A DNA stretch of 64,000 nucleotides. Source: Marinobacter mangrovi. Its GTDB lineage: Bacteria > Pseudomonadota > Gammaproteobacteria > Pseudomonadales > Oleiphilaceae. Shown here in pieces: positions 1-64,000 of this stretch. Each line of letters starts with the position of its first letter. Positions within the stretch are counted from its first letter, which is position 1. The stretch is from assembly GCF_016798325.1 (NCBI RefSeq), contig NZ_JAERVO010000003.1:455608-519607 (forward strand). Direction: 5' to 3'. Under the pieces are notes generated by a model. The model did not search any database. It was given only the letters and a program-made list of their open reading frames with translations, and was not told the origin of the DNA. Both the position numbers and the translations under genes were made by a program.

Positions 1-1409
1 CCTACGCGTTGATGCACGAAGCCAATGCGGCCGACCTGGACAGCCAGCGCAGCGACTACGAACACTACGACTACCCGGGCCGCTTCAAGGGCGATGCCTC
101 CGGCCAGCCCTACACCGAAGCGAGACTGGACAGCCTGCGCAAGGACGCCAGCCTCGGAAGTGGCGAGAGCAACCGCCCGGACTTCAGCGCCGGGGCCAAG
201 GTCACCCTCTCCGGCCACAGCACCGACAGCCTCAACCGGGACTGGCTGATCACCACCGTCAAACACACCGGCAAGCAGCCCCAGGCGCTGGAAGAGGAAG
301 GCGGTTCCGAGCCCACCACCTACAGCAACACCTTCAAGAGTGTGCCGGGGGATACCGCCTGGCGGCCGGAGCCGCCCGCCAGACCGATCATGGACGGCCC
401 GCAGATCGCCATCGTCACCGGACCCCAAGGTGAAGAAATCCACTGCGACGAGCACGGCCGGGTCAAGGTCCGGTTCCCCTGGGACCGTTACAGCCAGAAC
501 GACGAACACAGCAGCGCCTGGCTGCGGGTCAGCCAGGGCTGGGCCGGGGGCAGCTACGGCTTCATGGCGTTACCCCGCATCGGCCACGAGGTCATCGTCT
601 CCTTCCTCGATGGCGATCCGGACCAGCCGATCATCACCGGGCGCACCTACCACGCCACCAACACGCCGCCGTATGCGCTGCCGGAGCACAAGACCCGCAC
701 GACCTTAAAGACCCAGACCCACAAGGGCGAGGGCAGCAACGAACTGCGCTTCGAGGACGAGGCGGACAAGGAACAGATCTACGTCCACGCCCAGAAGGAC
801 CTGGACCTGCTGACCGAGAACGACCGCACCGAGGTGGTCCACAACAACAGCCACCTGACCGTCGACAACGACCGCTACGCCCACATCCAGGCCAACGACC
901 ACAGCACCATCGATGGGGAGAAGCGGGAGAAGGTGTGCCAGGACCACAGCTTCGACGTCACCGGAACGATCCACCTCAAAGCCGGCAGCGCCTGGCTCAG
1001 CGAATCCGGACAGGAACTGCACATCAAGGCGGGCCAGAAAGCCGTCATCGAAGCCGGCGCCGAAATCACCCTCAAAGGCGGCGGCAGCTTCGTCAAGATC
1101 GACCCCAGCGGCGTGGCCCTGAGTGGTCCGGCGATTAACCTCAATGCGGGTGGTTCGGCGGGGAGTGGATCGGGGCAGGGCGTTAAGGTGCCGGACGCGC
1201 CCCAGACCCTGGAAGCGCATAAGGGCGAGAAGGTCGAGCCCGAGGTTCTGGCTGAAGTCGGTCAACGCCCTGTGGCCAAGCCCGTGGTCATACACCGCCT
1301 TAAACAGGCGCGAATTCAACGCTCAGCTTTGGTGGAGCAATGCCAGGAGCAGCCCGATGGTACCTGCCCTCTGAGTGACTGCCCTTGCGGCAAGTCTTCA
1401 GTCGTATAG
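1..1409 (+). CDS. vgrG: T6SS spike protein VgrG, C-terminal portion (5' end lies upstream of window)
   Basis: ORF 9..1409 open to window edge; VgrG C-terminal region with 'GRTYHATNTPPYALP', 'LRFEDEADKEQIYVHAQKDLDL' and later VgrG-like repeats; Gly/Ser-rich tail. Confidence 0.85.
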   Translation, partial: YALMHEANAADLDSQRSDYEHYDYPGRFKGDASGQPYTEARLDSLRKDASLGSGESNRPDFSAGAKVTLSGHSTDSLNRDWLITTVKHTGKQPQALEEEGGSEPTTYSNTFKSVPGDTAWRPEPPARPIMDGPQIAIVTGPQGEEIHCDEHGRVKVRFPWDRYSQNDEHSSAWLRVSQGWAGGSYGFMALPRIGHEVIVSFLDGDPDQPIITGRTYHATNTPPYALPEHKTRTTLKTQTHKGEGSNELRFEDEADKEQIYVHAQKDLDLLTENDRTEVVHNNSHLTVDNDRYAHIQANDHSTIDGEKREKVCQDHSFDVTGTIHLKAGSAWLSESGQELHIKAGQKAVIEAGAEITLKGGGSFVKIDPSGVALSGPAINLNAGGSAGSGSGQGVKVPDAPQTLEAHKGEKVEPEVLAEVGQRPVAKPVVIHRLKQARIQRSALVEQCQEQPDGTCPLSDCPCGKSSVV

Positions 1410-1421
1410 GCGAGGGCGATC

Positions 1422-1985
1422 ATGAAACCAAAGCTGAACAGCAAGACTGTATTCGTCATTATCGAGGGTCATCCGAAGCGGCCTGTTCTGCCAGGACTGT
1501 ATGACCTTGAGCCGCAGCCCCATTGGCAGTACCTGTTTGCGGATACGGAGTGGGCCTCCTACCAATCGGAAAGCCCTTTAGTGATAAAGATCGATGCCGG
1601 CTCACCGTTTTTGCGAAGCGTTATAGATGATATGCAAAGCCCGGAAGGCTGGCGTGGTCTGATCCTGGAGTCGCAGGACGATTTCGATACCGTATTGTCC
1701 TGGGCCCGGCAACGACTGACCGTCGTCTTCGACCCACCTCGAACCGGACTGCTGCGCTACTACGACCCACTGATTTGGCACGCTCTCTGTACAACCGGAG
1801 AAAGGATAGGGGAGACCATCCAGCACGGGCACTACTGGGTGGAAGACGTGGAATCAGGGGCATGGCACTCGTTGGAATATCCGGAGCCGGTAGCCGACCC
1901 TACCAGACCCAGCCTGAGTTCGTCGCAGCTTCAGGCGATTACAGTTCTAGCAAGTCGCCGCAACAACGGCCAGCCTCGCAGTTAA
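1422..1985 (+). CDS. DUF4123-family T6SS effector adaptor/chaperone (Tap/Tec-like)
   Basis: 187 aa directly after vgrG; motifs matching DUF4123 ('SPLVIKI', 'WARQRL', 'LRYYDPLIW'); canonical position between vgrG and cargo effector. Confidence 0.7.
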   Translation: MKPKLNSKTVFVIIEGHPKRPVLPGLYDLEPQPHWQYLFADTEWASYQSESPLVIKIDAGSPFLRSVIDDMQSPEGWRGLILESQDDFDTVLSWARQRLTVVFDPPRTGLLRYYDPLIWHALCTTGERIGETIQHGHYWVEDVESGAWHSLEYPEPVADPTRPSLSSSQLQAITVLASRRNNGQPRS

Positions 1986-1997
1986 AGGAAGACAAGG

Positions 1998-4900
1998 ATG
2001 TCAGAAAACCAAACGAACCAAGCTTCAGCCAGCACTGGCCCAGCCTGTGAAGGCGAGAACCTGATCATTGAAGTCATTGGTAAGAACCATCCTGAGGGTC
2101 AGTCATTTCGTCTTTTCGACACCACGAATATGGTTCAGCAGGAGTGGTTAGAGAATCAGGTCAAAACGGAAGAGTTGGACGACAGTATTCTCCATGTCTG
2201 GCCTATGAAAGGCGAAGATGACAAAAACGTCTGGTTGGAAATGGCCGCGGATGAAGGCGATCCAATCCGGGTACCGTTCCTGAAGGAGGAGGGGGCTGTC
2301 GAACGACAGTCTGAGCGCCAGAAGCATGTCATTCTCCCGGTAGTGCCGGCGACGTTGATCCAGGGGGTAACCCTGAAGGAAAGTAACCCGGCCCATCACG
2401 TCATGCTGCGTGCAGGATTTCTTTACATATTTCATGAAGGAAAGCTCTGGAGAGAAATTGAAGTCCGAATCTCTGAAAAAGGTGTGACGACTTACCACGA
2501 TGTACCGGTATCGCAGTATCGAGCAGAAGGCGGGTTTGAGTATGGTTCCCGGAAAGCGACGGGCACCGGTCTGACTGAGATTTGGTTGCCTGCTCGCATA
2601 AATGGTGCTTGGCTGGATATACAGGTGGCCTACAGTGAGTTTCAACTGCCTTCCGCCCGTTTGAGGTACTTCGAAAAATCGGGCCGAAATCGCGAAGACC
2701 GGTTCAACTTCATTCATCTTGAGCTTGAAAGGCCAGATACCGAGGAAGGTGAAACGCGTCTGTTTGGCACCGGACCTGATCATGCTTTCCTCGCCGAGAA
2801 TCTCAAACCCCAGCGCCCTCGCAAACCGGCAGTAGAGTGGCAATGTGACCGTCCTGGTCGCTACCTGTGTGACGTTAATGGTGAATATCCCAAAGCAAGT
2901 TGGAATGACGCCAAAACGATTCATCAACGGCAAGAGTCCCAAGAGCTCGAGGACGAGATATACGAGGACGAGCGTCCGGAAATGGGCGCTTTATCGCTTT
3001 GCCTTGAAAGAACCTTGGAAGAACTGGAAAGCAGCAACGACAACGCAGAGGAAGCAAGGCAAGAGGATCAGAGCGATAACGCCGGGTCTTCGGAGCCCTC
3101 ACTCTGGGAATCAGGCGGTCAGTGTGTTCCTGACGCTTTGCAGGATGCACGGGATCGAGGCATTGGATGCATCTCGGTAGACGATGGCATTTATCGTCTA
3201 CGCTATCTTACCCAGCGAAAGTTGATAGCTGACTGGTTCAACAGTGCGGCGGTAAGAAGGGCCAAATGTCGGCCCTATTTCGATTCGGCATTTCTTGTCC
3301 ATTCCACCATCGTGCCTTCCGACTTCGATGGTAAGCCAAACCCTCTCCACAAGTTTATTTCAGAGCTATCTTCGACGGGCCGCAATGAAATTGATCGTTC
3401 GGTTGCGAACTCTGAACGGACGATGGCGCAACGGTATTTTGAGCATCTCCAGCGTGACTTACTGGTCGCCGTTAACAATATTGGAATACAAAGCGCGTTG
3501 ACCGATATGTTTACGTGCGATGGTTTCGACTACGCCGGAGCGTTTCAGTTCGTCAGCGGTATCATGAAGGATCTGGTAAAAGACTCTCGCGAAGCCGATG
3601 CACTGAACCTGCACAAAGGCGACACCTCAGAAAACGATGCAAAGCAATGGTTTCGAGGCTTTTGTCGGGGCGAGAACAGTGCTTCGCTCTTTAGCATTCT
3701 TTTCCCCAAGGCAACTCCCGAAACGCTCGAATCCCCTTACGTTGTGCCAGATGAGCCGGAAGAAAACGATGGCAGCGGTCTGTTTCGCGGGACCGAACTG
3801 GCGAAGCTGGAGAATGCGGACTTGCCCAAAGTTGAAGACGTCCAAACATTTCACGGTCTCGAACTCGTTGCGGCCGCACATGAGGGCGTTTTTACGTCGA
3901 TGCTGGCATTTTACGTGCGGGCCGGTAGTGGGATTCTGATGAATATCCACGGCGAGCTTTGGTCAGCCATTCATGACGCTGAGAAAAAGCTGACCGATGA
4001 CCCTGAGTTCAAGAAGAAGCGCCAGGAGTTGGTCGATCTCGACAAGCAGCTGAACGAAGTCAATGACGAGCGAGGGAACCTCAGAAAACAAAGAGCGGCC
4101 GCCCGGAATACCGTCGCAAGAGTGGATGAACTGTATGAAGAGCTTGGCGAAAAAAAAAGGAACTTGCAGCAAGCCAGGCAAGTAAAGGCAAGACAACTGA
4201 ATGAGATCAATAGCAAGGCTGTAACCGCAAAGATGCGTTTGTACGCGGCGTCTCTCCAACAAATTCGAGCTTCACTCCCCAATTTTTGGGGTGAAATGAC
4301 TTTTGAGCGTCTGTCCAAAGCTCTACAAAGTGATTACTACGTGATCGGCTGGCTGGATGATTTGGGCGATGAATCGAACACCAATCAAGGTGTTCGGGTT
4401 TTTGGTGACATCTTTGATGAAAGCACCGAAGAACGAACGTCCGTCGCATCGACAAATAGAAGACGGGCAAACGCCCAAGGCATTGACTCGGAAGCGCCAG
4501 AAGAAGCGCGGCTTCTGGTTTTACCGAAGAGCGCCAAGGCGGCAAAGGCTCTGCTCGAACTCAGCAGCAAGGAAAGTGCGGTCATCGCGGCAGAGAAGCA
4601 AGCAGAGGCGGCCAAGAAGGCTTTCGTTGAAGGGGGGCACGCTGGTACCAACGCTCGGCAGCGTCTTCAAACTGCAACTGAACAACTTGATGAGGCAAAT
4701 AAAAAGTTCAAGGAGCTTACATCACGCATGGGGTCGCTGCGGGAGGATGTAGATGCCCCTCAAAAGGTCATTGCCGAGACGAAGGGTGGGGTGGCATATC
4801 GCTCTTTGAACACGCCTGTTTTACCTGCGTTTGTGATGTTGGTAGAAGTTTATAATTTTTCTGCCAACTATAGCAGTTACGACGCCCTAGAAAGGAAGCG

Positions 4901-6062
4901 AGGCGTAATAAGAGCTTTCGGGGGGCTAGGAAGTGCTGCATACGATTTAACTCTTACCGCAAGTATACTCGCAGAGCGATTTCAGAATGCGATACCCAAA
5001 CAGCTTGGCCGAACGAGTCGATTAGTTACTGCGATGTCTGCGAAGCTGGATAAGGAGGTTAGCGGTCGAATAGGCTTATTACTAGCGAGGTTGGCAGGCG
5101 GACCGGTTGTGATGAGAGCGGCGCTTGGTGCAGCAGGTGCTTTGGCTACCGGTTTTATATTTCTGTCCGACGCCTTCCATGCTTTTGATATGGGGAACAC
5201 AGGGGTTGGCATTGGTTACAGTTTGCTTGCAGCAGGCAGTTTTGCGATGGCCATCAGTAGTGTTGGGGCCACTCTTCTGTTTATCGGCCCCTTAGGGTGG
5301 ATGGCGATCGGCATTGCTCTATCCATTGCTGGAGCACTTGGCGTTTGGTGGTTCAGCGAAGACCCCATAGAGACCTGGATGAGTCAGGGGCCGTTTGGCG
5401 ATTCAACGGAGCTGTCTTTTCTTAAAGACCCTGACGAGTCGTACTACCGGTTGATTAGCCTGTTAATGGGCGTGCGAATCTCTTGGGAGTCCAACCAGAA
5501 ACGAGCCGAGGTGCTTAAGGGCACCATTGAGAGCGAAGGCAAGCTGCTGGAAGCGCAACTTGAAGCCGATTCCTGCCTACGGATTGAGAGTCCCATTCCC
5601 GGTTTGTTCGAGGATTCAGAGAAGAAAAGATTGGATGCTTACTTGCGTCTTGTAGAAAAAGTTGATGCGCACGTTGAATCCAGCCCTTCTGAAAAAACTG
5701 GGAGAGGTCGGTTTGAGTTGCCGCCAGGACAACGCCTTATTGAGGGCGAAGAATTGAAAAAGTACGCCTTGTTCAGGGAGAAGATAGATAACGGATGGTT
5801 GGTTTATTTAAAGACTCCCAAGCCTCATAGAGTTGAAAAGAAAAGCTGGTTCGGAGGCACGCGAACAAACTTGTATACCTATGCGTGGAGCGTAAGGGCT
5901 CAGATTCATGTTCAGGACGATGGGCGTGATGTGGTGTTCCCGGCACCGCCACCGGACGATCCGTTGACATATGATAAGGCTGATCCGGAGCATACAACGC
6001 CAGATTTTTCAGAAACAGATAAAGACTTTTGGTTCGATGAACAGGTTAATCAAGATGGATGA
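1998..6062 (+). CDS. Large T6SS cargo effector (1354 aa), VasX-like: MIX-like motif, central coiled coil, C-terminal glycine-zipper transmembrane cluster, conserved about 70-aa tail
   Basis: Follows vgrG + DUF4123; 'LRAGFLYIF' fits the hRxGhhYhh MIX core (nt 2406-2432); Lys/Glu/Gln-rich coiled coil about 3960-4750; hydrophobic Gly/Ala-rich helices about 5064-5355; last 70 aa recur as remnants at 17569-17797 and 43334-43540. Confidence 0.6.
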   Translation: MSENQTNQASASTGPACEGENLIIEVIGKNHPEGQSFRLFDTTNMVQQEWLENQVKTEELDDSILHVWPMKGEDDKNVWLEMAADEGDPIRVPFLKEEGAVERQSERQKHVILPVVPATLIQGVTLKESNPAHHVMLRAGFLYIFHEGKLWREIEVRISEKGVTTYHDVPVSQYRAEGGFEYGSRKATGTGLTEIWLPARINGAWLDIQVAYSEFQLPSARLRYFEKSGRNREDRFNFIHLELERPDTEEGETRLFGTGPDHAFLAENLKPQRPRKPAVEWQCDRPGRYLCDVNGEYPKASWNDAKTIHQRQESQELEDEIYEDERPEMGALSLCLERTLEELESSNDNAEEARQEDQSDNAGSSEPSLWESGGQCVPDALQDARDRGIGCISVDDGIYRLRYLTQRKLIADWFNSAAVRRAKCRPYFDSAFLVHSTIVPSDFDGKPNPLHKFISELSSTGRNEIDRSVANSERTMAQRYFEHLQRDLLVAVNNIGIQSALTDMFTCDGFDYAGAFQFVSGIMKDLVKDSREADALNLHKGDTSENDAKQWFRGFCRGENSASLFSILFPKATPETLESPYVVPDEPEENDGSGLFRGTELAKLENADLPKVEDVQTFHGLELVAAAHEGVFTSMLAFYVRAGSGILMNIHGELWSAIHDAEKKLTDDPEFKKKRQELVDLDKQLNEVNDERGNLRKQRAAARNTVARVDELYEELGEKKRNLQQARQVKARQLNEINSKAVTAKMRLYAASLQQIRASLPNFWGEMTFERLSKALQSDYYVIGWLDDLGDESNTNQGVRVFGDIFDESTEERTSVASTNRRRANAQGIDSEAPEEARLLVLPKSAKAAKALLELSSKESAVIAAEKQAEAAKKAFVEGGHAGTNARQRLQTATEQLDEANKKFKELTSRMGSLREDVDAPQKVIAETKGGVAYRSLNTPVLPAFVMLVEVYNFSANYSSYDALERKRGVIRAFGGLGSAAYDLTLTASILAERFQNAIPKQLGRTSRLVTAMSAKLDKEVSGRIGLLLARLAGGPVVMRAALGAAGALATGFIFLSDAFHAFDMGNTGVGIGYSLLAAGSFAMAISSVGATLLFIGPLGWMAIGIALSIAGALGVWWFSEDPIETWMSQGPFGDSTELSFLKDPDESYYRLISLLMGVRISWESNQKRAEVLKGTIESEGKLLEAQLEADSCLRIESPIPGLFEDSEKKRLDAYLRLVEKVDAHVESSPSEKTGRGRFELPPGQRLIEGEELKKYALFREKIDNGWLVYLKTPKPHRVEKKSWFGGTRTNLYTYAWSVRAQIHVQDDGRDVVFPAPPPDDPLTYDKADPEHTTPDFSETDKDFWFDEQVNQDG

Positions 6063-7110
6063 TGCGCCGGCAATGACAGGTGGGGATGGTCTTTATTATG
6101 GGAATGCAGCCTACCATCCGGAAAAGCTACCAAAGCAGCGACCGCAACTCTTGGATCCCAATCAGTCGGCTTTAAAGCGCATGGCGTCAGCCCGGTTGCC
6201 GTGGGGACATGCCGACAACGTCGTCCCTGACCGAGTCTTCTCAGTCGCTACCCCAAAGGCTCTGCGTGAAATTGAGCGACATGGCAGTCTGTTGGACAAT
6301 ATTGATGATCAAGGGGAAATGGATCATGAGTGCTTTCGCTTTGCGCCGTTAGCGAAAAGGGTTCAGATACTGGATTTGATGGAGGGTCTATCTAAGCTTG
6401 CTGTTAAAATTTTGGTTCCACTTACGATCGTTACGTTGCTATTAGCTTGGTCTGCAACTTCGAACGATGCTTACTGGCAAGATATCATCAATCACTGGTT
6501 TTTTTTCGCGTGTCTGCTTGGGATTCCTGGAGGAATCTGGTTGGTATCGGACTTGCTGATCAAGTACTGTCTCGGCTGGATTCTGAAATCCGGAAAAGGC
6601 CCGATATGGGAGTTCAATCGACGCACGGGCATGGTAACCGTCTGGAAATATCCATTTAAAATCCCGTTTATTCCTCGCGGCAAACCAGAGACCAAGCAGT
6701 TCCCGTTTATAGAGTTCGATGCCTGGGTCAGTGCCCGAGCCGACCGCTACGGCGCTTTGAATCGACTGCGGCTCTTTCATCGGTATAGCCCATGCGAGGT
6801 CGACATCGGAGCGGCTACCGGCGATCACAGCATGCCAGAGTCCTGTTATGCGATGTGGGATTTTATCCAGAACTATATGGACGTCACTCGGCCACTGCCC
6901 GATATCCCCGTGTTGGAACCCCATCGCCACAAGGACCCGGTGACTGTCGAATACGACCGTCGAACCAATCGCCCTGAACGTTATTGGCGTGATATGGACG
7001 ATGAGACATTCAAGGCGTGCGAAAACGAAATGAGCCTCAATGTGCGAATGATGAGCATGCAGAGCCGGGACAATATCATGGCCGGAAAGGTGGTTTACAC
7101 GAGCAGTTAG
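6037..7110 (+). CDS. Cognate immunity protein candidate (family A1), two TM helices + conserved C-terminal domain; start overlaps effector 3' end
   Basis: ATG 6037 inside the last codons of the effector (stop 6060-6062). N-terminal 'AAYHPEKLP' motif, two TM helices, then 'FIEFDAWVS' and 'YAMWDFIQNYMDVTRPLPDIPVLEPHRHKDPVT' shared by 7 paralogs in the window. The track start 5971 is an upstream extension. Confidence 0.55.
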   Translation: MNRLIKMDDAPAMTGGDGLYYGNAAYHPEKLPKQRPQLLDPNQSALKRMASARLPWGHADNVVPDRVFSVATPKALREIERHGSLLDNIDDQGEMDHECFRFAPLAKRVQILDLMEGLSKLAVKILVPLTIVTLLLAWSATSNDAYWQDIINHWFFFACLLGIPGGIWLVSDLLIKYCLGWILKSGKGPIWEFNRRTGMVTVWKYPFKIPFIPRGKPETKQFPFIEFDAWVSARADRYGALNRLRLFHRYSPCEVDIGAATGDHSMPESCYAMWDFIQNYMDVTRPLPDIPVLEPHRHKDPVTVEYDRRTNRPERYWRDMDDETFKACENEMSLNVRMMSMQSRDNIMAGKVVYTSS

Positions 7111-7145
7111 GTCATGAGCTTTTACTGCAAAGGGTAAAGGGCAGG

Positions 7146-7424
7146 TTAGCAGAACCCTGCTACGCCCTTTGGGACTTCGTACAAAACTACATGGATTTGA
7201 CCCAGCCCTTGCCCGATATCCCGATCTGGGAAGCCTACGGCCACCTGGACCCGGTCACAGCAGAGAACGACCGGCAAACCAATCGCCCGGAACGCTACTG
7301 GCGCGATATGGACGACGACACCTTCAAGGCCTGTGAGCGCGAGATGCACTATCGAGTCCACGCACTGCGCACCCTGAGCCGACCGAACATCATGGCCGAG
7401 AAGACGGTTTACGCGAGCTACTAG
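7146..7424 (+). pseudogene. 3' fragment (about 90 codons) of a displaced A1-type immunity gene
   Basis: From 'EPCYALWDFVQNYMD...' to '...KTVYASY*', near-identical to the C-termini of 17772..18848 and 43515..44588; no matching N-terminus; junction with upstream gene at 7111-7150. Confidence 0.6.
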
Positions 7425-7475
7425 CCGTTACACGGTTAATCGTTGAGTGGTTTCCCAGGGAAGGGAAACTGAAAT

Positions 7476-7511
7476 GCAAGCAAACCCTTAATTCACCACA
7501 AGGACCGTGAA
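7476..7511 (+). repeat. Conserved leader 'gcaagcaaacccttaattcaccacaaggaccgtgaaatgcc' preceding ligase gene (copy 1 of 4)
   Basis: Same about 36-40 nt ending at the ligase ATG, also at 10679-10704, 17038-17072 and 44640-44675. Confidence 0.8.
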
Positions 7512-8435
7512 ATGCCCACCCCGCTGTACCAGCGCTGGCTGCCAATTCTGTTTGGCCTCGCCCTGCTATTCCCCGCTTCCGAACTCCACGCCGAAAAACC
7601 ACAACTCACCCTGGCCCAGGTCTACGAAAAGGGCGATGCCCTCAAAGGCTACTGGGTCAGCGAAAAACTCGACGGTGTGCGGGCCTACTGGGACGGTGAG
7701 CACCTGATTTCGCGTCAGGGCCATGCGTTTCATCCGCCGACCTGGTTTACCCGGGATTTTCCGGAGGTACCTCTGGATGGCGAGCTGTGGATGGGACGCG
7801 GGACCTTTTCCGAGCTGTCCGGGGTGGTGCGCAAGCTGGAGCCGGTGGACAGCGAGTGGCGGCAGGTGCATTACGAGATTTTTGATCTGCCCGGGAGTGA
7901 TCGCCCGTTTTCGGAGCGGGTGGCGCGCATGCGGTCGCTGCTCAAGCCTTCGCCATCACCCTACCTCGTTATGATCGAACAGACGCCGGCAACCACGCGG
8001 GCGGCGTTGATGGCGCGTCTGGACGAGGTGGTTGATGAGGGCGGTGAAGGGCTGATGCTACATCGTGGCGGTGCCCTGTATGAAGCCGGTCGCTCGGACG
8101 ATTTGCTGAAGGTGAAGCGGTATCAGGATGCCGAGGCCACGGTGGTGGGCTATTCGCCGGGGCAGGGGAAATACGAGGGCATGCTGGGCGCACTGGTGGT
8201 GGAGCGTTCCGATGGCCGCCGGTTCAAGCTGGGTAGCGGGTTCAGTGATGAGCAGCGTGCGGATCCTCCGGCGATCGGGGCGACGGTGACTTACAAATAT
8301 TATGGGCTGACGTCGACCGGATTACCGCGGTTCGCGAGTTTTATGCGGGTCCGGAATGAAGAGCCGGTCGGAAATGGGGGCAGACTCTGCGCGGCATTCT
8401 GTTCGACAAAGTCGCCACATGATGCTGCTCGATGA
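7512..8435 (+). CDS. Periplasmic ATP-dependent DNA ligase, LigE-like (copy 1, intact)
   Basis: N-terminal signal peptide 'LPILFGLALLFPASELHA'; motif I 'KLDGVRAYWDG' (KxDG adenylation lysine), 'EGLMLH', 'LLKVKR'; about 300 aa, typical of signal-peptide-bearing minimal ligases. Confidence 0.75.
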   Translation: MPTPLYQRWLPILFGLALLFPASELHAEKPQLTLAQVYEKGDALKGYWVSEKLDGVRAYWDGEHLISRQGHAFHPPTWFTRDFPEVPLDGELWMGRGTFSELSGVVRKLEPVDSEWRQVHYEIFDLPGSDRPFSERVARMRSLLKPSPSPYLVMIEQTPATTRAALMARLDEVVDEGGEGLMLHRGGALYEAGRSDDLLKVKRYQDAEATVVGYSPGQGKYEGMLGALVVERSDGRRFKLGSGFSDEQRADPPAIGATVTYKYYGLTSTGLPRFASFMRVRNEEPVGNGGRLCAAFCSTKSPHDAAR

Positions 8436-8486
8436 GAGCAATACATCGCAATTCATGTGTCTGGTCCTGAGTGGTAAAGGAGTTTT

Positions 8487-9485
8487 ATGATGGAGGCATA
8501 CCAGCCAACGGCTTATCGGTTCGATGATATTCCGATTTTACCCAGCGGCGGGCATCCAAAGTTGGATAAGGTATTTGAGCGGCTCTCTTGGGGGCATTAT
8601 CAAACGCCAGTCGTACCTAATGCGGTGGAAGTGCAACTTGCCTATGCAAGTCTTTTCAGTAACGAAAATGACGCTGAGGATGGATTTCCTTGGAATGAAG
8701 AAAGTTTTTCTATAGGTAAAGGGTTTTTAAATGGTTTTCAGTCTTTGTTGTATATGATTCATATATGCGCTGTTCTTTTGTTTTATCTCGCTTTATTTCC
8801 CCTTTTTTTTAGCATTATTTTTTATTTTGTTGATGAATTGAGGTTGTCCGCGCTGTATACTATTGCTCAAAGTTTCACTATTATGTAGGTGGTTATAGCG
8901 GCGCTATACGTCCTAGGGAAGTATGGAAGGCTATTGTTGGCTCAAGTTTCCGAAAAAGCGCAAAGAGCAAATCCAACAGGTCTCTATCGTCGCGAAGGGT
9001 TGGTCCGCATAAAAAACCGGAAAGAGGTTTTTACCGCACCCTTTATCGAGTTCGATGCCTATTGTGTCCATTCCCCTTCCGGCCGTGGTAGTCGCTATTA
9101 CAATCTTGTCCTCCAGCATCGCTACAGCGAGGAACAGCTTTGGATGAAAGGACTGCTAACCAATGCGATGAATCCGCAAGATGTCTACGCCTACTGGGAC
9201 ATGGTCCAGCAGTTCATGGACGTGAGTCACCCTCTGCCGGACGTGCCGGTTTTTGAGCCCTTCCGTCATCGCGATCCAGTAACCGCCGAAGAGGACGCCC
9301 GTACCGGGCGTGATCCATTCCATTGGCGCAAAATCACGCCGGAATCCTGGCGGGAGCATTACGAATCAAAATATCGAGCGCGACTACTCAACGCAAATTG
9401 GAATCGCCCCTGCATTATGGATGCTCGTATTGAAGGCAGGGGGATACCCGCCAATGAACCGCCCCGCGGTAGTATCCTGGCCTGA
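8487..9485 (+). pseudogene. A2-type immunity paralog interrupted by an in-frame TAG (8886-8888)
   Basis: ORFs 8487..8888 and 8889..9485 are in the same frame, split by a single amber codon; together colinear with the intact paralog 42284..43309 ('DIPILPSGGHPKLDKVFERL', 'YAYWDMVQQFMDVSHPLPDVPVFEPFRHRDPVTAEEDARTGRDPFHWRKITPESWREHYESKYRAR'). Confidence 0.55.
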
Positions 9486-9588
9486 TCAATGATGGACGAT
9501 CTGGATGTTGAACAGCGGCAGTTGCGGCCTGTTTCTCTACGACTTTGGGGGGAGCATTCAATTTCAAAGATGATGGAGGATCAGGGGG

Positions 9589-10608
9589 TTGACTGATCCT
9601 GAGAAGAGTGAACATAGCGGGGCTTCATACTCGGAAACGGCCTATCGCTCCGATGCCTTGCCGCGCCAGGCCCCGCTGAGTGATCCGGGTGGTTTTGCTC
9701 GCACCCTGGAAGGGCTGAATTTTGTCGAGCGGCTGCCTACTGGCAGTTACGCTGGTTTAGACGGGGACGTTAGCCCAGACGTTGTGAAGCATTTTCAGGA
9801 TCGGGCACAAGGTGAAATGAACTTGGCTGGCCCTCCCTGGGATCATAAAGGGAAGCCGGCCAATCTCATTAAGACGCGCTGGGAAATTATACTAATGTTT
9901 GCCGGTACTCTTGGAGATAGGTTCGTTTTCGGTTTTTTTTCGTTCGCTTGTTTAGGCAGTTTTCTTATAGGCATATGCGTTGCTGATTTTTTTATTACAT
10001 TGAAACTTATTTCAATATTGTTTTTTGGTTTGGTAATTCTTCATATTACTTTTCGTTATCCCTTCATGTGGCTCTTGGAGCGCTATCCAGAGATCATGGT
10101 TCGCGATCTCGGTTGCGGTTTTTTCCGTACGACGGGAAAAATCAAATTCCGCACCTACTGGGGTAAGGAAACCTTCGAGGCCCCCTTCATCGAGTTCGAT
10201 CCTTATATCGCCTATCACGTCCAACCGAATGGCCCGGTGAGCTATAAGCTGGTTCTTCGACACCGTTATCGGGGGCGTCAGACGGAGGTGGCTACCGTTC
10301 CGCAGGGACGAAAGACCGAGCTCTATGCCGTCTGGGACCAGTTGCAGCGCTACATGGACGTGAGCCAGCCCCTGCCGGATATCCCGGCCCTGGAAGCCTA
10401 CCGGTCCCTCGACCCCACAACCGCGGCCTATGATGCCGCCGGTAAGCGGGGTCGACCTGCGGATTATTGGGTCACACTGGACCTGGACTGGTGGAAACGG
10501 GAAGGGTATCCCGAGCACATGACAAAGATCGCTGAATTCCCGTGGGACAGTCTCGAAGACAAGATGGAACAGAGTGTGCCAAACCTGCGCGAAGCGGCCA
10601 TGGTTTAA
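9589..10608 (+). CDS. Immunity-family paralog A3 (divergent member; TTG start likely)
   Basis: 'YSETAYRSDALP' N-motif, TM segment, 'FIEFDPYIAYH', 'YAVWDQLQRYMDVSQPLPDIPALEAYRSLDPTT'; preceded by the about 170-nt junction also found at 42170-42340. Confidence 0.5.
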   Translation: MTDPEKSEHSGASYSETAYRSDALPRQAPLSDPGGFARTLEGLNFVERLPTGSYAGLDGDVSPDVVKHFQDRAQGEMNLAGPPWDHKGKPANLIKTRWEIILMFAGTLGDRFVFGFFSFACLGSFLIGICVADFFITLKLISILFFGLVILHITFRYPFMWLLERYPEIMVRDLGCGFFRTTGKIKFRTYWGKETFEAPFIEFDPYIAYHVQPNGPVSYKLVLRHRYRGRQTEVATVPQGRKTELYAVWDQLQRYMDVSQPLPDIPALEAYRSLDPTTAAYDAAGKRGRPADYWVTLDLDWWKREGYPEHMTKIAEFPWDSLEDKMEQSVPNLREAAMV

Positions 10609-10678
10609 ACACTGACATCACCGCAAATAGCGTTACTCAATGACGTCCCATGGACGGGACGCTAAGTCGCAAGCAAAC

Positions 10679-10704
10679 CCTTAATTCACCACAAGGACCG
10701 TGAA
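10679..10704 (+). repeat. Ligase leader repeat (copy 2)
   Basis: 'gcaagcaaacccttaattcaccacaaggaccgtgaaatgcc' core. Confidence 0.75.
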
Positions 10705-10953
10705 ATGCCAACCCCGCTGTACCAGCGCTGGCTGCCAATTCTGTTTGGCCTCGCCCTGCTGTTCCCCGCGTCTGAACTCCACGCCGAAAAAACGCAACTC
10801 ACCCTGGCCCAGGTCTACGAAAAGGGCGATGCCCTCAAAGGCTACTGGGTTAGCGAAAAGCTGGACGGTGTGCGGGCCTATTGGGACGGCGAACACCTGA
10901 TTTCCCGCCAGGGCCATGCGTTTCATCCGCCGACCTGGTTTACCCGGGATTTT
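10705..10953 (+). pseudogene. LigE-like ligase copy 2, truncated after codon 83 by the IS21-family remnant
   Basis: Identical N-terminus through 'PPTWFTRDF'; nucleotide identity to copy 1 ends at 10953, where the track ORF (to 11067) runs on into unrelated IS-derived sequence. Confidence 0.7.
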
Positions 10954-11067
10954 GGCGGTGTTCCGGCCAGCGTCCTGGTCGATAACCAGAATGCCGCGGT
11001 GGTTCGACACGACCGGGATGGCAAGATCGTCTTCAACGCCGGCTTCCTGGAACTGGCCAACCATTAA

Positions 11068-11604
11068 GGCTTCGCCGCCCGGGCCTGCCGGCCCAGGACC
11101 AAGGGCAAGACCGAGCGCATGGTGAGCTACGTGAAGCACCACTTCTTCCAGCGCTATCGCAGCTTCGACAGCTACGCGCACCTGAACCAGTTACTGGAAC
11201 AGTGGTTGAGCAGCTATGCCCGTCAGCGGAGATTACGCCAGTTCCAGCAATCTGCGGCTCAGCGCTTCGAGGAAGAGCTCCACCAACTCAGCCCTCGTCC
11301 GGCAACGGACGTCGATACCCGCTATTACGACATCCGCCATGTGGGCTGGGATGCCTACATCGATGTGCGGGGCAAACGTTACAGCGTACCGGCCGAGTGT
11401 TGTGGTCAACGGGTCAACATCCTCATGAGCCTGGACGGTGAACTCACCGTCTACGACCTCCGGGGCCAGGAAGTCGCCCGTCACCGGATGACCGATCGCA
11501 GGCAAGGCTGGCAAACCGTCGCTGAACACCACGAGCCGCTGTGGCAAGAGGTGATGCCCGTGCAGCGCCGAAGCCTGGCGGTGTATGAGGAGGTGCTGCA
11601 ATGA
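11068..11604 (+). pseudogene. istA: IS21 transposase IstA, C-terminal fragment only
   Basis: In-frame region begins right after a stop at 11065-11067 with 'ASPPGPAGPGPRTKGKTERMVSY'; catalytic N-terminal region missing. Confidence 0.65.
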
Positions 11605-12402
11605 ACCTGGACCAACTCCTAGGCCGGCTCAAAATGGACCATCCGCAAGCCTCCCTGGATACCCTGTGCGAACACGCCAGCAAGAAGGACCTGAACTACC
11701 GGGAGTTCCTGGAACAGGCCCTGGCCCAGGAATGGGGTGGCCGCCACCAGAAAGGCCTGGACACGCGCCTCAAGCAGGCCCGGCTGCCCTGGATCAAAAC
11801 CCTGGAGCAGTTTGACTTCAGCTTCCAGCCGAGCATTGACCGCAAGCTGGTGCGGGAACTCTCCGGCCTGGGGTTCGTGGAGCGCAACGAGAGTGTGATC
11901 CTGCTGGGGCCACCGGGTGTGGGCAAAACCCACCTGGCCGTCGCCCTAGGCGTAAAGGCTGCTGAAGCGGGCCATCGCGTCCTGTTCATGACCCTGGATC
12001 GCCTGGTGAGCACACTGGTCAAAGCCCGGCAGGAAAACCGGCTGGACCGACAGCTTCAACAACTGATCTACCCAAAGGTGCTGGTGCTTGACGAGATCGG
12101 TTACCTGCCCATGACCCGGGAGGAGGTCAGCCTGTTCTTCCGTCTGATCAACCGGCGCTATGAGCGAGCCAGCACCATCCTGACCTCGAACAAGAGCTTT
12201 ATGGACTGGGGTGAGGTGTTGGGACCAGGTCATTGCCACCGCCATTCTGGATCGGCTGTTGCACCACTCAACGACTCTGAACATCAAGGGCGAGAGCTAC
12301 CGGCTAAAGGACAAACGGAAGGCCGGCCTTGTTCCCGGTACGAGCCAACAACAGGAGGTCTCTGACGACGCTGAGCCTCAAAAACCGGACACTGAAAACT
12401 GA
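11601..12402 (+). pseudogene. istB: IS21 helper ATPase IstB with a frameshift near codon 205
   Basis: ATG overlaps the istA stop (ATGA). The conserved C-terminus 'VIATAILDRLLHHSTTLNIKGESYRLK' continues in a different frame (ORF 12211..12402) after about nt 12215-12235. Confidence 0.65.
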
Positions 12403-12456
12403 TGAAAACCGGACAATCTAGACTGATAAAAAGCGGTCAAACTTCGCTGTTGTTGA

Positions 12457-13011
12457 CACTACTGGGATGAACAGTCCAGGCCATCGAACACGGAGCTGCT
12501 GGAGGACAGCAGAACCATCGCATCCCCGGACGATGGCGGGAAAGTTCGTAAATATTTTGAAGCGGAGCTGGATGCATTCTATTACATGCTGTTTTCGCCC
12601 ATAGTGCGAATAACCGAACACATGCCCAGGTATTGGGATACGACCCGGCAGGGGGAGCTTAAGGTCCTGTCGGAGTTCACGAGCTTTGCAGTGTACTTTC
12701 CGGGATACAGTGAAGGGACATGTGTCGTTTCTATAAAACTGTTCGAGGCGAATACCCACTGGTTCTCAGATGACGATTCAAATGAAATTAGCCACTTGTT
12801 CGATGACCGAAAGAGACAAGAGTCCGCTTCCCATGGTCTGCTTTACCGGTTTACTCACTACAATCACAACAAGTGGGAACAACTGGAAATGCTGATTGAA
12901 TACGAGAAGGATGGCCGGAAGGTTACCGGTGAAAACGGGCTCAGAATTATTCTGGACGGTAACGACGTGGAGGAACTGGGTGTCGATGAAAGACTCGCCT
13001 TTGAGGTGTGA
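12457..13011 (+). pseudogene. 3' fragment of a second (family-B-associated) effector-like gene, 5' part removed by the IS21 remnant
   Basis: Frame open without a start from 12457 (just after the IS end); first ATG 12586; its last about 35 codons ('...IEYEKDGRKVTGENGLRIILDGNDVEELGVDERLAFEV') recur upstream of each downstream tandem paralog. Confidence 0.4.
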
Positions 13012-13861
13012 TTTTCCGGAAACGGACCTGGAGCAACAGCTGGAAAAGAAGCGGTACCGTACTCATGGTGCACGGCTCGCCAGCCCCCCAGCCAGAAAGG
13101 TGGCGGGAGTGTCCGATTCTTCGGAAGATATGGACCAAGGCGTTGCTTTCATTAGTGAAGGGTTCATGGACATTAGGACTGCCTTCTTGTCTCTTCGAAG
13201 GGCCATACCAGCCATCATAAATCTGTTCATGATCATTGTCCTGCTGTTGGGCTGGGTCGTTAGCTTGTTCTTTTCAAAGGCTTTACTCGGAGTATTGATT
13301 GCTTTTGGTCCTGTCTGGGTGGCCGTCTACCTGTTCGAGATCTTCTTTCCGTACACGCTGCCGGTCCGGATCGACCTTAAGGAGGGGGTCGTCTACATAG
13401 GGCACCGCGGCACCTTCTACAGGATTCCCTGGGACGAGCTGGAAGTGACCTTTTCCTACAACTGGCAGTATCTGGGCTCTGGCGTAGTGTGGGAGCGGCA
13501 GTACTACGCCCACATATTCATGCGGGAAAAGCATTACTTTTGTGGGAAGCGCCCTAAGATGCCTCTGCAGCGCAAGAAGGTTTTTTCCGGGTTTAAGGAG
13601 GAGGATATGTATCGGAAATGGAACTTTATTGTCAGGTATTACAACGACGGGGTTGTTGAAAAAGACATCGATCATCTCGCCGGGATGAATTTTGACTCGC
13701 TTCGTAAGGATCTAGCTTCCAGTTCAATAGGAAAACGCATAGTCGAGTATTCTCTTCTCATTCTGCTTATTCCGACCATAATATGGTCGAAGTATACACC
13801 CTTAAAATACAAGTGGCCGAAAGAGATTGAAGAGATTTTTGGGAAGATTAACTATTACTGA
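12986..13861 (+). CDS. Family-B candidate immunity membrane protein (tandem copy 1 of 4)
   Basis: ATG 12986 overlaps the 3' end of 12457..13011; 'MKDSPLRCDFPETDLEQQLEKK', two TM helices, 'GHRGTFYRIPWDELEVTFSYNWQYLGSGVVWERQYY'. Confidence 0.5.
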   Translation: MKDSPLRCDFPETDLEQQLEKKRYRTHGARLASPPARKVAGVSDSSEDMDQGVAFISEGFMDIRTAFLSLRRAIPAIINLFMIIVLLLGWVVSLFFSKALLGVLIAFGPVWVAVYLFEIFFPYTLPVRIDLKEGVVYIGHRGTFYRIPWDELEVTFSYNWQYLGSGVVWERQYYAHIFMREKHYFCGKRPKMPLQRKKVFSGFKEEDMYRKWNFIVRYYNDGVVEKDIDHLAGMNFDSLRKDLASSSIGKRIVEYSLLILLIPTIIWSKYTPLKYKWPKEIEEIFGKINYY

Positions 13862-14001
13862 TCCAGTAATCGAGGTTTTCCTGACACTGCGTTCTGCCCT
13901 ATTGAACTGACGACTGAGTTAGAAGGATGGCCGGAAAGTCACGGGTGAAGACGGGCTCCGTATCATCCTGGTCGGTAACGATGTGGAGGAACTGGGTGTC
14001 G

Positions 14002-14877
14002 ATGAAAGACTCGCCTTTGAAGTGTGATTTTCCGGAAACAGATCTGGAACAACAGTTGGAAAAGAAGCTGTACCGCACTCATGATGCGCGACTCGCCAGC
14101 CCGCCAGCCAGGAAAGTGGCAGGGGTGTCGGCTTCCTCGGAAGGAATGGAGTATGGTGTCGCCTACATCAACCAACGGTTCATGGACATCCGCACGGCTT
14201 TCTTGATCTTTAGGCGATTCCAATTGGCTATTGTAAATCTGTTCATGATGATTGTCTTGACATTGGGCGGGGGGCTTAGCCTGTTTTTTTCAAAGGCACC
14301 GTTGGCAGTCTTGGTTACTTTTGGGCCTGTCTGGGCGGCCATCTACCTGTTCGAAATTTTCTTCCCGCTCACGCTGCCCGTGCGGATCGACCGCCAGGAA
14401 GGGGTTGTGTACGTAGGGCACCGGGGGACTTTTTACCGGATTCCCTGGGACGAACTGGAAGTGACCTTTTCCTACAACTGGCAGTATCTCGGCTCCGGGG
14501 TTGTATGGGAGCGGCAGTACTATGCCCATCTGTTTATGCGGGAGAAGCATTACTTTTGCGGGAAGTCCCCCAAGATGCCCTTGCAGCGTAAAAAAATCTC
14601 TTCCGGGTTTAAGGAAAAGGATATGTATCGGAAATGGAATTTTATTGTCAGGTATTATAACGAAGGAATGGTTGAGGAGGACGCTGACAATCTTGTTATG
14701 GCTAATTACGATACATACCGTAAATACATAACCCAAAAATCATTGGGGAGGCGTATTTTTAGTTACTTGTTGTTTCTTGTATTTATGCCAACCATGATTT
14801 GGTGGAAATTTACCCCTTTCAAGTACAAGTGGCCGAAAGAGGTTGAGGAGGTTTTTGGGAAGGCTAACAATTACTGA
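14002..14877 (+). CDS. Family-B candidate immunity membrane protein (tandem copy 2)
   Basis: Paralog of copy 1; preceded by the remnant 'KDGRKVTGEDGLRIILVGNDVEELGVDERLAFEV*' (13925-14029). Confidence 0.5.
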   Translation: MKDSPLKCDFPETDLEQQLEKKLYRTHDARLASPPARKVAGVSASSEGMEYGVAYINQRFMDIRTAFLIFRRFQLAIVNLFMMIVLTLGGGLSLFFSKAPLAVLVTFGPVWAAIYLFEIFFPLTLPVRIDRQEGVVYVGHRGTFYRIPWDELEVTFSYNWQYLGSGVVWERQYYAHLFMREKHYFCGKSPKMPLQRKKISSGFKEKDMYRKWNFIVRYYNEGMVEEDADNLVMANYDTYRKYITQKSLGRRIFSYLLFLVFMPTMIWWKFTPFKYKWPKEVEEVFGKANNY

Positions 14878-15018
14878 TTCCGGGTTGAAAATTTCCTGTC
14901 ACCGCGCTCTACCCCATTGGACTGCGGATCGAGTATGAGAAGCATGGCCGGAAAGTCACGGGTGAAGACAGGCTCCGAATTATTCTGGACGGCAACGATG
15001 TGGAGGAACTGGGTGTCG

Positions 15019-15891
15019 ATGAAAGACTCGCCTTTGAGGTGTGATTTTCCGGAAACGGACCTGGAGCAACAGCTGGTAAAGAAGCGGTACCTCACCCATG
15101 GTGCGCGGCTTGCCAGTCCGCCGGCTCGGAAAGTGGCGGGGGTGTCCGATTCCTCGAAAGAGATGGACTATGGAGTCGCCTGCATCAGCGAGAGGTTTAT
15201 GGATATCCGTACCACCTTCTTGTCTTTTAGAAGATCCATTCCAGTGATTGTGAGTATGTTCATGATTATTGCCTTGGCGGTAGGCTGGGTTGTTAGTCTG
15301 CTCTATTCAAAGGCACTGCTTGGGGTGCTGCTCGCCTTCAGCCCAGTCTGGGTAGCCGCCTATCTGTTTGAGTTTCTGTTTCCGTACACTCTGCCGGTCC
15401 GGATCGACCGGCAGGAGGGATTTGTTTACGTGGGGCACCGGGGTACCTTCTACCGGATTCCTTGGGACGAGCTGGAAGTGACTTTTTCTTATAATTGGCA
15501 GTATCTGGGCTCAGGTGTTGTGTGGGAGCGGCAATATTACTCCCACCTATTCATGCGGGAAAAGCATTACTTCTGCGGGAAGCCTCCCAAGATGCCCTTG
15601 CAACGCAAGAAAATTTCTTCCGGGTTTAAGGAAGGAGATATGTATCGAAAATGGAATTTTATTGTCAGATATTACAACGAAGGAGTTGTTGAAGAGGATG
15701 AAGAGAATCTCTATGGAGCAAATTTCGACTCTTACAATCAGCATGTGAAGGGCCAAACGGGACGACGTGTTTTCGGTAATGTACTCTTCTTATTATTTAT
15801 GCCGAGTATCGTATGGTCTAAATATAGTCCGTTTAAATATAGATGGCCGAAGGAAATTGAAAATATATTTGGAGAGTTTGATTATTACTGA
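15019..15891 (+). CDS. Family-B candidate immunity membrane protein (tandem copy 3)
   Basis: Paralog; preceded by the remnant 'IEYEKHGRKVTGEDRLRIILDGNDVEELGVDERLAFEV*'. Confidence 0.5.
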   Translation: MKDSPLRCDFPETDLEQQLVKKRYLTHGARLASPPARKVAGVSDSSKEMDYGVACISERFMDIRTTFLSFRRSIPVIVSMFMIIALAVGWVVSLLYSKALLGVLLAFSPVWVAAYLFEFLFPYTLPVRIDRQEGFVYVGHRGTFYRIPWDELEVTFSYNWQYLGSGVVWERQYYSHLFMREKHYFCGKPPKMPLQRKKISSGFKEGDMYRKWNFIVRYYNEGVVEEDEENLYGANFDSYNQHVKGQTGRRVFGNVLFLLFMPSIVWSKYSPFKYRWPKEIENIFGEFDYY

Positions 15892-16031
15892 TTTAGTAAT
15901 CGAAGTTTTCTTAACATTGCGCTCTGCCCTAGTGAACTGACGGCCGAGTGAGAAGGATAACCGGAAAGTCACGTTTGAAAACGGGCTCCGAATTATTCTG
16001 GATTGAAACGATGTAGAGGAACCGAGTGTCG

Positions 16032-16907
16032 ATGAGCGATTTACCTTTGAGTTGTGATTTTCCAAAAACTGAATTGGAACAGCAACTCGATATCCGTCGG
16101 TTTCGCACTTTCGGTGCCAGGCTTGCGAGTCCGCCAGCTCGAAAAGTGGATGGCATATCTGATTCCTCGGAAGATATGGACCATGCTGTTGCCTATGCGG
16201 ATGAACGATTCATGGATGTCCGGCCCGCTTTCTTAACTCTGAGGAGGGGGCTGCTCCCACTGATTAACTTATTCATGATTTTTGTTCTTTTTGTGATGTG
16301 GATGGTCGGTCAATTTTATTACGGAGTCTTCATGGCCACTGTAGCTTTGGTGGTGCCTCTATGGGTTGCGTTTTTTGTATACGAGATTTTTTTTCCACTG
16401 ACATTACCCATCCGTATTGATCGAAAAGAGGCGTTCGTATACGTAGGATATCGGGGAACTTTTTATCGTATTCCGTGGGAAAAGTTAGAGGTTACTTTTT
16501 CATATAGTCTTCAGTACTTTGGTTCTTGTGTTATGTGGGATCGGCAATATTATTCTCATTTGTATCTAAGAAGTGATTTTTATTTTTGCGGTAAGAAACC
16601 AAAGAGAAAACTGCAAAGATTGAGGTTTTCTTCATACTTTAAAGAAGACCATCTATATAGAAAGTGGAATTTTATAGTCAGATATTTTGATGAAGGTTTG
16701 GTGAGAGAGGACCGAGAAAATCTGGTTGCTGCCAACTACGATTCTTATGTTAAAAGTATGCGCAATAAATCATTGTTTATGTTTGTTGTTGATTATGTGA
16801 GTGTGCTTTTCTTGGTCCCCACTATTATTTGGGGTAAATTTTCACCGTTTAAATTTAAATGGCCCGAAAAAATTGAAGCCGTATTTGGGAAAAATAATTA
16901 TTACTAA
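16032..16907 (+). CDS. Family-B candidate immunity membrane protein (tandem copy 4, most divergent, lower GC)
   Basis: 'MSDLPLSCDFPKTELEQQLD', same architecture; preceded by a degenerate remnant with in-frame stops. Confidence 0.45.
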   Translation: MSDLPLSCDFPKTELEQQLDIRRFRTFGARLASPPARKVDGISDSSEDMDHAVAYADERFMDVRPAFLTLRRGLLPLINLFMIFVLFVMWMVGQFYYGVFMATVALVVPLWVAFFVYEIFFPLTLPIRIDRKEAFVYVGYRGTFYRIPWEKLEVTFSYSLQYFGSCVMWDRQYYSHLYLRSDFYFCGKKPKRKLQRLRFSSYFKEDHLYRKWNFIVRYFDEGLVREDRENLVAANYDSYVKSMRNKSLFMFVVDYVSVLFLVPTIIWGKFSPFKFKWPEKIEAVFGKNNYY

Positions 16908-17037
16908 GTTTGTTAGCAACAGAATGAGAAATATTTTGCGCGATAGACCGGCTATCTGCTCCTGATTTCGGTGCTTGAGTATCTAACCGTTGTAATCAAA
17001 TCTTCCGACATCCTCCCAAGGACGGGAATCCGACACA

Positions 17038-17072
17038 CAAGCAAACCCTTAATTCACCACAAGGACCGTGAA
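17038..17072 (+). repeat. Ligase leader repeat (copy 3)
   Basis: Same core sequence ending at ATG 17073. Confidence 0.75.
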
Positions 17073-17511
17073 ATGCCCACCCCGCTGTACCAGCGCTGGC
17101 TGCCAATTCTGTTTGGCCTTGCCCTGCTGTTCCCCGCGTCTGAACTCCACGCCGAAAAACCACAACTTACCCTGGCCCAGGTCTACGAAAAGGGCGATGC
17201 CCTCAAAGGCTACTGGGTCAGCAAAAAGCTCGACGGTGTGCGGGCCTACTGGGACGGTGAGCACCTGATTTCGCGTCAGGGCCATGCGTTTCATCCGCCG
17301 ACCTGGTTTACCCGGGATTTTCCGGAGGTACCTCTGGATGGCGAGCCGTGGATGGGACGCGGGACCTTTTCCGAGCTGTCTGGCGTAGTGCGCAAGCTGG
17401 ACCCGGTGGACAGCGCCGAGCACATGACAAAGATCGCTGAATTCCCGTGGGACAGTCTCGAAGACAAGATGGAGCAGAGTGTGCCAAACCTGCGCGAAGC
17501 GGCCATGGTTC
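17073..17511 (+). pseudogene. Mosaic fragment: LigE-like ligase codons 1-114 fused in frame to the last 32 codons of an A3-type immunity gene
   Basis: Ligase identity through 'VVRKLDPVDS', then 'AEHMTKIAEFPWDSLEDKMEQSVPNLREAAMV' (the C-terminus of 9589..10608). The track ORF 16971..17630 overextends on both sides. Confidence 0.6.
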
Positions 17512-17568
17512 AAACACTGACATCACCGCAGAAAGGTAGACCCCTTAGGTCTCAGGCAGACCCAGAGC

Positions 17569-17797
17569 TGAAAAGAAAAGCCGGTTCGGAGGCACGCGAA
17601 CAAACTTGTATACCTATGCGTGGAGCGTAAGGGCTCAGATTCATGTTCAGGACGAGGGGCGTGATGTGGTGTTCCCGGCACCGCCACCAGACGATCCGTT
17701 GACATATGATAAGGCGGATCCAGAGCATACAACGCCGGATTTTTCGGAAACGGGTAAAGATTTCTGGTTCGATGAAAAGGTGGTTCAACGTGGGTAG
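17569..17797 (+). pseudogene. Remnant of the last about 75 codons of an effector gene homologous to 1998..6062
   Basis: 'EKKSRFGGTRTNLYTYAWSVRAQIHVQDEGRDVVFPAPPPDDPLTYDKADPEHTTPDFSETGKDFWFDEKVVQRG*' against the effector C-terminus; no upstream effector body. Confidence 0.7.
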
Positions 17798-18848
17798 TGT
17801 TTTCGAGAAGCAGAACCAAGCCGCTGTTCATTACGCGGAAACAGCATACCGGCCAGAGTGCATACCAGAGCAACCTTCACAGCGGGAGGATTATAACCAA
17901 TCAGCTTTGGGGCGCGTCGGCACTGCACGTTTGCCATGGGGATACACCGAAACAGTTATCCCTTTGACCATTTTTTCTCAAGCTTCACCGGGTTTACTTC
18001 GTCGACATGAAAAACATGGAGATCCGTTAGAAGGGACTGGTTACCAGGGAAAAATGGATCATGAATGCTTTCGATATGCGCCTTTGGCCAAGCGATTTCA
18101 GATATTAAATTTAACTGAAATCATTTCCAGATTTATTATTATTATTTTTGGTCCTCTAATGATTTTGGGTTTTATTATAGGATCATTTCTTACATCCAAA
18201 AGTGATTACTGGCATAGTCTAATATACGATGACTGGCGCTCAAATGCTTTAATGTTTGGAGTTCCAATTGGAGTTTGGGTTAGTTCTTGGGTTTTAGGTA
18301 AGCTGTGTTTAGGCTGGTTTTTGAAGGCAGGAAAAGGCCCTCTATGGGAGCTGAAACGCCGCACCGGCATGGTCACCGTGTGGTCCTACCCTCCAAAATT
18401 TCCATTTATTCCCCGTGGCAAGCCTGAGGTTTTTAAAGCCCCCTTTGTGGAATTTGACGCCTGGGTCAGTACCCGTGGTGACCGGGCCGGGATTCTGAAC
18501 CGTCTCCATTTGTTCCATCGTTACAGCAAGTGTGAAGCAGGTGTGGGGGCTGTCGGTGGAGCGACCAGTATGCCTGAGCCCTGCTACGCCCTTTGGGACT
18601 TCGTCCAGAACTACATGGACGTGACCCAGCCCTTGCCCGATATCCCGATCTGGGAAGCCTGCCGCCACCTGGACCCGGTCACGGCCGAGCACGACCGGCA
18701 AACCAACCGCCCGGAACGCTATTGGCGCGATATGGACGACGACACGTTCAAGGCCTGCGAGCGCGAGATGCACTATCGAGTCCACGCACTGCGCACCCTG
18801 AGCCGGCCGAACATCATGGCTGAGAAGACGGTTTACGCGAGCTACTAG
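17772..18848 (+). CDS. A1-type candidate immunity protein (orphan copy), start overlapping the effector-tail remnant
   Basis: Same overlap geometry as 6037..7110; 'YAETAYRPECIP', two TM helices, 'FVEFDAWVSTRGDRAGILNRLHLFHRYS', 'YALWDFVQNYMDVTQPLPDIPIWEACRHLDPVTAEHDRQTNRPERYWRDMDDDTFKACE'. Confidence 0.55.
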   Translation: MKRWFNVGSVFEKQNQAAVHYAETAYRPECIPEQPSQREDYNQSALGRVGTARLPWGYTETVIPLTIFSQASPGLLRRHEKHGDPLEGTGYQGKMDHECFRYAPLAKRFQILNLTEIISRFIIIIFGPLMILGFIIGSFLTSKSDYWHSLIYDDWRSNALMFGVPIGVWVSSWVLGKLCLGWFLKAGKGPLWELKRRTGMVTVWSYPPKFPFIPRGKPEVFKAPFVEFDAWVSTRGDRAGILNRLHLFHRYSKCEAGVGAVGGATSMPEPCYALWDFVQNYMDVTQPLPDIPIWEACRHLDPVTAEHDRQTNRPERYWRDMDDDTFKACEREMHYRVHALRTLSRPNIMAEKTVYASY

Positions 18849-18940
18849 CTGGGGAGTCGTCGTTGTATAGTCGGAACGTTCATCAAGGAAATGGAACAAA
18901 CAACCACAGGGATTGAGAGGTGGTTTCCCCATTGCGTAGT

Positions 18941-19747
18941 CTAAGTTCGCTGCCGATCCTCTGCGATTGGGGCATGATCGCTGGCCTCCAGTGGAAGCTC
19001 CATCGGGACGCTCCACGTTCGGGCCAGCCTGTGCCTTCCAACCTGTCCCTCAAGTTCAAGCGACCAGCGAAATTCAAACATGTCGTTGGGAGGGAGGTCG
19101 GCAGGGACGTCAAAGCTGAAGAAGAATGCCTGCTTGCTCTGGTCGTTCTGGAGGCGGGTGCTGTAATCGGCACGCCAGTACTCGACATAATCCGTTCTTG
19201 AGCCAGAGGTGGTGTTGCGTTTGACGCCCTCGTAACAGATGAGCTTGAGTTTGATCGGCTGGTTCTTTGGGAGATCCCTCACGAATGCAATGCGACCAGA
19301 AAGTTTCTTTCCAATGACGGGGGCGGCTTCCAGTCTAAGTCGGGTAGCGCCGAACCGGTGCAAGCCCAGGCTGTTTCTGAGCGATTTCACAAGGAAAATA
19401 GAGCCGATAAAGGTGCCGAACCAAAGGTTGGGGTTTGTATATTCGCCCATCGAGAAGACATAGACGATCCCGGGCAATAACAGCAGTAGCAGCGAAACGA
19501 CGTAGTTGAAATCGGAAGACCTTGTCTGGGAGCTGAGCTCTCCTTCCCCCTGATAGAGGCTGTTGCCGTTCTCGTCTGGATCAAGTCGCTGCTTCAGGAA
19601 CGGTATTGGAATACTCCAAGAGTAAGATACAGAGCGATCAATGCGTCCACCAGGGGCGCCGTGGGAAACCATTCGGTAGCCGCTGGGCGCGTCTGCACCG
19701 TTTGTGTGGTCTGGTGAGTCATCGTTCTGAGCTGATTCTGGCATCAT
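18941..19747 (-). CDS. Hypothetical membrane protein
   Basis: 268-aa ORF with central hydrophobic segment 'VVSLLLLLLPGIVYVF'; no recognisable family. Confidence 0.4.
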   Translation of the reverse strand: MMPESAQNDDSPDHTNGADAPSGYRMVSHGAPGGRIDRSVSYSWSIPIPFLKQRLDPDENGNSLYQGEGELSSQTRSSDFNYVVSLLLLLLPGIVYVFSMGEYTNPNLWFGTFIGSIFLVKSLRNSLGLHRFGATRLRLEAAPVIGKKLSGRIAFVRDLPKNQPIKLKLICYEGVKRNTTSGSRTDYVEYWRADYSTRLQNDQSKQAFFFSFDVPADLPPNDMFEFRWSLELEGQVGRHRLARTWSVPMELPLEASDHAPIAEDRQRT

Positions 19748-19890
19748 TCCTTACCTTCGCTGGCAAGCTTGTATACACGAGCTATGAGGCTGTTTTAACT
19801 GAAAATTGAAGCGATTTCCTGATTTGAAAACCAGAGTGCGAAACGTTATAGCCACTGCAAAGGTCTTTCTTGCACCCAGGTTCGAGACGG

Positions 19891-20382
19891 CTACGACGGT
19901 TTCGTGGTTTCTGCTTCCGCCCCGGAGGGATCTTCGGTTTGAGGCGCTGTATCAGTCAGGGGGATACGATGTAGGATGAGGCCGCCATCGGGGCGCATCT
20001 CGCCGGCGAGGATGGCATCCGTTGCCGTATTCCCGTCTTCATCGCAGAGCACATAGTGCTCTTTGATGTGGTTTTCCACTTTTGATGGGCCGTCGGCACC
20101 GATGTGAGAGCTTATGAAGACAATCAGGAAGCCGACGGAGGTGATCGGGCCTGGATACAGAAGAATGAACTGGGAAAAGGTCGGTCCGGAATAGCTGACC
20201 CGTACCGAATCAGGACCGAGGAGTAGCGTCAGGCCGCCGATGGCGAGAACAATGTAGCCGATGGCCGCGATGACCGCTGAGGCGCTCTTCTGACTTTGAT
20301 ACGTCTTGACGACGTCGACCCGGTCTATTTCGTAGGGGCAGTCTGACGGTGTCAGCTGTTTGGAGGAGTAAGACATACGCAA
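19891..20382 (-). CDS. Hypothetical membrane protein
   Basis: 163 aa, two predicted TM helices; no family recognised. Confidence 0.4.
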   Translation of the reverse strand: MRMSYSSKQLTPSDCPYEIDRVDVVKTYQSQKSASAVIAAIGYIVLAIGGLTLLLGPDSVRVSYSGPTFSQFILLYPGPITSVGFLIVFISSHIGADGPSKVENHIKEHYVLCDEDGNTATDAILAGEMRPDGGLILHRIPLTDTAPQTEDPSGAEAETTKPS

Positions 20383-20542
20383 TCCTTGGCAGAGAAATCT
20401 TGGCGGCCCTTCCTGGGCGCATCTAGAGCGCGACAGTTTAGCGCTTGATGTATCGTCATGGAAGTCAGTTTAATGCCGCATTGACTTATGGCGGGTCGAT
20501 CAATAAATTGCCACCTGATTTCCAGATTGAACAGGGACGTTC

Positions 20543-21268
20543 ATGACACCTTCCAAGAATGAGCATTCAACGCTTGTTTCGACGTCGCGTCGGCAAAAAA
20601 GAGCCAGCCAACTCGCTCTGGTTTTGATGGGGGCGACGCCTTTTGTCATTTTCAATTGGGATCCGCTTTATTCAGAGTTCCGTGTATTACGCAGTGTAGC
20701 TGATTGCAGTGAACAAACGGATCTGAAGCCTGACGTGTGCCAGGCTTTGTGGGCAGAGGCACGAAGCCGGCATAAGGCCGTATCTCCTCAATACAAGAAG
20801 ATGGAAGCATGCGAGTCCGACTTTGGACACTTTGTCGATCGGAAGAGTTGCGACGGGAGTTGGTGCCCTGCAGACAGCTTTTCCGGATGTGAGTGGGACG
20901 GAGAGGGCGTGGCGCACCCAGAAATGGCTGGCCTGCTGGTCGATACCGCGGTTCTGAAGCGTTTGGCTGATGGGGAAACACTGACCCTGGCCCAAGTGAG
21001 TGAGGATGACTTGCAGCCGGTGTACGGGATGTCCGACGAGGCACTGGAGTCGTCGTCGGATTCCGGTAATGGTCATTATTATTCCTCATACGGCTGGCAC
21101 TTCTTTACGGCAGGCGGCGGCTATGTGGGGCGGTCGAATGTTAAGGGGGCCTTGCGCCGGTCCACGTCAATGGTCGCCGGGCGCACAACGCCTCTTTCCG
21201 GGTTGTCGGCGCAGCGGGGCGGCTTTGGGGCAACAGCGCGAACCTACATGGCCAGGGCCACGGGATAA
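20543..21268 (+). CDS. DUF1190-family protein (YgiB/YjfM-like)
   Basis: Cys pattern 'ADCS...CQALW...ACESDFG...C' and C-terminal 'RGGFGATART' as in E. coli YgiB/YjfM. Confidence 0.6.
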   Translation: MTPSKNEHSTLVSTSRRQKRASQLALVLMGATPFVIFNWDPLYSEFRVLRSVADCSEQTDLKPDVCQALWAEARSRHKAVSPQYKKMEACESDFGHFVDRKSCDGSWCPADSFSGCEWDGEGVAHPEMAGLLVDTAVLKRLADGETLTLAQVSEDDLQPVYGMSDEALESSSDSGNGHYYSSYGWHFFTAGGGYVGRSNVKGALRRSTSMVAGRTTPLSGLSAQRGGFGATARTYMARATG

Positions 21269-21600
21269 TGGGGTGTCTCTTTGATCGATTGACCGCGTTG
21301 ATGTCATCCGGCGACATGTTGGTTGAAAGCGGCGGTATGGCGGGTATGTATGCGTTTCGCAAGGCCTTCTCTGAACTTCCGTTGCCCCCTGTCGCTCAAG
21401 GTATTGCCAAGCTTCGCTGGCAGCGCTACGAAGATAAAGAGCGAGCACCGATCACAACGCTTTTGCTGGAACATTTCTCGAACCCCAGTGGCCACCACGC
21501 TATCGTTGCACTGCCCGCTGGGGCGCCGGAACGGCAATATCTCGATGAAACACTCCTGAAGGACGCGTCCATGGAGGTTCGCTTTGTCAGACTCAAATGA
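21268..21600 (+). CDS. Hypothetical protein
   Basis: 110-aa ORF, start overlaps previous stop (TGATG... arrangement); no family recognised. Confidence 0.35.
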   Translation: MGCLFDRLTALMSSGDMLVESGGMAGMYAFRKAFSELPLPPVAQGIAKLRWQRYEDKERAPITTLLLEHFSNPSGHHAIVALPAGAPERQYLDETLLKDASMEVRFVRLK

Positions 21601-22471
21601 AGGAGGCAGCCTCATGGATGGGAAGGCATCCGGTTCGGGGTCGAAGGCGCGGTCGGCACGCCAGGTTCCGCCCGACAATTTGATCATCGTCGATCAGCGT
21701 CCGGTCGAGATAAAGGCGGAAGATCAACGGGCAAACGTCCGGGATATTGCGAAAGAGCAAGCGAAAAAGATGGCGTACTTTGCCCATGCGCCGGAAACTG
21801 GCGAATATTGGTACCTGGGAAAGTGCTTCGCAAGCTACTATTGGATACTGCTGGCCTGTCCCATCATTGCCTCGATGATCATCGCGTTCAATTACCTGTT
21901 GTGGGCCTCCATACTGCCTGTCGGTAACCTGTTGTTGTCCCTCGCCGTCATGGCCGTCATCTGGTTCGGGCTCGTTCTATGGACCCGATGGACAGGTATC
22001 TACGCCCATGTCTATAGGTTTAATGTCAGGGAGCGAACACTCTGGCACCTCAACTCCAGTACGTATTCTGCCTTGCCTAGCCAGGAAGAGGTGGGAGCCA
22101 TGACGGGAACCGAAATCAACGACGACGTGACCGCCAACTCCCTTGATCATCATTCATCGATTGGCACGGCGGTGCTGTCCGTCATGACGGAAGAGGATCT
22201 GGCTGCGAAGGCTTCGCGGTGGAAACCAAGAACGTTAAAGCAGCAGTTTACAGATCTTTTTGGCGACGGCGGCGGTTGGTGGGCTATTGGCTTCCTTCAG
22301 CTTTTTCTTTTGCCGGGCCTGTTCGCAACGGGTCAATTCGTGGGGTATTTGCTCGCCAACCTGTCCCTGCTGGTGGGTTGGGGCCTCTCACGCCTGGTGG
22401 CTTACTGGTTGGAAACCGGGTTGGCGTCGGCGCTTTCCCGGCTTCCGGAAACCGAAGGGGTCACCCGATAA
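21584..22471 (+). CDS. Hypothetical polytopic membrane protein
   Basis: 295 aa with at least 4 hydrophobic helices; no family recognised. Confidence 0.4.
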   Translation: MSDSNEGGSLMDGKASGSGSKARSARQVPPDNLIIVDQRPVEIKAEDQRANVRDIAKEQAKKMAYFAHAPETGEYWYLGKCFASYYWILLACPIIASMIIAFNYLLWASILPVGNLLLSLAVMAVIWFGLVLWTRWTGIYAHVYRFNVRERTLWHLNSSTYSALPSQEEVGAMTGTEINDDVTANSLDHHSSIGTAVLSVMTEEDLAAKASRWKPRTLKQQFTDLFGDGGGWWAIGFLQLFLLPGLFATGQFVGYLLANLSLLVGWGLSRLVAYWLETGLASALSRLPETEGVTR

Positions 22472-23612
22472 TACAGTGTGGCACAAAGCGTGAACTGTCG
22501 CGGGTAATGGCTGTATCGTCCTCGCGGATGCTCATACCAACGGCGTCCCTGCCAACGAGCCAGCTTCCAATCAGCGTAAAATGGCCGGCAAACTGTGTGG
22601 GTGGGTGCCACGCTTGAAAAATGTGCGGTCCCGAATCGTAGGGGCCCTCGACGGAAGTCTCCACGCCCTGGGGTGTTTCCACCTGTATGTTGGCACCTTC
22701 CCGGGAAAAGAAGGGCTTTCTCACCCATCGTGTTGCTTGCTGGCGGGTGCCCATCTCGTCTGTGGTGAACCAGGCGGGCAGGAGATTCGGATGCCCGCGA
22801 TGGCGCTCCCATAACAAGGGAAGGATGCCTTTATTGGAGAGAATCGCTTTCCAGGGCGGCTCTATGAACTGGGTGCCCGCCGTGGCGATCGATGTCGCGA
22901 ATGCCTCTTCCCAGATCCATTCCCAAGGGTACAGCTTGAACAGCTGATCGATCGGTTTGTCCTCCAAGTCAACGAAGCGTCCGGCACCGGACAGGCCGAT
23001 ATCGTCCATATAGAGCTCCACCGGCGAAAGCCCGGCCTGGGTCGCCAAATCGGCCAGGTACGAAATGGTTCCCCGGTCTTCGTCATGTCCGCGTGTGCAG
23101 GCAATGTGCAAGGGCTTTCCCGCGACTCCAAGATAAGCTAACCGCTCAATCAGGGCTTCCTGCAGGCTGTTGAATTGATCCGCTTCAGGTGGCAACTGCC
23201 CCAGGGATTTACACTCTTCCAGCCAGATCCACTGGAAAAAGCCGGTTTCATAAAGCGATGTTGGCGTGTCGGCGTTGTATTCGTAGAGCTTGGCTGGATT
23301 AACGCCGTCATAGGCCAGGTCGATCCGGCCGTAGAGACTGGGTTCGCCATCGCGCCAGCTGGTTCGGATCAGATCCCAGTGGGCTTCCGGCAGGGCAAGC
23401 TTTCTCATGAGCCTATCGCTTTTGACGACCTCATCGACCAGTTCCAGGCACATGCCATGAATCTCGGCGGTTGGGTCTTCGATATCCCGTTCAATCTGCT
23501 GCAGGGTGAAGCGGTAGCAGGCGGATTCGTCCCAATAGGGTTCGCCGTCTATCGTATGGAAATGGAATCCGAGCTCCTTGGCCCGTGAACACCAATTATG
23601 GCGAGGTTGCAT
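22461..23612 (-). CDS. Glutathionylspermidine-synthase-like ATP-grasp protein (YgiC/YjfC family)
   Basis: 'ELGFHFHTIDGEPYWDESACYRFTLQQIE', 'YEYNADTPTSLYE', 'LWERHRGHPNLLPAWF' match the E. coli YgiC family. Start placed at ATG 23612 ('MQPRHNW'); the track ORF extends to 23843. Confidence 0.75.
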   Translation of the reverse strand: MQPRHNWCSRAKELGFHFHTIDGEPYWDESACYRFTLQQIERDIEDPTAEIHGMCLELVDEVVKSDRLMRKLALPEAHWDLIRTSWRDGEPSLYGRIDLAYDGVNPAKLYEYNADTPTSLYETGFFQWIWLEECKSLGQLPPEADQFNSLQEALIERLAYLGVAGKPLHIACTRGHDEDRGTISYLADLATQAGLSPVELYMDDIGLSGAGRFVDLEDKPIDQLFKLYPWEWIWEEAFATSIATAGTQFIEPPWKAILSNKGILPLLWERHRGHPNLLPAWFTTDEMGTRQQATRWVRKPFFSREGANIQVETPQGVETSVEGPYDSGPHIFQAWHPPTQFAGHFTLIGSWLVGRDAVGMSIREDDTAITRDSSRFVPHCIIG

Positions 23613-23997
23613 CCTGTTGCGTTGCACGATGTTCCTTTCCTGGAGGGCTTCAACGAGGTTGTCCGATCCGGTAATGCCGGACGATTGCAAAACTTTACCG
23701 GTTCTGCGGCTGAACTGAAATACGGACGACACGGACTGTATAAAATGGACGCGTCTCGATAGACTATCCGCCTTCAATGGCAGGGTTCCAGGCTTCTTCA
23801 GGGAGAGGATGCATGATGAACGACAGCAGGCGGCTCTGGGCATACGCTCGGAATCACCTATGCCGCTCTGGCTTACCCGTCTTCCGGTTTTTCCATACCC
23901 AGTTGTTCGCCTGTCCTATGATGTTTGAATCCAGATGTTTGGAAATCAATGCTCGTCGGGCTCCGGTGCCCGGCCCGTTCAGTTCAGGTGAGGTGGT

Positions 23998-24438
23998 ATG
24001 TCATTCTTCATCCAGCGACCTATGAGTCTCGCTGTTAATCCGTTTGCCGCGGCATTCCTTGCCATTCTCATTCCAACGGGCCTGTCTGCCCAAGAGCAGG
24101 ACCCCTGCAAGGTCACCAATGGAGGCGCCATGGCCGGCGCTATGTGTGTGAGCAAGAAAATCGAAGTGGCGGACAGGGAGCTCAATCGAACTTACCAGGC
24201 GGCGTTGAAGCGAATAAGGGCCGAAGAGGCGTTCGAGCAGGCACACGTTTCCGGCGTGGAATACGAAGAGCCATTTCGTGCGGCCCAGCGAGCCTGGCTT
24301 AAATTCAAGGACGCCGAATGCGAATTTCGCGGGGGTATAACGACCTCGTCCCCCTGGCAAACCGTGCAGATCGAGCAATGTAAGCTCGAGATGATCCTTG
24401 AGCGAATCGAATACTTCAAAACCGTGTTCGTTGGTTGA
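23998..24438 (+). CDS. DUF1311/LprI-family (lysozyme-inhibitor-like) periplasmic protein
   Basis: Signal peptide; 'LNRTYQAALKRI...AQRAWLKFKDAECEF' as in DUF1311. Confidence 0.55.
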   Translation: MSFFIQRPMSLAVNPFAAAFLAILIPTGLSAQEQDPCKVTNGGAMAGAMCVSKKIEVADRELNRTYQAALKRIRAEEAFEQAHVSGVEYEEPFRAAQRAWLKFKDAECEFRGGITTSSPWQTVQIEQCKLEMILERIEYFKTVFVG

Positions 24439-24572
24439 GCTGATCTGTGGGCGCCGGTTGTTGGGAGGGCACACGGACCGGCGACGGGTGTTCAATGGAA
24501 CAGGAAAGGCCGGTCGCCGTGGGCCAGTCTCTCCCGAGCTAGATGCTCAGCGATTCTGCGCGCTTCTCGCTT

Positions 24573-27500
24573 CTAGAAGGTGACTCCTTTGTCCAGCAGC
24601 CAGCGAACGACTCGCTCATTATTTTGAGACAAGGCGCGATCAAGGTAAGGCGATCGGGAAAATCCGGGCCATTCTTTATGGTTCTCGAGGTAATGGGTGA
24701 TGGCCCGGTTTTCACCCACATAGGCCGACTTGATCAAGTTCCTGTCCACCCATGTATAGTCCAACGAGGCGCCCGCATCCAGAAGTCGTTCTAAAACGCG
24801 GACTCCGGCATAAGTTGCCGCAGTCAGGATGGTATGGGCTTTCATGTGTGCACTGACGCCACTCGGGTCAGCACCGGCATTGAGTAGTACATCCACCATA
24901 TCCTCGTCGTTGTTTTTGACTGCCATGTACAGAGGACTTGAATGATCCTCATCATAAACATCTACCCAGGCGCCTTGTGCCAACAACGCACGTGCCATGG
25001 TGGCGTCGCCACTCATGACAGCCACCATCAGGGGAGTGCGGCCTTTGGCGTTTCTGGGATTAATATCGAGCAGATGTCCCTGGAGTGATTTGAAGCGGTC
25101 TGTATTGCCTGATGACACCGCAATAAACAATGCTCGGTTGCTGACCCGGGCATCATGGTCGAGCAGGAACCGCAGTGCTGGATCGTTATCGGATAGGATC
25201 GCAGCCTCCACCGCGCTCATTTGAGTGTTTTCATCGGTGGCATTGATCTTTTCAGGCGTGGTATCCGTTGGCAGGCTTCCCTCCAGGACCCCAGCAACGA
25301 CGGGGTTGACGATCTTGCCACTCTTCAGGAGCAGCTGCGCCAATGCTTTTCTGACGGCAAACGGCGTCGACGCTGCGTCGTTTTCGAGAGCGAGATCTGC
25401 CGGTGTCTTGCCATCGTTGTTGGTCGTATCCAGGTCTGTGCCTGCATCGAGCAGTAGTTGGATCAGCGTGCCATCCGTGTTGGCTTTGATGGCTCTGTGC
25501 AGGAGGGTGTCTCCCAAAAGCCCACGATCGTTGATGTCCAGGTCGTCGATCACCCCTGCCAGCCAGAGGGCCGGTGCGTCAGCTGCAATGCCCTCGATGT
25601 GCTCCTCCAGGTAGTCATCACGATCCCACCAGCCGATCGAGTCAATCAACCGATCGGCCAGGGCCGTGTCGCCATTGCGTAGGGCCACAGAAACGGGTTC
25701 CACGCCATTGAATAGATCATCGTCTACCTTGACCTCCACATCGGCCTCGAGCAGCGTGCGCATGGCTTTCAGGTTGTTGTACTGATCGGCGATGGATAGG
25801 AGTCCCTGATTCATATAGCCCTTGTTGAGGTCCAGGTTCTGCCCGATCAGGGTCTCTAAACGGGATTGGTCGTGGGTGGCGAGGGCAGCAACGAGCATAC
25901 CCATGACGGGGTCCTGATTCAGGTTTCTCTGGCTAACCGCCTGGCGATGCTCTGAAAGATAGGCTTTCACGCCGTCCAGCCTGTACAGCTCGCTTAGCAG
26001 GCCCGCCCGTATCGGGGGGTGTATGCCCCGCTGAATCAAAGCCAGTGCATTGTTGTCATTGGTGTGAAGCGCAATGTCGAGAGCGGTTTTTCCTGACGCA
26101 TCTTTTGCGTCTGTGTTTGCGCCCATGTCGATCACTTTGTCGAGCAGCTGCGGTGTTCCATAGGCTGCGGCGAGATGAATGATCTGCCGTCCCCGACTGT
26201 CCGCCTTTTTTATGATCGCAGGTACCACGAGTTTAGAGGCGATCTCGGCATCACCCGCACGAAGCGCAATATGAGCCGCCGTCTCGCCATTGTTGTTTGT
26301 CAGGGTCGGATCTGCACCGGCCTTGAGCAGCGCACCAACAACCGGGTCTTTCTGATGCTTGGCAGCGAGCATCAACGCGGTATTGCCAAGCTCATCGGTG
26401 GAATCCAGCGAAACAGGATCACCGATGAATGACTGAACTTGATTGAGGTCGCCTTGGGCGGCTGCCGCTCGAAATCGCATAGCGCCTGACTTGGTCTCAC
26501 TGTCCCTTTTAAGGGACGGTTGCGTTCCGTTGTTATCAGCCGATGTCCCCGATGCCGAGGCAAGAACATCGTGTATAAACTGGAAATCCTCTCTTTCCGA
26601 GATGAGTAGAGGTGAGCGGTCCGCCGAATGGCCGATTCTGGAGGGCGACGCTCCATGCTTTAACAGCAGCCGGACCGTGCGAATATCGGCATGTTCCACC
26701 GCAGTCGACAGGGGGCTCTCATAATCCCGGGGACCGCCTTCCGGGAGGGCTCCGTTCTCAAGTAGGATCCTGGCAACCTCGGAATCCCCCTTTTCGACAG
26801 CCTTGGCAAGCAGGCTGTAACCGCCCGGGGCCAGGGGGGCGCCGGCCTCGATCATTGTTTTCAGAAGATCTGGATTAGAATGAGTGATCGCTAGGGCGGG
26901 AGCCGAGCAGAGGGGGGTGTTCACGTTGGCTCCCAATTCAAGAAGATCCACAGCCAGAGACGTATTACCTGCAAAAAGGGCTGCACACAGTAGCGGATCT
27001 TTCTTTGCTCCGTAGGATTTCGCCAAGTCCAGCGTTGTCTGGTTCCAGGCTGGCATTTCCGCAGCGGCCTTCAGAACAGCGGCATGTCGTGATGCGATTT
27101 CCTTGCCGGGCCAAACCTGCTTGGCCAGTTCAACGTTGCCTTCCTGCGCGGCCTCTTCAAAGGGAGTGGTTCCGTATTCGCCGGTTTCGGAAACGGATAG
27201 ACCCTGCTGGATGGCCCACTCGCCAGCCTCTTGGTTGCCGGCATCCGCGGCGTACTTAAAAAATTTGGATAAGGGAACACCTTGGGCGTGAAGCCAATCC
27301 AATAACTTTAGGTGATGGCTGTTGACGGCCGCACGAGCAACCTCGGACGGATCGAAGTAGCCGCGCTGAATGGCTGCCCTGACGATGTCGGGCTGTCCTG
27401 CATCAAGCAGCCAGACGGCTTTATCGTAGGTTCTGAACTGCCATGACTGTTGCGGGTTGGCGCGAGCCAACAGAAGGGCATTTGCATCGTGTTGACCGTG

Positions 27501-28415
27501 GTGAAAGCCGTTGGCCAGGACTGTGCCATCTATTTCGGCGCCGGCATCCAGCAGGGCTTTTACAGTCTGAGCGTCGTTACCTCGAGCGGCCAGCCTTAGT
27601 GGTGTCCACCACTCCTGGCAGGAACGAGTCGCGGCTTCGTCTACGTTGAGCGAGAGCAGCTTTATGACGGCTTGGGTCTGTTTACCAATGAGCGCCCAGT
27701 GCAGCGCATTACAGTTCTTCGTCTGCAAATTGGTGCGCAACGCCTCATTCGTCAGCGGGGACAGGTTCCCCGTATAGGCGAGCCAGTTTGTCAAGCCGAG
27801 CACGGGCGGGGGCGTCCAGTTGCCTTGGGCCTTCCAGTACTCGACCAGTTTGATCTGGTGTAGCAGCTTGTCTTTGGCTGACAGAAATGCTGTGCCCTCA
27901 GTTCCATGATCAAGGGGGTTGGCGCCGAGTGTCAGCAGTAACTCGGTGGTGGCCGGTTCGGCATAATTGATTGCAATCTGCAAGACGCTGTGGGTAGCCG
28001 ATGGCGGCCTGGCATTGAGGTTCATTCCCTGTGCCTGGAACCACCGGATGGCATCGGTCCTGTTCGAGGCGACGGCATGGAAAAGAGGCGACCAGCCTGT
28101 TCCATCGAACTCGTTCAGGGCGACCCCTTCTTCGGATAACAACTCAAGGACGTCAATGTGACCTGAGTCGACGGCTGCGGAGACCAGCCGACTGGCATCG
28201 GCGCCGACTTTGGGTAGAGGCAGTCCCTCATGAACCAAAGCCTTCAGGCCCTCGACGTCACCATTGCGTGCGAGCGTGAATAAGGCCGTTTCCGCCGAGG
28301 CGGGCGCACCCTGCAGAAGCAGGGATAGCAGCAGAGCCTGTCGTAACAGGGCGTTGCTCTTGGCGGCGAGTTTCTGTCCGATCGAAGAAAAAGAGGGGCA
28401 GTTACTTGGTCCCAT
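24573..28415 (-). CDS. Giant ankyrin-repeat protein (1280 aa) with N-terminal signal peptide
   Basis: Signal peptide 'LLLSLLLQGAPASA'; more than 25 ANK-type repeats throughout ('GNTALMLAAKHQKDPVVGALLKAGADP', 'GRTPLMVAVMSGDATMARALLAQGAWVDVYDEDHSSPLYMAV'). Confidence 0.8.
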   Translation of the reverse strand: MGPSNCPSFSSIGQKLAAKSNALLRQALLLSLLLQGAPASAETALFTLARNGDVEGLKALVHEGLPLPKVGADASRLVSAAVDSGHIDVLELLSEEGVALNEFDGTGWSPLFHAVASNRTDAIRWFQAQGMNLNARPPSATHSVLQIAINYAEPATTELLLTLGANPLDHGTEGTAFLSAKDKLLHQIKLVEYWKAQGNWTPPPVLGLTNWLAYTGNLSPLTNEALRTNLQTKNCNALHWALIGKQTQAVIKLLSLNVDEAATRSCQEWWTPLRLAARGNDAQTVKALLDAGAEIDGTVLANGFHHGQHDANALLLARANPQQSWQFRTYDKAVWLLDAGQPDIVRAAIQRGYFDPSEVARAAVNSHHLKLLDWLHAQGVPLSKFFKYAADAGNQEAGEWAIQQGLSVSETGEYGTTPFEEAAQEGNVELAKQVWPGKEIASRHAAVLKAAAEMPAWNQTTLDLAKSYGAKKDPLLCAALFAGNTSLAVDLLELGANVNTPLCSAPALAITHSNPDLLKTMIEAGAPLAPGGYSLLAKAVEKGDSEVARILLENGALPEGGPRDYESPLSTAVEHADIRTVRLLLKHGASPSRIGHSADRSPLLISEREDFQFIHDVLASASGTSADNNGTQPSLKRDSETKSGAMRFRAAAAQGDLNQVQSFIGDPVSLDSTDELGNTALMLAAKHQKDPVVGALLKAGADPTLTNNNGETAAHIALRAGDAEIASKLVVPAIIKKADSRGRQIIHLAAAYGTPQLLDKVIDMGANTDAKDASGKTALDIALHTNDNNALALIQRGIHPPIRAGLLSELYRLDGVKAYLSEHRQAVSQRNLNQDPVMGMLVAALATHDQSRLETLIGQNLDLNKGYMNQGLLSIADQYNNLKAMRTLLEADVEVKVDDDLFNGVEPVSVALRNGDTALADRLIDSIGWWDRDDYLEEHIEGIAADAPALWLAGVIDDLDINDRGLLGDTLLHRAIKANTDGTLIQLLLDAGTDLDTTNNDGKTPADLALENDAASTPFAVRKALAQLLLKSGKIVNPVVAGVLEGSLPTDTTPEKINATDENTQMSAVEAAILSDNDPALRFLLDHDARVSNRALFIAVSSGNTDRFKSLQGHLLDINPRNAKGRTPLMVAVMSGDATMARALLAQGAWVDVYDEDHSSPLYMAVKNNDEDMVDVLLNAGADPSGVSAHMKAHTILTAATYAGVRVLERLLDAGASLDYTWVDRNLIKSAYVGENRAITHYLENHKEWPGFSRSPYLDRALSQNNERVVRWLLDKGVTF

Positions 28416-28621
28416 AGAAACAGACTATCCTTGTCAAATTGAGCCGTCTTTTCGGTTACCGGGAATGTGTCCCCATTGCGCGGGCGTGATGCCGACCTGG
28501 CTGTCCATTCGTGATGGCGTCGTCCGTTCAAAACCATGGCCGTGCTGTCAGGGACAGCAACCTCGGATCGCGATCAGGTGTTGGGGAATTTACCCGAAGA
28601 TCCTGAGCCCGGGAAGACGGG

Positions 28622-28954
28622 TTAATCCCCATGATCCGGAAGGAAGGTTTTGGCAAACGTGCCCAATTCTTTGGAAACTCTCTCGCGAATCGCCGCGCGG
28701 TCTTCCGGAGACAGGTCGTACCTTTCTGCCAAAGCGACGAAATCGTCTTCATGCAGCGTAACGGTCAGGCGGGGTCTGGCGCGTTTTTTGCGGTAGGACA
28801 GGCCAAGCACCTTGCGAACCATGTCCGACGGGTTGAGGTCCTGCATGACGGCAGCAACCCTGAAGGCCCGCTGGATATCGCTGGAAAGGTCAAAGGCCAT
28901 TTGGACAGCCCTGACGGCTTTATATTCACGCGACCAGTCGGATTGCTTCTTCAT
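28622..28954 (-). CDS. Hypothetical small protein
   Basis: 110-aa ORF; no family recognised. Confidence 0.3.
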   Translation of the reverse strand: MKKQSDWSREYKAVRAVQMAFDLSSDIQRAFRVAAVMQDLNPSDMVRKVLGLSYRKKRARPRLTVTLHEDDFVALAERYDLSPEDRAAIRERVSKELGTFAKTFLPDHGD

Positions 28955-29017
28955 CTTGACTCCGAAGGGAAAGCACCGGCTGCAGAGGCAGCCGGATAGA
29001 AGTAGAGCGATAACAGG

Positions 29018-29707
29018 TTATTGAGATTGCTTCAGACGTGCCAGCACGTTGTCGACAGCTTCGTTGCCGCCATCGATCCCGGCGGCCTGCAGTTTTTCGT
29101 CCAGATCTTCGCCAGTCATTTCTTTTTCCAGCTGACTCCGGGCGGATTGCCGGTCTTCCTCGCGGGCCTGCCTCTCACGAATGCGTTCAAGCGTTTCCTT
29201 GGCGGTGCTGAGGGAGGATTGGTTGCTGTTGATGTTGGTATCGATTTGGGCCGTTGTCCGAAGCACCCGCTCATTGGTCTTAACGACCTGCAGCTCTCGC
29301 CGATATTCGCCCAATTGCTTTTCAGCTCGCTTAACGCGTTCTTTCAAACCGTTGATGCGCTCTCTAAGCAGGCTGTGGGCTTTAGTGAGTTCTTGCTTGC
29401 GCTGCTCGTGGCCGACGATACGTTCGGCCACTTCCCGTGCAAGTGCCTCCTGGCCGGCTGAGAGGGCCTTGCGGGCGTCTTCTTCCCGTCTTTCGGAGTT
29501 GGTCTGTTCCGTATCGATCTGACGTGACAGGGAGGCGGCTTCAGCCATCAGGGCGGCGAGTTCCTGTTTTGCCTGCTTGAGCTCGTGCTCACCGTCTCGC
29601 AGTTCCTGCTCCAGGATGCGGCTACCCTGGCTGTCCACAACAGCCTCGCCCACTTCGTTGACGCTTCCGCGAACGGCGGTCAGCAATTTCTTGAGTACGG
29701 CTTTCAT
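29018..29707 (-). CDS. PspA/IM30-family protein (YjfJ-like)
   Basis: All-coiled-coil 229-aa protein with PspA-like N-terminus and heptad-rich body. Confidence 0.7.
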   Translation of the reverse strand: MKAVLKKLLTAVRGSVNEVGEAVVDSQGSRILEQELRDGEHELKQAKQELAALMAEAASLSRQIDTEQTNSERREEDARKALSAGQEALAREVAERIVGHEQRKQELTKAHSLLRERINGLKERVKRAEKQLGEYRRELQVVKTNERVLRTTAQIDTNINSNQSSLSTAKETLERIRERQAREEDRQSARSQLEKEMTGEDLDEKLQAAGIDGGNEAVDNVLARLKQSQ

Positions 29708-29722
29708 GTCATCGTCCCCTGA

Positions 29723-30178
29723 TCAGTCCAGAAAGTCTTCAAATGTCTGTAACAGGTCAATTGCATTGTCGGCGAGGGTGACCAACTCCTGCATCACCTC
29801 GGCTTCACTCGAGGTTGGTGTCAGCGCGCCGTAAACGACGTAGTGCTGGTCGACCTTGCCGAGAGAGCTGAGGGGCATGGGCACGCTCAGTCGCAGCATG
29901 TTCTCGTGCAGGTCGGCCAGCTGGCCACTGCGAATTTCACGCTCTTCGAAGAGGTAGACAAGGCACAGTATCTGGGTGTCGGTGATTGTGAGGTAGACAG
30001 GTGTCTCTTCAGCACCGGAAACGACAATTTGCAGCACGGGCTCTTCCCCGGCAACGAGCATGACGTTGAAAGTCCGCCCCGCATGGGAGGCTTCGCCCAG
30101 GGCAAGAATGAGGGATTGGGTGTCCACATTAAGCTCCTTTTTCCGTGGCTCGTACAACTGCGGCTCCGGCTGAAGCAT
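29723..30178 (-). CDS. DUF2170-family protein (YjfI-like)
   Basis: About 150 aa immediately upstream of the PspA-like gene, as in E. coli yjfIJ. Start set at 'MLQPEPQL'; the track ORF extends to 30286. Confidence 0.45.
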   Translation of the reverse strand: MLQPEPQLYEPRKKELNVDTQSLILALGEASHAGRTFNVMLVAGEEPVLQIVVSGAEETPVYLTITDTQILCLVYLFEEREIRSGQLADLHENMLRLSVPMPLSSLGKVDQHYVVYGALTPTSSEAEVMQELVTLADNAIDLLQTFEDFLD

Positions 30179-30374
30179 GCCAAATCGCGGTTGTAACTGA
30201 ATGACATAAAATGTCACAAAGCTGAGTCTATACCTTAAAATTAATTTCTTGCAATAAAATATTTTGTTGCGGTATAACGTCTCCACCGTGACAGATTATG
30301 TCGTGTTTGTGTGTCGCGACCGCTTCAGGAAGGAGCGAAGCTGTCGTCGCCAGAGCCAGGGACGCCAAGAAAAC

Positions 30375-31001
30375 ATGGAAGCCTTTCTTTCAATCACTTT
30401 TTCCTTCCCGACTGCGATTTTTACTGTTCTTCTGATTGTGGCGGTCGCCTACTGGCTTATTTCGATGGTGGGGTTGCTCGATATCGATACGGTCGACGCG
30501 GATGTTGATGGTTCGGTCGACCTGGGGGGGCTGATGGTTACTCTGGGACTTCAGGGCGTCCCCCTGCCACTTGTTCTGACCGTGTTGTTTCTCGTCTGCT
30601 GGTTGTTTACCTATTTCTGTGACCTGTTCCTCGGGCCGGTCGTTGGTGATGGTTGGCCGCACATCCTGTTCGGTGTGATCGTCATTTCTATTGCCCTGGT
30701 GATCAGCCTCCTGATTACGGCCGTGCTCGTCCGCCCCCTGCGACCTCTGTTTCGACGGGCTTATCGCCGCCCACAGCAAAAGCAGCTGGTTGGAGCACCC
30801 TGCGTGGTCCTGGCCTTCAATTCGAAAAAGGGGCGAGGGCGTGCTGAAGTCGTTCGTGATGGCGCCCACCTCATTCTTCAGATTCGAAGCGATGCTCGAT
30901 TCGGTCGTCGCGAACGTGCGGTTCTGGTGGAATACCTGCCTGACCAGCAAGCCTACTGGGTGGTCCCAGAGGTTGATTTTCAAACCGGCGACGCCGGTTA
31001 A
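30375..31001 (+). CDS. NfeD-like/YqiJ-family (DUF1449) inner-membrane protein
   Basis: Three TM helices then a C-terminal OB-like soluble domain; directly upstream of a flotillin gene (yqiJK-like pair). Start at 'MEAFLS'. Confidence 0.55.
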   Translation: MEAFLSITFSFPTAIFTVLLIVAVAYWLISMVGLLDIDTVDADVDGSVDLGGLMVTLGLQGVPLPLVLTVLFLVCWLFTYFCDLFLGPVVGDGWPHILFGVIVISIALVISLLITAVLVRPLRPLFRRAYRRPQQKQLVGAPCVVLAFNSKKGRGRAEVVRDGAHLILQIRSDARFGRRERAVLVEYLPDQQAYWVVPEVDFQTGDAG

Positions 31002-31027
31002 CTTGCCCAGCAACTCAGGAGAGAATC

Positions 31028-32968
31028 GTGGATATGGACTTGTCTTGGATCATGCCGGTGCTGGTATCTGCCGGGATACTGGTGGTCGTGCTACTGGCGA
31101 TTTTGACGCTGTTCAAGGCGTTCTATCGAAAGGTGGATCAGGGAGAGGCGCTAATCGTCAACGACCTGTCCGCCACACCGAAGGTGTACTTTACCGGCGC
31201 GATGGTGCTGCCAGTCATCCACCGCTCGGAAACCATGAAAATTTCCGTGATTACGTTGGAGCTGAACCGGACCGGCAATGAAGGCCTGATTTGTAAGGAC
31301 AACCTGCGAGCGGACATCACCGTTGCCTTCTACCTGCGGGTGAATGAGACAGCGGAAGATGTCCTCCGGGTTGCCAAATCGGTGGGAGTGGGGCGCGCCT
31401 CGGACCGTACGGCAGTCAATGAGCTGTTCAACGCGAAGTTCAGCGAAGCATTAAAAACCGTCGGTAAGAAGATGGAATTCATGCAGCTCTTTGAGGAGCG
31501 GCAGCGGTTTCGGGATGCCATCGTCGAGACCATTGGCGAGGATCTTAACGGCTATATCCTGGAAGACGTGGCCATCGACTACCTGGAGCAAACGCCGAAG
31601 AGCGCGCTGGATCCGAACAATATCCTGGATTCCGAAGGCATTCGCCGGATCACCGAAATTACGGCGATGCATAATGTGGAAACCAATCGCTTGGAGCGGG
31701 ATCAGCAGCTTGAGATCCAGCGGAAGAATGTATCGGCCCGGGAAGCGTCGCTGGAACTGGAGCGTACCCAGGCGGATGCCGAGGCTCGCCAGCAGCGCGA
31801 GATTGAAACCCTGAAAGCCCGTGAGGCTTCCGAGACGGAGCAGGTGCGTCAACAGGAGCGTGCTAAAGCTGAGGCCGCACGGATCAAAACCGACGAAGAA
31901 GTCGAGATTGCCGAAGAGAACAAGCGTCGCCAGACCGAAATGGCCGTCAAGGCGCGTGAGCGTGCGGTGCAGATTGAAGAGGTCCGTATCCAGCAGGCGC
32001 GTGAACTGGAGGACGTGAACCGCGAACGCGCGGTGGAAATCGAGCGCATCGGTATGGAGAAATCGCTGGAGGAAGAGCGTAAGGAGATTGCGGTCATTAC
32101 CAGCGAACGCATTGCGGTTGAGCGCGGTGTGGCTGAGGAAGAAGAGAACATCAAGGATGTTCGTAACCGTTCCGAGGCTGAGCGCCTGAAAGTGCAGAGC
32201 GTGATTGCGGCGGAAGCGGATGCCGAAGAGAACAAGCTCAAAGAGGTCAAAGCTGCAGAAGCCGCCTATGAGCGGGCTAAGCTGGAAGCTGACGAAGTCG
32301 TGATACGCGCTCAGTCGGATCTGGATTCGGCGGAGAAGAAAGCCGCTGCGGACGAGAAGTCGGCCCGTGGTCGGCAGGCACTGGCAGCCGCCGACGGTCT
32401 TGCCCAGGCTCAGGTCATGGAGGCCCGTGCGACAGCTCAGCGGGCTGAAGGCTTGGCCCAGGCGGAAGTCAAAACCGCGACCGCCAAGGCTGACGAAGAG
32501 GCTGGCATGGCCGAGGTCCGCGTACTGGATCATCGCCTGGATACTGAAGCCCAAGGCGAAGAGAAGATGGGGCTGGCCAAGGCCCAGGCGCGCGAAGCCA
32601 TGGCCCGCGCCGAGGCCAATGGTCTGGTTGAGAAGCTCAAGGCCTACGACAACATGTCCGAAGAGGCTCGCCACTTCGAGCAGTTCCGCATGAACCTCGA
32701 GGTCCACGAAAAAGAAACCATGGCCACGATCGAAGCGCAGCGCATCGGCATGCTGGAGAATGGCAAGGTGATGTCGGCGGCCCTGAAGGACGCCAAGTTC
32801 GAGATGATCGGTGGCGATGGCGACATCTTCGAGAAATTCGCCAAGGGCCTGGGCTATGGCAAGACCGTACAAGGGGTTCTGGACAAGTCACCGGCACTAC
32901 AGGCCGCTCTGGCGGGAATTTCCGACCGTGCCCTGAACGGCAAGTCGAATTCCACCGAAAACGCCTGA
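31028..32968 (+). CDS. Flotillin-like SPFH/band-7 protein (YqiK-like)
   Basis: N-terminal TM, SPFH domain ('DNLRADITVAFYLRV'), long Glu/Ala/Arg-rich coiled-coil tail. Confidence 0.8.
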   Translation: MDMDLSWIMPVLVSAGILVVVLLAILTLFKAFYRKVDQGEALIVNDLSATPKVYFTGAMVLPVIHRSETMKISVITLELNRTGNEGLICKDNLRADITVAFYLRVNETAEDVLRVAKSVGVGRASDRTAVNELFNAKFSEALKTVGKKMEFMQLFEERQRFRDAIVETIGEDLNGYILEDVAIDYLEQTPKSALDPNNILDSEGIRRITEITAMHNVETNRLERDQQLEIQRKNVSAREASLELERTQADAEARQQREIETLKAREASETEQVRQQERAKAEAARIKTDEEVEIAEENKRRQTEMAVKARERAVQIEEVRIQQARELEDVNRERAVEIERIGMEKSLEEERKEIAVITSERIAVERGVAEEEENIKDVRNRSEAERLKVQSVIAAEADAEENKLKEVKAAEAAYERAKLEADEVVIRAQSDLDSAEKKAAADEKSARGRQALAAADGLAQAQVMEARATAQRAEGLAQAEVKTATAKADEEAGMAEVRVLDHRLDTEAQGEEKMGLAKAQAREAMARAEANGLVEKLKAYDNMSEEARHFEQFRMNLEVHEKETMATIEAQRIGMLENGKVMSAALKDAKFEMIGGDGDIFEKFAKGLGYGKTVQGVLDKSPALQAALAGISDRALNGKSNSTENA

Positions 32969-32986
32969 TCCACGCCTCGGACCCGT

Positions 32987-33013
32987 GTGCCGGCCTGTCT
33001 GACCGGCCGGCAC
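32987..33013 (+). terminator. Perfect 9-bp GC stem-loop (gtgccggcc-N9-ggccggcac) between flotillin and the downstream giant gene; no U tract
   Basis: Inverted repeat read directly; lies 18 nt after the flotillin stop and 42 nt before ATG 33055. Confidence 0.3.
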
Positions 33014-33054
33014 CGGGCCCACTCCCTTCTTCGATTTCGTATCCAGGATGATCC

Positions 33055-36000
33055 ATGTCGACGGACCGCAGCGAGCTTGAATCCATAGTCAGGGAAGGAA
33101 CCGCCTTTGAAACCATTCAGAAGCGACTGAAAGAACAGGGCCGCCAGCTCCGCTCATCGGTCGAATCCTTGAACACCACACGGTCGGAGCTTTTTGGCAG
33201 CGCCGGTATGCAGGTGCTAGGGCGTGGGCGTATCCGGACAGAGAACAACTCGGTGGCGCGGGATGTTGTGCGCATCGGGGATCGTCTGCTGTTCGGGTTC
33301 AATGTTCAGCTTGGGCTTCGCAAAGCCCTCGCGATTGGGGACGTCTTCCGCCTCTATGGTCTGAAGGACTCCGAGGACGGTTTCGAGGTGACCGAAGCGC
33401 CCATTGAGGGCAGCTTCCTGGAAGACCGTCGCTTCCAGACGGATTTCCGGGAACTACAGCAGTATTACAGCTACGCCACGCTGTCCCAGTTGGCGATCAT
33501 GAGCGGCATGCTGCTGATGTCCTTCCGTATTGGAGAGAAACTGAGCGATCGTCGGGTCTTTCGTTGGGAATTGGCGGCGAATGGGGAAGTCAGCCGCTAT
33601 GTGGACAATCGCGGCGAGCGTGATCTGGTGTTTCCCGGCCGGTTCAGCTTCCCGTGGGTGACCGCGGGGCGCGACAATCAGGTCCAGGGCCGGGCCCCGC
33701 ACCTCAACATCGCGGATACCCTTTTCATCGATAACCTGCGCGGCGACATTACCTTCAAGGTTGAAAACAACACCAAAACCGGCGAAGGCATCTTCTCTGA
33801 TCCGGTCGACTCTGACTCCCAGTCACTCGACGATGCGACTTTCGAGTATGCGGACCTCGGGGAGGTCATTCTGGTTCGCATCCTGCCATTCGGCGAAGAT
33901 CATTGGCGCTACTATCTGTTCAACCGCGTCACGAAACTGGTGGAGCGTAACGATGCCATGGGAGGATCCGTCGTGACCCTGCCGGAGAACCATGGCCTTA
34001 TTTTCCCGACCGGCTATTACCTGTCCAGCGGCGAGCTAAAGACGTTTGCCGTCCCCGATGTGGATCTCCGTTTCGAACGTGCGATCCGTTCGCCGAACGG
34101 CGAAGACGTTCTCTACGTGTTCTACGGGGAAGATGCGGGCGAGGTGGTGCTCTATCGCTACAACCTCATCCGAAAGGAAGCTGATGCGCCGATGATCGGG
34201 CATGGTTTTGCCCTGTTCGAAAATGGCCATCTCGCCATTTTCAACGCGGACAGCGAACCAACCCTCGTTCATCCGCTTCAGCTCTGGACGACGCCGTTCA
34301 TGTCCGAGAGCTATCACGCCCAGGACGCCGTGGGTAATGACACCCTCATGGGTCGTATTGGGAACCCGGAACTGGTCAGAGGCATCGCCGAGATTAATTC
34401 CATCGTCACTCTGGTGGAAAAGTCGACGGCTTCCGAACAGCACTACACCACACTGATCCGGACGTCCGACCGGGTACTCAATCAGTTCTACTGGATCGGA
34501 GAGCTTGGTGACGAGGTGCAGGGCAATGACCTTGCCGGTCAGTTGGCCCAGGTACGAAAGACCGCCGAGCTGATGCTGGACGAGTACGAAAAAGTCCAGA
34601 GCATTCGCAGCCAGACCGCTATGGCCGTCAGCGAAGCGGGTGAAGTCCAGGGAAAGCTGTTGCGGAGCCTCAAGCCTGACAGCTGGAAAACCCCCGACCA
34701 GTTCGTGGCGCACCTCAAGCAGGTGCGTGATCATCGCGGGGTCGTACGGACCTTGCGGGATCGTCGTTACATCGACGAATCGGCCATCGAGGCACTGGAG
34801 CAGGAACTGGACCAGGCCGAGCAGCGACTGACGGACCGTACGTTTAACTTCCTGGCGACGCCGGCGGCGCTGGATGGGTACCGCAAGACCCTGGCGGATC
34901 TCGCCCAGTCCGTGAACGACGCCTCGTCAAGGGACGAACTGGCCAAGTGCGTCGAACAGTACCGCGAACTTACCGCCGGGTTGGATATGATCCAGGGCAT
35001 GCTGGCTTCCCTGTCCGGCGACAATGCGAGCCTGGAAACCCAGATTACCGAGAACATCTCGGGCATCTACGCCCGGATCAACCAGCAGCGGTCCGAGGCC
35101 GAGATTCGCCTTAAGGAGCAAGGCAGCCAGGAGGCCAAGGCGCAGTTTGCGGCCCGTATGCGGCTGTTTGAGCAGAGTCTGTCCAACGGTGTCGGGGCGC
35201 TGACAGAACCGGACGCCTGCGATGGCCTGATGACCCGGATGCTGGATCAGCTTCAGGAACTGGAAAGCCAGTTCGGTGAGTATGATGAGTTCCTGGCCGC
35301 CATCCTGGAACAGCGGGAGGCTGCCCACGAGAGCATCGAGGCGCGCCGCCAGCAGTTGCAGGACCAGCGCCAACGTCGCATTAACACGCTGAACGATGCG
35401 GCGGATCGCATACTTCGCAACATCGCGCGCCGCACTGAGCGTTTCGAAAGTCAGGAAGAACTGCACGCCTTCTTTGCCTCCGACGCCATGGTGGCCAAGG
35501 TCCGCAGCATGGCCCAGGAGCTGCGCGATATGGGCGCCAGCATGGAGGCCGATGACTGCGAGGGGCGGTTGGCGTCGGAACGGGATTCGGCGTTACGCAG
35601 CGTTCGTGATCGTGCCGACATCTACGAGGATGGCGGGCAGGTCATACGCCTGGGGCCGCGTCACCGGTTTTCCGTCAATCGCCAGGAGGTGGACCTGACG
35701 CTGGTCCCCCGGGACGATCGGGTCTTGCTCCATATGACCGGTACGCAGTATTACGAGCCCATCGAGGACGCCGAGTTGGAATCCCTGAAGTCATACTGGG
35801 ACATGAGCCAGCCGTCGGAGTCGGAAGCCGTATACCGGGCGGAGTACCTGGCCTTTCTGGTGATGGGCGCCTTGCAGGAAGAGACCGAGGAATCCGTCAA
35901 CGTCGCCAACCGCGACGAACTTGCCGACTATATCCGGCGGTTCGCGTCGCCGAGGTACCGAGAAGGCTATGAGAAAGGCATCCACGATCACGACGCGGCA

Positions 36001-38292
36001 CTGATCGTCAGCACCCTGTGGCCGGCGATGCAGAGCGCAGGCCTACTTCGCTTTGGGCCGTTGCCGCGGGCGCTGGCGATGCTTTATTGGGCTCGGATTG
36101 AACCGGATCAGGGTGCTGCCCGGGTGTTGCGTTCGCGTTGCCTGTCGGCGGGCATCCTCAATCGCCTGATGAACGCGACCGAACTGATGACCACACTGGT
36201 CGAGGAAGTTCGCCCAGACCTCGCGGCGTTCGCCGCGCAGCATGACCTGCCGGCTGACGATGTGATTCTGGACAGTGCGGCGGAATACCTGGTCGTTCAA
36301 TTGGCTGATGAGACCGGTGACTTCGAGGTGACCCAGTACGCCAGCAGTCTGGCCAACGGGTTCGCGGAGGGCATGAAACAGAAGGGTCAGTACAGTCAGT
36401 TCGAGGAAGCGCTGGCCGTGGTGGCCGATCAGCCGGGCCCACGCTGGCGTATTACATCGCACTGGCTGACGGCCTGGGCAAAACAGTTTGGTGATGCCGC
36501 CACATTGCATTATCTGCCAGAAGCAATCGCTATGCTCAATGTGGGCGCTCGTCTGTCATTTCACGCCCGCAACGTAGAGTTGGCGTTTACGATTGAGGGG
36601 TTGCTGGGTCAGCACCCGCGCATTCAGGACCGCACGCTATCCCTGCAGCTTGATGAAGTCGATCAGCGCCTCCGCCATCACCGCGATGTGGTCATTCCTG
36701 GATGGAATCGATTGCAGGAAGTTCGTCAGGATGTGTTGGCCCGCTGGCGGGATCGCCTCCGACTGGAGGAATTCAAGCCGCGTCCACTGTCCTCGTTCGT
36801 GCGCAACAAGCTGATCAGCGAGAGTTATTTGCCCTTGATTGGTGACAACCTGGCCAAGCAGATGGGCACGGTGGGCGAGGATCGCCGCACCGACCTGATG
36901 GGCCTGCTGATGATGATCTCCCCGCCGGGCTACGGTAAGACCACTCTGATGGAATACGTCGCCAGCCGGCTGGGCCTGATCTTCATGAAGATCAACTGCC
37001 CGAGCCTGGGCCATGACGTTATCTCTCTGGACCCGGAAAAGGCTCCGCATTCCACCGCGGAAGCCGAGCTGATCAAGCTAAATTTGGCGCTGGAGATGGG
37101 CAACAACGTCATGCTGTACCTGGACGATATCCAGCACACGCATCCTGAGTTCCTGCAAAAATTCATCTCTCTCTGCGATGGCAGTCGACGAATTGAAGGG
37201 GTCTGGCGCGGGCGCACTCGAACGTACGATATGCGTGGAAAACGCTTCTGTGTGGTCATGGCCGGTAATCCCTACACCGAGAGCGGTGACGTATTCCAGG
37301 TGCCGGATATGCTTGCCAACCGGGCGGATATCTACAACCTCGGTGATGTGCTCAGCGGTATGGAAGATGTATTCGCCCTGTCCTATATCGAGAACAGTCT
37401 CAGCTCCAATAAGGTTCTGGCGCCGCTGGCCACGCGGGGTATGGACGACTTCTACCGATTTGCCGATCTGGCCGGGGGCCGGGAGGTGCCCAGTTCTGAG
37501 TTCGAACATGATTACAGCGGCGCTGAGCGAGAGGAAATTGTCAGTCTGTTGCAGAAAATGATTCGGGTGCGTGAAGTCGTCTTGAAAGTGAACCAGGCGT
37601 ATATCGCGTCCAGCGCGCAGGCAGAGGCCTATCGAACCGAGCCGCCATTCCGGCTTCAGGGCAGTTACCGCAATATGAACAAACTGGCTGAGAAGCTCTC
37701 CCCGGTCATGAGTGACGATGAGCTGGAAGACCTCATTGACGATCACTATCTCGGGGAAGCGCAGTTGCTGACTCAGGGCGCCGAGGAAAACCTGCTCAAG
37801 CTGAAGCACTTGCGGGGCACTCTGACAGAAGAAGAAAGCGGGCGCTGGCTCTCGATCTGCGAGGAATTCCAGCGCCGCCAGATGGCCGGTGGTGACGAGG
37901 AGACCGGCGCCAAGGTTGTGCGGCAACTTGGGCTGATCGTCGAAACTCTGGCTAAGCTGCGTGACTCGATTCCCGGCCAGGAAGGGGCGTCGAATGTCAT
38001 CCGGGACATCCTGTCGGCACAGCAGGCCGACTTTGGTCGTTTTGCAGAGACGCTTCGGGATGGCCTAAAGGGGGTTAACGTCGAGCCCGCAGTCACGGTC
38101 AATGTCGCCAGCCCGGCCGGATTGGGCGAAGCCCTGCAGGCGTTCGCCGACGTTTTTGAGCAGACTGTAGTGCCGCTTGTGCAACTCATGGACGGCAAGC
38201 TGGGCCTGGATCTCAAAACCCAGACGGAGATGAGCCGGGTATTGCGCACTGTGGAGGCCCTGCAGGCTCAGATCGAGGCGCGTGCGGAGTAA
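33055..38292 (+). CDS. Giant protein (1745 aa) with C-terminal MoxR/AAA_5-like ATPase domain
   Basis: Walker A 'SPPGYGKTTLMEY', Walker B 'VMLYLDDIQH', 'VVMAGNPYTESGDVFQVPDMLANRADIY' (MoxR-like sensor region); long helical N-terminal 1200 aa. Confidence 0.6.
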   Translation: MSTDRSELESIVREGTAFETIQKRLKEQGRQLRSSVESLNTTRSELFGSAGMQVLGRGRIRTENNSVARDVVRIGDRLLFGFNVQLGLRKALAIGDVFRLYGLKDSEDGFEVTEAPIEGSFLEDRRFQTDFRELQQYYSYATLSQLAIMSGMLLMSFRIGEKLSDRRVFRWELAANGEVSRYVDNRGERDLVFPGRFSFPWVTAGRDNQVQGRAPHLNIADTLFIDNLRGDITFKVENNTKTGEGIFSDPVDSDSQSLDDATFEYADLGEVILVRILPFGEDHWRYYLFNRVTKLVERNDAMGGSVVTLPENHGLIFPTGYYLSSGELKTFAVPDVDLRFERAIRSPNGEDVLYVFYGEDAGEVVLYRYNLIRKEADAPMIGHGFALFENGHLAIFNADSEPTLVHPLQLWTTPFMSESYHAQDAVGNDTLMGRIGNPELVRGIAEINSIVTLVEKSTASEQHYTTLIRTSDRVLNQFYWIGELGDEVQGNDLAGQLAQVRKTAELMLDEYEKVQSIRSQTAMAVSEAGEVQGKLLRSLKPDSWKTPDQFVAHLKQVRDHRGVVRTLRDRRYIDESAIEALEQELDQAEQRLTDRTFNFLATPAALDGYRKTLADLAQSVNDASSRDELAKCVEQYRELTAGLDMIQGMLASLSGDNASLETQITENISGIYARINQQRSEAEIRLKEQGSQEAKAQFAARMRLFEQSLSNGVGALTEPDACDGLMTRMLDQLQELESQFGEYDEFLAAILEQREAAHESIEARRQQLQDQRQRRINTLNDAADRILRNIARRTERFESQEELHAFFASDAMVAKVRSMAQELRDMGASMEADDCEGRLASERDSALRSVRDRADIYEDGGQVIRLGPRHRFSVNRQEVDLTLVPRDDRVLLHMTGTQYYEPIEDAELESLKSYWDMSQPSESEAVYRAEYLAFLVMGALQEETEESVNVANRDELADYIRRFASPRYREGYEKGIHDHDAALIVSTLWPAMQSAGLLRFGPLPRALAMLYWARIEPDQGAARVLRSRCLSAGILNRLMNATELMTTLVEEVRPDLAAFAAQHDLPADDVILDSAAEYLVVQLADETGDFEVTQYASSLANGFAEGMKQKGQYSQFEEALAVVADQPGPRWRITSHWLTAWAKQFGDAATLHYLPEAIAMLNVGARLSFHARNVELAFTIEGLLGQHPRIQDRTLSLQLDEVDQRLRHHRDVVIPGWNRLQEVRQDVLARWRDRLRLEEFKPRPLSSFVRNKLISESYLPLIGDNLAKQMGTVGEDRRTDLMGLLMMISPPGYGKTTLMEYVASRLGLIFMKINCPSLGHDVISLDPEKAPHSTAEAELIKLNLALEMGNNVMLYLDDIQHTHPEFLQKFISLCDGSRRIEGVWRGRTRTYDMRGKRFCVVMAGNPYTESGDVFQVPDMLANRADIYNLGDVLSGMEDVFALSYIENSLSSNKVLAPLATRGMDDFYRFADLAGGREVPSSEFEHDYSGAEREEIVSLLQKMIRVREVVLKVNQAYIASSAQAEAYRTEPPFRLQGSYRNMNKLAEKLSPVMSDDELEDLIDDHYLGEAQLLTQGAEENLLKLKHLRGTLTEEESGRWLSICEEFQRRQMAGGDEETGAKVVRQLGLIVETLAKLRDSIPGQEGASNVIRDILSAQQADFGRFAETLRDGLKGVNVEPAVTVNVASPAGLGEALQAFADVFEQTVVPLVQLMDGKLGLDLKTQTEMSRVLRTVEALQAQIEARAE

Positions 38293-38331
38293 ATTCGTCC
38301 CTCAGAGATCAGGGGCGACAATTAACAAGGA

Positions 38332-38535
38332 GTGTTTGTGAGCACATTGGAAGTGTTTCTCGAGAGCCGGGAGAAAGATGGCGTTTGGCTATTCAATCGC
38401 CGCTGGCGGGATTGCCCGTTCTACGGGATCTATGATGACGAACGCGGCGACGACGTATGGCAGTCGTCTTCGGATTTTTATCTGCAAAATGCCAGTTCTT
38501 GGGTGACTCTCAGCCGTTGCGATGCTGACGACTGA
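38332..38535 (+). CDS. Small hypothetical ORF
   Basis: 67-aa ORF right after the giant gene; weak support. Confidence 0.2.
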   Translation: MFVSTLEVFLESREKDGVWLFNRRWRDCPFYGIYDDERGDDVWQSSSDFYLQNASSWVTLSRCDADD

Positions 38536-38640
38536 AGGGTTGCTGCGTAGCATCCGGATATAGCGGAAGTGTTTTGATGAGCAGGCCCGTGCCTTTTGAA
38601 CACCATGGAATGGAAAAATAACCCAAAGGAGTGTGGCTGA

Positions 38641-39354
38641 ATGTACTTGGAGTACGTGCCGGCTGAGCAACAGTATGATTATTATGCGAAAGAGTGTTAT
38701 GCAAACTCAATGTCTGGGTCGAGTTTTCATGTTTTCCAGAAAAGCGTGCGGCTGGTTGATGATAAAGTCATTGCGGCCTCTTTCATTAAAGGCATAACGG
38801 TACTTCGACTTAAAGATATAAAATTCATCGAGTTGAGAGTCGACCATTCTGACGCTTCGGTCTGCTGTAATATATGGGGGCATTCCGGAACAGGTTATAT
38901 CACGCTTTGTGATTACAGCCTCGTTAATGGGTTAAATGCCGTCGCGGAGGTCAAAAGAAAGGAGTTCGTATCGTTCATCGAGACTTTGCTTGGACGTTTG
39001 AAGGAATTGGATCTGGCACAGCAAGTGGAATGCAAATATGTTGGACCAGAAACGATAAAAATTGAACTGATCGAGATGTTTTGGTCTTTTCTCTTTGCGC
39101 CAATCGTTATGACTATTCTTATGACGCTCATGATAGTGGTAGGCGTTCCAAGTTCTTCGACCGTAATGACGACAATATGCGTTGTACTCGTTTTCCCGCT
39201 CATGTTTTTGGGATGGTATATCAGCCCCCGCGTTGTGGATTCTCTGTGTGAAACGTGTGTGATTACTTATCCGGTGCTTCCGGAACGGCTATTCGAACTG
39301 GCCGACGGCGTCATCACCAGAGATTTATCGAAAGAAGACGAGGATAAAAAGTGA
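38641..39354 (+). CDS. Hypothetical membrane protein (low-GC gene)
   Basis: 237 aa, two C-terminal TM helices, AT-rich codon usage unlike neighbours. Confidence 0.4.
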   Translation: MYLEYVPAEQQYDYYAKECYANSMSGSSFHVFQKSVRLVDDKVIAASFIKGITVLRLKDIKFIELRVDHSDASVCCNIWGHSGTGYITLCDYSLVNGLNAVAEVKRKEFVSFIETLLGRLKELDLAQQVECKYVGPETIKIELIEMFWSFLFAPIVMTILMTLMIVVGVPSSSTVMTTICVVLVFPLMFLGWYISPRVVDSLCETCVITYPVLPERLFELADGVITRDLSKEDEDKK

Positions 39355-40586
39355 GGGGTTGCGCCTAGTCGGCGAGTCGATACGGCGCTGGCCCCTGTCG
39401 TTCGGTGGATGATGTGCGGCTTTTGGGCTGATTTTCGAAGTTTCATATTTAGCGAGAGATTATATCTCAAACTATTCATGAGAGTTCATCGGGTGGCGTG
39501 CTCACCCTGTTGTTATCGCTGCTCATAGGCATTTCTTTGTTTCCGTTGTGCGCGATGGACAAGGATTAACGGTAGGCTCTGCGTCTGACCCGAACCTTGC
39601 CATTCCGTTCTGTTCGTCACCAAGCTGGCTCTTCGTAGAATGAAGGTTCGAATCAAAGCGCGGTATTAAAGTTCAGCTTGATCTCCAGAGAATGCAAGCA
39701 TGACACCCATGCTGGGAAAAGCGTCGTCGTCCGACTCATCGAAAGAGGTGTTTGGGGCGTCGGCCTTGCAGCTGGAAACCGCCAAGCGACGGGATAACCG
39801 TTGGTACTTGGTGGGGCTCAGAGCCGCCAGCGAAGATCGTCTTGGGTCGGATAACGAGAATCCGGGACGACTCGTTAAGAGGCCTTTTGCCCCGAGCTAG
39901 ACCCAATTTGGAGCCGATGCGAGGTGATGTCTCTGTTGTAGGCGAGCCAGTGACTGACTTGCCAGCTGCGCCCACTGTGATTTCACGGTTCCATTCCGTA
40001 TAGTCACGGCTGTCTGAAAGCCCGTGTGGTATTATGGCAAGCGCGTAAGCATACAGCGCCTGGCGGAATTCTGCGTTCTTGGTCTCTTCGTCGGCATGCG
40101 AGATCCGCGACTGGTCCAGCGACACCGTCCTGCGGACCGAAACGTCTTCGTCCGCCTCCAATGTCTGTTCTTCAATCTGTTCGTACCCTTAGGCGGAGAT
40201 CACTCTTCTGCGAGTCGATATTTGCGGACGCTAACGAGTCGGCCATCGGGAAAAATGGGCGCTACGATGGCGCCAGTCAGGGATTCCAACTGATCAAACG
40301 TGATGGCCTCTATATCCCGGTACAGATGTCCGTCAACGAAACCGGAGAGACCTACGCGGCAATCAGGTGTCCAAGCGGGCGTTTTTCAGTCGCTGGGTGA
40401 GTAAGAGTAAAAGAGTTCCCACAATCGTGGTCGGGCACCGATGCCGTATCGGTTGGCCGAGCGATCGCTACATCGTTTAGGCAGCGAAATCGGAAAAAGC
40501 TGCAAAACGCGTACTTGATGCGGGAGCCAGTTGGCGTAAGGGCGGCCTGAGCTTTTGCCACTTGCAGACGATTTCAGTTTTGTAAT

Positions 40587-41291
40587 GTGTGTTGTATCAT
40601 TTGTCCCGCAGTCATCCTGCAGGAGGCAGGGTGTGGAAACCATGGAAAGGATTCGATGTTATTACCCCCCGAAATTTGCTTCGCGGCTATGTCCCTCGAA
40701 GTGCTCGAAGACCTGTCTTACGATGTAGTGCGTAAAAATCCAACGGCAACGGTGACGCCGATAAACGCTCGAGGGCGTCCAGCCGACTGGTCGTCTGGAA
40801 AGGTTTTTGCGTTTAAGGTCCAGGAGGATGGCCAGAACAAACCCTTCATGATCGTTACGACCAAGTCCGCGATGCTCATGCCGGAAAGAGCCTCTCCCGA
40901 CGTGTTTGACGTATCGGTCCGTATAGTGCGTGCCCGTGTCAACTACACGGAGCCTCAGCCCGAAATCGCCGTGGGCTTGTTGGCGACGGCCGGTTTTGCA
41001 GCTTTGTTTTACTACACGCTAATTCATCAAATCGTCCCACGTGGGCCTTTGATTACCTGCATCGTGCTGGTGGCGGTGTGCTTGCTCTTGGCTGGGCTGA
41101 TTCTGCTTGTGATGCGGTTGTATAAGGCTCCAGAGCGCGGCCGCAGTAAGTTGGGTGTAGTCTTGCTGCTCCCGGGCCTGTTTGCGGTTATGCCAATAGG
41201 CCTCCTTAACCTCCCGTTGCTCCATTACATCCGTCGCAAGCACGGTGAGCAATTGTTGCCCACTCGGGTTGTTTCGACGGAGATCAACTGA
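40587..41291 (+). CDS. Hypothetical membrane protein
   Basis: 234 aa, TM helices in C-terminal half; start uncertain. Confidence 0.35.
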   Translation: MCCIICPAVILQEAGCGNHGKDSMLLPPEICFAAMSLEVLEDLSYDVVRKNPTATVTPINARGRPADWSSGKVFAFKVQEDGQNKPFMIVTTKSAMLMPERASPDVFDVSVRIVRARVNYTEPQPEIAVGLLATAGFAALFYYTLIHQIVPRGPLITCIVLVAVCLLLAGLILLVMRLYKAPERGRSKLGVVLLLPGLFAVMPIGLLNLPLLHYIRRKHGEQLLPTRVVSTEIN

Positions 41292-41529
41292 GAGCGATCC
41301 TAAACCAGACCTGGCAGTCGCGCTGTGACTCGGTGTGATGAATCCGGCCGAGCACGGCAGCGCACTCCGGAATAGTCTGCAATGTGTAGACAGGGCGCAT
41401 CAAAAGGATCAGCTGTCCCGTGTGCCCGAGACATTAAATGTGATTGATTCCAGAAATCATAACCGGGAATTTGCTGCCCCAACTCTGATGAGGCTTGGGT
41501 TCAAGAGATAAGCCATCAAGGATGAAATA

Positions 41530-41868
41530 GTGAGTGACGAAACTAAAGCCATGTGTATGTCGTGCCAAGGTCCTAATCAGCTTTCCCAGGAAGATCTGGC
41601 GCAACTCGGTAAGTCCGAACCGATCGCCTGCGGTGAATGCGGCGCAATGGTAAAAATCAAGCCTGACCCGGATGGAGAGCGGAAGGCGATGTTGTCGGTT
41701 TTGACCTTGACCGCCGGAGCTTTGATCGTTTGCGTCGTGGCCTTGATCAATCTATTTGGTGATGCCGGTTTCCCGACTTACTTTGTGGCCATTCCATTCA
41801 TTTTGATTTCAACGCTTTTGGTGTCGATCCAGAGCGCTAATGTGATCAAACTGCAGCCCGTCGACTGA
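41530..41868 (+). CDS. Zinc-ribbon (CxxC...CxxC) membrane protein
   Basis: 'CMSCQG' and 'CGECG' pairs followed by two TM helices. Confidence 0.4.
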   Translation: MSDETKAMCMSCQGPNQLSQEDLAQLGKSEPIACGECGAMVKIKPDPDGERKAMLSVLTLTAGALIVCVVALINLFGDAGFPTYFVAIPFILISTLLVSIQSANVIKLQPVD

Positions 41869-42034
41869 GGTCACCGGCCTAAGAGGAGGGTGGCCCGCAT
41901 GTTTGGGACCTCAAGGAGAAACCATCAGTCTTTCAAACCTGCACCTTAATTCCCTTGATATCCGCTCAATTCTGGCCCTTTAAAACTTAACTTGACCTAG
42001 GATTTTTCATGTTCAAGTTTTTGCTTCTTTCAAG

Positions 42035-42217
42035 TTGTACTCGAAGGTTTATAAAGGCTGGCTTCTCCAAGGTGACAATAATACTGACTATGCTGTTTCC
42101 GCGGATGGCCAGTGGCTGGCAGGTCATAACGTAAAGGCTTGGGACCGTTCCCGCGAAGCGTATGTGGATCAAAAGGTTTCACACACGATGGACGATCTGG
42201 ATGTTGAGCAGCGGTAG
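42035..42217 (+). pseudogene. Remnant of the 3' end of an A2-cognate effector gene (tail '...SHTMDDLDVEQR*')
   Basis: The same tail 'MMDDLDVEQRQ' and the following about 170 nt recur at 9486-9660 upstream of the other A2/A3 paralogs. Confidence 0.45.
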
Positions 42218-42283
42218 TCGCGGCCTGTTTCTCTAGGACTTTGGGGGAACATTCAATTTCAAAGATGGTGGAGGAGCAGGGGG

Positions 42284-43309
42284 TTGACTGATCTTGAGAA
42301 GAGTGAACATAGCGGGGCTCCATACTCGGAAACGGCCTATCGCTCCGATGATATTCCCGTTCTGCCCACCGGTGGGCACCCCAAGTTGGATAAGGTATTT
42401 GAACGGCTCCCTTGGGGGAATTATCAAACACCGGTCGTTCCCAATACAGTAGAGACTCAACTTGCCTATGCCAGTCTTTTCAAAGATGAAAAGGACACTG
42501 AAGATGGGTTTCCGTGGGGTGAAGAAAAGATAGCCATTGGGAAAGGTTTTCTGAACGGGTTTCAGGCATTTTTGTACATTACGTATATGTGTGCTTGGTT
42601 GGCTTCGTTAGTTGCTTTGATACCGCTAACAATTAGCTTTTTCTCACTATTTTTACATGGATTCAGCGTCGCCAGCCTTTATAATATTCTATCCGCTTAT
42701 GGGGTTATGTATGCAATCATAGGGGGGCTTTTTTTCGGAGGAAAATACGGTCGCTTGATGTTGGCTTATCTTACCGAAAAACGCCAAAGAGCAAACCCAA
42801 CCGGCCTCTATCGCCGCGAAGGGTTGGTCCGCATAAAAACCCGAAAAGAGGTTTTTTCCGCACCCTTTATTGAGTTCGATGCGTATTGTGTCCATTCCCC
42901 TTCCGGTCGTGGTGGCCGTTATTACAACCTTGTCCTCCAGCATCGCTACAGCGACGAACAGCTCTGGATGAAGGGGATGGTGGCCGATGTGATGAATCGG
43001 CAAGACGTCTACGCGTACTGGGACATGGTCCAGCAGTTCATGGACGTGAGTCACCCTCTGCCGGACGTACCGGTCTTTGAGCCCTTCCGTCATCGCGATC
43101 CAGTGACCGCCGAAGAGGACGCCCGTACCGGGCGTGATCCATTCCATTGGCGCAAAATCACGCCGGAATCTTGGCGGGAGCATTACGAATCAAAATATCG
43201 AGCGCGGCTACACAATGCGAACTGGAATCGCCCCTGCATTATGGACGCTCGTATTGAAGGGCGCGGGATACCGATCAAGGATGAACCTCAGGGCCGCATG
43301 TTGGCTTAG
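42284..43309 (+). CDS. A2-type candidate immunity protein (intact copy)
   Basis: 341 aa; colinear with the pseudogene 8487..9485; 'FIEFDAYCVHSPSGRGGRYYNLVLQHRYS', 'YAYWDMVQQFMDVSHPLPDVPVFEPFRHRDPVT'. Confidence 0.55.
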   Translation: MTDLEKSEHSGAPYSETAYRSDDIPVLPTGGHPKLDKVFERLPWGNYQTPVVPNTVETQLAYASLFKDEKDTEDGFPWGEEKIAIGKGFLNGFQAFLYITYMCAWLASLVALIPLTISFFSLFLHGFSVASLYNILSAYGVMYAIIGGLFFGGKYGRLMLAYLTEKRQRANPTGLYRREGLVRIKTRKEVFSAPFIEFDAYCVHSPSGRGGRYYNLVLQHRYSDEQLWMKGMVADVMNRQDVYAYWDMVQQFMDVSHPLPDVPVFEPFRHRDPVTAEEDARTGRDPFHWRKITPESWREHYESKYRARLHNANWNRPCIMDARIEGRGIPIKDEPQGRMLA

Positions 43310-43333
43310 GAGCAAAAGGGCCTGTTCGGAAAC

Positions 43334-43540
43334 GTGGTCAGTCGGGAGATCGTGAAGTACTCGTGGAGCGCCCGTGTCCAGATCCGCATTGGCAAGAAGG
43401 ACGACCTGATGGTTTTCCCTGCGCCCTTGCCGGACTCTTCATTAACGTACGATAAAAACAATGAAGAACACACCAAGCCGGATTTCTCCGAAACGGACAG
43501 GGTTTTCTGGTTCGATGAAAAGGTGGTTCAACGTGGATAG
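43334..43540 (+). pseudogene. Remnant of the last about 68 codons of an effector gene (divergent homolog of the 1998..6062 tail)
   Basis: 'VKYSWSARVQIRIGKKDDLMVFPAPLPDSSLTYDKNNEEHTKPDFSETDRVFWFDEKVVQRG*'. Confidence 0.6.
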
Positions 43541-44588
43541 TGTTGTAGAAATGCCGAGGCAGACAACTGGTTATTATGCCGATACCGCCTATCGACCGGA
43601 TCGCATACCGGAGCAACCTCCCCAGCATGAGGACCACAACCAATCCGCGCTGGGGCGTTTTGGCACCGCGCGCTTGCCGTGGGGGCATACGGAACCGGTT
43701 GTACCGATTATTGTTTTCGCGAAGGCCCCCCCAAAACTACTGCGTTGGCATGAAGAGCAGGGGGATCCCCTCGAGGGCACTGGCTATCAGGGGCGGATGG
43801 ATCATGAGTGCTTTCGGTATGCACCGCTGGCTAGGCGTTTTCAGGTTTTAAATTTGTCCGAGATTTTTTCCAGATTAACGGTCCTTATTTTTGGCCCTTT
43901 GATGATATTGACGCTGATTATTGGATCGTTTATTTCGTCAGACAAGAATTACTGGCATAGCTTAATTGACGAGTGGCAATCCTTTGCCATGATGTTTGGA
44001 ATTCCAATCGGAATCTGGGTTGTTTCCCGGGTTTTGGGGAAGTTATTTTTAGGTTGGTTCTTGAAAGCAGGAAAAGGCCCTCTATGGGAGCTGAACCGCC
44101 GCACCGGCATGGTCACCGTATGGACCTACCCTCCAAAATTCCCCTTCATTCCGCGCGGCAAGCCAGAGGTCTTCAAGGTGCCATTTGTGGAGTTTGACGC
44201 CTGGGTCAGTACCCGTGGTGACCGGGCCGGGATCCTGAACCGTCTCCATCTGTTCCATCGTTACAGCAAGTGCGATGCGGGCGTTGGTGCCATCGGTGGT
44301 AACACCAGCATGCCCGAACCCTGCTATGCCCTTTGGGACTTCGTACAAAACTACATGGACGTGACCCAGCCCTTGCCCGATATCCCGATCTGGGAAGCCC
44401 ACCGCCACCTGGACCCGGTCACGGCCGAGCACGACCGGCAAACCAACCGCCCGGAACGCTACTGGCGCGATATGGACGACGACACCTTCAAGGCCTGTGA
44501 GCGCGAGATGCACTATCGAGTCCACGCACTGCGCATCCTGAGCCGGCCGAACATTATGGCCGAGAAGACGGTTTACGCGAGCTACTAG
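43515..44588 (+). CDS. A1-type candidate immunity protein (orphan copy)
   Basis: Overlaps the remnant as in the other A1 cassettes; the 3' half is nearly identical in nucleotide sequence to 18330-18848 and 7146-7424. Confidence 0.55.
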   Translation: MKRWFNVDSVVEMPRQTTGYYADTAYRPDRIPEQPPQHEDHNQSALGRFGTARLPWGHTEPVVPIIVFAKAPPKLLRWHEEQGDPLEGTGYQGRMDHECFRYAPLARRFQVLNLSEIFSRLTVLIFGPLMILTLIIGSFISSDKNYWHSLIDEWQSFAMMFGIPIGIWVVSRVLGKLFLGWFLKAGKGPLWELNRRTGMVTVWTYPPKFPFIPRGKPEVFKVPFVEFDAWVSTRGDRAGILNRLHLFHRYSKCDAGVGAIGGNTSMPEPCYALWDFVQNYMDVTQPLPDIPIWEAHRHLDPVTAEHDRQTNRPERYWRDMDDDTFKACEREMHYRVHALRILSRPNIMAEKTVYASY

Positions 44589-44639
44589 CCGGTACACGGT
44601 TCATCGTTGAGTGGTTTCCCAGGGAAGGGAAGCTGAAAT

Positions 44640-44675
44640 GCAAGCAAACCCTTAATTCACCACAAGGACTGTGAA
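44640..44675 (+). repeat. Ligase leader repeat (copy 4)
   Basis: Same core; the wider match 44585-44675 equals 7425-7511. Confidence 0.75.
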
Positions 44676-45542
44676 ATGCCCACCCCGCTGTACCAGCGCT
44701 GGCTGCCATTCCTGTGCAGCCTCGCCCTGCTATTCCCCGCGTCTGAACTCCACGCCGAAAAACCACAACTCACCCTGGCCCAGGTCTACGAAAAGGGCGA
44801 TGCCCTCAAAGGCTACTGGGTCAGCGAAAAACTCGACGGTGTGCGGGCCTATTGGGACGGTGAGCACCTGATTTCGCGTCAGGGCCATGCGTTTCATCCG
44901 CCGACCTGGTTTACCCGGGATTTTCCGGAGGTACCTCTGGATGGCGAATTGTGGATGGGACGCGGGACGTTTTCCGAGCTGTCCGGGGTGGTGCGCAAGC
45001 TCGAGCCGGTGGACAGCGAGTGGCGGCAGGTGCATTACGAGATTTTTGATCTGCCCGGGCGTGATCGCCCGTTTTCGGAGCGGGTGGCTCGCATGCGGTC
45101 GATGCTCAAGCCTTCGCCGTCACCCTACCTCGTTATGATCGAACAGACGCCGGCAACCACGCGGGAGGCGTTGATGGCGCGTCTGGACGAGGTGGTTGAT
45201 GAGGGCGGTGAAGGGCTGATGCTACATCGGGGCGGCGCCCTGTATGAAGCCGGTCGCTCGGACGATTTGCTGAAGGTGAAGCGGTATCAGGATGCCGAGG
45301 CCACGGTGGTGGGCTATTCGCCGGGGCAGGGGAAATACGAGGGCATGCTGGGGGCGCTGGTGGTGGAGCGTTCCGATGGCCGCCGGTTCAAGCTGGGTAG
45401 CGGGTTCAGTGATGAGCAGCGTGCGGATCCTCCGGCGATCGGGGCGACGGTGACCTACAAATATTATGGGCTGACGTCGACCGGGTTGCCTCGGTTCGCG
45501 AGTTTTATGCGGGTTCGGGATGAGGAGCCGGTGGCGGAATAG
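44676..45542 (+). CDS. Periplasmic ATP-dependent DNA ligase, LigE-like (copy 4, intact, 288 aa)
   Basis: Near-identical to copy 1 up to 'MRVRDEEPVAE*'; signal peptide, KxDG motif. Confidence 0.75.
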   Translation: MPTPLYQRWLPFLCSLALLFPASELHAEKPQLTLAQVYEKGDALKGYWVSEKLDGVRAYWDGEHLISRQGHAFHPPTWFTRDFPEVPLDGELWMGRGTFSELSGVVRKLEPVDSEWRQVHYEIFDLPGRDRPFSERVARMRSMLKPSPSPYLVMIEQTPATTREALMARLDEVVDEGGEGLMLHRGGALYEAGRSDDLLKVKRYQDAEATVVGYSPGQGKYEGMLGALVVERSDGRRFKLGSGFSDEQRADPPAIGATVTYKYYGLTSTGLPRFASFMRVRDEEPVAE

Positions 45543-45594
45543 GAGACGGGGCCCGATGCGGTTCGCTGGGTTCACCGGCATCCTGCGTGTTGCT

Positions 45595-46302
45595 TTATTT
45601 GAGCCCTTCCAGGGTTTTAAGCCATTGCTGGCCGCGGTTGGAGGCCAGGCCATCCGCCCAGCGGGTGGTTTCCGGGAGCCGGTATCGGGTAATGCAGGCC
45701 ATGACGTGGTCGATGGCGGTGGGCAGGCTGATGCGGTGGCCGGGTGAGATGAAGAGCGGCTTCACACCCGAGCGAGTGCGCAGGACCGCGCCGATGGTTT
45801 CGTCGCCATCAACCAGTGGCGTCCATTCGCCTTTGGTGTCGGGCACGGGGCCGTGGGTGCCGGTCAGGCGGCTCTTGCCGACGCCGATGCTGGGTAATCC
45901 GGTGAGCAGGCCGATGTGGGTGGCGATGCCGAGCCGTCGGGGATGGGCGATGCCCTGGCCGTCGCAGAGCAGCAGATCGGGCATGGTCTTCAACTGCCTT
46001 AACGCGTCCAGAATGACCGGGCACTCCCGGAAGGAGAGCAGGCCCGGCACGTAGGGAAACCGCGTCGGCAACCGGGCCAGTGCGTAATCGACCGGCGTCA
46101 GGTCTTCCCGATCCAGCACGACGATGGCTGCCCGTGCCGTCTGGCCATGGTCCTCGAACCCCACATCCACACCCGCCACGGTCCGGACCTCGGGGAGGTC
46201 GTCGTCCGTGTTGACTCGGGCACGCAACGACCGCTGCAAAGCAATCGCATCCTTGGGCGTGAGATCGGCCCACTCGGCGCTGAGGTCCGGCAGCATGACC
46301 AC
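45595..46302 (-). CDS. nfi: Endonuclease V (deoxyinosine 3' endonuclease)
   Basis: '[10 protein letters not shown]', '[11 protein letters not shown]', '[25 protein letters not shown]', '[10 protein letters not shown]', '[15 protein letters not shown]' match E. coli Nfi throughout. Confidence 0.85.
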
Positions 46303-46374
46303 TCCTTGACGATTCGTTAATGGCGCGTTGATCGAAAATCCGACAGAGTATCAGCCTCTTGCCCGGTTTCGATC

Positions 46375-47520
46375 GTGTCGGAGCCGGGGAATCCCGATCA
46401 GCAATCAAAGGAGTGTGCCGCGATGGCGGATGCTGGCGCAATCAGAAAGACAGGCCAACGGTTTGTTTTGATCCTGCTGGGCCTGTTCGTCTTGAATTCA
46501 ATGGCCTGGGCCGACAGCCGGAATGCGTGCAGCCGCAGAGTGACGACGGGCGAGGATCTCCAGGTCGCCCTGGACGGTTTGCCGGAAAACGGCAGTCACC
46601 AAATCGTCTGTCTCGATGCGGGCACGTTTCACCTGCAGGACATGGTGGTCCTGGAGCGCAACAACCTGACGCTTCGCGGGGCCGGCCCCGACAAGACGAT
46701 CCTGCAGATGGCCTCCGGGGTCTCCAGTCCAGTGCTGGTCCTGGGCGATGCCCATCACCAGGAACCCCAGCGCCCGATTCGTCAGGTAATCGTCGAAGGC
46801 CTGGGCATTCACGGCGGCGGCCACAGCGACAGTGAATTCCGGCCGGACCTGCCATACCTGAGCAACAGTGGCCTGATTGTCCGTCGCGGTGAGCAGATCA
46901 CGCTGCGTAACCTCGAGCTGAATGACTGCCGCAGCGCCTGCCTGCTGACGGAATACCACAGCAAGGACGTGCTGATGGAAAACAATCACGTCAGTGGTGC
47001 GGAATGGGACGGCATCTCCCTCAACCGGGCCGGTCCGACGCGGATTATCGGCAACACCATCGAGAACAACACGGCGGCCGGGATTACTGTGGAATTCATG
47101 GAAGGCAGTGAGATCCGCAACAATGTGATTGCCAACAACGGCTCCCATGGCCTCTATCTGGCGGATGCCGAGCACAACCGGTTTGAGAAGAACATGATCC
47201 GGACCAATGCCGGGGCCGGGGTGTTCCTGACCTGTTCGGTTCGCGATCGCGATCCGGTGCTGTGCTGGGACAACAGTTTCAGCCGGGACAACACGTTTGT
47301 GGATAACCGCTTCGAGCACAACCGCTTCGGCTACCAGGTGGCGGTGGACAAGGCGGCGAACTGTCTGGATTTCCCATCGCCTCCAAACGTCTCCCGGGGC
47401 GATACCTTTGTGGACAGCCCCAATCACGAGCCGGCCTGGGAGGAGTACGGGCATTGTCTCGCTTACGACGGCAGCAAGGCGGTGGAAACGGTCAGTCAAA
47501 AGGAAGCCGGGGCCCGGTAG
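46375..47520 (+). CDS. Secreted right-handed parallel beta-helix repeat protein
   Basis: Signal peptide; repeated 'N..I..N...G' turns ('IIGNTIENNTAAGITV', 'NNVIANNGSHGLYL'). Confidence 0.55.
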   Translation: MSEPGNPDQQSKECAAMADAGAIRKTGQRFVLILLGLFVLNSMAWADSRNACSRRVTTGEDLQVALDGLPENGSHQIVCLDAGTFHLQDMVVLERNNLTLRGAGPDKTILQMASGVSSPVLVLGDAHHQEPQRPIRQVIVEGLGIHGGGHSDSEFRPDLPYLSNSGLIVRRGEQITLRNLELNDCRSACLLTEYHSKDVLMENNHVSGAEWDGISLNRAGPTRIIGNTIENNTAAGITVEFMEGSEIRNNVIANNGSHGLYLADAEHNRFEKNMIRTNAGAGVFLTCSVRDRDPVLCWDNSFSRDNTFVDNRFEHNRFGYQVAVDKAANCLDFPSPPNVSRGDTFVDSPNHEPAWEEYGHCLAYDGSKAVETVSQKEAGAR

Positions 47521-47553
47521 TCCAACAGCTCCAGACTCCGGCTCGACACGTGT

Positions 47554-47958
47554 TCAGTGGTGGACGGCCCGCGGTAGCGCCTTGGCCTGTTTAATCCAGT
47601 CTTCCACCTGACTCATTCCGGGCAGTTGGCGGACCAGATTCCGTTCTTCGTTCACCTCGGCCATTTTGGCGTGCAGGTTGTCGGCCTTTCGCTGGGCCAG
47701 TTCCGGGACGGTATCGACACCGGCGTATTCGAGAAGGTCGGCATACTGGGTGCTGATGCCGTTGATCCGCGCCAGGTCCGCCCGGTTCACCCAGCCCAGG
47801 ATAAGTTTTTCGCTGATGCCGGTTTGCTCGGCGGTGGCCCGGCGCCCCTTGGGATCGCCGCAGGTCTTCAGCAGATCGGCCAGGGAATGGATATCGACCC
47901 GTTCCAGCTTGCCGGCGTAGGTCTCGCCGATGCCCTCGATTTCGGAAAGTTTGCTCAT
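47554..47958 (-). CDS. DUF4332-like helix-hairpin-helix protein
   Basis: 'LSEIEGIGETYAGKL', 'LARINGISTQYADLLEYAGVDT'. Start at ATG 47958 ('MSKLSE'); the longer track ORF to 48267 lacks a plausible start context. Confidence 0.45.
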   Translation of the reverse strand: MSKLSEIEGIGETYAGKLERVDIHSLADLLKTCGDPKGRRATAEQTGISEKLILGWVNRADLARINGISTQYADLLEYAGVDTVPELAQRKADNLHAKMAEVNEERNLVRQLPGMSQVEDWIKQAKALPRAVHH

Positions 47959-48232
47959 GGTATTGCTCCCGTAGCAGTCGCTGGACTGTTCTGACAGTCC
48001 GCAAACCGGCTGCAACGGGCGGGTATCCGCGACGGGGCGTCCACCAGGCAGCCGAGTGACCGCGAAGCCAAGTGTCCCATCTGGCCTAATACCGCATTTT
48101 AAATTTAGCCGACGCCAGCCAAAGTGAAAGGCCGTGATCACGCCGTAACCAGACGGTAACTGGCCGGGGGTATCGGCCAGTGCTAATCTCCTGAAAACCT
48201 TTTGATAATCGACGCACCGCCAGGGAATTGCG

Positions 48233-49543
48233 ATGCCATCCGAAGCCAGTCCGACTGCAGTACCCACCGCCGGGAGTCGGCGCGCCCTCTGGTCCTGGGC
48301 CTTCTACGATTGGGCCAACAGCGCCTTCTTTACCATTATCCTCACCTTCGTGTTTGCCCGTTATTTCAGTCAGTCCGTGGTTCAGGACGATGTGGCCGGC
48401 ACCGAGGCATGGGGCAACATCATAGGGATTTCCGGCCTGTTTATAGCGGTCCTGGCGCCGATTCTCGGGGCCATAGCGGACCAGTCCGGCCGTCTCAAAC
48501 CCTGGCTGGTGACGTTTACCCTGCTGTGTGTGTTCGCCAGCGGTATGCTCTGGTTCATCACTCCGAGTGCCGATCAGTTCTGGCCGGCGGCGATCTGGGT
48601 GGGCCTGGGTGTCCTCGGCGCCGAGTTTGCCTTTATCTTCTACAACGCCATGCTGCCCGAACTGGCGCCGCCGGATCATGTCGGGCGCTGGTCCGGTTGG
48701 GGCTGGGGCCTGGGTTATGTGGGCGGCGTGCTCAGTCTGGTGGTGGCCCTTTACGCCTTCATCGAGCCGGAAGGGGCCTGGCTGGGGCTGGATGCAGCGC
48801 AGGCGGAGCCGGTCCGGGCTACGTTCGTGTTGGTCGCGATCTGGTATCTGGTGTTTTCACTGCCCATTTTCTTCCTCACACCGGATCGTCCGCCGACCGG
48901 AATACCGGCGGGTCAGGCCGTGCGCGGGGGGCTGCGCCAGATTGCCGAGTCCATCCGGCACGTGCGCCAGTACCGGCACATCCTGCGCTTTCTGATCGCG
49001 CGCATGATCTATACCGACGGCCTGGCGACGGTCTTCACGTTTGGCGGCGTCTATGCCGCGGGCACCTTCGGGATGGAGCAGACCCAGGTGCTGCAGTTCG
49101 CCATCGCCCTGAACATCACGGCCGGGCTGGGCGCCGTGGGCTTTGCCTGGGTCGACGATGCCATTGGCGGGCGCAACACCGTGCTGCTGTCCCTGGTGGG
49201 CCTGGGGGCCAGCGCGCTGGCGATCCTGGTGGTGGAGTCCGTGGCCGGCTTCTGGACCTGGGGGATGATTCTGGGGATTTTTGTGGGGCCGCTGCAATCC
49301 GCCAGCCGCTCGTTCCTGGCGCGCATCGCGCCGGAACATCTGCAGACGGAAATGTTTGGCCTGTTTGCCTTCTCCGGCAAGGCGACGGCGTTCGCCGGGC
49401 CGCTGCTGGTAGGCGCGGTGACCGCTGCAACGGGCAGTCAACGCTGGGGTATGGCGACGATCCTGGCTTTCCTGCTGATCGGTTTCCTGCTGATGCTGAC
49501 CGTCCCGCCGGCCGACCGCGTGAAGGCGGAAGCGGCGGCTTGA
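48233..49543 (+). CDS. MFS transporter (UMF1/Atg22-like)
   Basis: 'WAFYDWANSAF' signature and about 12 TM helices. Confidence 0.7.
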   Translation: MPSEASPTAVPTAGSRRALWSWAFYDWANSAFFTIILTFVFARYFSQSVVQDDVAGTEAWGNIIGISGLFIAVLAPILGAIADQSGRLKPWLVTFTLLCVFASGMLWFITPSADQFWPAAIWVGLGVLGAEFAFIFYNAMLPELAPPDHVGRWSGWGWGLGYVGGVLSLVVALYAFIEPEGAWLGLDAAQAEPVRATFVLVAIWYLVFSLPIFFLTPDRPPTGIPAGQAVRGGLRQIAESIRHVRQYRHILRFLIARMIYTDGLATVFTFGGVYAAGTFGMEQTQVLQFAIALNITAGLGAVGFAWVDDAIGGRNTVLLSLVGLGASALAILVVESVAGFWTWGMILGIFVGPLQSASRSFLARIAPEHLQTEMFGLFAFSGKATAFAGPLLVGAVTAATGSQRWGMATILAFLLIGFLLMLTVPPADRVKAEAAA

Positions 49544-49597
49544 TACCCGCCTGCCGAGCGTTCACTCTGGAGGTGTGCACGATTCCGGAGGGCCCAC

Positions 49598-50566
49598 ATG
49601 ACTCAGACCCCGATACCGGATGCGCAGGCCATCCACGATGCCGAGGCCCGTATCCGGCCTTACCTGTCCGAAACGCCCCTGCTCCGGGTGCCCGACCTGG
49701 ACGCCATGATGGGCGTGCCGCTCCACCTCAAACTGGAAACCCTGCAGCGAACCGGCAGCTTCAAGGCTCGCGGCGCCCTCAACTGGGTTCTAACGGCCGA
49801 ACCGGAAGAGTTGCGACGGGGGCTGGTGACGGTCTCCGCCGGCAACCACGCTCTCGCACTGGCCTGGGCCGCGGCGAAGCGTGAGGTACCTGTGACGGTG
49901 GTGATGCCCGAAGGCTCCAGCCCGCTGAAAGTCCGCGGTACGGAATCGCTGGGGGCGACGGTGATTGTCCAGGGCACGATCCAGGAGGCGGTGTCTCATT
50001 GCCATCGCCTGCGCGACGAGTCCGGGCTGACGCTGGTCCACCCCTATAACGATCCGCGTGTGATGGCCGGGCAGGGCACCGTGGGTCTGGAGCTGCTGCG
50101 TCAGTGCCCGGACATGCGGCGTGTGCTGTGCCCGATTGGTGGCGGCGGCCTGATTTCCGGGCTGGGTTTGGCGTTGAAAGCGGCCCGGCCAGAGCTTGAG
50201 TTGATCGGTGTGGAGCCGGCGGGTGCGCCGACCATGCGCCATGCCTGGGATTGCCAGGATGCCGCCGCCGCACTGGATCAGGTCGACACCTGGGCGGCCA
50301 GCCTGGCGCCGGCGGTGGTGGGCGAAAACACCTACGCCGTGAGCCGGCGAGTGGTGGATGACATCCTGACGGTCAGCGAGGCGTCGATCCGGCAGGCGAC
50401 GCGATACCTGCTCTCCTGCGGCCACCTGATGGTGGAGCCGGGGGCCGCCGTTGGCCTGGCGGCGTTGATCGAGCATCGTCTGCCGTCGGTCGACGGCGAT
50501 ACCGTGCTGGTGCTGACCGGCGCGAATCTGGACCTGGAGCAGGTCGAGCGCTGCCTGGATGACTGA
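49598..50566 (+). CDS. PLP-dependent threonine/serine dehydratase family (fold-type II)
   Basis: PLP lysine motif 'TGSFKARGALN'; Gly-rich 'IGGGGLISG' loop. Confidence 0.7.
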   Translation: MTQTPIPDAQAIHDAEARIRPYLSETPLLRVPDLDAMMGVPLHLKLETLQRTGSFKARGALNWVLTAEPEELRRGLVTVSAGNHALALAWAAAKREVPVTVVMPEGSSPLKVRGTESLGATVIVQGTIQEAVSHCHRLRDESGLTLVHPYNDPRVMAGQGTVGLELLRQCPDMRRVLCPIGGGGLISGLGLALKAARPELELIGVEPAGAPTMRHAWDCQDAAAALDQVDTWAASLAPAVVGENTYAVSRRVVDDILTVSEASIRQATRYLLSCGHLMVEPGAAVGLAALIEHRLPSVDGDTVLVLTGANLDLEQVERCLDD

Positions 50567-51889
50567 TCACTGCTGACGGGCCATCTTCAGGAAACGGTGA
50601 TGGATCCGTCGAACCCCCAGGAAGACACCGCCCAGTACAACCGGTATGGCGATTCCCAGCACCAGCGATTTGTTGAACGTCCAGCCGTTGTCGTGGGCCG
50701 CATCCAGGCCCAGCTTCAACAGGCCGATCAGGTAGTAGCTGATTGCCACCACCGACAGCCCTTCCACCGTGTGCTGCATCATCAACTGGATTTTCGAACG
50801 CCGGTCCATGGAGCTCAGCAGTTCCTGGTTCTGGCTCTGGATGGCCAGCTCGACCCGGGTCCGCATCATCTCCGACGCCCGATCGACACGACGAGACAGA
50901 TCCTCCAACCGGTCGCCCACGGACTGGCAGGTTTCCACCGCCGGGGTCAGGCGCCGCGTCATGAATTCGGTGAGGGTCAGGTGGCCGCTCAACTCGTCTT
51001 CCCGCAGGGCTGCGAGTCGGGACAGCACCAACTGGTGATAGGCCCGTGTTGCCGTAAACCGGAACGTGGAGCGGGCGCGGAAGGCCTCGATGCGGGCGGC
51101 GATGTCGGTCAGTCGGGCCAGAATCGCCGGTTCGTCCACGTCCGCGTTGTCGGCCAGTGTCTGGGTGATGGCCGCCAGGGTCTGATCCATATCCGCCAGG
51201 CCGGGCGATATGTCCCGGGCCAGGGGCAGCGCCAGAAGCGCCATCAGCCGATAAGTCTCGATTTCCATGACCCGTTGGGTCAGCCGCCCCAACTGGCTGT
51301 CGGACATGTGGTGGTTGAGGATCATGAAACGGCCGAAGCCATCGCTGTGCAGCCGGAACGTCCCCCAGATCCGGGCCGCACCTTCCTGCGGGCTGCTGCC
51401 CACCAGGCGCAGCTCTTCAAACCAGGGCCGCACCCGCGCCAGGTCGACGTCCGGGCCGCCGGCCACCTGCTGCACGTCCAGGTGAAACGCCGCAACAACG
51501 GTTCCCTGTAATTGTTCCAGCCAGCCTTTGGGCAGATGGGTGATGCCGGTCGACGTAAACGGATCGGCCTCGGGATCGGCCCGACTGGTGAAGGTGTAGG
51601 AGGCAAATTCAAGGTGCATTTCCCGCCGGATGCGCAGGGTGCCGAAGTCCTTCTCGTAGCAGCTGACTTCATGGACGGGCGCCTCGAACCCCAACAGGCG
51701 GTGCAGGTGCTGCAGGTGTCGGAACTGTTCGCGACGCTGGCCCGGTGTGGTTAACAGCGCGATATGAGTTACCCGGGCCGGACAGGACAACACCTGGAAC
51801 GGCCGTGAATGCAGCTCGTTGTAGAGCTCATCGCGCAGCGGGTGCAAATCGAGACGGCCAAGTGACGGGTGCAAGGCAATGTTCCTCAA
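50567..51889 (-). CDS. Hypothetical protein with C-terminal TM helices (possibly DUF3422-like)
   Basis: 440 aa; family assignment from memory only. Confidence 0.35.
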   Translation of the reverse strand: MRNIALHPSLGRLDLHPLRDELYNELHSRPFQVLSCPARVTHIALLTTPGQRREQFRHLQHLHRLLGFEAPVHEVSCYEKDFGTLRIRREMHLEFASYTFTSRADPEADPFTSTGITHLPKGWLEQLQGTVVAAFHLDVQQVAGGPDVDLARVRPWFEELRLVGSSPQEGAARIWGTFRLHSDGFGRFMILNHHMSDSQLGRLTQRVMEIETYRLMALLALPLARDISPGLADMDQTLAAITQTLADNADVDEPAILARLTDIAARIEAFRARSTFRFTATRAYHQLVLSRLAALREDELSGHLTLTEFMTRRLTPAVETCQSVGDRLEDLSRRVDRASEMMRTRVELAIQSQNQELLSSMDRRSKIQLMMQHTVEGLSVVAISYYLIGLLKLGLDAAHDNGWTFNKSLVLGIAIPVVLGGVFLGVRRIHHRFLKMARQQ

Positions 51890-52151
51890 CGGGTTTTATG
51901 ACGGTCCTGTGATGACCATAGGCCAAAGCGGTGTTACCGGGAAGGCGACGATGGGAGGAGGTTGATCATCATGAATATGTGTCGAAAAAATTCACACACC
52001 TTGTTCATGCTTCTGAATAACCAGTGATTTTTTCACCTAAAGCGACTGATTTAGGGCATGAATTCCGTTTGTGGATCGCATATTGCTGCTGTCGGCGTCG
52101 GCCCGGATGGGCCCATGGATATGGACAGGATTCTAACGATAAGGAGTTGTT

Positions 52152-52739
52152 ATGAAGACGGGAGCAGTGTTGTTGGCTGGATGCCTGATGGCGGCGAATG
52201 CCGGCGCCGCAACGATTCACTTCACCGGTAACATCGAGTACCACAACGATGTCGTCTACACCTACTTCACCCTGGATAACGACGCGGACAACGTGCGTAT
52301 CTGGACGGATTCGTATCAGGATGGGACCAACTTTGATCCGATCACGGCCCTCTGGAATGCAGACGGATCACTGATTGATGAAAACGACGACAACAGTGGC
52401 ATCAACCCGTCGACCCAGACCCGTTATGACTCAGGGTTTTCACTGAGCAGCCTGGCGGCGGGGAATTACATCTTTACCATCGCCACCTTTAACAACGCGG
52501 CGCAAGGCAACATGCTGTCCGACGGGTTCGCATACGACGGCCTGGATCCGATTCCCCTGGCCGAATGGGATCAGCCCGCCAGTCACGAGGGCATGGGGCC
52601 GAACTGGAGCCTTTGGCTGGACGGCGTCGACAGCGCTTCCAACCCGGACGATGCGGCGTCCGTCCCCGAGCCGTCCTCCGTCGCCCTGTTGGGGCTGGGT
52701 CTGCTGGGCCTGGGACTGCGTCGCGCCCGTCGCGGTTGA
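52152..52739 (+). CDS. PEP-CTERM sorting-domain secreted protein
   Basis: Signal peptide; C-terminal 'VPEPSSVALLGLGLLGLGLRRARRG'. Confidence 0.7.
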   Translation: MKTGAVLLAGCLMAANAGAATIHFTGNIEYHNDVVYTYFTLDNDADNVRIWTDSYQDGTNFDPITALWNADGSLIDENDDNSGINPSTQTRYDSGFSLSSLAAGNYIFTIATFNNAAQGNMLSDGFAYDGLDPIPLAEWDQPASHEGMGPNWSLWLDGVDSASNPDDAASVPEPSSVALLGLGLLGLGLRRARRG

Positions 52740-52745
52740 GTCCCT

Positions 52746-52775
52746 GCGAGCTGGCGTGACAGAACGCCAGCTCGC
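52746..52775. terminator. 11-bp stem hairpin (gcgagctggcg-N8-cgccagctcgc) between convergent genes
   Basis: Perfect inverted repeat read directly; lies 7 nt after the PEP-CTERM gene stop and before the 3' end of the minus-strand gene; weak U tract. Confidence 0.4.
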
Positions 52776-52788
52776 TCAGAGCATCTTC

Positions 52789-53493
52789 CTAGATATACTC
52801 CCAAAGCCACTGCTCGACCTGTCGCTTGTCCTTGCGCGAGGTCAGGCGCTCGGTATCCAGTGACATCGGCTGGATCTGTGGGCATTGCACATCGCTGCAG
52901 TCCAGGCTGAAGGTCCGTGCCGCACCGAACGGGTGGTCTTCCGGTCCGTAGATGGAGATGATGGTCAGCCGCAGTGACAGGAAGTCCACCTCCCGGTCCC
53001 GGGGTAAGCCGTCATCCACCTGGACACCGCCGGCAACCGCAGCCCGCTCGATCAACTCCCGGAAACTCTTCACCTCGATACAGGCGCCACTGTGCAGCGG
53101 CCCCTGCCGCGTGCGTTCGCGGACGGGTTTGCGGTTCTCGTCATCGTCCAGGCTTTCGTCCGGGTCGGTGGCGGTGGTGCAGAAAACCCCTTCCGACGTT
53201 TCCAGCTCCACCACCAGGCACTGGATGAAGATGGGCTCCTTGCTCATGTTGCAGATCAGGCAGGGGGAATCCAGGTCGTCCTTGCCCACGCCCTTGTTGA
53301 TCAGCAGGCGCGGCCGGGTATCCCGCCGGTAGGTTGTGTAGAGGAGTTGCGCGTAGAACAGCCAGATGGCCAGCGTGCAGACGCTGGTGATGACCTGTAA
53401 TACGCCACTGTGTTGGTTGAGCCAGTCAATCAAAGACGCTCTCCTTGTCCTGATGGGCCCCGCGCGGGCGTTGCCTTCGAAACCGTCCAGCAT
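52789..53493 (-). CDS. Hypothetical membrane protein
   Basis: 234-aa ORF with one N-terminal TM helix. Confidence 0.35.
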   Translation of the reverse strand: MLDGFEGNARAGPIRTRRASLIDWLNQHSGVLQVITSVCTLAIWLFYAQLLYTTYRRDTRPRLLINKGVGKDDLDSPCLICNMSKEPIFIQCLVVELETSEGVFCTTATDPDESLDDDENRKPVRERTRQGPLHSGACIEVKSFRELIERAAVAGGVQVDDGLPRDREVDFLSLRLTIISIYGPEDHPFGAARTFSLDCSDVQCPQIQPMSLDTERLTSRKDKRQVEQWLWEYI

Positions 53494-53588
53494 GAACTTT
53501 CATCGATTCGACGACAAGCAAGGCCGGCCGAAGGGCTTTCCTGGTCTACGAATGATAGTCTGTACGGCTATTTAACGGGGACATCGAG

Positions 53589-54308
53589 ATGGGCGTACTC
53601 TTCGAAGAGATTGATAGCCAGCCGTCCGACATCGGCGAGATCACACTCCGGCGGCGACGCATTCCGGCGTTGGGCGACCGCGATATCTACGAAGTGAAAC
53701 TGGGCGAGGAATTCCTCATGTCCAGCATGTTCGTGGACGCCGAAATGGCGCTGGCGGACCTGGGCCTGGGTGCGTTGACCGGCGATGACTTTGCAGTGGT
53801 TGTGGGCGGTCTGGGGCTGGGTTATACCGCCGACGCCGCGCTGCGCGACAAGCGCGTGGGTGAGCTGCTGGTGGTGGAAATGCTGGAACCGGTCATCCGC
53901 TGGCACCAGCAGGAAAAAGTCCCGCTGGGCGCCGTGTTCAACCGGGACGATCGCTGCCGCTTCGTGAACGGCAGTTTCTTCGACCTGGCCGTCGAGGGTG
54001 GGTTTGATCCGTCGCAACCCGGGCGCCAGTTCGACGCCATCCTGCTGGACATCGACCATTCCCCGAGCGATTTCCTGGACGAGGGCAACGCCAGCTTCTA
54101 CCAGCCGGACAGCCTGCGCCTGATGAGCCGGCAGCTCAAGCCGGGTGGCATTTTCGCGGTCTGGTCCAATGAGCCGCCGGCAGACGCCTTCATGGCGGAT
54201 CTGGGGGCCGTCTTCACGGGTGTCGAGGCGAAGGTCGTCAGCTTCTTCAATCCGTTCCAGAACGGCGAATCGTCGAACACCGTCTACCTGGCCCGCCAGC
54301 CGGCCTGA
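53589..54308 (+). CDS. Spermidine-synthase-like (class I SAM-dependent fold) protein
   Basis: 'VVGGLGLGYTA', 'ILLDIDHSP' resemble aminopropyltransferase-like Rossmann motifs; tentative. Confidence 0.4.
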   Translation: MGVLFEEIDSQPSDIGEITLRRRRIPALGDRDIYEVKLGEEFLMSSMFVDAEMALADLGLGALTGDDFAVVVGGLGLGYTADAALRDKRVGELLVVEMLEPVIRWHQQEKVPLGAVFNRDDRCRFVNGSFFDLAVEGGFDPSQPGRQFDAILLDIDHSPSDFLDEGNASFYQPDSLRLMSRQLKPGGIFAVWSNEPPADAFMADLGAVFTGVEAKVVSFFNPFQNGESSNTVYLARQPA

Positions 54309-54317
54309 GCGATCGGT

Positions 54318-54761
54318 TCAGCGCCAGCTCACCAGGCAGCCACCGCGCACCCTGTAGCGCCCGGTTTCCTTGCCGCGGCGCTCGTAGACCCACCACTGGC
54401 CTTCCTTGTGGTCTGGATCCCCCAGCACGTAATTGAGTTGTTGAGCGCTCATGCCCGTCTTGACTTGCCGCCGCGCTCGCCAGGTGCGCAGCTGCGTTGA
54501 CTGGATGTAACCGAGATCGCAGCCATCGGTTGATGTCTTGCGGCTGGCGTGGTGGGCGGGTTGCCAGACGTCGACGTCGGTGCCGGTATCCAGTCGACCG
54601 CCGGTGGTCACCGGATGGACCTCGACCTCTTTTGCATGCTTCGAGCAAGCCGAGTCGGAAAAGATCACCTGGCCGTTGGGACCCTGACATTGATAGATGG
54701 CGGCGGACACCGCCGGACAGACACCCATGCCGAGCATGAGTATCAGTAGGGACGTGCGCAT
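54318..54761 (-). CDS. DUF4124-domain periplasmic protein
   Basis: Signal peptide then 'IYQCQGPNGQVIFSDSAC'. Confidence 0.55.
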   Translation of the reverse strand: MRTSLLILMLGMGVCPAVSAAIYQCQGPNGQVIFSDSACSKHAKEVEVHPVTTGGRLDTGTDVDVWQPAHHASRKTSTDGCDLGYIQSTQLRTWRARRQVKTGMSAQQLNYVLGDPDHKEGQWWVYERRGKETGRYRVRGGCLVSWR

Positions 54762-54842
54762 CCTGCGTTCTCCTGCCCGATCCGTGGGCGTTGGTTGTTC
54801 TCTTAACGCATCAGCCTACCAGAAAGGACCGATGGCTGCCCG

Positions 54843-56897
54843 TCAGCTCTGGGGTGGATGGGGCCGGTGACGCGGCAGGAGCAGGTCGAACACCACACCG
54901 TCGGGATCGCTGACGTTGCGGGCGCTGATGTGCCCGCCGTGGTAGTCGGTAATCAGCCGCACGATCTGCAGCCCCTGGCCCAGGTGGCCATCCTGTTGGC
55001 CTTCGCGCAGGGAGACAAACGGGCTGAAGATTTCGCTGGTCAGGTGAGCGGGCAGCGGCGCTCCCGCATTGAACACCTGCAGGTGCCAGACCGCGTCCCG
55101 ATCCTCCAGCCGCACTTCGATCAGGCCGCCGGTCGGGGTGAAATCCCGGGCATTGTCCACCAGCTTGTCCAGCAACTGGACCAGCAGTTCCGGTGAGCCC
55201 TCAAACGGACAGCCCGATGTCGGTCCCTCGTAACGAATCGTGTGGTCCGGATCCAGGCTCTGGTAGGCCGCGGTGGCCTGGGCGGCCACGTCGGCCAGGT
55301 CGAAGGATTCCCGCTCGGCCTGCTCGAAACTCTTTTCCAGCCGCGCGGCCTCGCTCATGCCCTGCAGGATCTGGCTGAGGCGGTCGGTGGCCTGGTTAGC
55401 CCGGTCGATGTAGGGCGAGTTGGCCACCTCCGGGTTATCGTGGCGCAGGTTTTCCAGCGACGAGCGCACCACCGCCACCGGTGTTTTCAGCTCGTGGGAC
55501 AGGCGACGGGCAAAACTCTCGAGATAGTCCGTATAGCCGTGCAGGTTGTCGATCAGCCGGCTGAACTGGCGGGACAGTTCTCCCAGTTCATCGCCGGCAC
55601 GGCTCTCCGGAATCCGCTTGAGCAGGCGTCCATCGGCGTCCACCGTCGCCGCCACGCTGCGTTGCAGCCGCGTGATCCGCCAGGACAGCCAACTGGCGTA
55701 GCCAAGCAGCGTCAGCACCAGCAGACCCACGAACAGCACGCTGCGGACGATCACCCGGCCCAGCGTATCGCCGGACAGGGCCAGGATGTCCTTCAGCGAT
55801 TGTTCGAGCACCAGCGTGACCGGCGCGCCGGACGGTGTCGTCAGGGTGCGTCGATACACCAGTGCAGACTCTTCGTCACCGTGACGCACCAGTCCCTGCT
55901 CGGGGATGGTGGGCACCGCGTAACGTGGCGACGCCTCCGGAAGCGGTGCCGGATCGGGTTGGAAGCGACGCAGCAGGGCGCGCAGGCCATTGAGGGCGAT
56001 CTGTTCGACGATCTGCCCCGGCCCCAGGCTGTCGAAATCCGTAGTGTCTTCCTGCAGCGGTCCGTGGCTGTCCACCAGGACCCAGCCCTTGTCGTGCAGC
56101 AAGAGCACCCGCTGGCCCGAGCCCAGCAATGGCTGGATCTCGCCGCCCAGAACGGTCAGCGGATACAGCAGGTGGGGCAGGTGGTGGCCGGCGTCGTAAC
56201 CCATATGCCCAAGGAGGCGGTAGCCGCCGCTCAGGCTCGGGTCCGGGTGCCAGACTTCGAAGCCGATTTCGCTGTTCAGGGCGGGGCGGGGCATTCGCAG
56301 CTCCACCTGATAACCCTGCGCCGTGGCCTGCCAGACGCCGGTGACCCGGTAGTCGCCGGGGCCGCCACCGGGTGCGGCGCCCACCACCGGGCCGGGCGCC
56401 GGCGTGCGGATTTCCCGGGTGATGGCGTGGCCGTTGTCGTTGAGGTAGAGGCGCAGGTGAGCGTGTGGCGCCTCGGGATCACCCGGATCGAAATAGCGGC
56501 CCGGCGCCTGGCGTACGCGGATCAGCAGATACAGGGACTGGCCGTCCACGGCCGCGCGCCACTGCACCGGATCGTCTGCCGAGATCGGGCTGGCGTAGGC
56601 GGAATCCGTGTCCTCGTCCCAACTGGGCCAGTCGTCGCCGTAACCGTCGATGAACAGGTGCCGGGTCAACGGTTGGGCGTACAGCAGCCGTTGGTCCGGG
56701 GCGGGCAGGACGTTGAGGCTGGCGCGGTCGTTCTCGATCAGGTGCTGCAGCCGGGCGGACTGCCGGGCCAGCTGCTCGGTGGCCTGGGCACGCAGCGCCG
56801 AGTCGAGCTCCAGCACGAACTGCAGGCCCGCCCAGGGAATCAGCAACACCAGCAGGCAGGCGATCAGCAGCTGGCGTTTGAGGGTCAGGCGGACCAT
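54843..56897 (-). CDS. Sensor histidine kinase with large periplasmic domain
   Basis: TM1, periplasmic region, TM2, H-box 'SHELKTPVAVV', HATPase region with 'DNARDF', 'GHLGQGLQIV'. Confidence 0.8.
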   Translation of the reverse strand: MVRLTLKRQLLIACLLVLLIPWAGLQFVLELDSALRAQATEQLARQSARLQHLIENDRASLNVLPAPDQRLLYAQPLTRHLFIDGYGDDWPSWDEDTDSAYASPISADDPVQWRAAVDGQSLYLLIRVRQAPGRYFDPGDPEAPHAHLRLYLNDNGHAITREIRTPAPGPVVGAAPGGGPGDYRVTGVWQATAQGYQVELRMPRPALNSEIGFEVWHPDPSLSGGYRLLGHMGYDAGHHLPHLLYPLTVLGGEIQPLLGSGQRVLLLHDKGWVLVDSHGPLQEDTTDFDSLGPGQIVEQIALNGLRALLRRFQPDPAPLPEASPRYAVPTIPEQGLVRHGDEESALVYRRTLTTPSGAPVTLVLEQSLKDILALSGDTLGRVIVRSVLFVGLLVLTLLGYASWLSWRITRLQRSVAATVDADGRLLKRIPESRAGDELGELSRQFSRLIDNLHGYTDYLESFARRLSHELKTPVAVVRSSLENLRHDNPEVANSPYIDRANQATDRLSQILQGMSEAARLEKSFEQAERESFDLADVAAQATAAYQSLDPDHTIRYEGPTSGCPFEGSPELLVQLLDKLVDNARDFTPTGGLIEVRLEDRDAVWHLQVFNAGAPLPAHLTSEIFSPFVSLREGQQDGHLGQGLQIVRLITDYHGGHISARNVSDPDGVVFDLLLPRHRPHPPQS

Positions 56898-56903
56898 GCA
56901 GAC

Positions 56904-57605
56904 TCAGGATTCATGGGCGTTCCAGCGGTAGCCGAAGCCGTAGGCCGTCTGCACGGCGTCGAACGCCGGATCGGTCTGCTGGAATTTGCGCCGGATGCGT
57001 TTGATGTGGGAGGTCACCGTGTTGTCGTCGAGGACGGTGTTGGCCGCCTCCATCAGTTGGGTGCGGCTGCGAACGTGGCCCGGGTGCTGGACCAGCGAGT
57101 GCAGCATCCAGAATTCGGTGACGGTCAGCTCCACGGCCTGGCCGTCCCATTCCGCGGTCATGCGATCGACATTCAGCGCCAGGCGGCCCCGTTGCAGTTT
57201 CTCATCGGCCTGCTGGCTGCTCTGGGACCAGGCGTCCGCCCGACGCAGCAAGGCGGCGATACGGGCGAACAGATGGTCCAGGCTCATGTCCTTGGTGACG
57301 TAGTCGTCCGCGCCCAGGCGCAGGCCGGCAACCGAGTCCGCGTCGCTGTCGCGGGCGGTCAGGAAAATGATGGGCAGCAGCGCCGAACGCTGGCGCAGGG
57401 CCTGGCAGAGGTCGAAACCGCCCTCGATTTCTTCACCCAGGCCCACGTCGATGATGGCCAGGTCGGGCAGCGGGCCTTTCAGACCCTCCAGGGCTTCCGG
57501 GCGGCCGGCGTAGACCGTCACCTCGTACCCCCGTCGTTGCAGGGCGTCCCGGTAATTTTCCCGGATCGCGGGTTCGTCCTCGACTAGCACGATATGGCGT
57601 TTCAT
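56904..57605 (-). CDS. OmpR-family response regulator
   Basis: Receiver 'IVLVEDEP...DLAIIDVGL' plus winged-helix C-terminus 'YGFGYRW'. Confidence 0.85.
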   Translation of the reverse strand: MKRHIVLVEDEPAIRENYRDALQRRGYEVTVYAGRPEALEGLKGPLPDLAIIDVGLGEEIEGGFDLCQALRQRSALLPIIFLTARDSDADSVAGLRLGADDYVTKDMSLDHLFARIAALLRRADAWSQSSQQADEKLQRGRLALNVDRMTAEWDGQAVELTVTEFWMLHSLVQHPGHVRSRTQLMEAANTVLDDNTVTSHIKRIRRKFQQTDPAFDAVQTAYGFGYRWNAHES

Positions 57606-57792
57606 ACATCCGGCTCACAGCTTCCCTAAAGACTGACGGCTATTTAAACATGCCGGGGGCCCCTCGCAAGCATTGACGGTCCATTTGCCACAATTGATCA
57701 CGATTGACCCGCAATCCCGACAGGTTCTCCCACGGCTTTGCCTTTCCCGGACGGTGTAATAGCCAAAAATCGAATGGCAAAGAGGACATGCT

Positions 57793-59904
57793 GTGCAAAA
57801 CCTGACCCTGTCTCGGCCCTGTGGCCTGCGCTCGAAAACGACCTCCCGGCCCCGTTTATTGCGGGTGATGGAAGGCATCAGTCTGTGGCTGGCGGTGGCG
57901 TTGTTTTTCGTCCTGCAATCGGCGGCTGCGCGGGCGAGTGAGTCGCCCGGTACCGGCGAACTGCGCCTGATGACGCCGTCAGGGCAAATCGAAACGGCGC
58001 TGGCGCTGAACACCGATTACCGCGTCAACGTCAGCGCATTACTGGCCGATACCCGCCTCAAACAGACCTTCCGCAACACCAGCGACGACTGGCGCGAGGG
58101 TACCTATGTCTTCCCCCTGCCGGAGAAGGCCAGCGTGTACGCCATGCGCCTGCATATCGGTGAGCGGGTCATCGTGGGCGAGATCAAGACCCGGGAGGAC
58201 GCCCGCAAGACCTACGAAAAGGCCAAGTCCGAAGGCAAGCAGGCCGCCCAGGTGGAACAGCAACGGCCCAACCTGTTCACCACGCGCGTGGCCAATATCC
58301 CGCCGGGCGAAACGGTCACCGTGGAACTGCGCTACCAGCAGCGGGTGACCTACCGGGATGGCGAATTCAGCCTGCGCCTGCCCACCACCCTGACGCCCCG
58401 TTACATGCCGGGCGAACCGCTGGTGGATGATCCCAAACCGGTCGCCTGGCAACAGGGCTGGGCGGTGCCCACCACCGAGGTGCCGGATGCCGACGCCATC
58501 AGTCCCTACACCGTCACTCCCGGCGATGTGCCGGCGGGGAGTCATCGGGCCCAGGTGCACCTGACCCTGAACGCCGGCCTGCCGATCGAGCAGGTGGTCA
58601 GCCCCAGTCACGCGCTGGATTCGGTCTGGCGCGGCCAGCAGGTGGAGGTGAGCCCCAAGGGCGACGGCGTCACCATGGACCGGGACGTGGTGGTGCGTTG
58701 GCGCCCGAAGCGGGAGCAGACGCCTTCCGCGGCCGTCTTCCACGAACAGTACGACGGCGAAGACTATCTGTTGGCGATGGTCGTCCCCGGCCTGAACGGC
58801 GGACAGTCGTTATCGCGGGAGCTGATCTTTGTGGTGGACACTTCCGGCTCCATGGCGGGTGAATCCATCCGCCAGGCGCGTGAGGCCCTGCTGGCCGGGC
58901 TGGAAACACTGAAACCCGGGGACCGCTTCAACATCATCCAGTTCAACAGCACCACGTCGGCCCTGTTCGGCAGCGCTCGCGATGTGAGTGCTGACTCACT
59001 GCGGGCGGCGCGTCAGTATGCGGCCAACCTGTCGGCCAACGGCGGAACGGAAATGTCACCGGCCCTGGACCGGGCCTTGCGCCAGCAGGGGCCCGCCAGT
59101 GAAAAACCGTCCACCCAGGTACGTCAGGTGCTGTTCATGACCGACGGTGCCGTCGGTAACGAGCAGGCGCTGTTCCAGCAGATTCACGACCAGTTGGGCG
59201 GCACTCGACTGTTCACCGTGGGCATCGGTTCGGCCCCCAATATGCACTTTATGCGCGAGGCGGCCCGCTTCGGCCGGGGGACGTTCACCGCGGTGGGCAG
59301 TGGCGCTGAAATCGGCAGCCAGTTGGGGAGCCTGCTGGATCGCATGGCCGCTCCGGTGCTGGGCCATCTCTCGGCGAGCTGGCCGGACCAGCCGACGGCG
59401 TTTCCCGAACGTCCCGGCGATCTGTTCCAGGGGGAGCCCTTGGTACTGGTGGCCCGTGGTCAGGCGCCGGCCGGTGAACTCAGGCTGAGCGGCGAGTTGC
59501 CGGACGGCACGCCCTGGCAACGCGCCCTGAATCTGGACGCTGCGGCACCCGGCCAGGGCCTGCATCGCTACTGGGCGCGTCAGCAGATCGACCAGATCAG
59601 TGACCAGCGCATCTACGGAGCCTCCGAAGCGGATATCCGTGCCGAAGTCACGCCGCTGGCGCTCGCCCACGGTCTGGTGACGCCCTATACCAGTTTCGTG
59701 GCCGTGGATCAGACACCGGTCCGGACCCGGGAAGACAAGCTCAAAGCGGAGTCGGTTCCGACCCTGCTGCCGGCGGGCAGCACTCCGGGCATGCTGCGCT
59801 ACCCGCAAACCGCCACGCCCTCGTCGCTGCTGATCCTGATCGGCCTGGCGGGCCTGATGCCGGCGTTTGGCGTGTTCCTGGCCCGGCGGAGGGTCTTCGG
59901 ATGA
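57793..59904 (+). CDS. VIT + von Willebrand A domain protein with C-terminal sortase-sorting signal (marine proteobacterial sortase target type)
   Basis: MIDAS 'VVDTSGSM'; C-terminal 'LPAGSTPG...' then hydrophobic helix then 'RRRVFG'; sortase gene overlaps the 3' end. Confidence 0.7.
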   Translation: MQNLTLSRPCGLRSKTTSRPRLLRVMEGISLWLAVALFFVLQSAAARASESPGTGELRLMTPSGQIETALALNTDYRVNVSALLADTRLKQTFRNTSDDWREGTYVFPLPEKASVYAMRLHIGERVIVGEIKTREDARKTYEKAKSEGKQAAQVEQQRPNLFTTRVANIPPGETVTVELRYQQRVTYRDGEFSLRLPTTLTPRYMPGEPLVDDPKPVAWQQGWAVPTTEVPDADAISPYTVTPGDVPAGSHRAQVHLTLNAGLPIEQVVSPSHALDSVWRGQQVEVSPKGDGVTMDRDVVVRWRPKREQTPSAAVFHEQYDGEDYLLAMVVPGLNGGQSLSRELIFVVDTSGSMAGESIRQAREALLAGLETLKPGDRFNIIQFNSTTSALFGSARDVSADSLRAARQYAANLSANGGTEMSPALDRALRQQGPASEKPSTQVRQVLFMTDGAVGNEQALFQQIHDQLGGTRLFTVGIGSAPNMHFMREAARFGRGTFTAVGSGAEIGSQLGSLLDRMAAPVLGHLSASWPDQPTAFPERPGDLFQGEPLVLVARGQAPAGELRLSGELPDGTPWQRALNLDAAAPGQGLHRYWARQQIDQISDQRIYGASEADIRAEVTPLALAHGLVTPYTSFVAVDQTPVRTREDKLKAESVPTLLPAGSTPGMLRYPQTATPSSLLILIGLAGLMPAFGVFLARRRVFG

Positions 59905-60560
59905 TGCGCGCGCTGATGACGCTGACCGTCGCCGCCGCCATCACCCTGGTGGCCGGCCTTTGGATTCCCCTGAAAGCGCAGCTGGCCCAGGAGCTGCTCA
60001 ACATGGCCTGGGCCCAGAGCCAGGCCGAACAGGCCCGCAACCGTCCCTGGCCCTGGGCGGATACCTGGCCCGTGGGACGGCTGCGGTTGCCGGATGGGAA
60101 CGACCCCATGGTGGTGCTGGCGGGCACCAGCGGCGAAAGCCTGGCCTTCGGGCCGGGCCACGTCACCGCTTCGGCGCTGCCAGGCCATGCCGGCACTGTG
60201 ATTCTGGCCGGCCACCGCGATACCCATTTCAGTGTGCTGCAGGAAATCCGGGTGGGAGATCGGTTGGCGCTGCAGGGCCTCGACGGCGATTGGCATCGCT
60301 ATCAGGTGGTGAACGAACGGGTGGTGGATTCCCGGCAGTCACGCCTGGATTACCGGCCGGACGGCACCAATCGGCTGATCCTGGTGACTTGCTACCCATT
60401 CGACGCACTCGATCCCCACGGACCGCTGCGTTATGTCATTGAAGCTGAGGATCTGGAGGGGTTGAAAACAGACAGCCAGATCGCCGTCAGGCCGGCCCAA
60501 AAGCAGGCAACGAACCCGCCCGGAAGTGATCTATTGACCTCTGCCAACGTAGGACTTTGA
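59901..60560 (+). CDS. Class GN (marine proteobacterial type) sortase
   Basis: N-terminal TM, 'LAGHRDTHF' (His), 'LVTCYPF' (catalytic Cys). Confidence 0.8.
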   Translation: MMRALMTLTVAAAITLVAGLWIPLKAQLAQELLNMAWAQSQAEQARNRPWPWADTWPVGRLRLPDGNDPMVVLAGTSGESLAFGPGHVTASALPGHAGTVILAGHRDTHFSVLQEIRVGDRLALQGLDGDWHRYQVVNERVVDSRQSRLDYRPDGTNRLILVTCYPFDALDPHGPLRYVIEAEDLEGLKTDSQIAVRPAQKQATNPPGSDLLTSANVGL

Positions 60561-60622
60561 CATTGTTTGACAAAAGTCAGATTCCGGCGCACATTTGATG
60601 CACACTAATCGGAGACAGTGTC

Positions 60623-60913
60623 ATGTTCCTGCAGAAACGGCAAGGAGAGCACGGGCCATTGCCGCCCCGGTCAAGCCGCTATTTCGCGGCAGGGCGGCGT
60701 TGGTATTTCACGACGCGGGAAAAAACCACGCTGGGGCCTTTCGAGTCTTTCGAACAGGCGGAGCAATCGGTGAAGGCCTACATCGAGGATGTGGACGCCC
60801 ATCGCCGGGGGGCTTCCGTGGATTACAGCTACGGCGTCGTGCTGCACGACTATGAAACCTGCACCGCCGCCCATTGTCAGCAGTGCCGGGAAATGGCCCG
60901 ACTCCTGTCCTGA
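60623..60913 (+). CDS. Hypothetical small protein
   Basis: 96-aa ORF; no family recognised. Confidence 0.3.
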   Translation: MFLQKRQGEHGPLPPRSSRYFAAGRRWYFTTREKTTLGPFESFEQAEQSVKAYIEDVDAHRRGASVDYSYGVVLHDYETCTAAHCQQCREMARLLS

Positions 60914-61006
60914 CGGGCTACTGGCCTGTTTATCACGGTTCCAATAAACGACCCGGATCGATATCCTATGCGGTCCGGCGCACAGGTGTGCGCCGTTTGG
61001 TGAGCT

Positions 61007-61738
61007 GTGGAGTCTGTCCCGATGCGTTTTTTACGAGCACTGCTGGCGTGGCTGTCGGTGCCTGTCCTCTGCCTGCTGGGCCTGTTTCTTTGCCTGGCGC
61101 GGCCTTTCAATCCCGATAACACCCGTATCCTGGGCTGGGCGATCGCCCACACCGGCCGCTGTCTGCTGGGGCTGGAGCGCCCTCTGGATGGTTACGACAA
61201 CATGCCCCTGAACCGGCCGACCGTGATCATTGCCAACCACCAGCACAACGACGACCTGTTCCTGATGGGCGATCTGCTGCCGCCGCGCACCGTGGCGATC
61301 GGTAAGGCGTCCCTGCGCTGGATTCCCTTCTTCGGGCAGGTGTTCTGGCTGGGCGGCAATGTCCTGATCGACCGCAAGCGCTCCAGCCGCGCTGTCGCCG
61401 TGATCCAGACCACGGCGGAGGCGATGACCCGGGAACGCAAGAGCCTGTGGATCTTTCCCGAAGGCACACGCAGCCACGGTGAAAACCTGCAGCCGTTCAA
61501 GAAAGGGGCCTTCTACGCGGCCATCGCCGCCAATACGCCCATCACCATGGTCTGTGCCGAGGCTTACCGCTCGGAAGCCCGGGGACGGCTCGGCCGACGC
61601 CGCCCGGTGCGGTTACGGGTGCTGCCGCCCGTCGAAACCCGCGACCTGTCCTCCGACGATGTTCCCGAGCTGATGGCCCGTTGCCATCGAGAGATGAGCC
61701 AGGCCATCCACGAGATGGGAACCGGGGAATGGGCGTGA
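61007..61738 (+). CDS. plsC: Lysophospholipid (1-acyl-sn-glycerol-3-phosphate) acyltransferase family
   Basis: HX4D 'NHQHNDD' and 'FPEGTRS' motifs. Confidence 0.75.
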   Translation: MESVPMRFLRALLAWLSVPVLCLLGLFLCLARPFNPDNTRILGWAIAHTGRCLLGLERPLDGYDNMPLNRPTVIIANHQHNDDLFLMGDLLPPRTVAIGKASLRWIPFFGQVFWLGGNVLIDRKRSSRAVAVIQTTAEAMTRERKSLWIFPEGTRSHGENLQPFKKGAFYAAIAANTPITMVCAEAYRSEARGRLGRRRPVRLRVLPPVETRDLSSDDVPELMARCHREMSQAIHEMGTGEWA

Positions 61739-61871
61739 GGTCTTTACCTTCGTCGTGACTGCTTGACTTCGCAGCGCTTTTCCTTCGGTATGTGGGGGAT
61801 TGTCGCATGGGGCGGCAAGGTGCAGCCGGGCCACGGTGTCCGGCTTCAGAGTGGCGAAAGGGAGTGATGCG

Positions 61872-62114
61872 ATGAATCTGATTCTGTTTCTGATCATTGG
61901 CGGCGTCGCCGGATGGCTGGCCGGTTTGATCATGAAAGGGCGTGGTTTTGGCGTACTCGCCAATATCGGCATTGGTATTGTCGGCTCGTTGATCGGTGGC
62001 TTCCTGTTCAGTCTGTTGGGGCTGTCTTCCCACGGCACCATCGGCTCGCTGGTGACCGCAACCGTGGGTGCCATCGTATTGTTATGGATCGTGAGCGCCA
62101 TCAAGAAGGCGTGA
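61872..62114 (+). CDS. GlsB/YeaQ/YmgE-family small membrane protein
   Basis: 'LIIGGVAGWLAGLIMKG...GIVGSLIGGF'. Start about 61872 ('MNLILF'); the track ORF begins at 61800. Confidence 0.65.
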   Translation: MNLILFLIIGGVAGWLAGLIMKGRGFGVLANIGIGIVGSLIGGFLFSLLGLSSHGTIGSLVTATVGAIVLLWIVSAIKKA

Positions 62115-62181
62115 ACGCCGCCATGGAGCCTCCGGGAATGTCCCGGGGCTCCCTCACTGCCGTTGTGGAGATTCCTGGAGA

Positions 62182-62583
62182 ATGATCGTACCGGTTACCG
62201 CCGTCTTTGCCGCCATCACGGCCATCCTGATGCTGTTCCTCGCCCTGCGGGTGTCGCTGTTCCGTCGCAAGCTCAATGTGGGTATGGGCGATGGTGGTCA
62301 GAAGGATATCCAGGTGGCGATCCGTGCCCACGCCAATCTGGTGGAATACGCCCCGATCACACTGATCCTGATGGGGTTGGGCGAGCTGAACGGGGTCTAC
62401 GTGATTTACGTTTACGCCATCGGCATGCTGTTTATCGTAGGGCGCTTGCTGCACGCCTGGGGCTTTATCCGCAGTCGCGGTGGCTATGCGCTGAGCCGCA
62501 TGTTCGGCACGCTGTTCACCTGGCTGTCGATCCTGGTCATGGCGGCACTGACGCTGCTTAACGTGGTCCAGGTTTCCCTCTAA
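62182..62583 (+). CDS. MAPEG-family membrane protein (YecN-like)
   Basis: 133 aa, 3-4 TM helices, 'RAHANLVEYAPI' motif. Confidence 0.6.
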   Translation: MIVPVTAVFAAITAILMLFLALRVSLFRRKLNVGMGDGGQKDIQVAIRAHANLVEYAPITLILMGLGELNGVYVIYVYAIGMLFIVGRLLHAWGFIRSRGGYALSRMFGTLFTWLSILVMAALTLLNVVQVSL

Positions 62584-62593
62584 CCCGGTATCC

Positions 62594-63004
62594 TCAGAGC
62601 CGTTTGCGGCGGAGGGTGTAGTTCAGCTTCGACTGGATGCGCTCGCCGTCGCGGTTCAGCATTTCCAGATCCCCTTCCGGAAGCCGCCGGTACATCCGGA
62701 CGACCTTGCCATTGTCACCCTGCAGGCTGATGCGCCCCAGATCCATCGGATCGGTGGGCGTCAGGACCTGCCACTGACCTTCCCGTTCCGTGACATCGCC
62801 GTTGCGCTCCTGATAGGTCTCGGTCAGTTTGTAGGTGTCCGGTTCCCGGTAGAGGGTCAGGCGGGTCTCGATCCCCGGGCAATCCGCGCAGGGCAGGGTG
62901 CCTTCCCAGACGCCGTACGGTGAGCGTTCCGTTTCCGGTGTCTGACTGGCACACCCGGTCAGCAGAACCGCGGTCATCAGGGCACTGAGCGTCATTGGGC
63001 GCAT
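62594..63004 (-). CDS. NlpE-N-domain (copper-resistance/CutF-like) lipoprotein
   Basis: Lipobox 'LLTGC'; 'CADCPGIETRLTL' motif. Confidence 0.55.
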   Translation of the reverse strand: MRPMTLSALMTAVLLTGCASQTPETERSPYGVWEGTLPCADCPGIETRLTLYREPDTYKLTETYQERNGDVTEREGQWQVLTPTDPMDLGRISLQGDNGKVVRMYRRLPEGDLEMLNRDGERIQSKLNYTLRRKRL

Positions 63005-63126
63005 GGGTCGCCTCCTTGGCAAGGGGTAGCGGGTCAGGAAAGGGGAAAGAATCGCAGGTTCGCTGGGCGGGTTCAATCCGGCGTATCAGGCGACACGCCG
63101 GATTGAGAGGAGGCAGGGAGAATCGA

Positions 63127-63852
63127 TTACTGGGCCTTCGCCATCTGCTCACTGTGGTAGTCCAGATCCAGGCGGCGGTTGGCGGCGCTGTCTTCCGGGT
63201 TGGTCAGCGGCTTGTGACTGCCCCAGCCGACCACCTCGATGCGGCTCTCGTCGATGCCTTCGCTCTTGAGGATCTTGGCCGCGCTGTTGGCCCGCAGGCG
63301 GGACAGGAAGGCGTTGTACTCTTCCGGACCGTGGCTGTCGGTATGGCCGTTGATGCTGACGGTCACTTCCGGGTGGGCCTTCATGTAGGCGGCGTGCTTG
63401 CGCAGGATGGCCTGGTCTTCCTCCGACAGACGATGCTTGTCGAAGCCGAAGTAGAACTTCATCTGGTGCGGCTTGCGGGGGCTGTCATCCATCGCATTCA
63501 CCTGTGCGTTGCTGGCTTGTACCTGGGCCGCATGGGCCATCAGTTCCGGGTTGTCCAGGACGAGAACGGTCATATCTTTTTCCTCAGGTGCATCGGCGAT
63601 GCGATCATCCGTTTTGGGCTCACTATTGTCGGCTGCTGCCTGTGTCGCAATTGGCCGTTGGTCGATGTGTTGCCGGGTGTCGGCGACGGCCGGCTGGGCC
63701 GAAGTCGCCGTGGTCGCCTCGTTTTCCGGTCCGCCGCTGGAGGCGCAGCCGCTGATAACGCCCAGCAGCAGGGCGCCTGCGGCGAACCGCCATCGGCCCG
63801 CCTCAGATTGAATGCGGACTGTGTGAAAGGGGTGTGACAAACGCTGTGGCAT
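63127..63852 (-). CDS. OmpA-family peptidoglycan-binding lipoprotein
   Basis: C-terminal OmpA domain 'VSINGHTDSHGPEEYNAFLSRLRANSAAKIL'. Lipobox 'ISGCAS' after ATG 63852; the track ORF extends to 63933. Confidence 0.7.
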   Translation of the reverse strand: MPQRLSHPFHTVRIQSEAGRWRFAAGALLLGVISGCASSGGPENEATTATSAQPAVADTRQHIDQRPIATQAAADNSEPKTDDRIADAPEEKDMTVLVLDNPELMAHAAQVQASNAQVNAMDDSPRKPHQMKFYFGFDKHRLSEEDQAILRKHAAYMKAHPEVTVSINGHTDSHGPEEYNAFLSRLRANSAAKILKSEGIDESRIEVVGWGSHKPLTNPEDSAANRRLDLDYHSEQMAKAQ

Positions 63853-64000
63853 GGAAAAACTCCTGATCGTCGGTTGGGGGCGCCGGCCCCGTCTCTGTCT
63901 CTCAGGATCTATTTCAGCGCGATAATCTGGCACCGCTGTGGTAAAAAGCAGACCGGATCGGATGAAATGTGATGAAATCGGGCAGGACCTGCGACGGCTG

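Follow-up and report, generated by a model that had tools for sequence, protein, structure and literature searches.

A predicted orphan T6SS effector-immunity array with ligase repeats on both sides of a 23-kb stretch in Marinobacter mangrovi, possibly assembled by one-sided recombination

Comparable systems are the orphan-immunity arrays of Vibrio cholerae, in which effector stubs lying upstream of orphan immunity genes were described as a hallmark (PMC5361080). One-sided recombination is a known process, and the locus analysed here is a system of a known kind. It was found in Marinobacter mangrovi, a species with a single genome on record, a draft assembly in which the source contig measures 715 kb. 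The window, meaning the whole 64,000-nt stretch that was analysed, opens inside vgrG at the end of a T6SS cluster, and its left-hand array comprises the following features:

9..1409, plus strand: C-terminal part of VgrG at the end of the main T6SS cluster, truncated by the left edge of the window (Pfam Phage_GPD, Phage_base_V, Gp5_trimer_C)
1422..1985, plus strand: DUF4123 T6SS adaptor/chaperone (Pfam DUF4123, E 1.4e-12)
1998..6062, plus strand: resident T6SS effector eff_a, 1354 aa (sub-threshold matches to VasX_N, weak with E 2.4e-4, and to the NCBIfam T6SS effector family BTH_I2691, E 5.8e-15)
5971..7110, plus strand: A1a, its cognate immunity gene (351-aa form from ~6055), 80-84% aa identity to the A1 genes that M. 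bohaiensis and JSM 1782161 carry behind their orthologous effectors
7150..7424, plus strand: 3' remnant of an A1c-type immunity gene, 92 codons, left end of repeat copy 1 (92-93% aa to the C-termini of A1b and A1c)
7512..8435, plus strand: ligase copy 1, LigE type, 307 aa (Pfam DNA_ligase_A_M and DNA_ligase_OB_2; 96.2% to copy 2)
8487..9485, plus strand: X', pseudogene of an X-type orphan immunity gene in two ORFs (61% and 85% aa to X; 81% nt)
9589..10608, plus strand: Y, orphan immunity gene, 339 aa, a distant A1 relative (56% aa to a 336-aa array orphan of JSM 1782161; 28-30% to A1)
10646..10953, plus strand: ligase 5' fragment 2 (-59 to +249), ended by an IS21 remnant (92-93% to the other copies)
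10954..12457, plus strand: IS21-family remnant, in which istA lacks its 5' part and has an in-frame stop and istB is intact (Pfam Mu-transpos_C_2, IstB_IS21)
12896..16907, plus strand: four tandem DUF6708 orphan immunity paralogues, period ~1016 nt (weak DUF6708 matches; mutual identity 55-76% aa)
17014..17415, plus strand: ligase 5' fragment 3 (-59 to +343), 95.3% to copy 1 and 93.0% to copy 2
17416..17530, plus strand: 3' remnant of a Y-type immunity gene (98% nt to 10511-10625; 31 aa 100% identical to the Y C-terminus)
17564..17794, plus strand: 3' remnant of an eff_a-like effector, 77 codons (tblastn, 91% aa to eff_a residues 1278-1354 and 82% to M. bohaiensis)
17706..18848, plus strand: A1b, orphan immunity gene, left copy of repeat pair 1 (80% aa to A1c, 56% to A1a)

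The VgrG shares 92% aa identity with that of strain NFXS9, which comes after tssM and PAAR, and the resident effector shares 87.5% with the M. bohaiensis effector in the same position. A1a has two hydrophobic segments, and the A1c-type remnant is 97.1% identical in nucleotides to the 3' end of the NFXS9 A1 gene. In JSM 1782161, both Y-like and DUF6708 genes are present, the DUF6708 gene coming after a VasX_N effector, and an A1 orphan lies between a newer module and the ligase.

The first-pass annotation had described orphan effector and immunity cassettes on both sides of genes foreign to the T6SS, with some 23 kb splitting the array in two, and both points hold: the gap between the cassette groups is 18849-42186, or 23.3 kb. 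This stretch is composite, consisting of 9.8 kb found in this strain only, a genus-conserved block of 9.8 kb, and 3.8 kb of decayed remnants and small ORFs:

18849..28623: strain-specific accessory stretch with two unknown genes, a yjfM-like DUF1190 gene, a yjfC-like GSP synthase gene, LprI and a 1280-aa ankyrin protein (Pfam)
28624..38432: core block with a 110-aa gene, PspA, DUF2170, a membrane protein, flotillin/YqiK and a 1745-aa DUF3686/AAA ATPase (92.9% nt to M. halodurans)
38433..40765: decayed variable region with remnants of three genes that M. halodurans keeps between ATPase and ligase (tblastn)
40766..42186, plus strand: small hydrophobic ORFs with 2-4 hydrophobic segments (no family match; absent from M. 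halodurans)

The accessory stretch had no match in any of the 11 related loci, and the next-best homologue of its yjfM is 41% identical. The core block is 75% identical in nucleotides to three other Marinobacter loci and is present too in M. nauticus, M. mobilis and 1Y8. The 90% cluster of its giant ATPase has members only from M. mangrovi and M. halodurans, the one hint as to whether the sister strains have the block. The three remnants keep the M. halodurans order and correspond to the N-terminus of a 583-aa protein (38338-38499), the C-terminus of a NAPRTase_N protein (40027-40218, minus strand) and the C-terminus of an NrtR-like protein (40369-40515), all by tblastn; moreover, 40426-40765 is 79% identical to the NrtR 3' end and intergenic DNA of M. 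halodurans. The earlier description of the whole interval as a chromosomal block consequently fits 28624-38432, which is conserved in relatives, but not the strain-specific, decayed and small-ORF portions. Beyond it lies the right-hand group:

42187..43309, plus strand: X, orphan immunity gene, 341 aa, with upstream inter-cassette sequence (ORF at 42284-43309; 62% aa to the immunity gene that comes first behind the effector in M. mobilis)
43310..43537, plus strand: 3' remnant of effector eff_c, 76 codons (98.7% aa to the M. halodurans effector C-terminus, 97.4% to NFXS9)
43461..44588, plus strand: A1c, orphan immunity gene (83-89% aa to M. halodurans A1 genes)
44676..45542, plus strand: ligase copy 2, 288 aa, with its native 3' end, followed by nfi (NCBIfam PRK09125, 381 bits, cut-off 200)

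Judged from their homologies, the left and right cassettes are a predicted orphan T6SS effector-immunity array, the orphans matching cognate pairs elsewhere. For example, A1c is the partner of eff_c in sister strains, with eff_c-A1c pairs in NFXS9, the Logan strains and M. halodurans, and it shares a 90% cluster with the A1 genes that precede ligases in NFXS9 and R17. Effector stubs of 76-77 codons lie directly upstream of A1b and A1c (tblastn).

Self-blastn of the window revealed only direct, same-strand repeats, inverted repeats of at least 100 nt being absent throughout. Two pairs had been proposed as near-identical direct repeats, and the direct orientation stood for both. The second (7146-8435 and 44300-45542) was confirmed, since 7152-8373 and 44316-45539 align over 1224 nt at 96.2% identity (E = 0), with a single gap, 47 differing columns and longest exact runs of 116, 107, 98, 95 and 88 nt; in its repeat unit, the 3'-terminal ~270 nt of an A1-family membrane immunity gene are followed, after a spacer of 87 nt, by the gene for a LigE-type periplasmic DNA ligase. 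For the first (17569-18848 and 43334-44588), the alignment of 17722-18852 with 43465-44592 gave 81.0% over 1134 nt, with a longest exact run of 60 nt: identity starts at 63-77% for some 600 nt, rises to 83-90% for a further 300 nt and reaches 96% in the final ~250 nt, so that near-identity survives in this last portion only. The "remnant" parts (~17564-17705 and 43310-43460) gave no DNA alignment (41-48%) and encode the C-termini of two different effectors. By its identity profile against A1c, A1b is a mosaic. Further members of the repeat system are the ligase fragments at 10646-10953 and 17014-17415 (92-95% to both full copies) and, by blastn, the pairs 8507-9448 and 42331-43272 (81%) and 9491-9655 and 42187-42350 (94%).

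Collinearity with M. halodurans, NFXS9 and the Logan strains extends from ligase copy 2 across nfi and further on. Each of the three extra ligase pieces has the same upstream end as this native copy, ~59 nt before the ATG; their 3' ends differ, the lengths being 921 nt, 402 nt and, for the piece later truncated by IS21, at least 308 nt. The pieces adjoin three different immunity types: A1c-type, Y and DUF6708. In copy 1 the native stop is gone, which yields a 19-aa extension, and the homology to copy 2 stops at 8373, as read at the 3' junction. The junction of fragment 2 with the istA interior was also read in the sequence; as an IS21-associated deletion rather than a primary junction, this right end carries no junction information.

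As the source is a draft and the related M. halodurans assembly breaks exactly in A1 repeats (on a 5-kb contig), a mis-join within a 270-1200-nt repeat might have produced the layout, in which case the cassette groups would not truly be linked through the block. Such an artefact is very improbable: the A1b/accessory junction (18848/18849) and that between the variable region and X lie in unique sequence, the repeats differ by 4-19%, enough for assemblers to tell them apart, and the adjacencies of T6SS array with core block and of core block with ligase are independently present in other species.

In the sister strain NFXS9 and two Logan assemblies, T6SS, effector, A1, ligase and nfi are contiguous. 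Their homology to the window begins exactly at 43308, at the eff_c stub, and identity to the right of it reaches 95.2% in NFXS9 and 96.95% in Logan SRR11534417 over 11.3 kb. M. nauticus and M. mobilis carry the conserved block to the right of the T6SS end, and M. halodurans carries it to the left of ligase-nfi. None of the relatives differs in gene orientation. An inversion, suggested at first as a possible cause of the split, is ruled out by this constant orientation and by the direct orientation of all repeats. No integrase, tRNA or attC-like repeat was found in the window, and scans for boundary repeats, covering the surroundings of the left boundary and of the core-block boundaries as well as the variable region on the right, detected none.

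The two ligase copies (dS 0.115) are as diverged as ligase alleles between different strains (94.6-95.9% identity), which speaks against the earlier label of near-identity and means that they did not arise by a recent in-genome duplication. Flank genes of M. mangrovi and the Logan sister strain show dS of 0.00-0.06, the distance between the copies being 2-4 times that. Under a duplication within the genome, ectopic recombination or unequal crossing-over would have moved a copy of the A1c 3' end and ligase from the right locus into the left array or in the other direction; further internal duplications and deletions, together with partial gene conversion, would then have reshaped the array, all without foreign DNA. 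Copy 1 is indeed marginally closer to copy 2 than to the ligases of other strains (95.3-95.5%), reaching 97.5% in the +344 to +625 segment, the sequence at -34 to -19 is common to all four copies and missing from M. halodurans, and the DUF6708 genes show that tandem duplication happens in the array. Nevertheless, this origin is quite unlikely: the different immunity neighbours of the left pieces imply that they are not serial copies of one unit, and a dS above that of the Logan sister genome would place the duplication before that split. Moreover, the three pieces on the left have the NFXS9/Logan allele at sites +34 to +43 and copy 2 has that of M. halodurans, a thin argument drawn from one short patch of 5 linked sites (7 by +69).

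On this anatomy and these homologies, layouts and alleles, we favour, with confidence only just above even, an ancestral block, with the cassettes and ligase pieces brought in from contiguous-type strains by one-sided recombination. The opposite polarity, an array once contiguous and later split by insertion, is the reading of the first-pass annotation; it is possible but less favoured. Here a contiguous NFXS9-like array would have come first and the ~23-kb segment, comprising the accessory genes, the core block and the decayed NAPRT/NrtR region, would have entered between A1b and X, perhaps by one-sided recombination anchored in an A1-type gene, from a donor with the block beside its T6SS end. 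The closest relatives have contiguous arrays whose homology to the window starts exactly at the eff_c stub, excision of 18849-42186 would leave a coherent array ending in an intact ligase, and the identity break near 18300 in A1b could be the left crossover. PspA and DUF2170 show dS of only 0.02-0.06 against M. halodurans, nearly all neighbouring genes showing 0.2-0.6; this points to frequent recombination between species and to recent import of at least that patch, and therefore the block could have been imported. Parsimony does not separate the two polarities, as an ancestral block and a regained block both take two steps on the tree (M. halodurans,(NFXS9,(Logan, M. mangrovi))). An insertion is nonetheless unlikely. 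It must recreate two independent old adjacencies at once, that of T6SS end and core block known from M. nauticus and M. mobilis, and that of core block, NAPRT/NrtR and ligase known from M. halodurans; decay has gone much further in the remnants between ATPase and X (58-63% aa) than in the block (92.9% nt), which speaks for long residence; the large block genes, with dS of 0.31-0.37, are not recent M. halodurans imports; and the +34 to +69 patch of copy 2 is of M. halodurans type rather than the allele expected of a contiguous-type recipient.

With an ancestral block, the inherited order would have been the T6SS cluster end, a variable stretch with the conserved PspA-flotillin-ATPase block, and ligase-nfi. 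DNA from contiguous-type strains may have entered repeatedly, pairing through the conserved vgrG/adaptor side, with the opposite end joined illegitimately, i.e. by homology-facilitated illegitimate recombination of the "sequential displacement" type. Each event on the left would have placed a new effector-immunity module beside vgrG, shifting older immunity genes downstream as orphans, and would have carried along a 5' piece of the donor ligase, which could account for the three extra pieces and the effector 3' stubs. The right-hand group may reflect a mirror-image event anchored in ligase-nfi, which would have brought the series X, eff_c stub and A1c immediately in front of the native ligase; a donor with this exact X-stub-A1c-ligase array was not found.

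The direct repeats, with exact runs of up to 116 nt, are adequate RecA-type substrates, in agreement with the earlier proposal that recombination between them could delete the block. Such homologous recombination could loop out 25-37 kb and regenerate the contiguous layout of sister strains; the predicted deletion-type layout is present in NFXS9 and the Logan strains. In its two effector 3' remnants and two 5' ligase fragments, the M. mangrovi array resembles the "sequential displacement" orphan-immunity arrays of Vibrio cholerae.

The vgrG-adaptor-effector-immunity module at the left end of the window represents the tail of the main T6SS cluster and not an isolated island, since the VgrG of the sister strain NFXS9, which is 92% identical to that of the window, comes after tssM and a PAAR gene. 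It is followed by orphan immunity genes that fall into a left group (1-18848, module included) and a right group, the latter at the native DNA ligase gene. The features are, from left to right:

9-1409, VgrG, the first gene of the module, cut by the left edge of the window
1422-1985, DUF4123 adaptor
1998-6062, resident effector (1354 aa) with weak VasX_N and BTH_I2691-family signals
5971-7110, A1a, immunity gene of the resident effector; the array begins directly after it
between A1a and ligase copy 1, the last 92 codons of an A1c-type gene
7512-8435, ligase copy 1, full length, with the native stop lost and 19 extra codons read
downstream of copy 1, a split X-type pseudogene (X'), an intact Y gene and ligase fragment 2 (10646-10953)
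10954-12457, remnant of an IS21-family element with a 5'-truncated istA interrupted by an in-frame stop and an intact istB (11601-12365)
12896-16907, four tandem DUF6708-like genes, period of about 1016 nt, mutual amino acid identity 55-76%
17014-17415, ligase fragment 3
downstream of fragment 3, a Y-type gene reduced to its final 115 nt, an effector stub of 77 codons (17564-17794) and A1b
18849-28623, strain-specific stretch: two family-less ORFs, yjfM-like, yjfC-like, LprI (lysozyme-inhibitor-like) and a 1280-aa ankyrin-repeat protein
28624-38432, core block: 110-aa gene, PspA, DUF2170, membrane protein (Yip1-like), 646-aa flotillin/YqiK and 1745-aa DUF3686/DUF7902/AAA ATPase
38433-40765, decayed pieces of a 583-aa gene, NAPRTase_N and an NrtR-like gene
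40766-42186, only small hydrophobic ORFs
42187-45542 (through the ligase), right group: X, a 76-codon stub (43310-43537) of eff_c (the effector of the sister strains), A1c and ligase copy 2, whose native end is retained, followed by nfi

The resident effector matched VasX_N with 21.6 bits, under the Pfam cut-off of 27. The stub at 17564-17794 shares 91% amino acid identity with the C-terminus of this effector, and the eff_c stub of the right group shares 98.7% with the C-terminus of the M. halodurans effector. The four DUF6708-like genes are a local tandem duplication of a single immunity type within the left array; in the interval upstream of them (12458-12895) no effector stub could be assigned, since the VasX_N effector of JSM 1782161 had no tblastn match in the window. 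The A1, X and Y proteins are mutually distant relatives (28-36% amino acid identity), and DUF6708 forms a separate family. All of them have about 300-350 aa and hydrophobic segments near residues 75-175, which fits putative immunity proteins against membrane-targeting toxins; the orphan ORFs are intact except X', with a topology of two membrane segments. Immunity genes that neighbour an intact effector in other strains are homologous to A1c (the eff_c-A1 pair of NFXS9, the Logan strains and M. halodurans), X (M. mobilis), A1a (M. bohaiensis) and DUF6708 (JSM 1782161). With A1c as query, 679 matches were obtained at E ≤ 1e-5, those named belonging to Marinobacter, Stutzerimonas and Pseudomonas. 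The A1/X/Y proteins (about 350 aa, two-segment) had no match in Pfam or NCBIfam and are worth following up as a new putative immunity superfamily.

The first-pass annotation had described near-identical direct repeats on both sides of the non-T6SS genes. Self-comparison of the window recovered such repeats, all of them direct, in six pairs that link the left and right groups, with the core block inside every pair. The wording was apt for the strong pair, 7152-8373 versus 44316-45539, which is 96.2% identical over 1224 nt (47 columns differ; uninterrupted matches of 116, 107, 98, 95 and 88 nt), and overstated for the weaker one, 17722-18852 versus 43465-44592, which reaches 81% overall with a longest exact run of 60 nt, 63-77% identity over the first 600 nt and 96% only over the last 250 nt. 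The remnants described upstream of the weaker pair have no homology at the DNA level. Members beyond those first reported are the ligase 5' fragments at 10646-10953 and 17014-17415 (92-95%), X' paired with X (81%) and an inter-cassette segment of 165 nt (94%). The suggested inversion is excluded by orientation, as the repeats are direct and no long inverted repeats were found in the self-comparison. Another candidate, an inversion involving the PALP gene to the right, was rejected because the block-adjacent PALP genes of other Marinobacter are non-orthologous to that of the window, with no match covering half the protein.

The intervening stretch, described as a block of about 23 kb, does measure 23.3 kb; it is a composite of the conserved core, a strain-specific part, decayed gene pieces and small ORFs. 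The core block shares 92.9% nucleotide identity with M. halodurans and about 75% with three other Marinobacter genomes, recurs in M. nauticus, M. mobilis and strain 1Y8, and was found in every Marinobacter locus examined. No counterpart of 18849-28623 was found in related loci, the next-best yjfM homologue being 41% identical, and the G+C content of 18941-28415 (0.52-0.58) lies below that of the core genome (0.60-0.67). To the right of the core, the decayed pieces preserve the order seen in M. halodurans between the ATPase and the ligase. In a stretch of lower G+C, three ORFs (38641-39354, 40587-41291 and 41530-41868) presented 2-4 hydrophobic segments and no family match, and may be either further orphan immunity genes or spurious. 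Within the core, PspA and DUF2170 (29018-30286, compared with M. halodurans L027 7985-9253) had dS of 0.06 and 0.02, and nearly all their neighbours had 0.2-0.6 against the same species; this patch marks a recent interspecies recombination. No tRNA, integrase or flanking IS pair was found in the 23-kb stretch, nor repeats at the scanned left and core-block boundaries or in the right-hand variable region, and the only IS in the window is the IS21 remnant inside the left array. A mobile island or composite transposon was rejected on the lack of tRNA, integrase and boundary repeats and on the conservation of the central 9.8 kb across the genus.

M. mangrovi has one genome on record, and its layout was compared with those of relatives. 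Exact M. mangrovi RefSeq counterparts, on a 715-kb contig, exist for the yjfM-like protein, the giant ATPase and both ligases; look-ups of ligase copy 2 and PspA by exact protein sequence gave no record. In NFXS9, tssM-PAAR-VgrG-DUF4123-eff_c-A1-ligase-nfi are contiguous, with 95.2% identity to the window over the 11.3 kb to the right of 43308; the same contiguous order was observed in Logan SRR11534417 and SRR11534415 (96.95% and 94.9%, starting at 43308), so that eff_c-A1-ligase-nfi is uninterrupted in all three sister strains. The A1 genes and ligase of R17 have consecutive accession numbers, and M. bohaiensis and JSM 1782161 carry a VgrG cluster-A1-4HBT-ligase order, the latter with a newer VasX_N/DUF6708 module and with Y-like and A1 orphans ahead of the ligase. 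In M. nauticus and M. mobilis, a T6SS effector and A1/X immunity genes lie directly left of the core block, and three other Marinobacter loci have the ligase to the left of this block. M. halodurans presents the order core block-583 aa-NAPRT-NrtR-ligase-nfi with T6SS genes on neither side, its eff_c-A1-A1 cluster being located on a separate 5-kb contig (L025, SJDL01000078, 5067 bp). This contig carries the effector and then a tandem pair of A1c-like genes, with an effector stub ahead of the second, and ends within the A1 repeat, indicating that the M. halodurans assembly breaks at the same repeat family.

The layout of M. mangrovi unites two arrangements, on the left the adjacency of M. nauticus and M. 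mobilis and on the right that of M. halodurans. The contiguous layout occurs in NFXS9 and both Logan strains, and the idea that the array was once contiguous in M. mangrovi is the less favoured polarity. The comparison favours an inherited block, the contiguous form being a deletion derivative, because both adjacencies occur independently in other species, old remnants persist by the ligase and copy 2 carries a patch of the M. halodurans type. Under the competing view, a contiguous array regained the block by re-insertion, which takes an equal number of steps on the strain tree and is in keeping with the interspecies recombination evident at PspA and DUF2170 (dS 0.02-0.06) and with the mosaic structure of A1b. 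An A1 relic upstream of the M. halodurans ligase was also sought, since it would make the A1-ligase junction ancestral; none was found, and when the 100 nt upstream were aligned locally, 93 of 500 shuffles reached the observed score.

The ligase carries only adenylation and OB domains (Pfam DNA_ligase_A_M and DNA_ligase_OB_2) and scored 381 bits against NCBIfam PRK09125 (cut-off 200), which assigns it to the Lig E type. Its N-terminus, MPTPLYQRWLPxLxxLALLFPASELHA, appears leader-like on inspection, and the enzyme is predicted to be periplasmic. Like Lig E (PRK09125), the minimal ATP-dependent periplasmic ligase of proteobacteria, the protein has about 288 aa, consists of an adenylation and an OB domain, and bears a KLDG motif and a candidate hydrophobic leader at its N-terminus; the gene differs in being present as two full-length copies and two fragments, because it adjoins a recombination hotspot. 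When metagenomes were scanned with the ligase, no close relative emerged, and the best match was 57% identical. The three extra pieces share with the native copy a common upstream end about 59 nt before the ATG, follow three different immunity types and end at different 3' positions, namely +862 (copy 1), +249 (fragment 2, an IS-associated deletion fused directly to the istA interior at 10953/10954) and +343 (fragment 3). The NFXS9/Logan allele occupies sites +34 to +43 in all three left-hand pieces (copy 1, fragment 2 and fragment 3), and copy 2 has the M. halodurans allele there. Across the full gene, copies 1 and 2 share 96.2% identity; the Logan and NFXS9 alleles are 95.5% and 95.3% identical to copy 1, and 95.9% and 94.6% identical to copy 2, respectively. 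The dS between copies 1 and 2 is 0.115, compared with 0.00-0.06 for flank genes between M. mangrovi and Logan. Therefore, the left-hand pieces behave like alleles of other strains of the clade and not like fresh in-genome copies, a pattern that, with few sites and few genomes behind it, favours horizontal import of the cassettes.

A small stem-loop was observed 40-60 nt upstream of every ligase start (7448-7471, 10644-10661, 17003-17027 and 44612-44635) and in the relatives' loci L001 (about 9939-9963) and L026 (about 7505-7529), with stem sequences varying by copy and species; its single-sequence folding was no better than that of shuffles. Additionally, a Lig E-type ligase directly follows a T6SS effector-immunity module in several Marinobacter species (loci L026, L031, L061, L062 and L063), and in M. 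mobilis a 50-aa ligase-like relic (L033 4629-4781) follows the array. This recurrent adjacency might be functional.

These observations agree with the V. cholerae model (PMC5361080); the recombination steps themselves are inferred. An incoming module would pair via conserved upstream sequence, join illegitimately downstream and displace the resident effector, whose immunity gene and 3' stub would stay; donors with a cassette abutting the ligase would have given one ligase 5' piece per import. The right-hand orphans would derive from a mirror event anchored in ligase-nfi, with the crossover between -5 and +34 of copy 2. The differently truncated ligase piece of each imported cassette could then serve as an acquisition record, by which single events and their order are readable from one genome.

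The first-pass annotation also anticipated that recombination between the repeats would remove the intervening genes. In the 1.2-kb pair, it would delete 37.2 kb and leave VgrG-adaptor-effector-A1a-stub-ligase-nfi, a predicted product that is the architecture of the sister strains. Sister strains differ by whether a stretch of 25-37 kb separates the T6SS end from the ligase, a natural polymorphism for which the direct repeats could mediate a switch. A joint reading, in which the ligase-T6SS adjacency is functional and the ligase repeats act as a reversible presence/absence switch of this stretch, seems improbable. The Lig E gene would then be a fixed right-hand homology arm for exchanging effector-immunity modules from killed neighbours, and Lig E itself may help to process the incoming DNA; if so, RecA-mediated loop-out and re-acquisition would toggle the orphan immunity genes and the PspA-flotillin-ATPase membrane-stress block in the population.

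Among known systems, integron arrays and the recombinase-associated immunity islands of Bacteroidales share the accumulation of ordered, promoterless-looking small genes at one site, but here integrase, recombinase and attC-like border repeats are lacking and the junctions are irregular. No integrase or recombinase domain was found in any scanned ORF of the window and no repeated motif at the cassette borders, and an integron-like mechanism was rejected on these grounds and on the non-significance of the ligase-upstream stem-loop against shuffles. Auxiliary cluster 2 of V. cholerae comprises VgrG, VasW (DUF4123), VasX and TsiV2, and the window shares its order of VgrG, DUF4123 adaptor, large membrane-targeting effector and membrane immunity protein, as well as a VasX_N signal, also present in the JSM 1782161 effector; the differences are that the VasX_N match is under the cut-off and that the A1-family proteins fit no family in Pfam or NCBIfam. 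Rhs and CDI orphan toxin-immunity arrays, which arise by C-terminal displacement (Jackson 2009, Koskiniemi 2014, as cited in PMC5361080), likewise consist of successive displaced 3' toxin ends accompanied by their immunity genes, and direct repeats between main gene and orphans permit homologous recombination that deletes or amplifies the interval; in contrast, no Rhs/YD or CdiA protein is involved here, the effector being a separate cargo loaded via the DUF4123 adaptor. The closest likeness is to the T6SS orphan immunity arrays of V. cholerae, formed by sequential displacement of effector-immunity modules, for which homology-facilitated illegitimate recombination with an upstream anchor was proposed (Kirchberger et al. 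2017, PMC5361080). Both are placed at the 3' end of a vgrG-adaptor-effector-immunity cluster, keep 3' stubs of displaced effectors and contain orphans matching cognate immunity genes of other strains. Unlike in V. cholerae, 5' pieces of the next non-T6SS gene, the DNA ligase, came in on three occasions, orphans also occur at the native ligase beyond a 23-kb non-T6SS stretch, and the genus and the effector and immunity families are others. The array adds one more case to a known kind of T6SS immunity array, leaves the understanding of how such arrays form unchanged, and is unusual in its ligase scars and its split across a conserved block.

Follow-up and report, generated by a model that had tools for sequence, protein, structure and literature searches.

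The 64 kb window (the whole stretch of Marinobacter mangrovi DNA analyzed here, 64,000 nucleotides) contains a flotillin gene followed by a gene for a giant AAA+ ATPase, and raises the question of what such an ATPase does beside a flotillin. A preliminary description of the region recognized five ORFs in two divergent units, with a yjfI-like and a pspA-like gene on the minus strand and a yqiJ-like gene, a yqiK-like flotillin gene and the gene for a 1745-aa ATPase on the plus strand, and proposed that the ATPase is tied to flotillin. Each ORF was found to exist where it had been placed, and the layout was borne out. A sixth gene, orf110, and operator-like sequences common to both units had been overlooked.

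The pspA/yjfJ-like gene (29018..29707, minus strand) encodes 229 aa and matches Pfam PspA_IM30 with an E-value of 6.9e-44 (150.5 bits; cutoff 33.9). It adjoins the yjfI-like gene on the same strand (29723..30127), which matches Pfam DUF2170 (E 6.8e-32), so that the DUF2170-PspA adjacency characteristic of the operon class discussed below is present. The mechanical ORF of the yjfI-like gene extends to 30286. The GTG at 30127, preceded by AAGGAG-N6 as read from the sequence, is probably the true start and would give a protein of 134 aa; the homologs have 134 aa as called in M. salarius and 135 aa in Hahella. The DUF2170 fold is that of a CesT/Tir-like chaperone according to the literature. The NCBIfam BacA model gave only 55.5 bits with the DUF2170 protein of the window, compared to a cutoff of 300, and about 65 N-terminal residues of BacA are missing from this protein.

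The yqiJ-like gene (30375..31001, plus strand) encodes a membrane protein of the short NfeD type with 208 aa, three to four transmembrane (TM) segments and a C-terminal beta-rich domain. Its mechanical ORF spans 30264-31001, with ATG 30375 as the probable start. The initial naming as NfeD/YqiJ is valid only as a remote relationship, because a profile of 36 sequences aligned with E. coli YqiJ (hhalign probability 93.4%, E 2.4e-7, 138 columns), whereas no Pfam family scored above threshold with the protein (YqiJ_N, E = 1.2), none of the 36 homologs matched YqiJ or NfeD models at E of 0.01 or better, and BLASTP against E. coli YqiJ gave no match. The flotillin gene (31028..32968, plus strand) encodes 646 aa and carries the features of the YqiK/SPFH family: a membrane anchor (one N-terminal TM in the TM scan, aa 1-36), an SPFH/Band_7 domain (Band_7, E 3.1e-11, only when the N-terminal 247 aa were scanned alone), a long Glu/Ala/Arg-rich coiled coil and homology to E. 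coli YqiK (BLASTP E 3e-43, 29% identity over 426 aa). The flotillin C-terminal model was absent from the Pfam matches.

The GC hairpin reported earlier in the gap that separates the flotillin and ATPase genes proved to be real, with a GC-rich stem-loop predicted at about 32979..33020 (plus strand). The 92-nt stretch 32966-33057 folds at -35.8 kcal/mol (z = -2.4), and a canonical U-tract was found to be absent from the stem-loop. Strong stem-loops of different sequence occupy the same position in related loci L001-L006, L007, L009, L030, L052, L056, and L072.

We examined 80 related loci, the closest of at least 564 matches (42% identity or more), and counted gene order in the 72 loci whose upstream DNA reaches 3 kb or more. 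A YqiJ-like gene and an SPFH gene were found upstream of the homolog of the ATPase gene (33055..38292), in that order and on one strand, in 72/72 loci, which include Gamma-, Beta-, and Zetaproteobacteria, Myxococcota, and Actinomycetota. A script flag on L039 arose solely from overlapping stop-to-stop ORFs, and this locus was counted as co-directional. In P. aeruginosa, the corresponding bacABCDEF genes ("biofilm-associated cluster," PA3732-PA3727/PA14_16140-16200; PMC10948618, PMC13086221) gave RT-PCR products across each gene junction from bacA through bacF, and BacB-F rose 6- to 13-fold together in a bacA mutant (PMC10948618). These observations uphold the proposed tie, and a functional link of the giant ATPase to the flotillin/YqiJ pair is supported.

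The association itself is already published. The preliminary description presented it as new and held that flotillin/NfeD operons have no known ATPase partner, but the same operon is found in Ravi et al., 2024 (PMC11237479; preprint 2020) and in the P. aeruginosa bac work. The bac core has the same set and order of genes, namely DUF2170 (BacA), PspA-like (BacB), YqiJ/short-NfeD-like (BacC), flotillin (BacD, PaFlo3), and giant ATPase (BacE), and this order was found in the Pseudomonas loci L008, L009, L015, and L017. Published bac junction primers map or translate onto the 3' end of the SPFH gene, an N-terminal ATPase motif (PKNNCIA, consensus TENNCVA) and a C-terminal motif (IKVMD); the flotillin is therefore encoded by bacD and the giant ATPase by bacE. 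The P. aeruginosa counterpart of the yqiJ-like gene, PA14_16160, was termed "short NfeD," and deletion of paFlo3 reduced biofilm by about 20% only (PMC13086221). In Ravi et al., the components of the "CesT/Tir-PspA + band-7/flotillin + AAA+ + YqiJ" operon class correspond one for one to the Marinobacter cluster, PLD is added in some Proteobacteria, and short flotillin-YqiJ(-ATPase) operons occur without PspA; both variants were reproduced among the related loci. On balance we favor the view that the region is the M. mangrovi version of the bac operon and of this class.

The region between the two units contains two copies of a 15-bp palindrome. Palindrome 1, TGACATAAAATGTCA (30202..30216), is perfect, sits shortly after the predicted minus-strand -10 and is conserved in an alignment with L001-L006 and L052. 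Palindrome 2, TGACAGATTATGTCG (30289..30303), sits shortly after the predicted plus-strand -10 and is conserved in Marinobacter loci. It differs from TGACA-N5-TGTCA by one mismatch, and the sole further match in the 64 kb window is at 60558. Back-to-back sigma-70 promoters were predicted between the palindromes (30227..30278) by reading the sequence. They would use a common palindromic -35, TTGCAA (30249-30254), with TATAGA as the minus-strand -10 (30232-30227, spacer 16) and TATAAC as the plus-strand -10 (30273-30278, spacer 18), so that the two palindromes are symmetric, each after a predicted -10, on either side of the -35. The elements TTTGCAA, GTCTATAC, and G(G/T)TATAA are kept in the alignment of Marinobacter loci. 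An automated promoter scan gave another plus-strand candidate than the one read by eye. A sigma-54 site has been proposed for P. aeruginosa bacA, while none was found in the Marinobacter intergenic region.

The overlooked gene, orf110 (28622..28954, minus strand, 110 aa), is a candidate regulator of the cluster. It lies 63 nt downstream of the pspA-like gene, was found directly after pspA in six other Marinobacter loci (59-67% identity), and occurs in 15/80 related loci. All 2336 proteins of its family are named "hypothetical" and have no precomputed Pfam domain; two UniRef clusters of the family carry the name "Ribbon-helix-helix protein CopG domain-containing." A few of 14 members gave sub-threshold matches to five ribbon-helix-helix (RHH) Pfam families, RHH_1 (7.6e-4), RHH_10, RHH_9, RHH_5, and FitA-like RHH, and hhalign placed CopG on unit 1 (E 8e-4) and NikR on unit 2 (E 4e-3) in register. 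No match to PDB sequences was found. On these sub-threshold matches orf110 is a candidate tandem RHH-like protein. It co-occurs with the palindrome TGACAT-N3-ATGTCA across Gamma- and Betaproteobacteria: the palindrome is present in the promoter region upstream of DUF2170 in 14/15 loci with orf110, the fifteenth, L046, having a degenerate copy, and of the 65 loci without orf110 a single one, L067, carries it upstream of the cluster. This co-occurrence could partly reflect common ancestry of an operon subtype.

We consider it somewhat more probable than the opposite that orf110 would bind both palindromes and co-repress the two divergent units, and that the intercistronic hairpin would reduce ATPase expression relative to flotillin. 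In PMC11237479 an RHH transcription factor is given, in the passages retrieved, only for a sister class with a spermine-synthase gene; the same passages contain no operator palindrome, divergent layout, hairpin, or Zn-ribbon links, and the searched parts have no occurrence of rhomboid. No earlier description of orf110 after pspA, of its co-occurrence with the palindrome, or of the positional conservation of the hairpin was found in the literature. The addition made by this window is a regulatory handle, a candidate repressor and two operator-like sites, through which the entire module could be induced in experiments.

The ATPase gene (33055..38292, plus strand) is a single ORF of 1745 aa, and the product is a BacE homolog. 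The preliminary description recognized only a C-terminal MoxR/AAA_5 domain. However, residues 1-480 form a helix and a beta-propeller with Pfam DUF3686 at aa 32-479 (E 3.8e-171), and aa 481-860 form a coiled coil with DUF7902 at aa 605-688. A conserved region without an assigned domain follows at aa 861-1260. The AAA+ module is located at about aa 1280-1600 and not at the very end, being followed by a helical tail (aa 1600-1745), and it matches PF00004 as well as AAA_5. The propeller was modeled confidently, and an AAA+ fold was found for the module. The protein is soluble; the TM scan found no TM segment. Walker A, the sensor 1 Asn, the Arg finger, and the sensor 2 Arg are invariant among the homologs, and this conservation counts towards ATPase competence. 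At Walker B, Asp-Asp is invariant in place of Asp-Glu, and hydrolysis may therefore be slow or atypical. ClpB/Lon-like and MoxR-like matches to the module tie, and the sequence shows no evident aromatic pore-loop motif; threading or unfolding as the mechanism therefore lacks specific support.

The minus-strand unit encodes a yjfI-like chaperone, a PspA-like protein of ESCRT-III type and orf110, and the plus-strand unit encodes a YqiJ/NfeD-like membrane protein, a flotillin of the YqiK type and the giant soluble AAA+ ATPase. For these proteins we propose the following mechanism. The flotillin and its YqiJ-like neighbor would oligomerize into a scaffold at the inner membrane, on the cytoplasmic side. 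The ATPase would form oligomers via its AAA+ module, dock by the beta-propeller and the coiled-coil arm, and use ATP to drive the assembly, disassembly, or extraction of flotillin-scaffold components; in clusters with PspA, it may act on the PspA polymer too in membrane stress. As a whole this mechanism is plausible but somewhat short of probable. We hold a little more tentatively that the ATPase is a dedicated ATP-driven remodeling motor for flotillin scaffolds and, where these occur, for PspA/ESCRT-III polymers, one subtype being under a small tandem-RHH repressor at TGACAT-N3-ATGTCA operators. In the literature searched, no organism was found with physical or genetic evidence that ties the ATPase to assemblies of flotillin or PspA.

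Alternatively, the ATPase might mainly serve the PspA-like protein and recycle a bacterial ESCRT-III polymer in the manner of Vps4, the role of flotillin being only to bring this motor to the membrane. PspA is a member of the ESCRT-III superfamily, and ESCRT-III is taken apart by Vps4. Ravi et al. [quoted passage not shown] Both Marinobacter units carry the same operator-like palindrome, and the DUF2170/PspA pair is attached to the triad in 40/71 loci (33 co-directional and 7 divergent; PspA itself was detected by phmmer in 37). However, the pair is optional: 31/71 loci have the triad without a PspA or DUF2170 gene within 5-10 kb, while the flotillin pair is never missing, and an MIT domain was sought in the ATPase and not found. 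This makes a motor devoted to PspA unlikely, and a flotillin-directed motor remains the preferred reading.

Another possibility lies in the family first assigned to the protein: a MoxR-type chaperone ATPase would mature or insert a specific client protein or cofactor and be tied to flotillin only indirectly. Against it, PF00004 has the higher score (27.5 bits), and the structure model is without the helix-2 beta-hairpin insert. A gene for a von Willebrand A (VWA) domain partner, the typical neighbor of the MoxR family, was not found among the conserved neighbors, and 1745 aa with a propeller and a coiled coil is unlike MoxR proteins of roughly 300-500 aa. We regard this reading as improbable.

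Large NTPases with repeat domains also resemble the architecture of conflict-system NTPases, and the accessory genes vary by lineage, with PLDc_2 in 15 loci, rhomboid in 10 loci, Zn-ribbon-rhomboid fusions and Zn-ribbon proteins. The ATPase could accordingly sense or signal in an anti-phage system with PLD and rhomboid as membrane-directed effectors. We find this slightly more doubtful still, as PADLOC gave no meaningful match for any of the six proteins (coiled-coil noise only, E 1.6e-4 or worse), the cluster is syntenic across Marinobacter species and more than 99% identical between P. aeruginosa PAO1 and PA14, and the phenotypes described relate to biofilm, rhamnolipid, and virulence. A role in DNA repair is suggested only by names, namely the Pfam description of DUF3686 ("ATPase involved in DNA repair") and the product name "DNA repair ATPase" that NCBI gives to a 100% identical M. 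mangrovi protein. This reading is very improbable and the database name is without support, as no DNA-binding, nuclease, or helicase domain was detected, no solved-structure sequence matched, the invariant neighbors are membrane proteins, and no mention of DUF3686 was found in the literature searched.

An ATPase constantly accompanying one flotillin subfamily is an obvious candidate motor, which in P. aeruginosa sits in a virulence/biofilm cluster, and the question bears on the assembly and recycling of bacterial flotillin scaffolds and PspA polymers. As a dedicated remodeling motor, the ATPase would be a widespread bacterial counterpart of Vps4 or of SPFH-AAA-protease supercomplexes.

Compared to Pseudomonas, where all bac genes are co-directional and followed by a PLD gene (bacF), the DUF2170-PspA unit is inverted in Marinobacter with orf110 after pspA. 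This inverted unit was found here, in six other Marinobacter loci, in L052, and in Hahella; no PLD or rhomboid gene was found within the 64 kb window. E. coli YqiK is a clear homolog of the flotillin and E. coli YqiJ a remote homolog of the membrane protein; the DUF2170 family corresponds to YjfI and the PspA family to YjfJ. In E. coli, yqiJK and yjfIJ are unlinked, yqiK is followed by sibD/ibsD and not by an ATPase gene, and no DNA resembling the ATPase gene was found at megablast level in 5,426 complete genomes. Prohibitin with the m-AAA protease and SLP2-PARL-YME1L are SPFH scaffolds coupled to AAA+ machines. HflK/C-FtsH is likewise described in PMC13220708 as an SPFH scaffold working with an AAA+ machine. 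The cluster resembles these systems in coupling a flotillin-family scaffold gene to an AAA+ ATPase gene, and some related loci add a rhomboid protease gene, as is found in the mitochondrial SLP2-PARL-YME1L complex. It resembles ESCRT-III/Vps4 in having the gene for PspA, an ESCRT-III superfamily member, and that for an AAA+ ATPase in one module.

The open reading frames of the membrane-stress cluster named in the preliminary description were found in the sequence at their reported coordinates. The PspA/IM30 protein is encoded on the minus strand at 29018-29707 (Pfam E 6.9e-44). Next to it, on the same strand, a mechanical open reading frame at 29723-30286 encodes the DUF2170 (YjfI family) protein (E 6.8e-32). 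The Pfam match begins at residue 55 of this frame, AAGGAG-N6-GTG is located at 30139-30125, and the homologs annotated by gene callers are 134 aa (M. salarius) and 135 aa (Hahella) long; the true DUF2170 gene is therefore most likely 29723-30127. On the plus strand, the gene for the YqiJ-like membrane protein most likely starts at the ATG at 30375, which is kept across Marinobacter and gives 208 aa, the length called in a homolog. The protein was predicted to have 3-4 transmembrane segments. It and its homologs fell below every Pfam threshold and a pairwise search found no similarity to E. coli YqiJ, while a profile of 36 homologs matched E. coli YqiJ with a probability of 93.4% (E 2.4e-7) over both the transmembrane region and the C-terminal beta-rich part. 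The flotillin-family protein (31028-32968, plus strand) has a single N-terminal transmembrane segment, and 426 of its residues aligned with E. coli YqiK at 29% identity (E 3e-43). Its Band_7 match (E 3.1e-11) was obtained only after removal of the coiled coil, and its sequence had no significant match in the PDB.

The giant ATPase is encoded by one open reading frame of 1745 aa (33055-38292, plus strand) and shows 100% identity to a Marinobacter mangrovi protein named "DNA repair ATPase" by NCBI. This name agrees with the Pfam description of DUF3686; it finds no support in domain content, neighboring genes or literature and looks like a propagated misnomer. The C-terminal MoxR-like domain is not the only recognizable one, as had been proposed: Pfam identified DUF3686 at aa 32-479 (E 3.8e-171) and DUF7902 at aa 605-688, in addition to the AAA module from about aa 1283. 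The region aa 481-860 is rich in residues that form coiled coils. The region aa 861-1260 is conserved, yet matchless in Pfam and PDB sequence searches. Pfam scans of aa 841-1260 and aa 1441-1745 returned no domains, and neither the whole protein nor its middle region had a significant match among PDB sequences. A predicted structure of aa 1225-1745, of medium quality (pLDDT 71, core 80-92), has an AAA+ fold. No transmembrane segments were found in the ATPase, and its nucleotide-binding motifs are intact. The motifs GYGKT (1292-1296) and LYLDD (1354-1358) and the residues N1405, R1423 and R1539 were invariant in the homolog alignment. LYLDD, the Walker B motif (window 37114-37128), carries Asp-Asp instead of the usual Asp-Glu in all 11 aligned homologs and throughout a 28-sequence alignment; hydrolysis of ATP may accordingly be slow or atypical. 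Within the region lacking Pfam and PDB sequence matches, the motif GIHDHDA (aa 977-981, window 35983-35997) is strictly conserved and may bind a metal or take part in catalysis.

We searched one genome per GTDB species for homologs of the ATPase and found at least 564 loci, of which the best 80 (42-80% identity) were fetched with 10-kb flanks. These 80 came from Gamma-, Beta- and Zetaproteobacteria, Myxococcota, Actinomycetota and one MAG labeled Clostridia. Among them, every locus whose upstream flank reached 3 kb or more (72/72) had the YqiJ-like and SPFH genes upstream of, and co-directional with, the ATPase gene. This count includes one locus (L039) that our script flagged only because of overlapping stop-to-stop ORFs. 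The YqiJ-like, SPFH and ATPase genes thus form an invariant triad. The PspA module is optional: within the same best 80, 40 of 71 loci had a DUF2170 gene farther upstream, and PspA was detected by phmmer in 37. The 40 DUF2170 genes were co-directional with the triad in 33 loci and divergent in seven (six Marinobacter and one Cellvibrionaceae); the layout in Hahella is divergent as well. Since the flotillin pair is never missing and PspA is often absent, flotillin is more likely than PspA to be the primary partner of the ATPase. The preliminary description, which would have fallen had homologs shown no conserved linkage, was largely right in its observation. The linkage to flotillin is very strong among these best 80 loci, and we judge the proposal that the ATPase acts with flotillin microdomains or a PspA-like envelope response to be right.

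The further claim that flotillin/NfeD operons have no known ATPase partner was wrong, as this operon class has been published (Ravi et al., 2024; PMC11237479) and includes the bac cluster of P. aeruginosa. Ravi et al. (mSystems 2024, preprint 2020; PMC11237479) describe a five-part operon that includes a CesT/Tir-like DUF2170-PspA pair and a YqiJ/YuaF-type 3TM protein, with a PLD protein in some Proteobacteria, as well as shortened versions without PspA. The bac cluster is made of the same genes as the module in the window, and RT-PCR bridged each pair of neighboring genes from bacA through PA14_16200 (PMC10948618). In Pseudomonas loci, the published 16180/90 forward primer aligns with the SPFH gene at its 3' end (0-1 mismatches). 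The translated reverse primer (PKNNCIA) resembles the N-terminal ATPase consensus TENNCVA. The translated 16190/200 forward primer (IKVMDR) resembles the C-terminal ATPase motif PL(I/V)xxMD, and the 13 peptides detected for PA14_16190 are compatible with a large protein (PMC10948618). These primers and peptides identify the flotillin gene as bacD (PaFlo3 in PMC13086221) and the giant ATPase gene as bacE; bacF probably encodes the PLD protein. E. coli carries yqiJK without the ATPase gene, for which a megablast against complete E. coli genomes gave no match; this may account for the belief that no partner was known. Our literature search found no study of the ATPase itself. A role in defence was discarded, as the PADLOC matches were coiled-coil noise only. 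The locus very probably represents a bac-type module, in a rearranged version of what has been published and touched on by experiments.

The accessory genes around the module differed by lineage among the best 80 of the at least 564 loci. In this set PLDc_2 genes were present in 15 loci and rhomboid genes in 10, mostly as the next gene behind the ATPase gene. In three related loci (L004-L006) and in M. salarius (L082), orf110, the 110-aa protein gene after pspA, is followed by a Zn-ribbon-rhomboid fusion, which takes other positions in L003 and L052. Betaproteobacteria carry a Zn-ribbon protein between the flotillin and ATPase genes. At the same place, three Pseudomonas-group loci (L008, L013 and L017) have a TerB-like 79-aa ORF scoring 23.8 bits, just below the threshold of 24.4. 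Examples of the recurring rhomboid, Zn-ribbon-rhomboid, stand-alone Zn-ribbon (PF13453) and PLD (PLDc_2) genes are at L008 15178-16467, L017 15148-16443, L082 2385-3479, L058 9282-9884 and L083 13318-13869. No PLD, rhomboid, Zn-ribbon or TerB-like gene was found in the window. Here orf110 is followed 206 nt downstream, on the same minus strand, by a gene (24573-28415) for a 1280-aa protein consisting nearly entirely of ankyrin repeats, with sub-cutoff matches to Legionella Dot/Icm Ank effectors. An ankyrin gene adjoining the cluster was not found in other Marinobacter loci; L004-L006 and L082 have the Zn-ribbon-rhomboid gene instead. On the other side, GC content falls to 0.51 immediately beyond the ATPase gene (38293-44000), compared with about 0.59-0.61 within it. 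Of the next two ORFs, one (38332-38535) encodes 67 aa behind a good RBS and the other (38641-39354) a 237-aa membrane protein; both lacked Pfam matches and had no counterparts in six other Marinobacter loci. The segment 38293-44000 may therefore have been recently acquired.

A strong GC stem-loop is located directly after the flotillin stop codon (32979-33020) and lacks a U-tract. Its position is kept with unrelated sequence in 12 related loci (L001-L007, L009, L030, L052, L056 and L072). It may set the ratio of flotillin to ATPase by stabilizing or attenuating the transcript.

A sixth cluster gene, orf110, lies on the minus strand (28622-28954), beginning 63 nt beyond pspA, and keeps this place in six Marinobacter loci. 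Among the best 80 loci it was present in 15, exactly those with the most window-like DUF2170 protein; where the genes are co-directional, pspA precedes it and the yqiJ-like gene follows. The orf110 family comprises 2336 unnamed proteins. The sequence contains two strand-helix-helix units, matches five RHH families weakly in Pfam, and aligned in register with CopG and NikR by hhalign (reference sequences entered by hand); an RHH label also occurs among UniRef names in the family. This is suggestive, not proof, of a tandem ribbon-helix-helix DNA-binding protein. A weak profile match of orf110 to the Vps4 MIT domain (E 0.11) was taken as chance despite the relationship of PspA to ESCRT-III, and tblastn of orf110 against plasmids found no match.

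The 247-bp divergent intergenic region contains two copies of a 15-bp palindrome, TGACAT-N3-ATGTCA, one perfect (30202-30216) and one with a single mismatch (30289-30303); only one further match was found in the 64 kb. Both copies are kept in Marinobacter and L052. Among the best 80 loci, 14 of the 15 with orf110, from Marinobacter to Variovorax, had the palindrome a short way upstream of DUF2170, and the fifteenth (L046) had a degenerate copy; of the 65 without orf110, one (L067) had the palindrome upstream of the cluster. This co-occurrence spans Gamma- and Betaproteobacteria. Between the two copies, a palindromic TTGCAA could serve as -35 element in either direction, followed after N18 by TATAAC on the plus strand and after N16 by TATAGA on the minus strand. 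With these predicted promoters each palindrome would span roughly positions +4 to +18 of the unit it belongs to, a layout that fits a single repressor acting on both. A sigma-54 promoter was rejected, as TGGCAC-N5-TTGCW with up to two mismatches had no match in 30100-30400 and occurred in the window as expected by chance; none was found upstream of DUF2170 in related loci, where gene starts are uncertain. The shared operator-like sites independently support the two units being one functional module. That orf110 acts through these candidate operators is an idea we favor slightly. As far as our searches show, two modest points are new to the literature: the pairing of regulator and operator, and the hairpin.

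For the function of the module, we propose that flotillin and the YqiJ-like protein would assemble into a scaffold at the membrane's inner face. The ATPase would oligomerize, dock via its propeller and coiled coil and, under membrane stress, remodel the scaffold, together with PspA where present. This proposal draws on precedents of SPFH scaffolds working with AAA+ machines, such as HflK/C-FtsH (PMC13220708), and on the ESCRT-III/Vps4 pair. Taken as a whole the mechanism is tentative, and we would give it somewhat less than an even chance. Prohibitin with m-AAA and SLP2-PARL-YME1L are further SPFH scaffolds coupled to AAA+ machines, while ESCRT-III and Vps4 pair a polymer with an AAA+ ATPase. 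Related loci that combine genes for SPFH, AAA+ and rhomboid proteins bring to mind the mitochondrial SLP2-PARL-YME1L complex.
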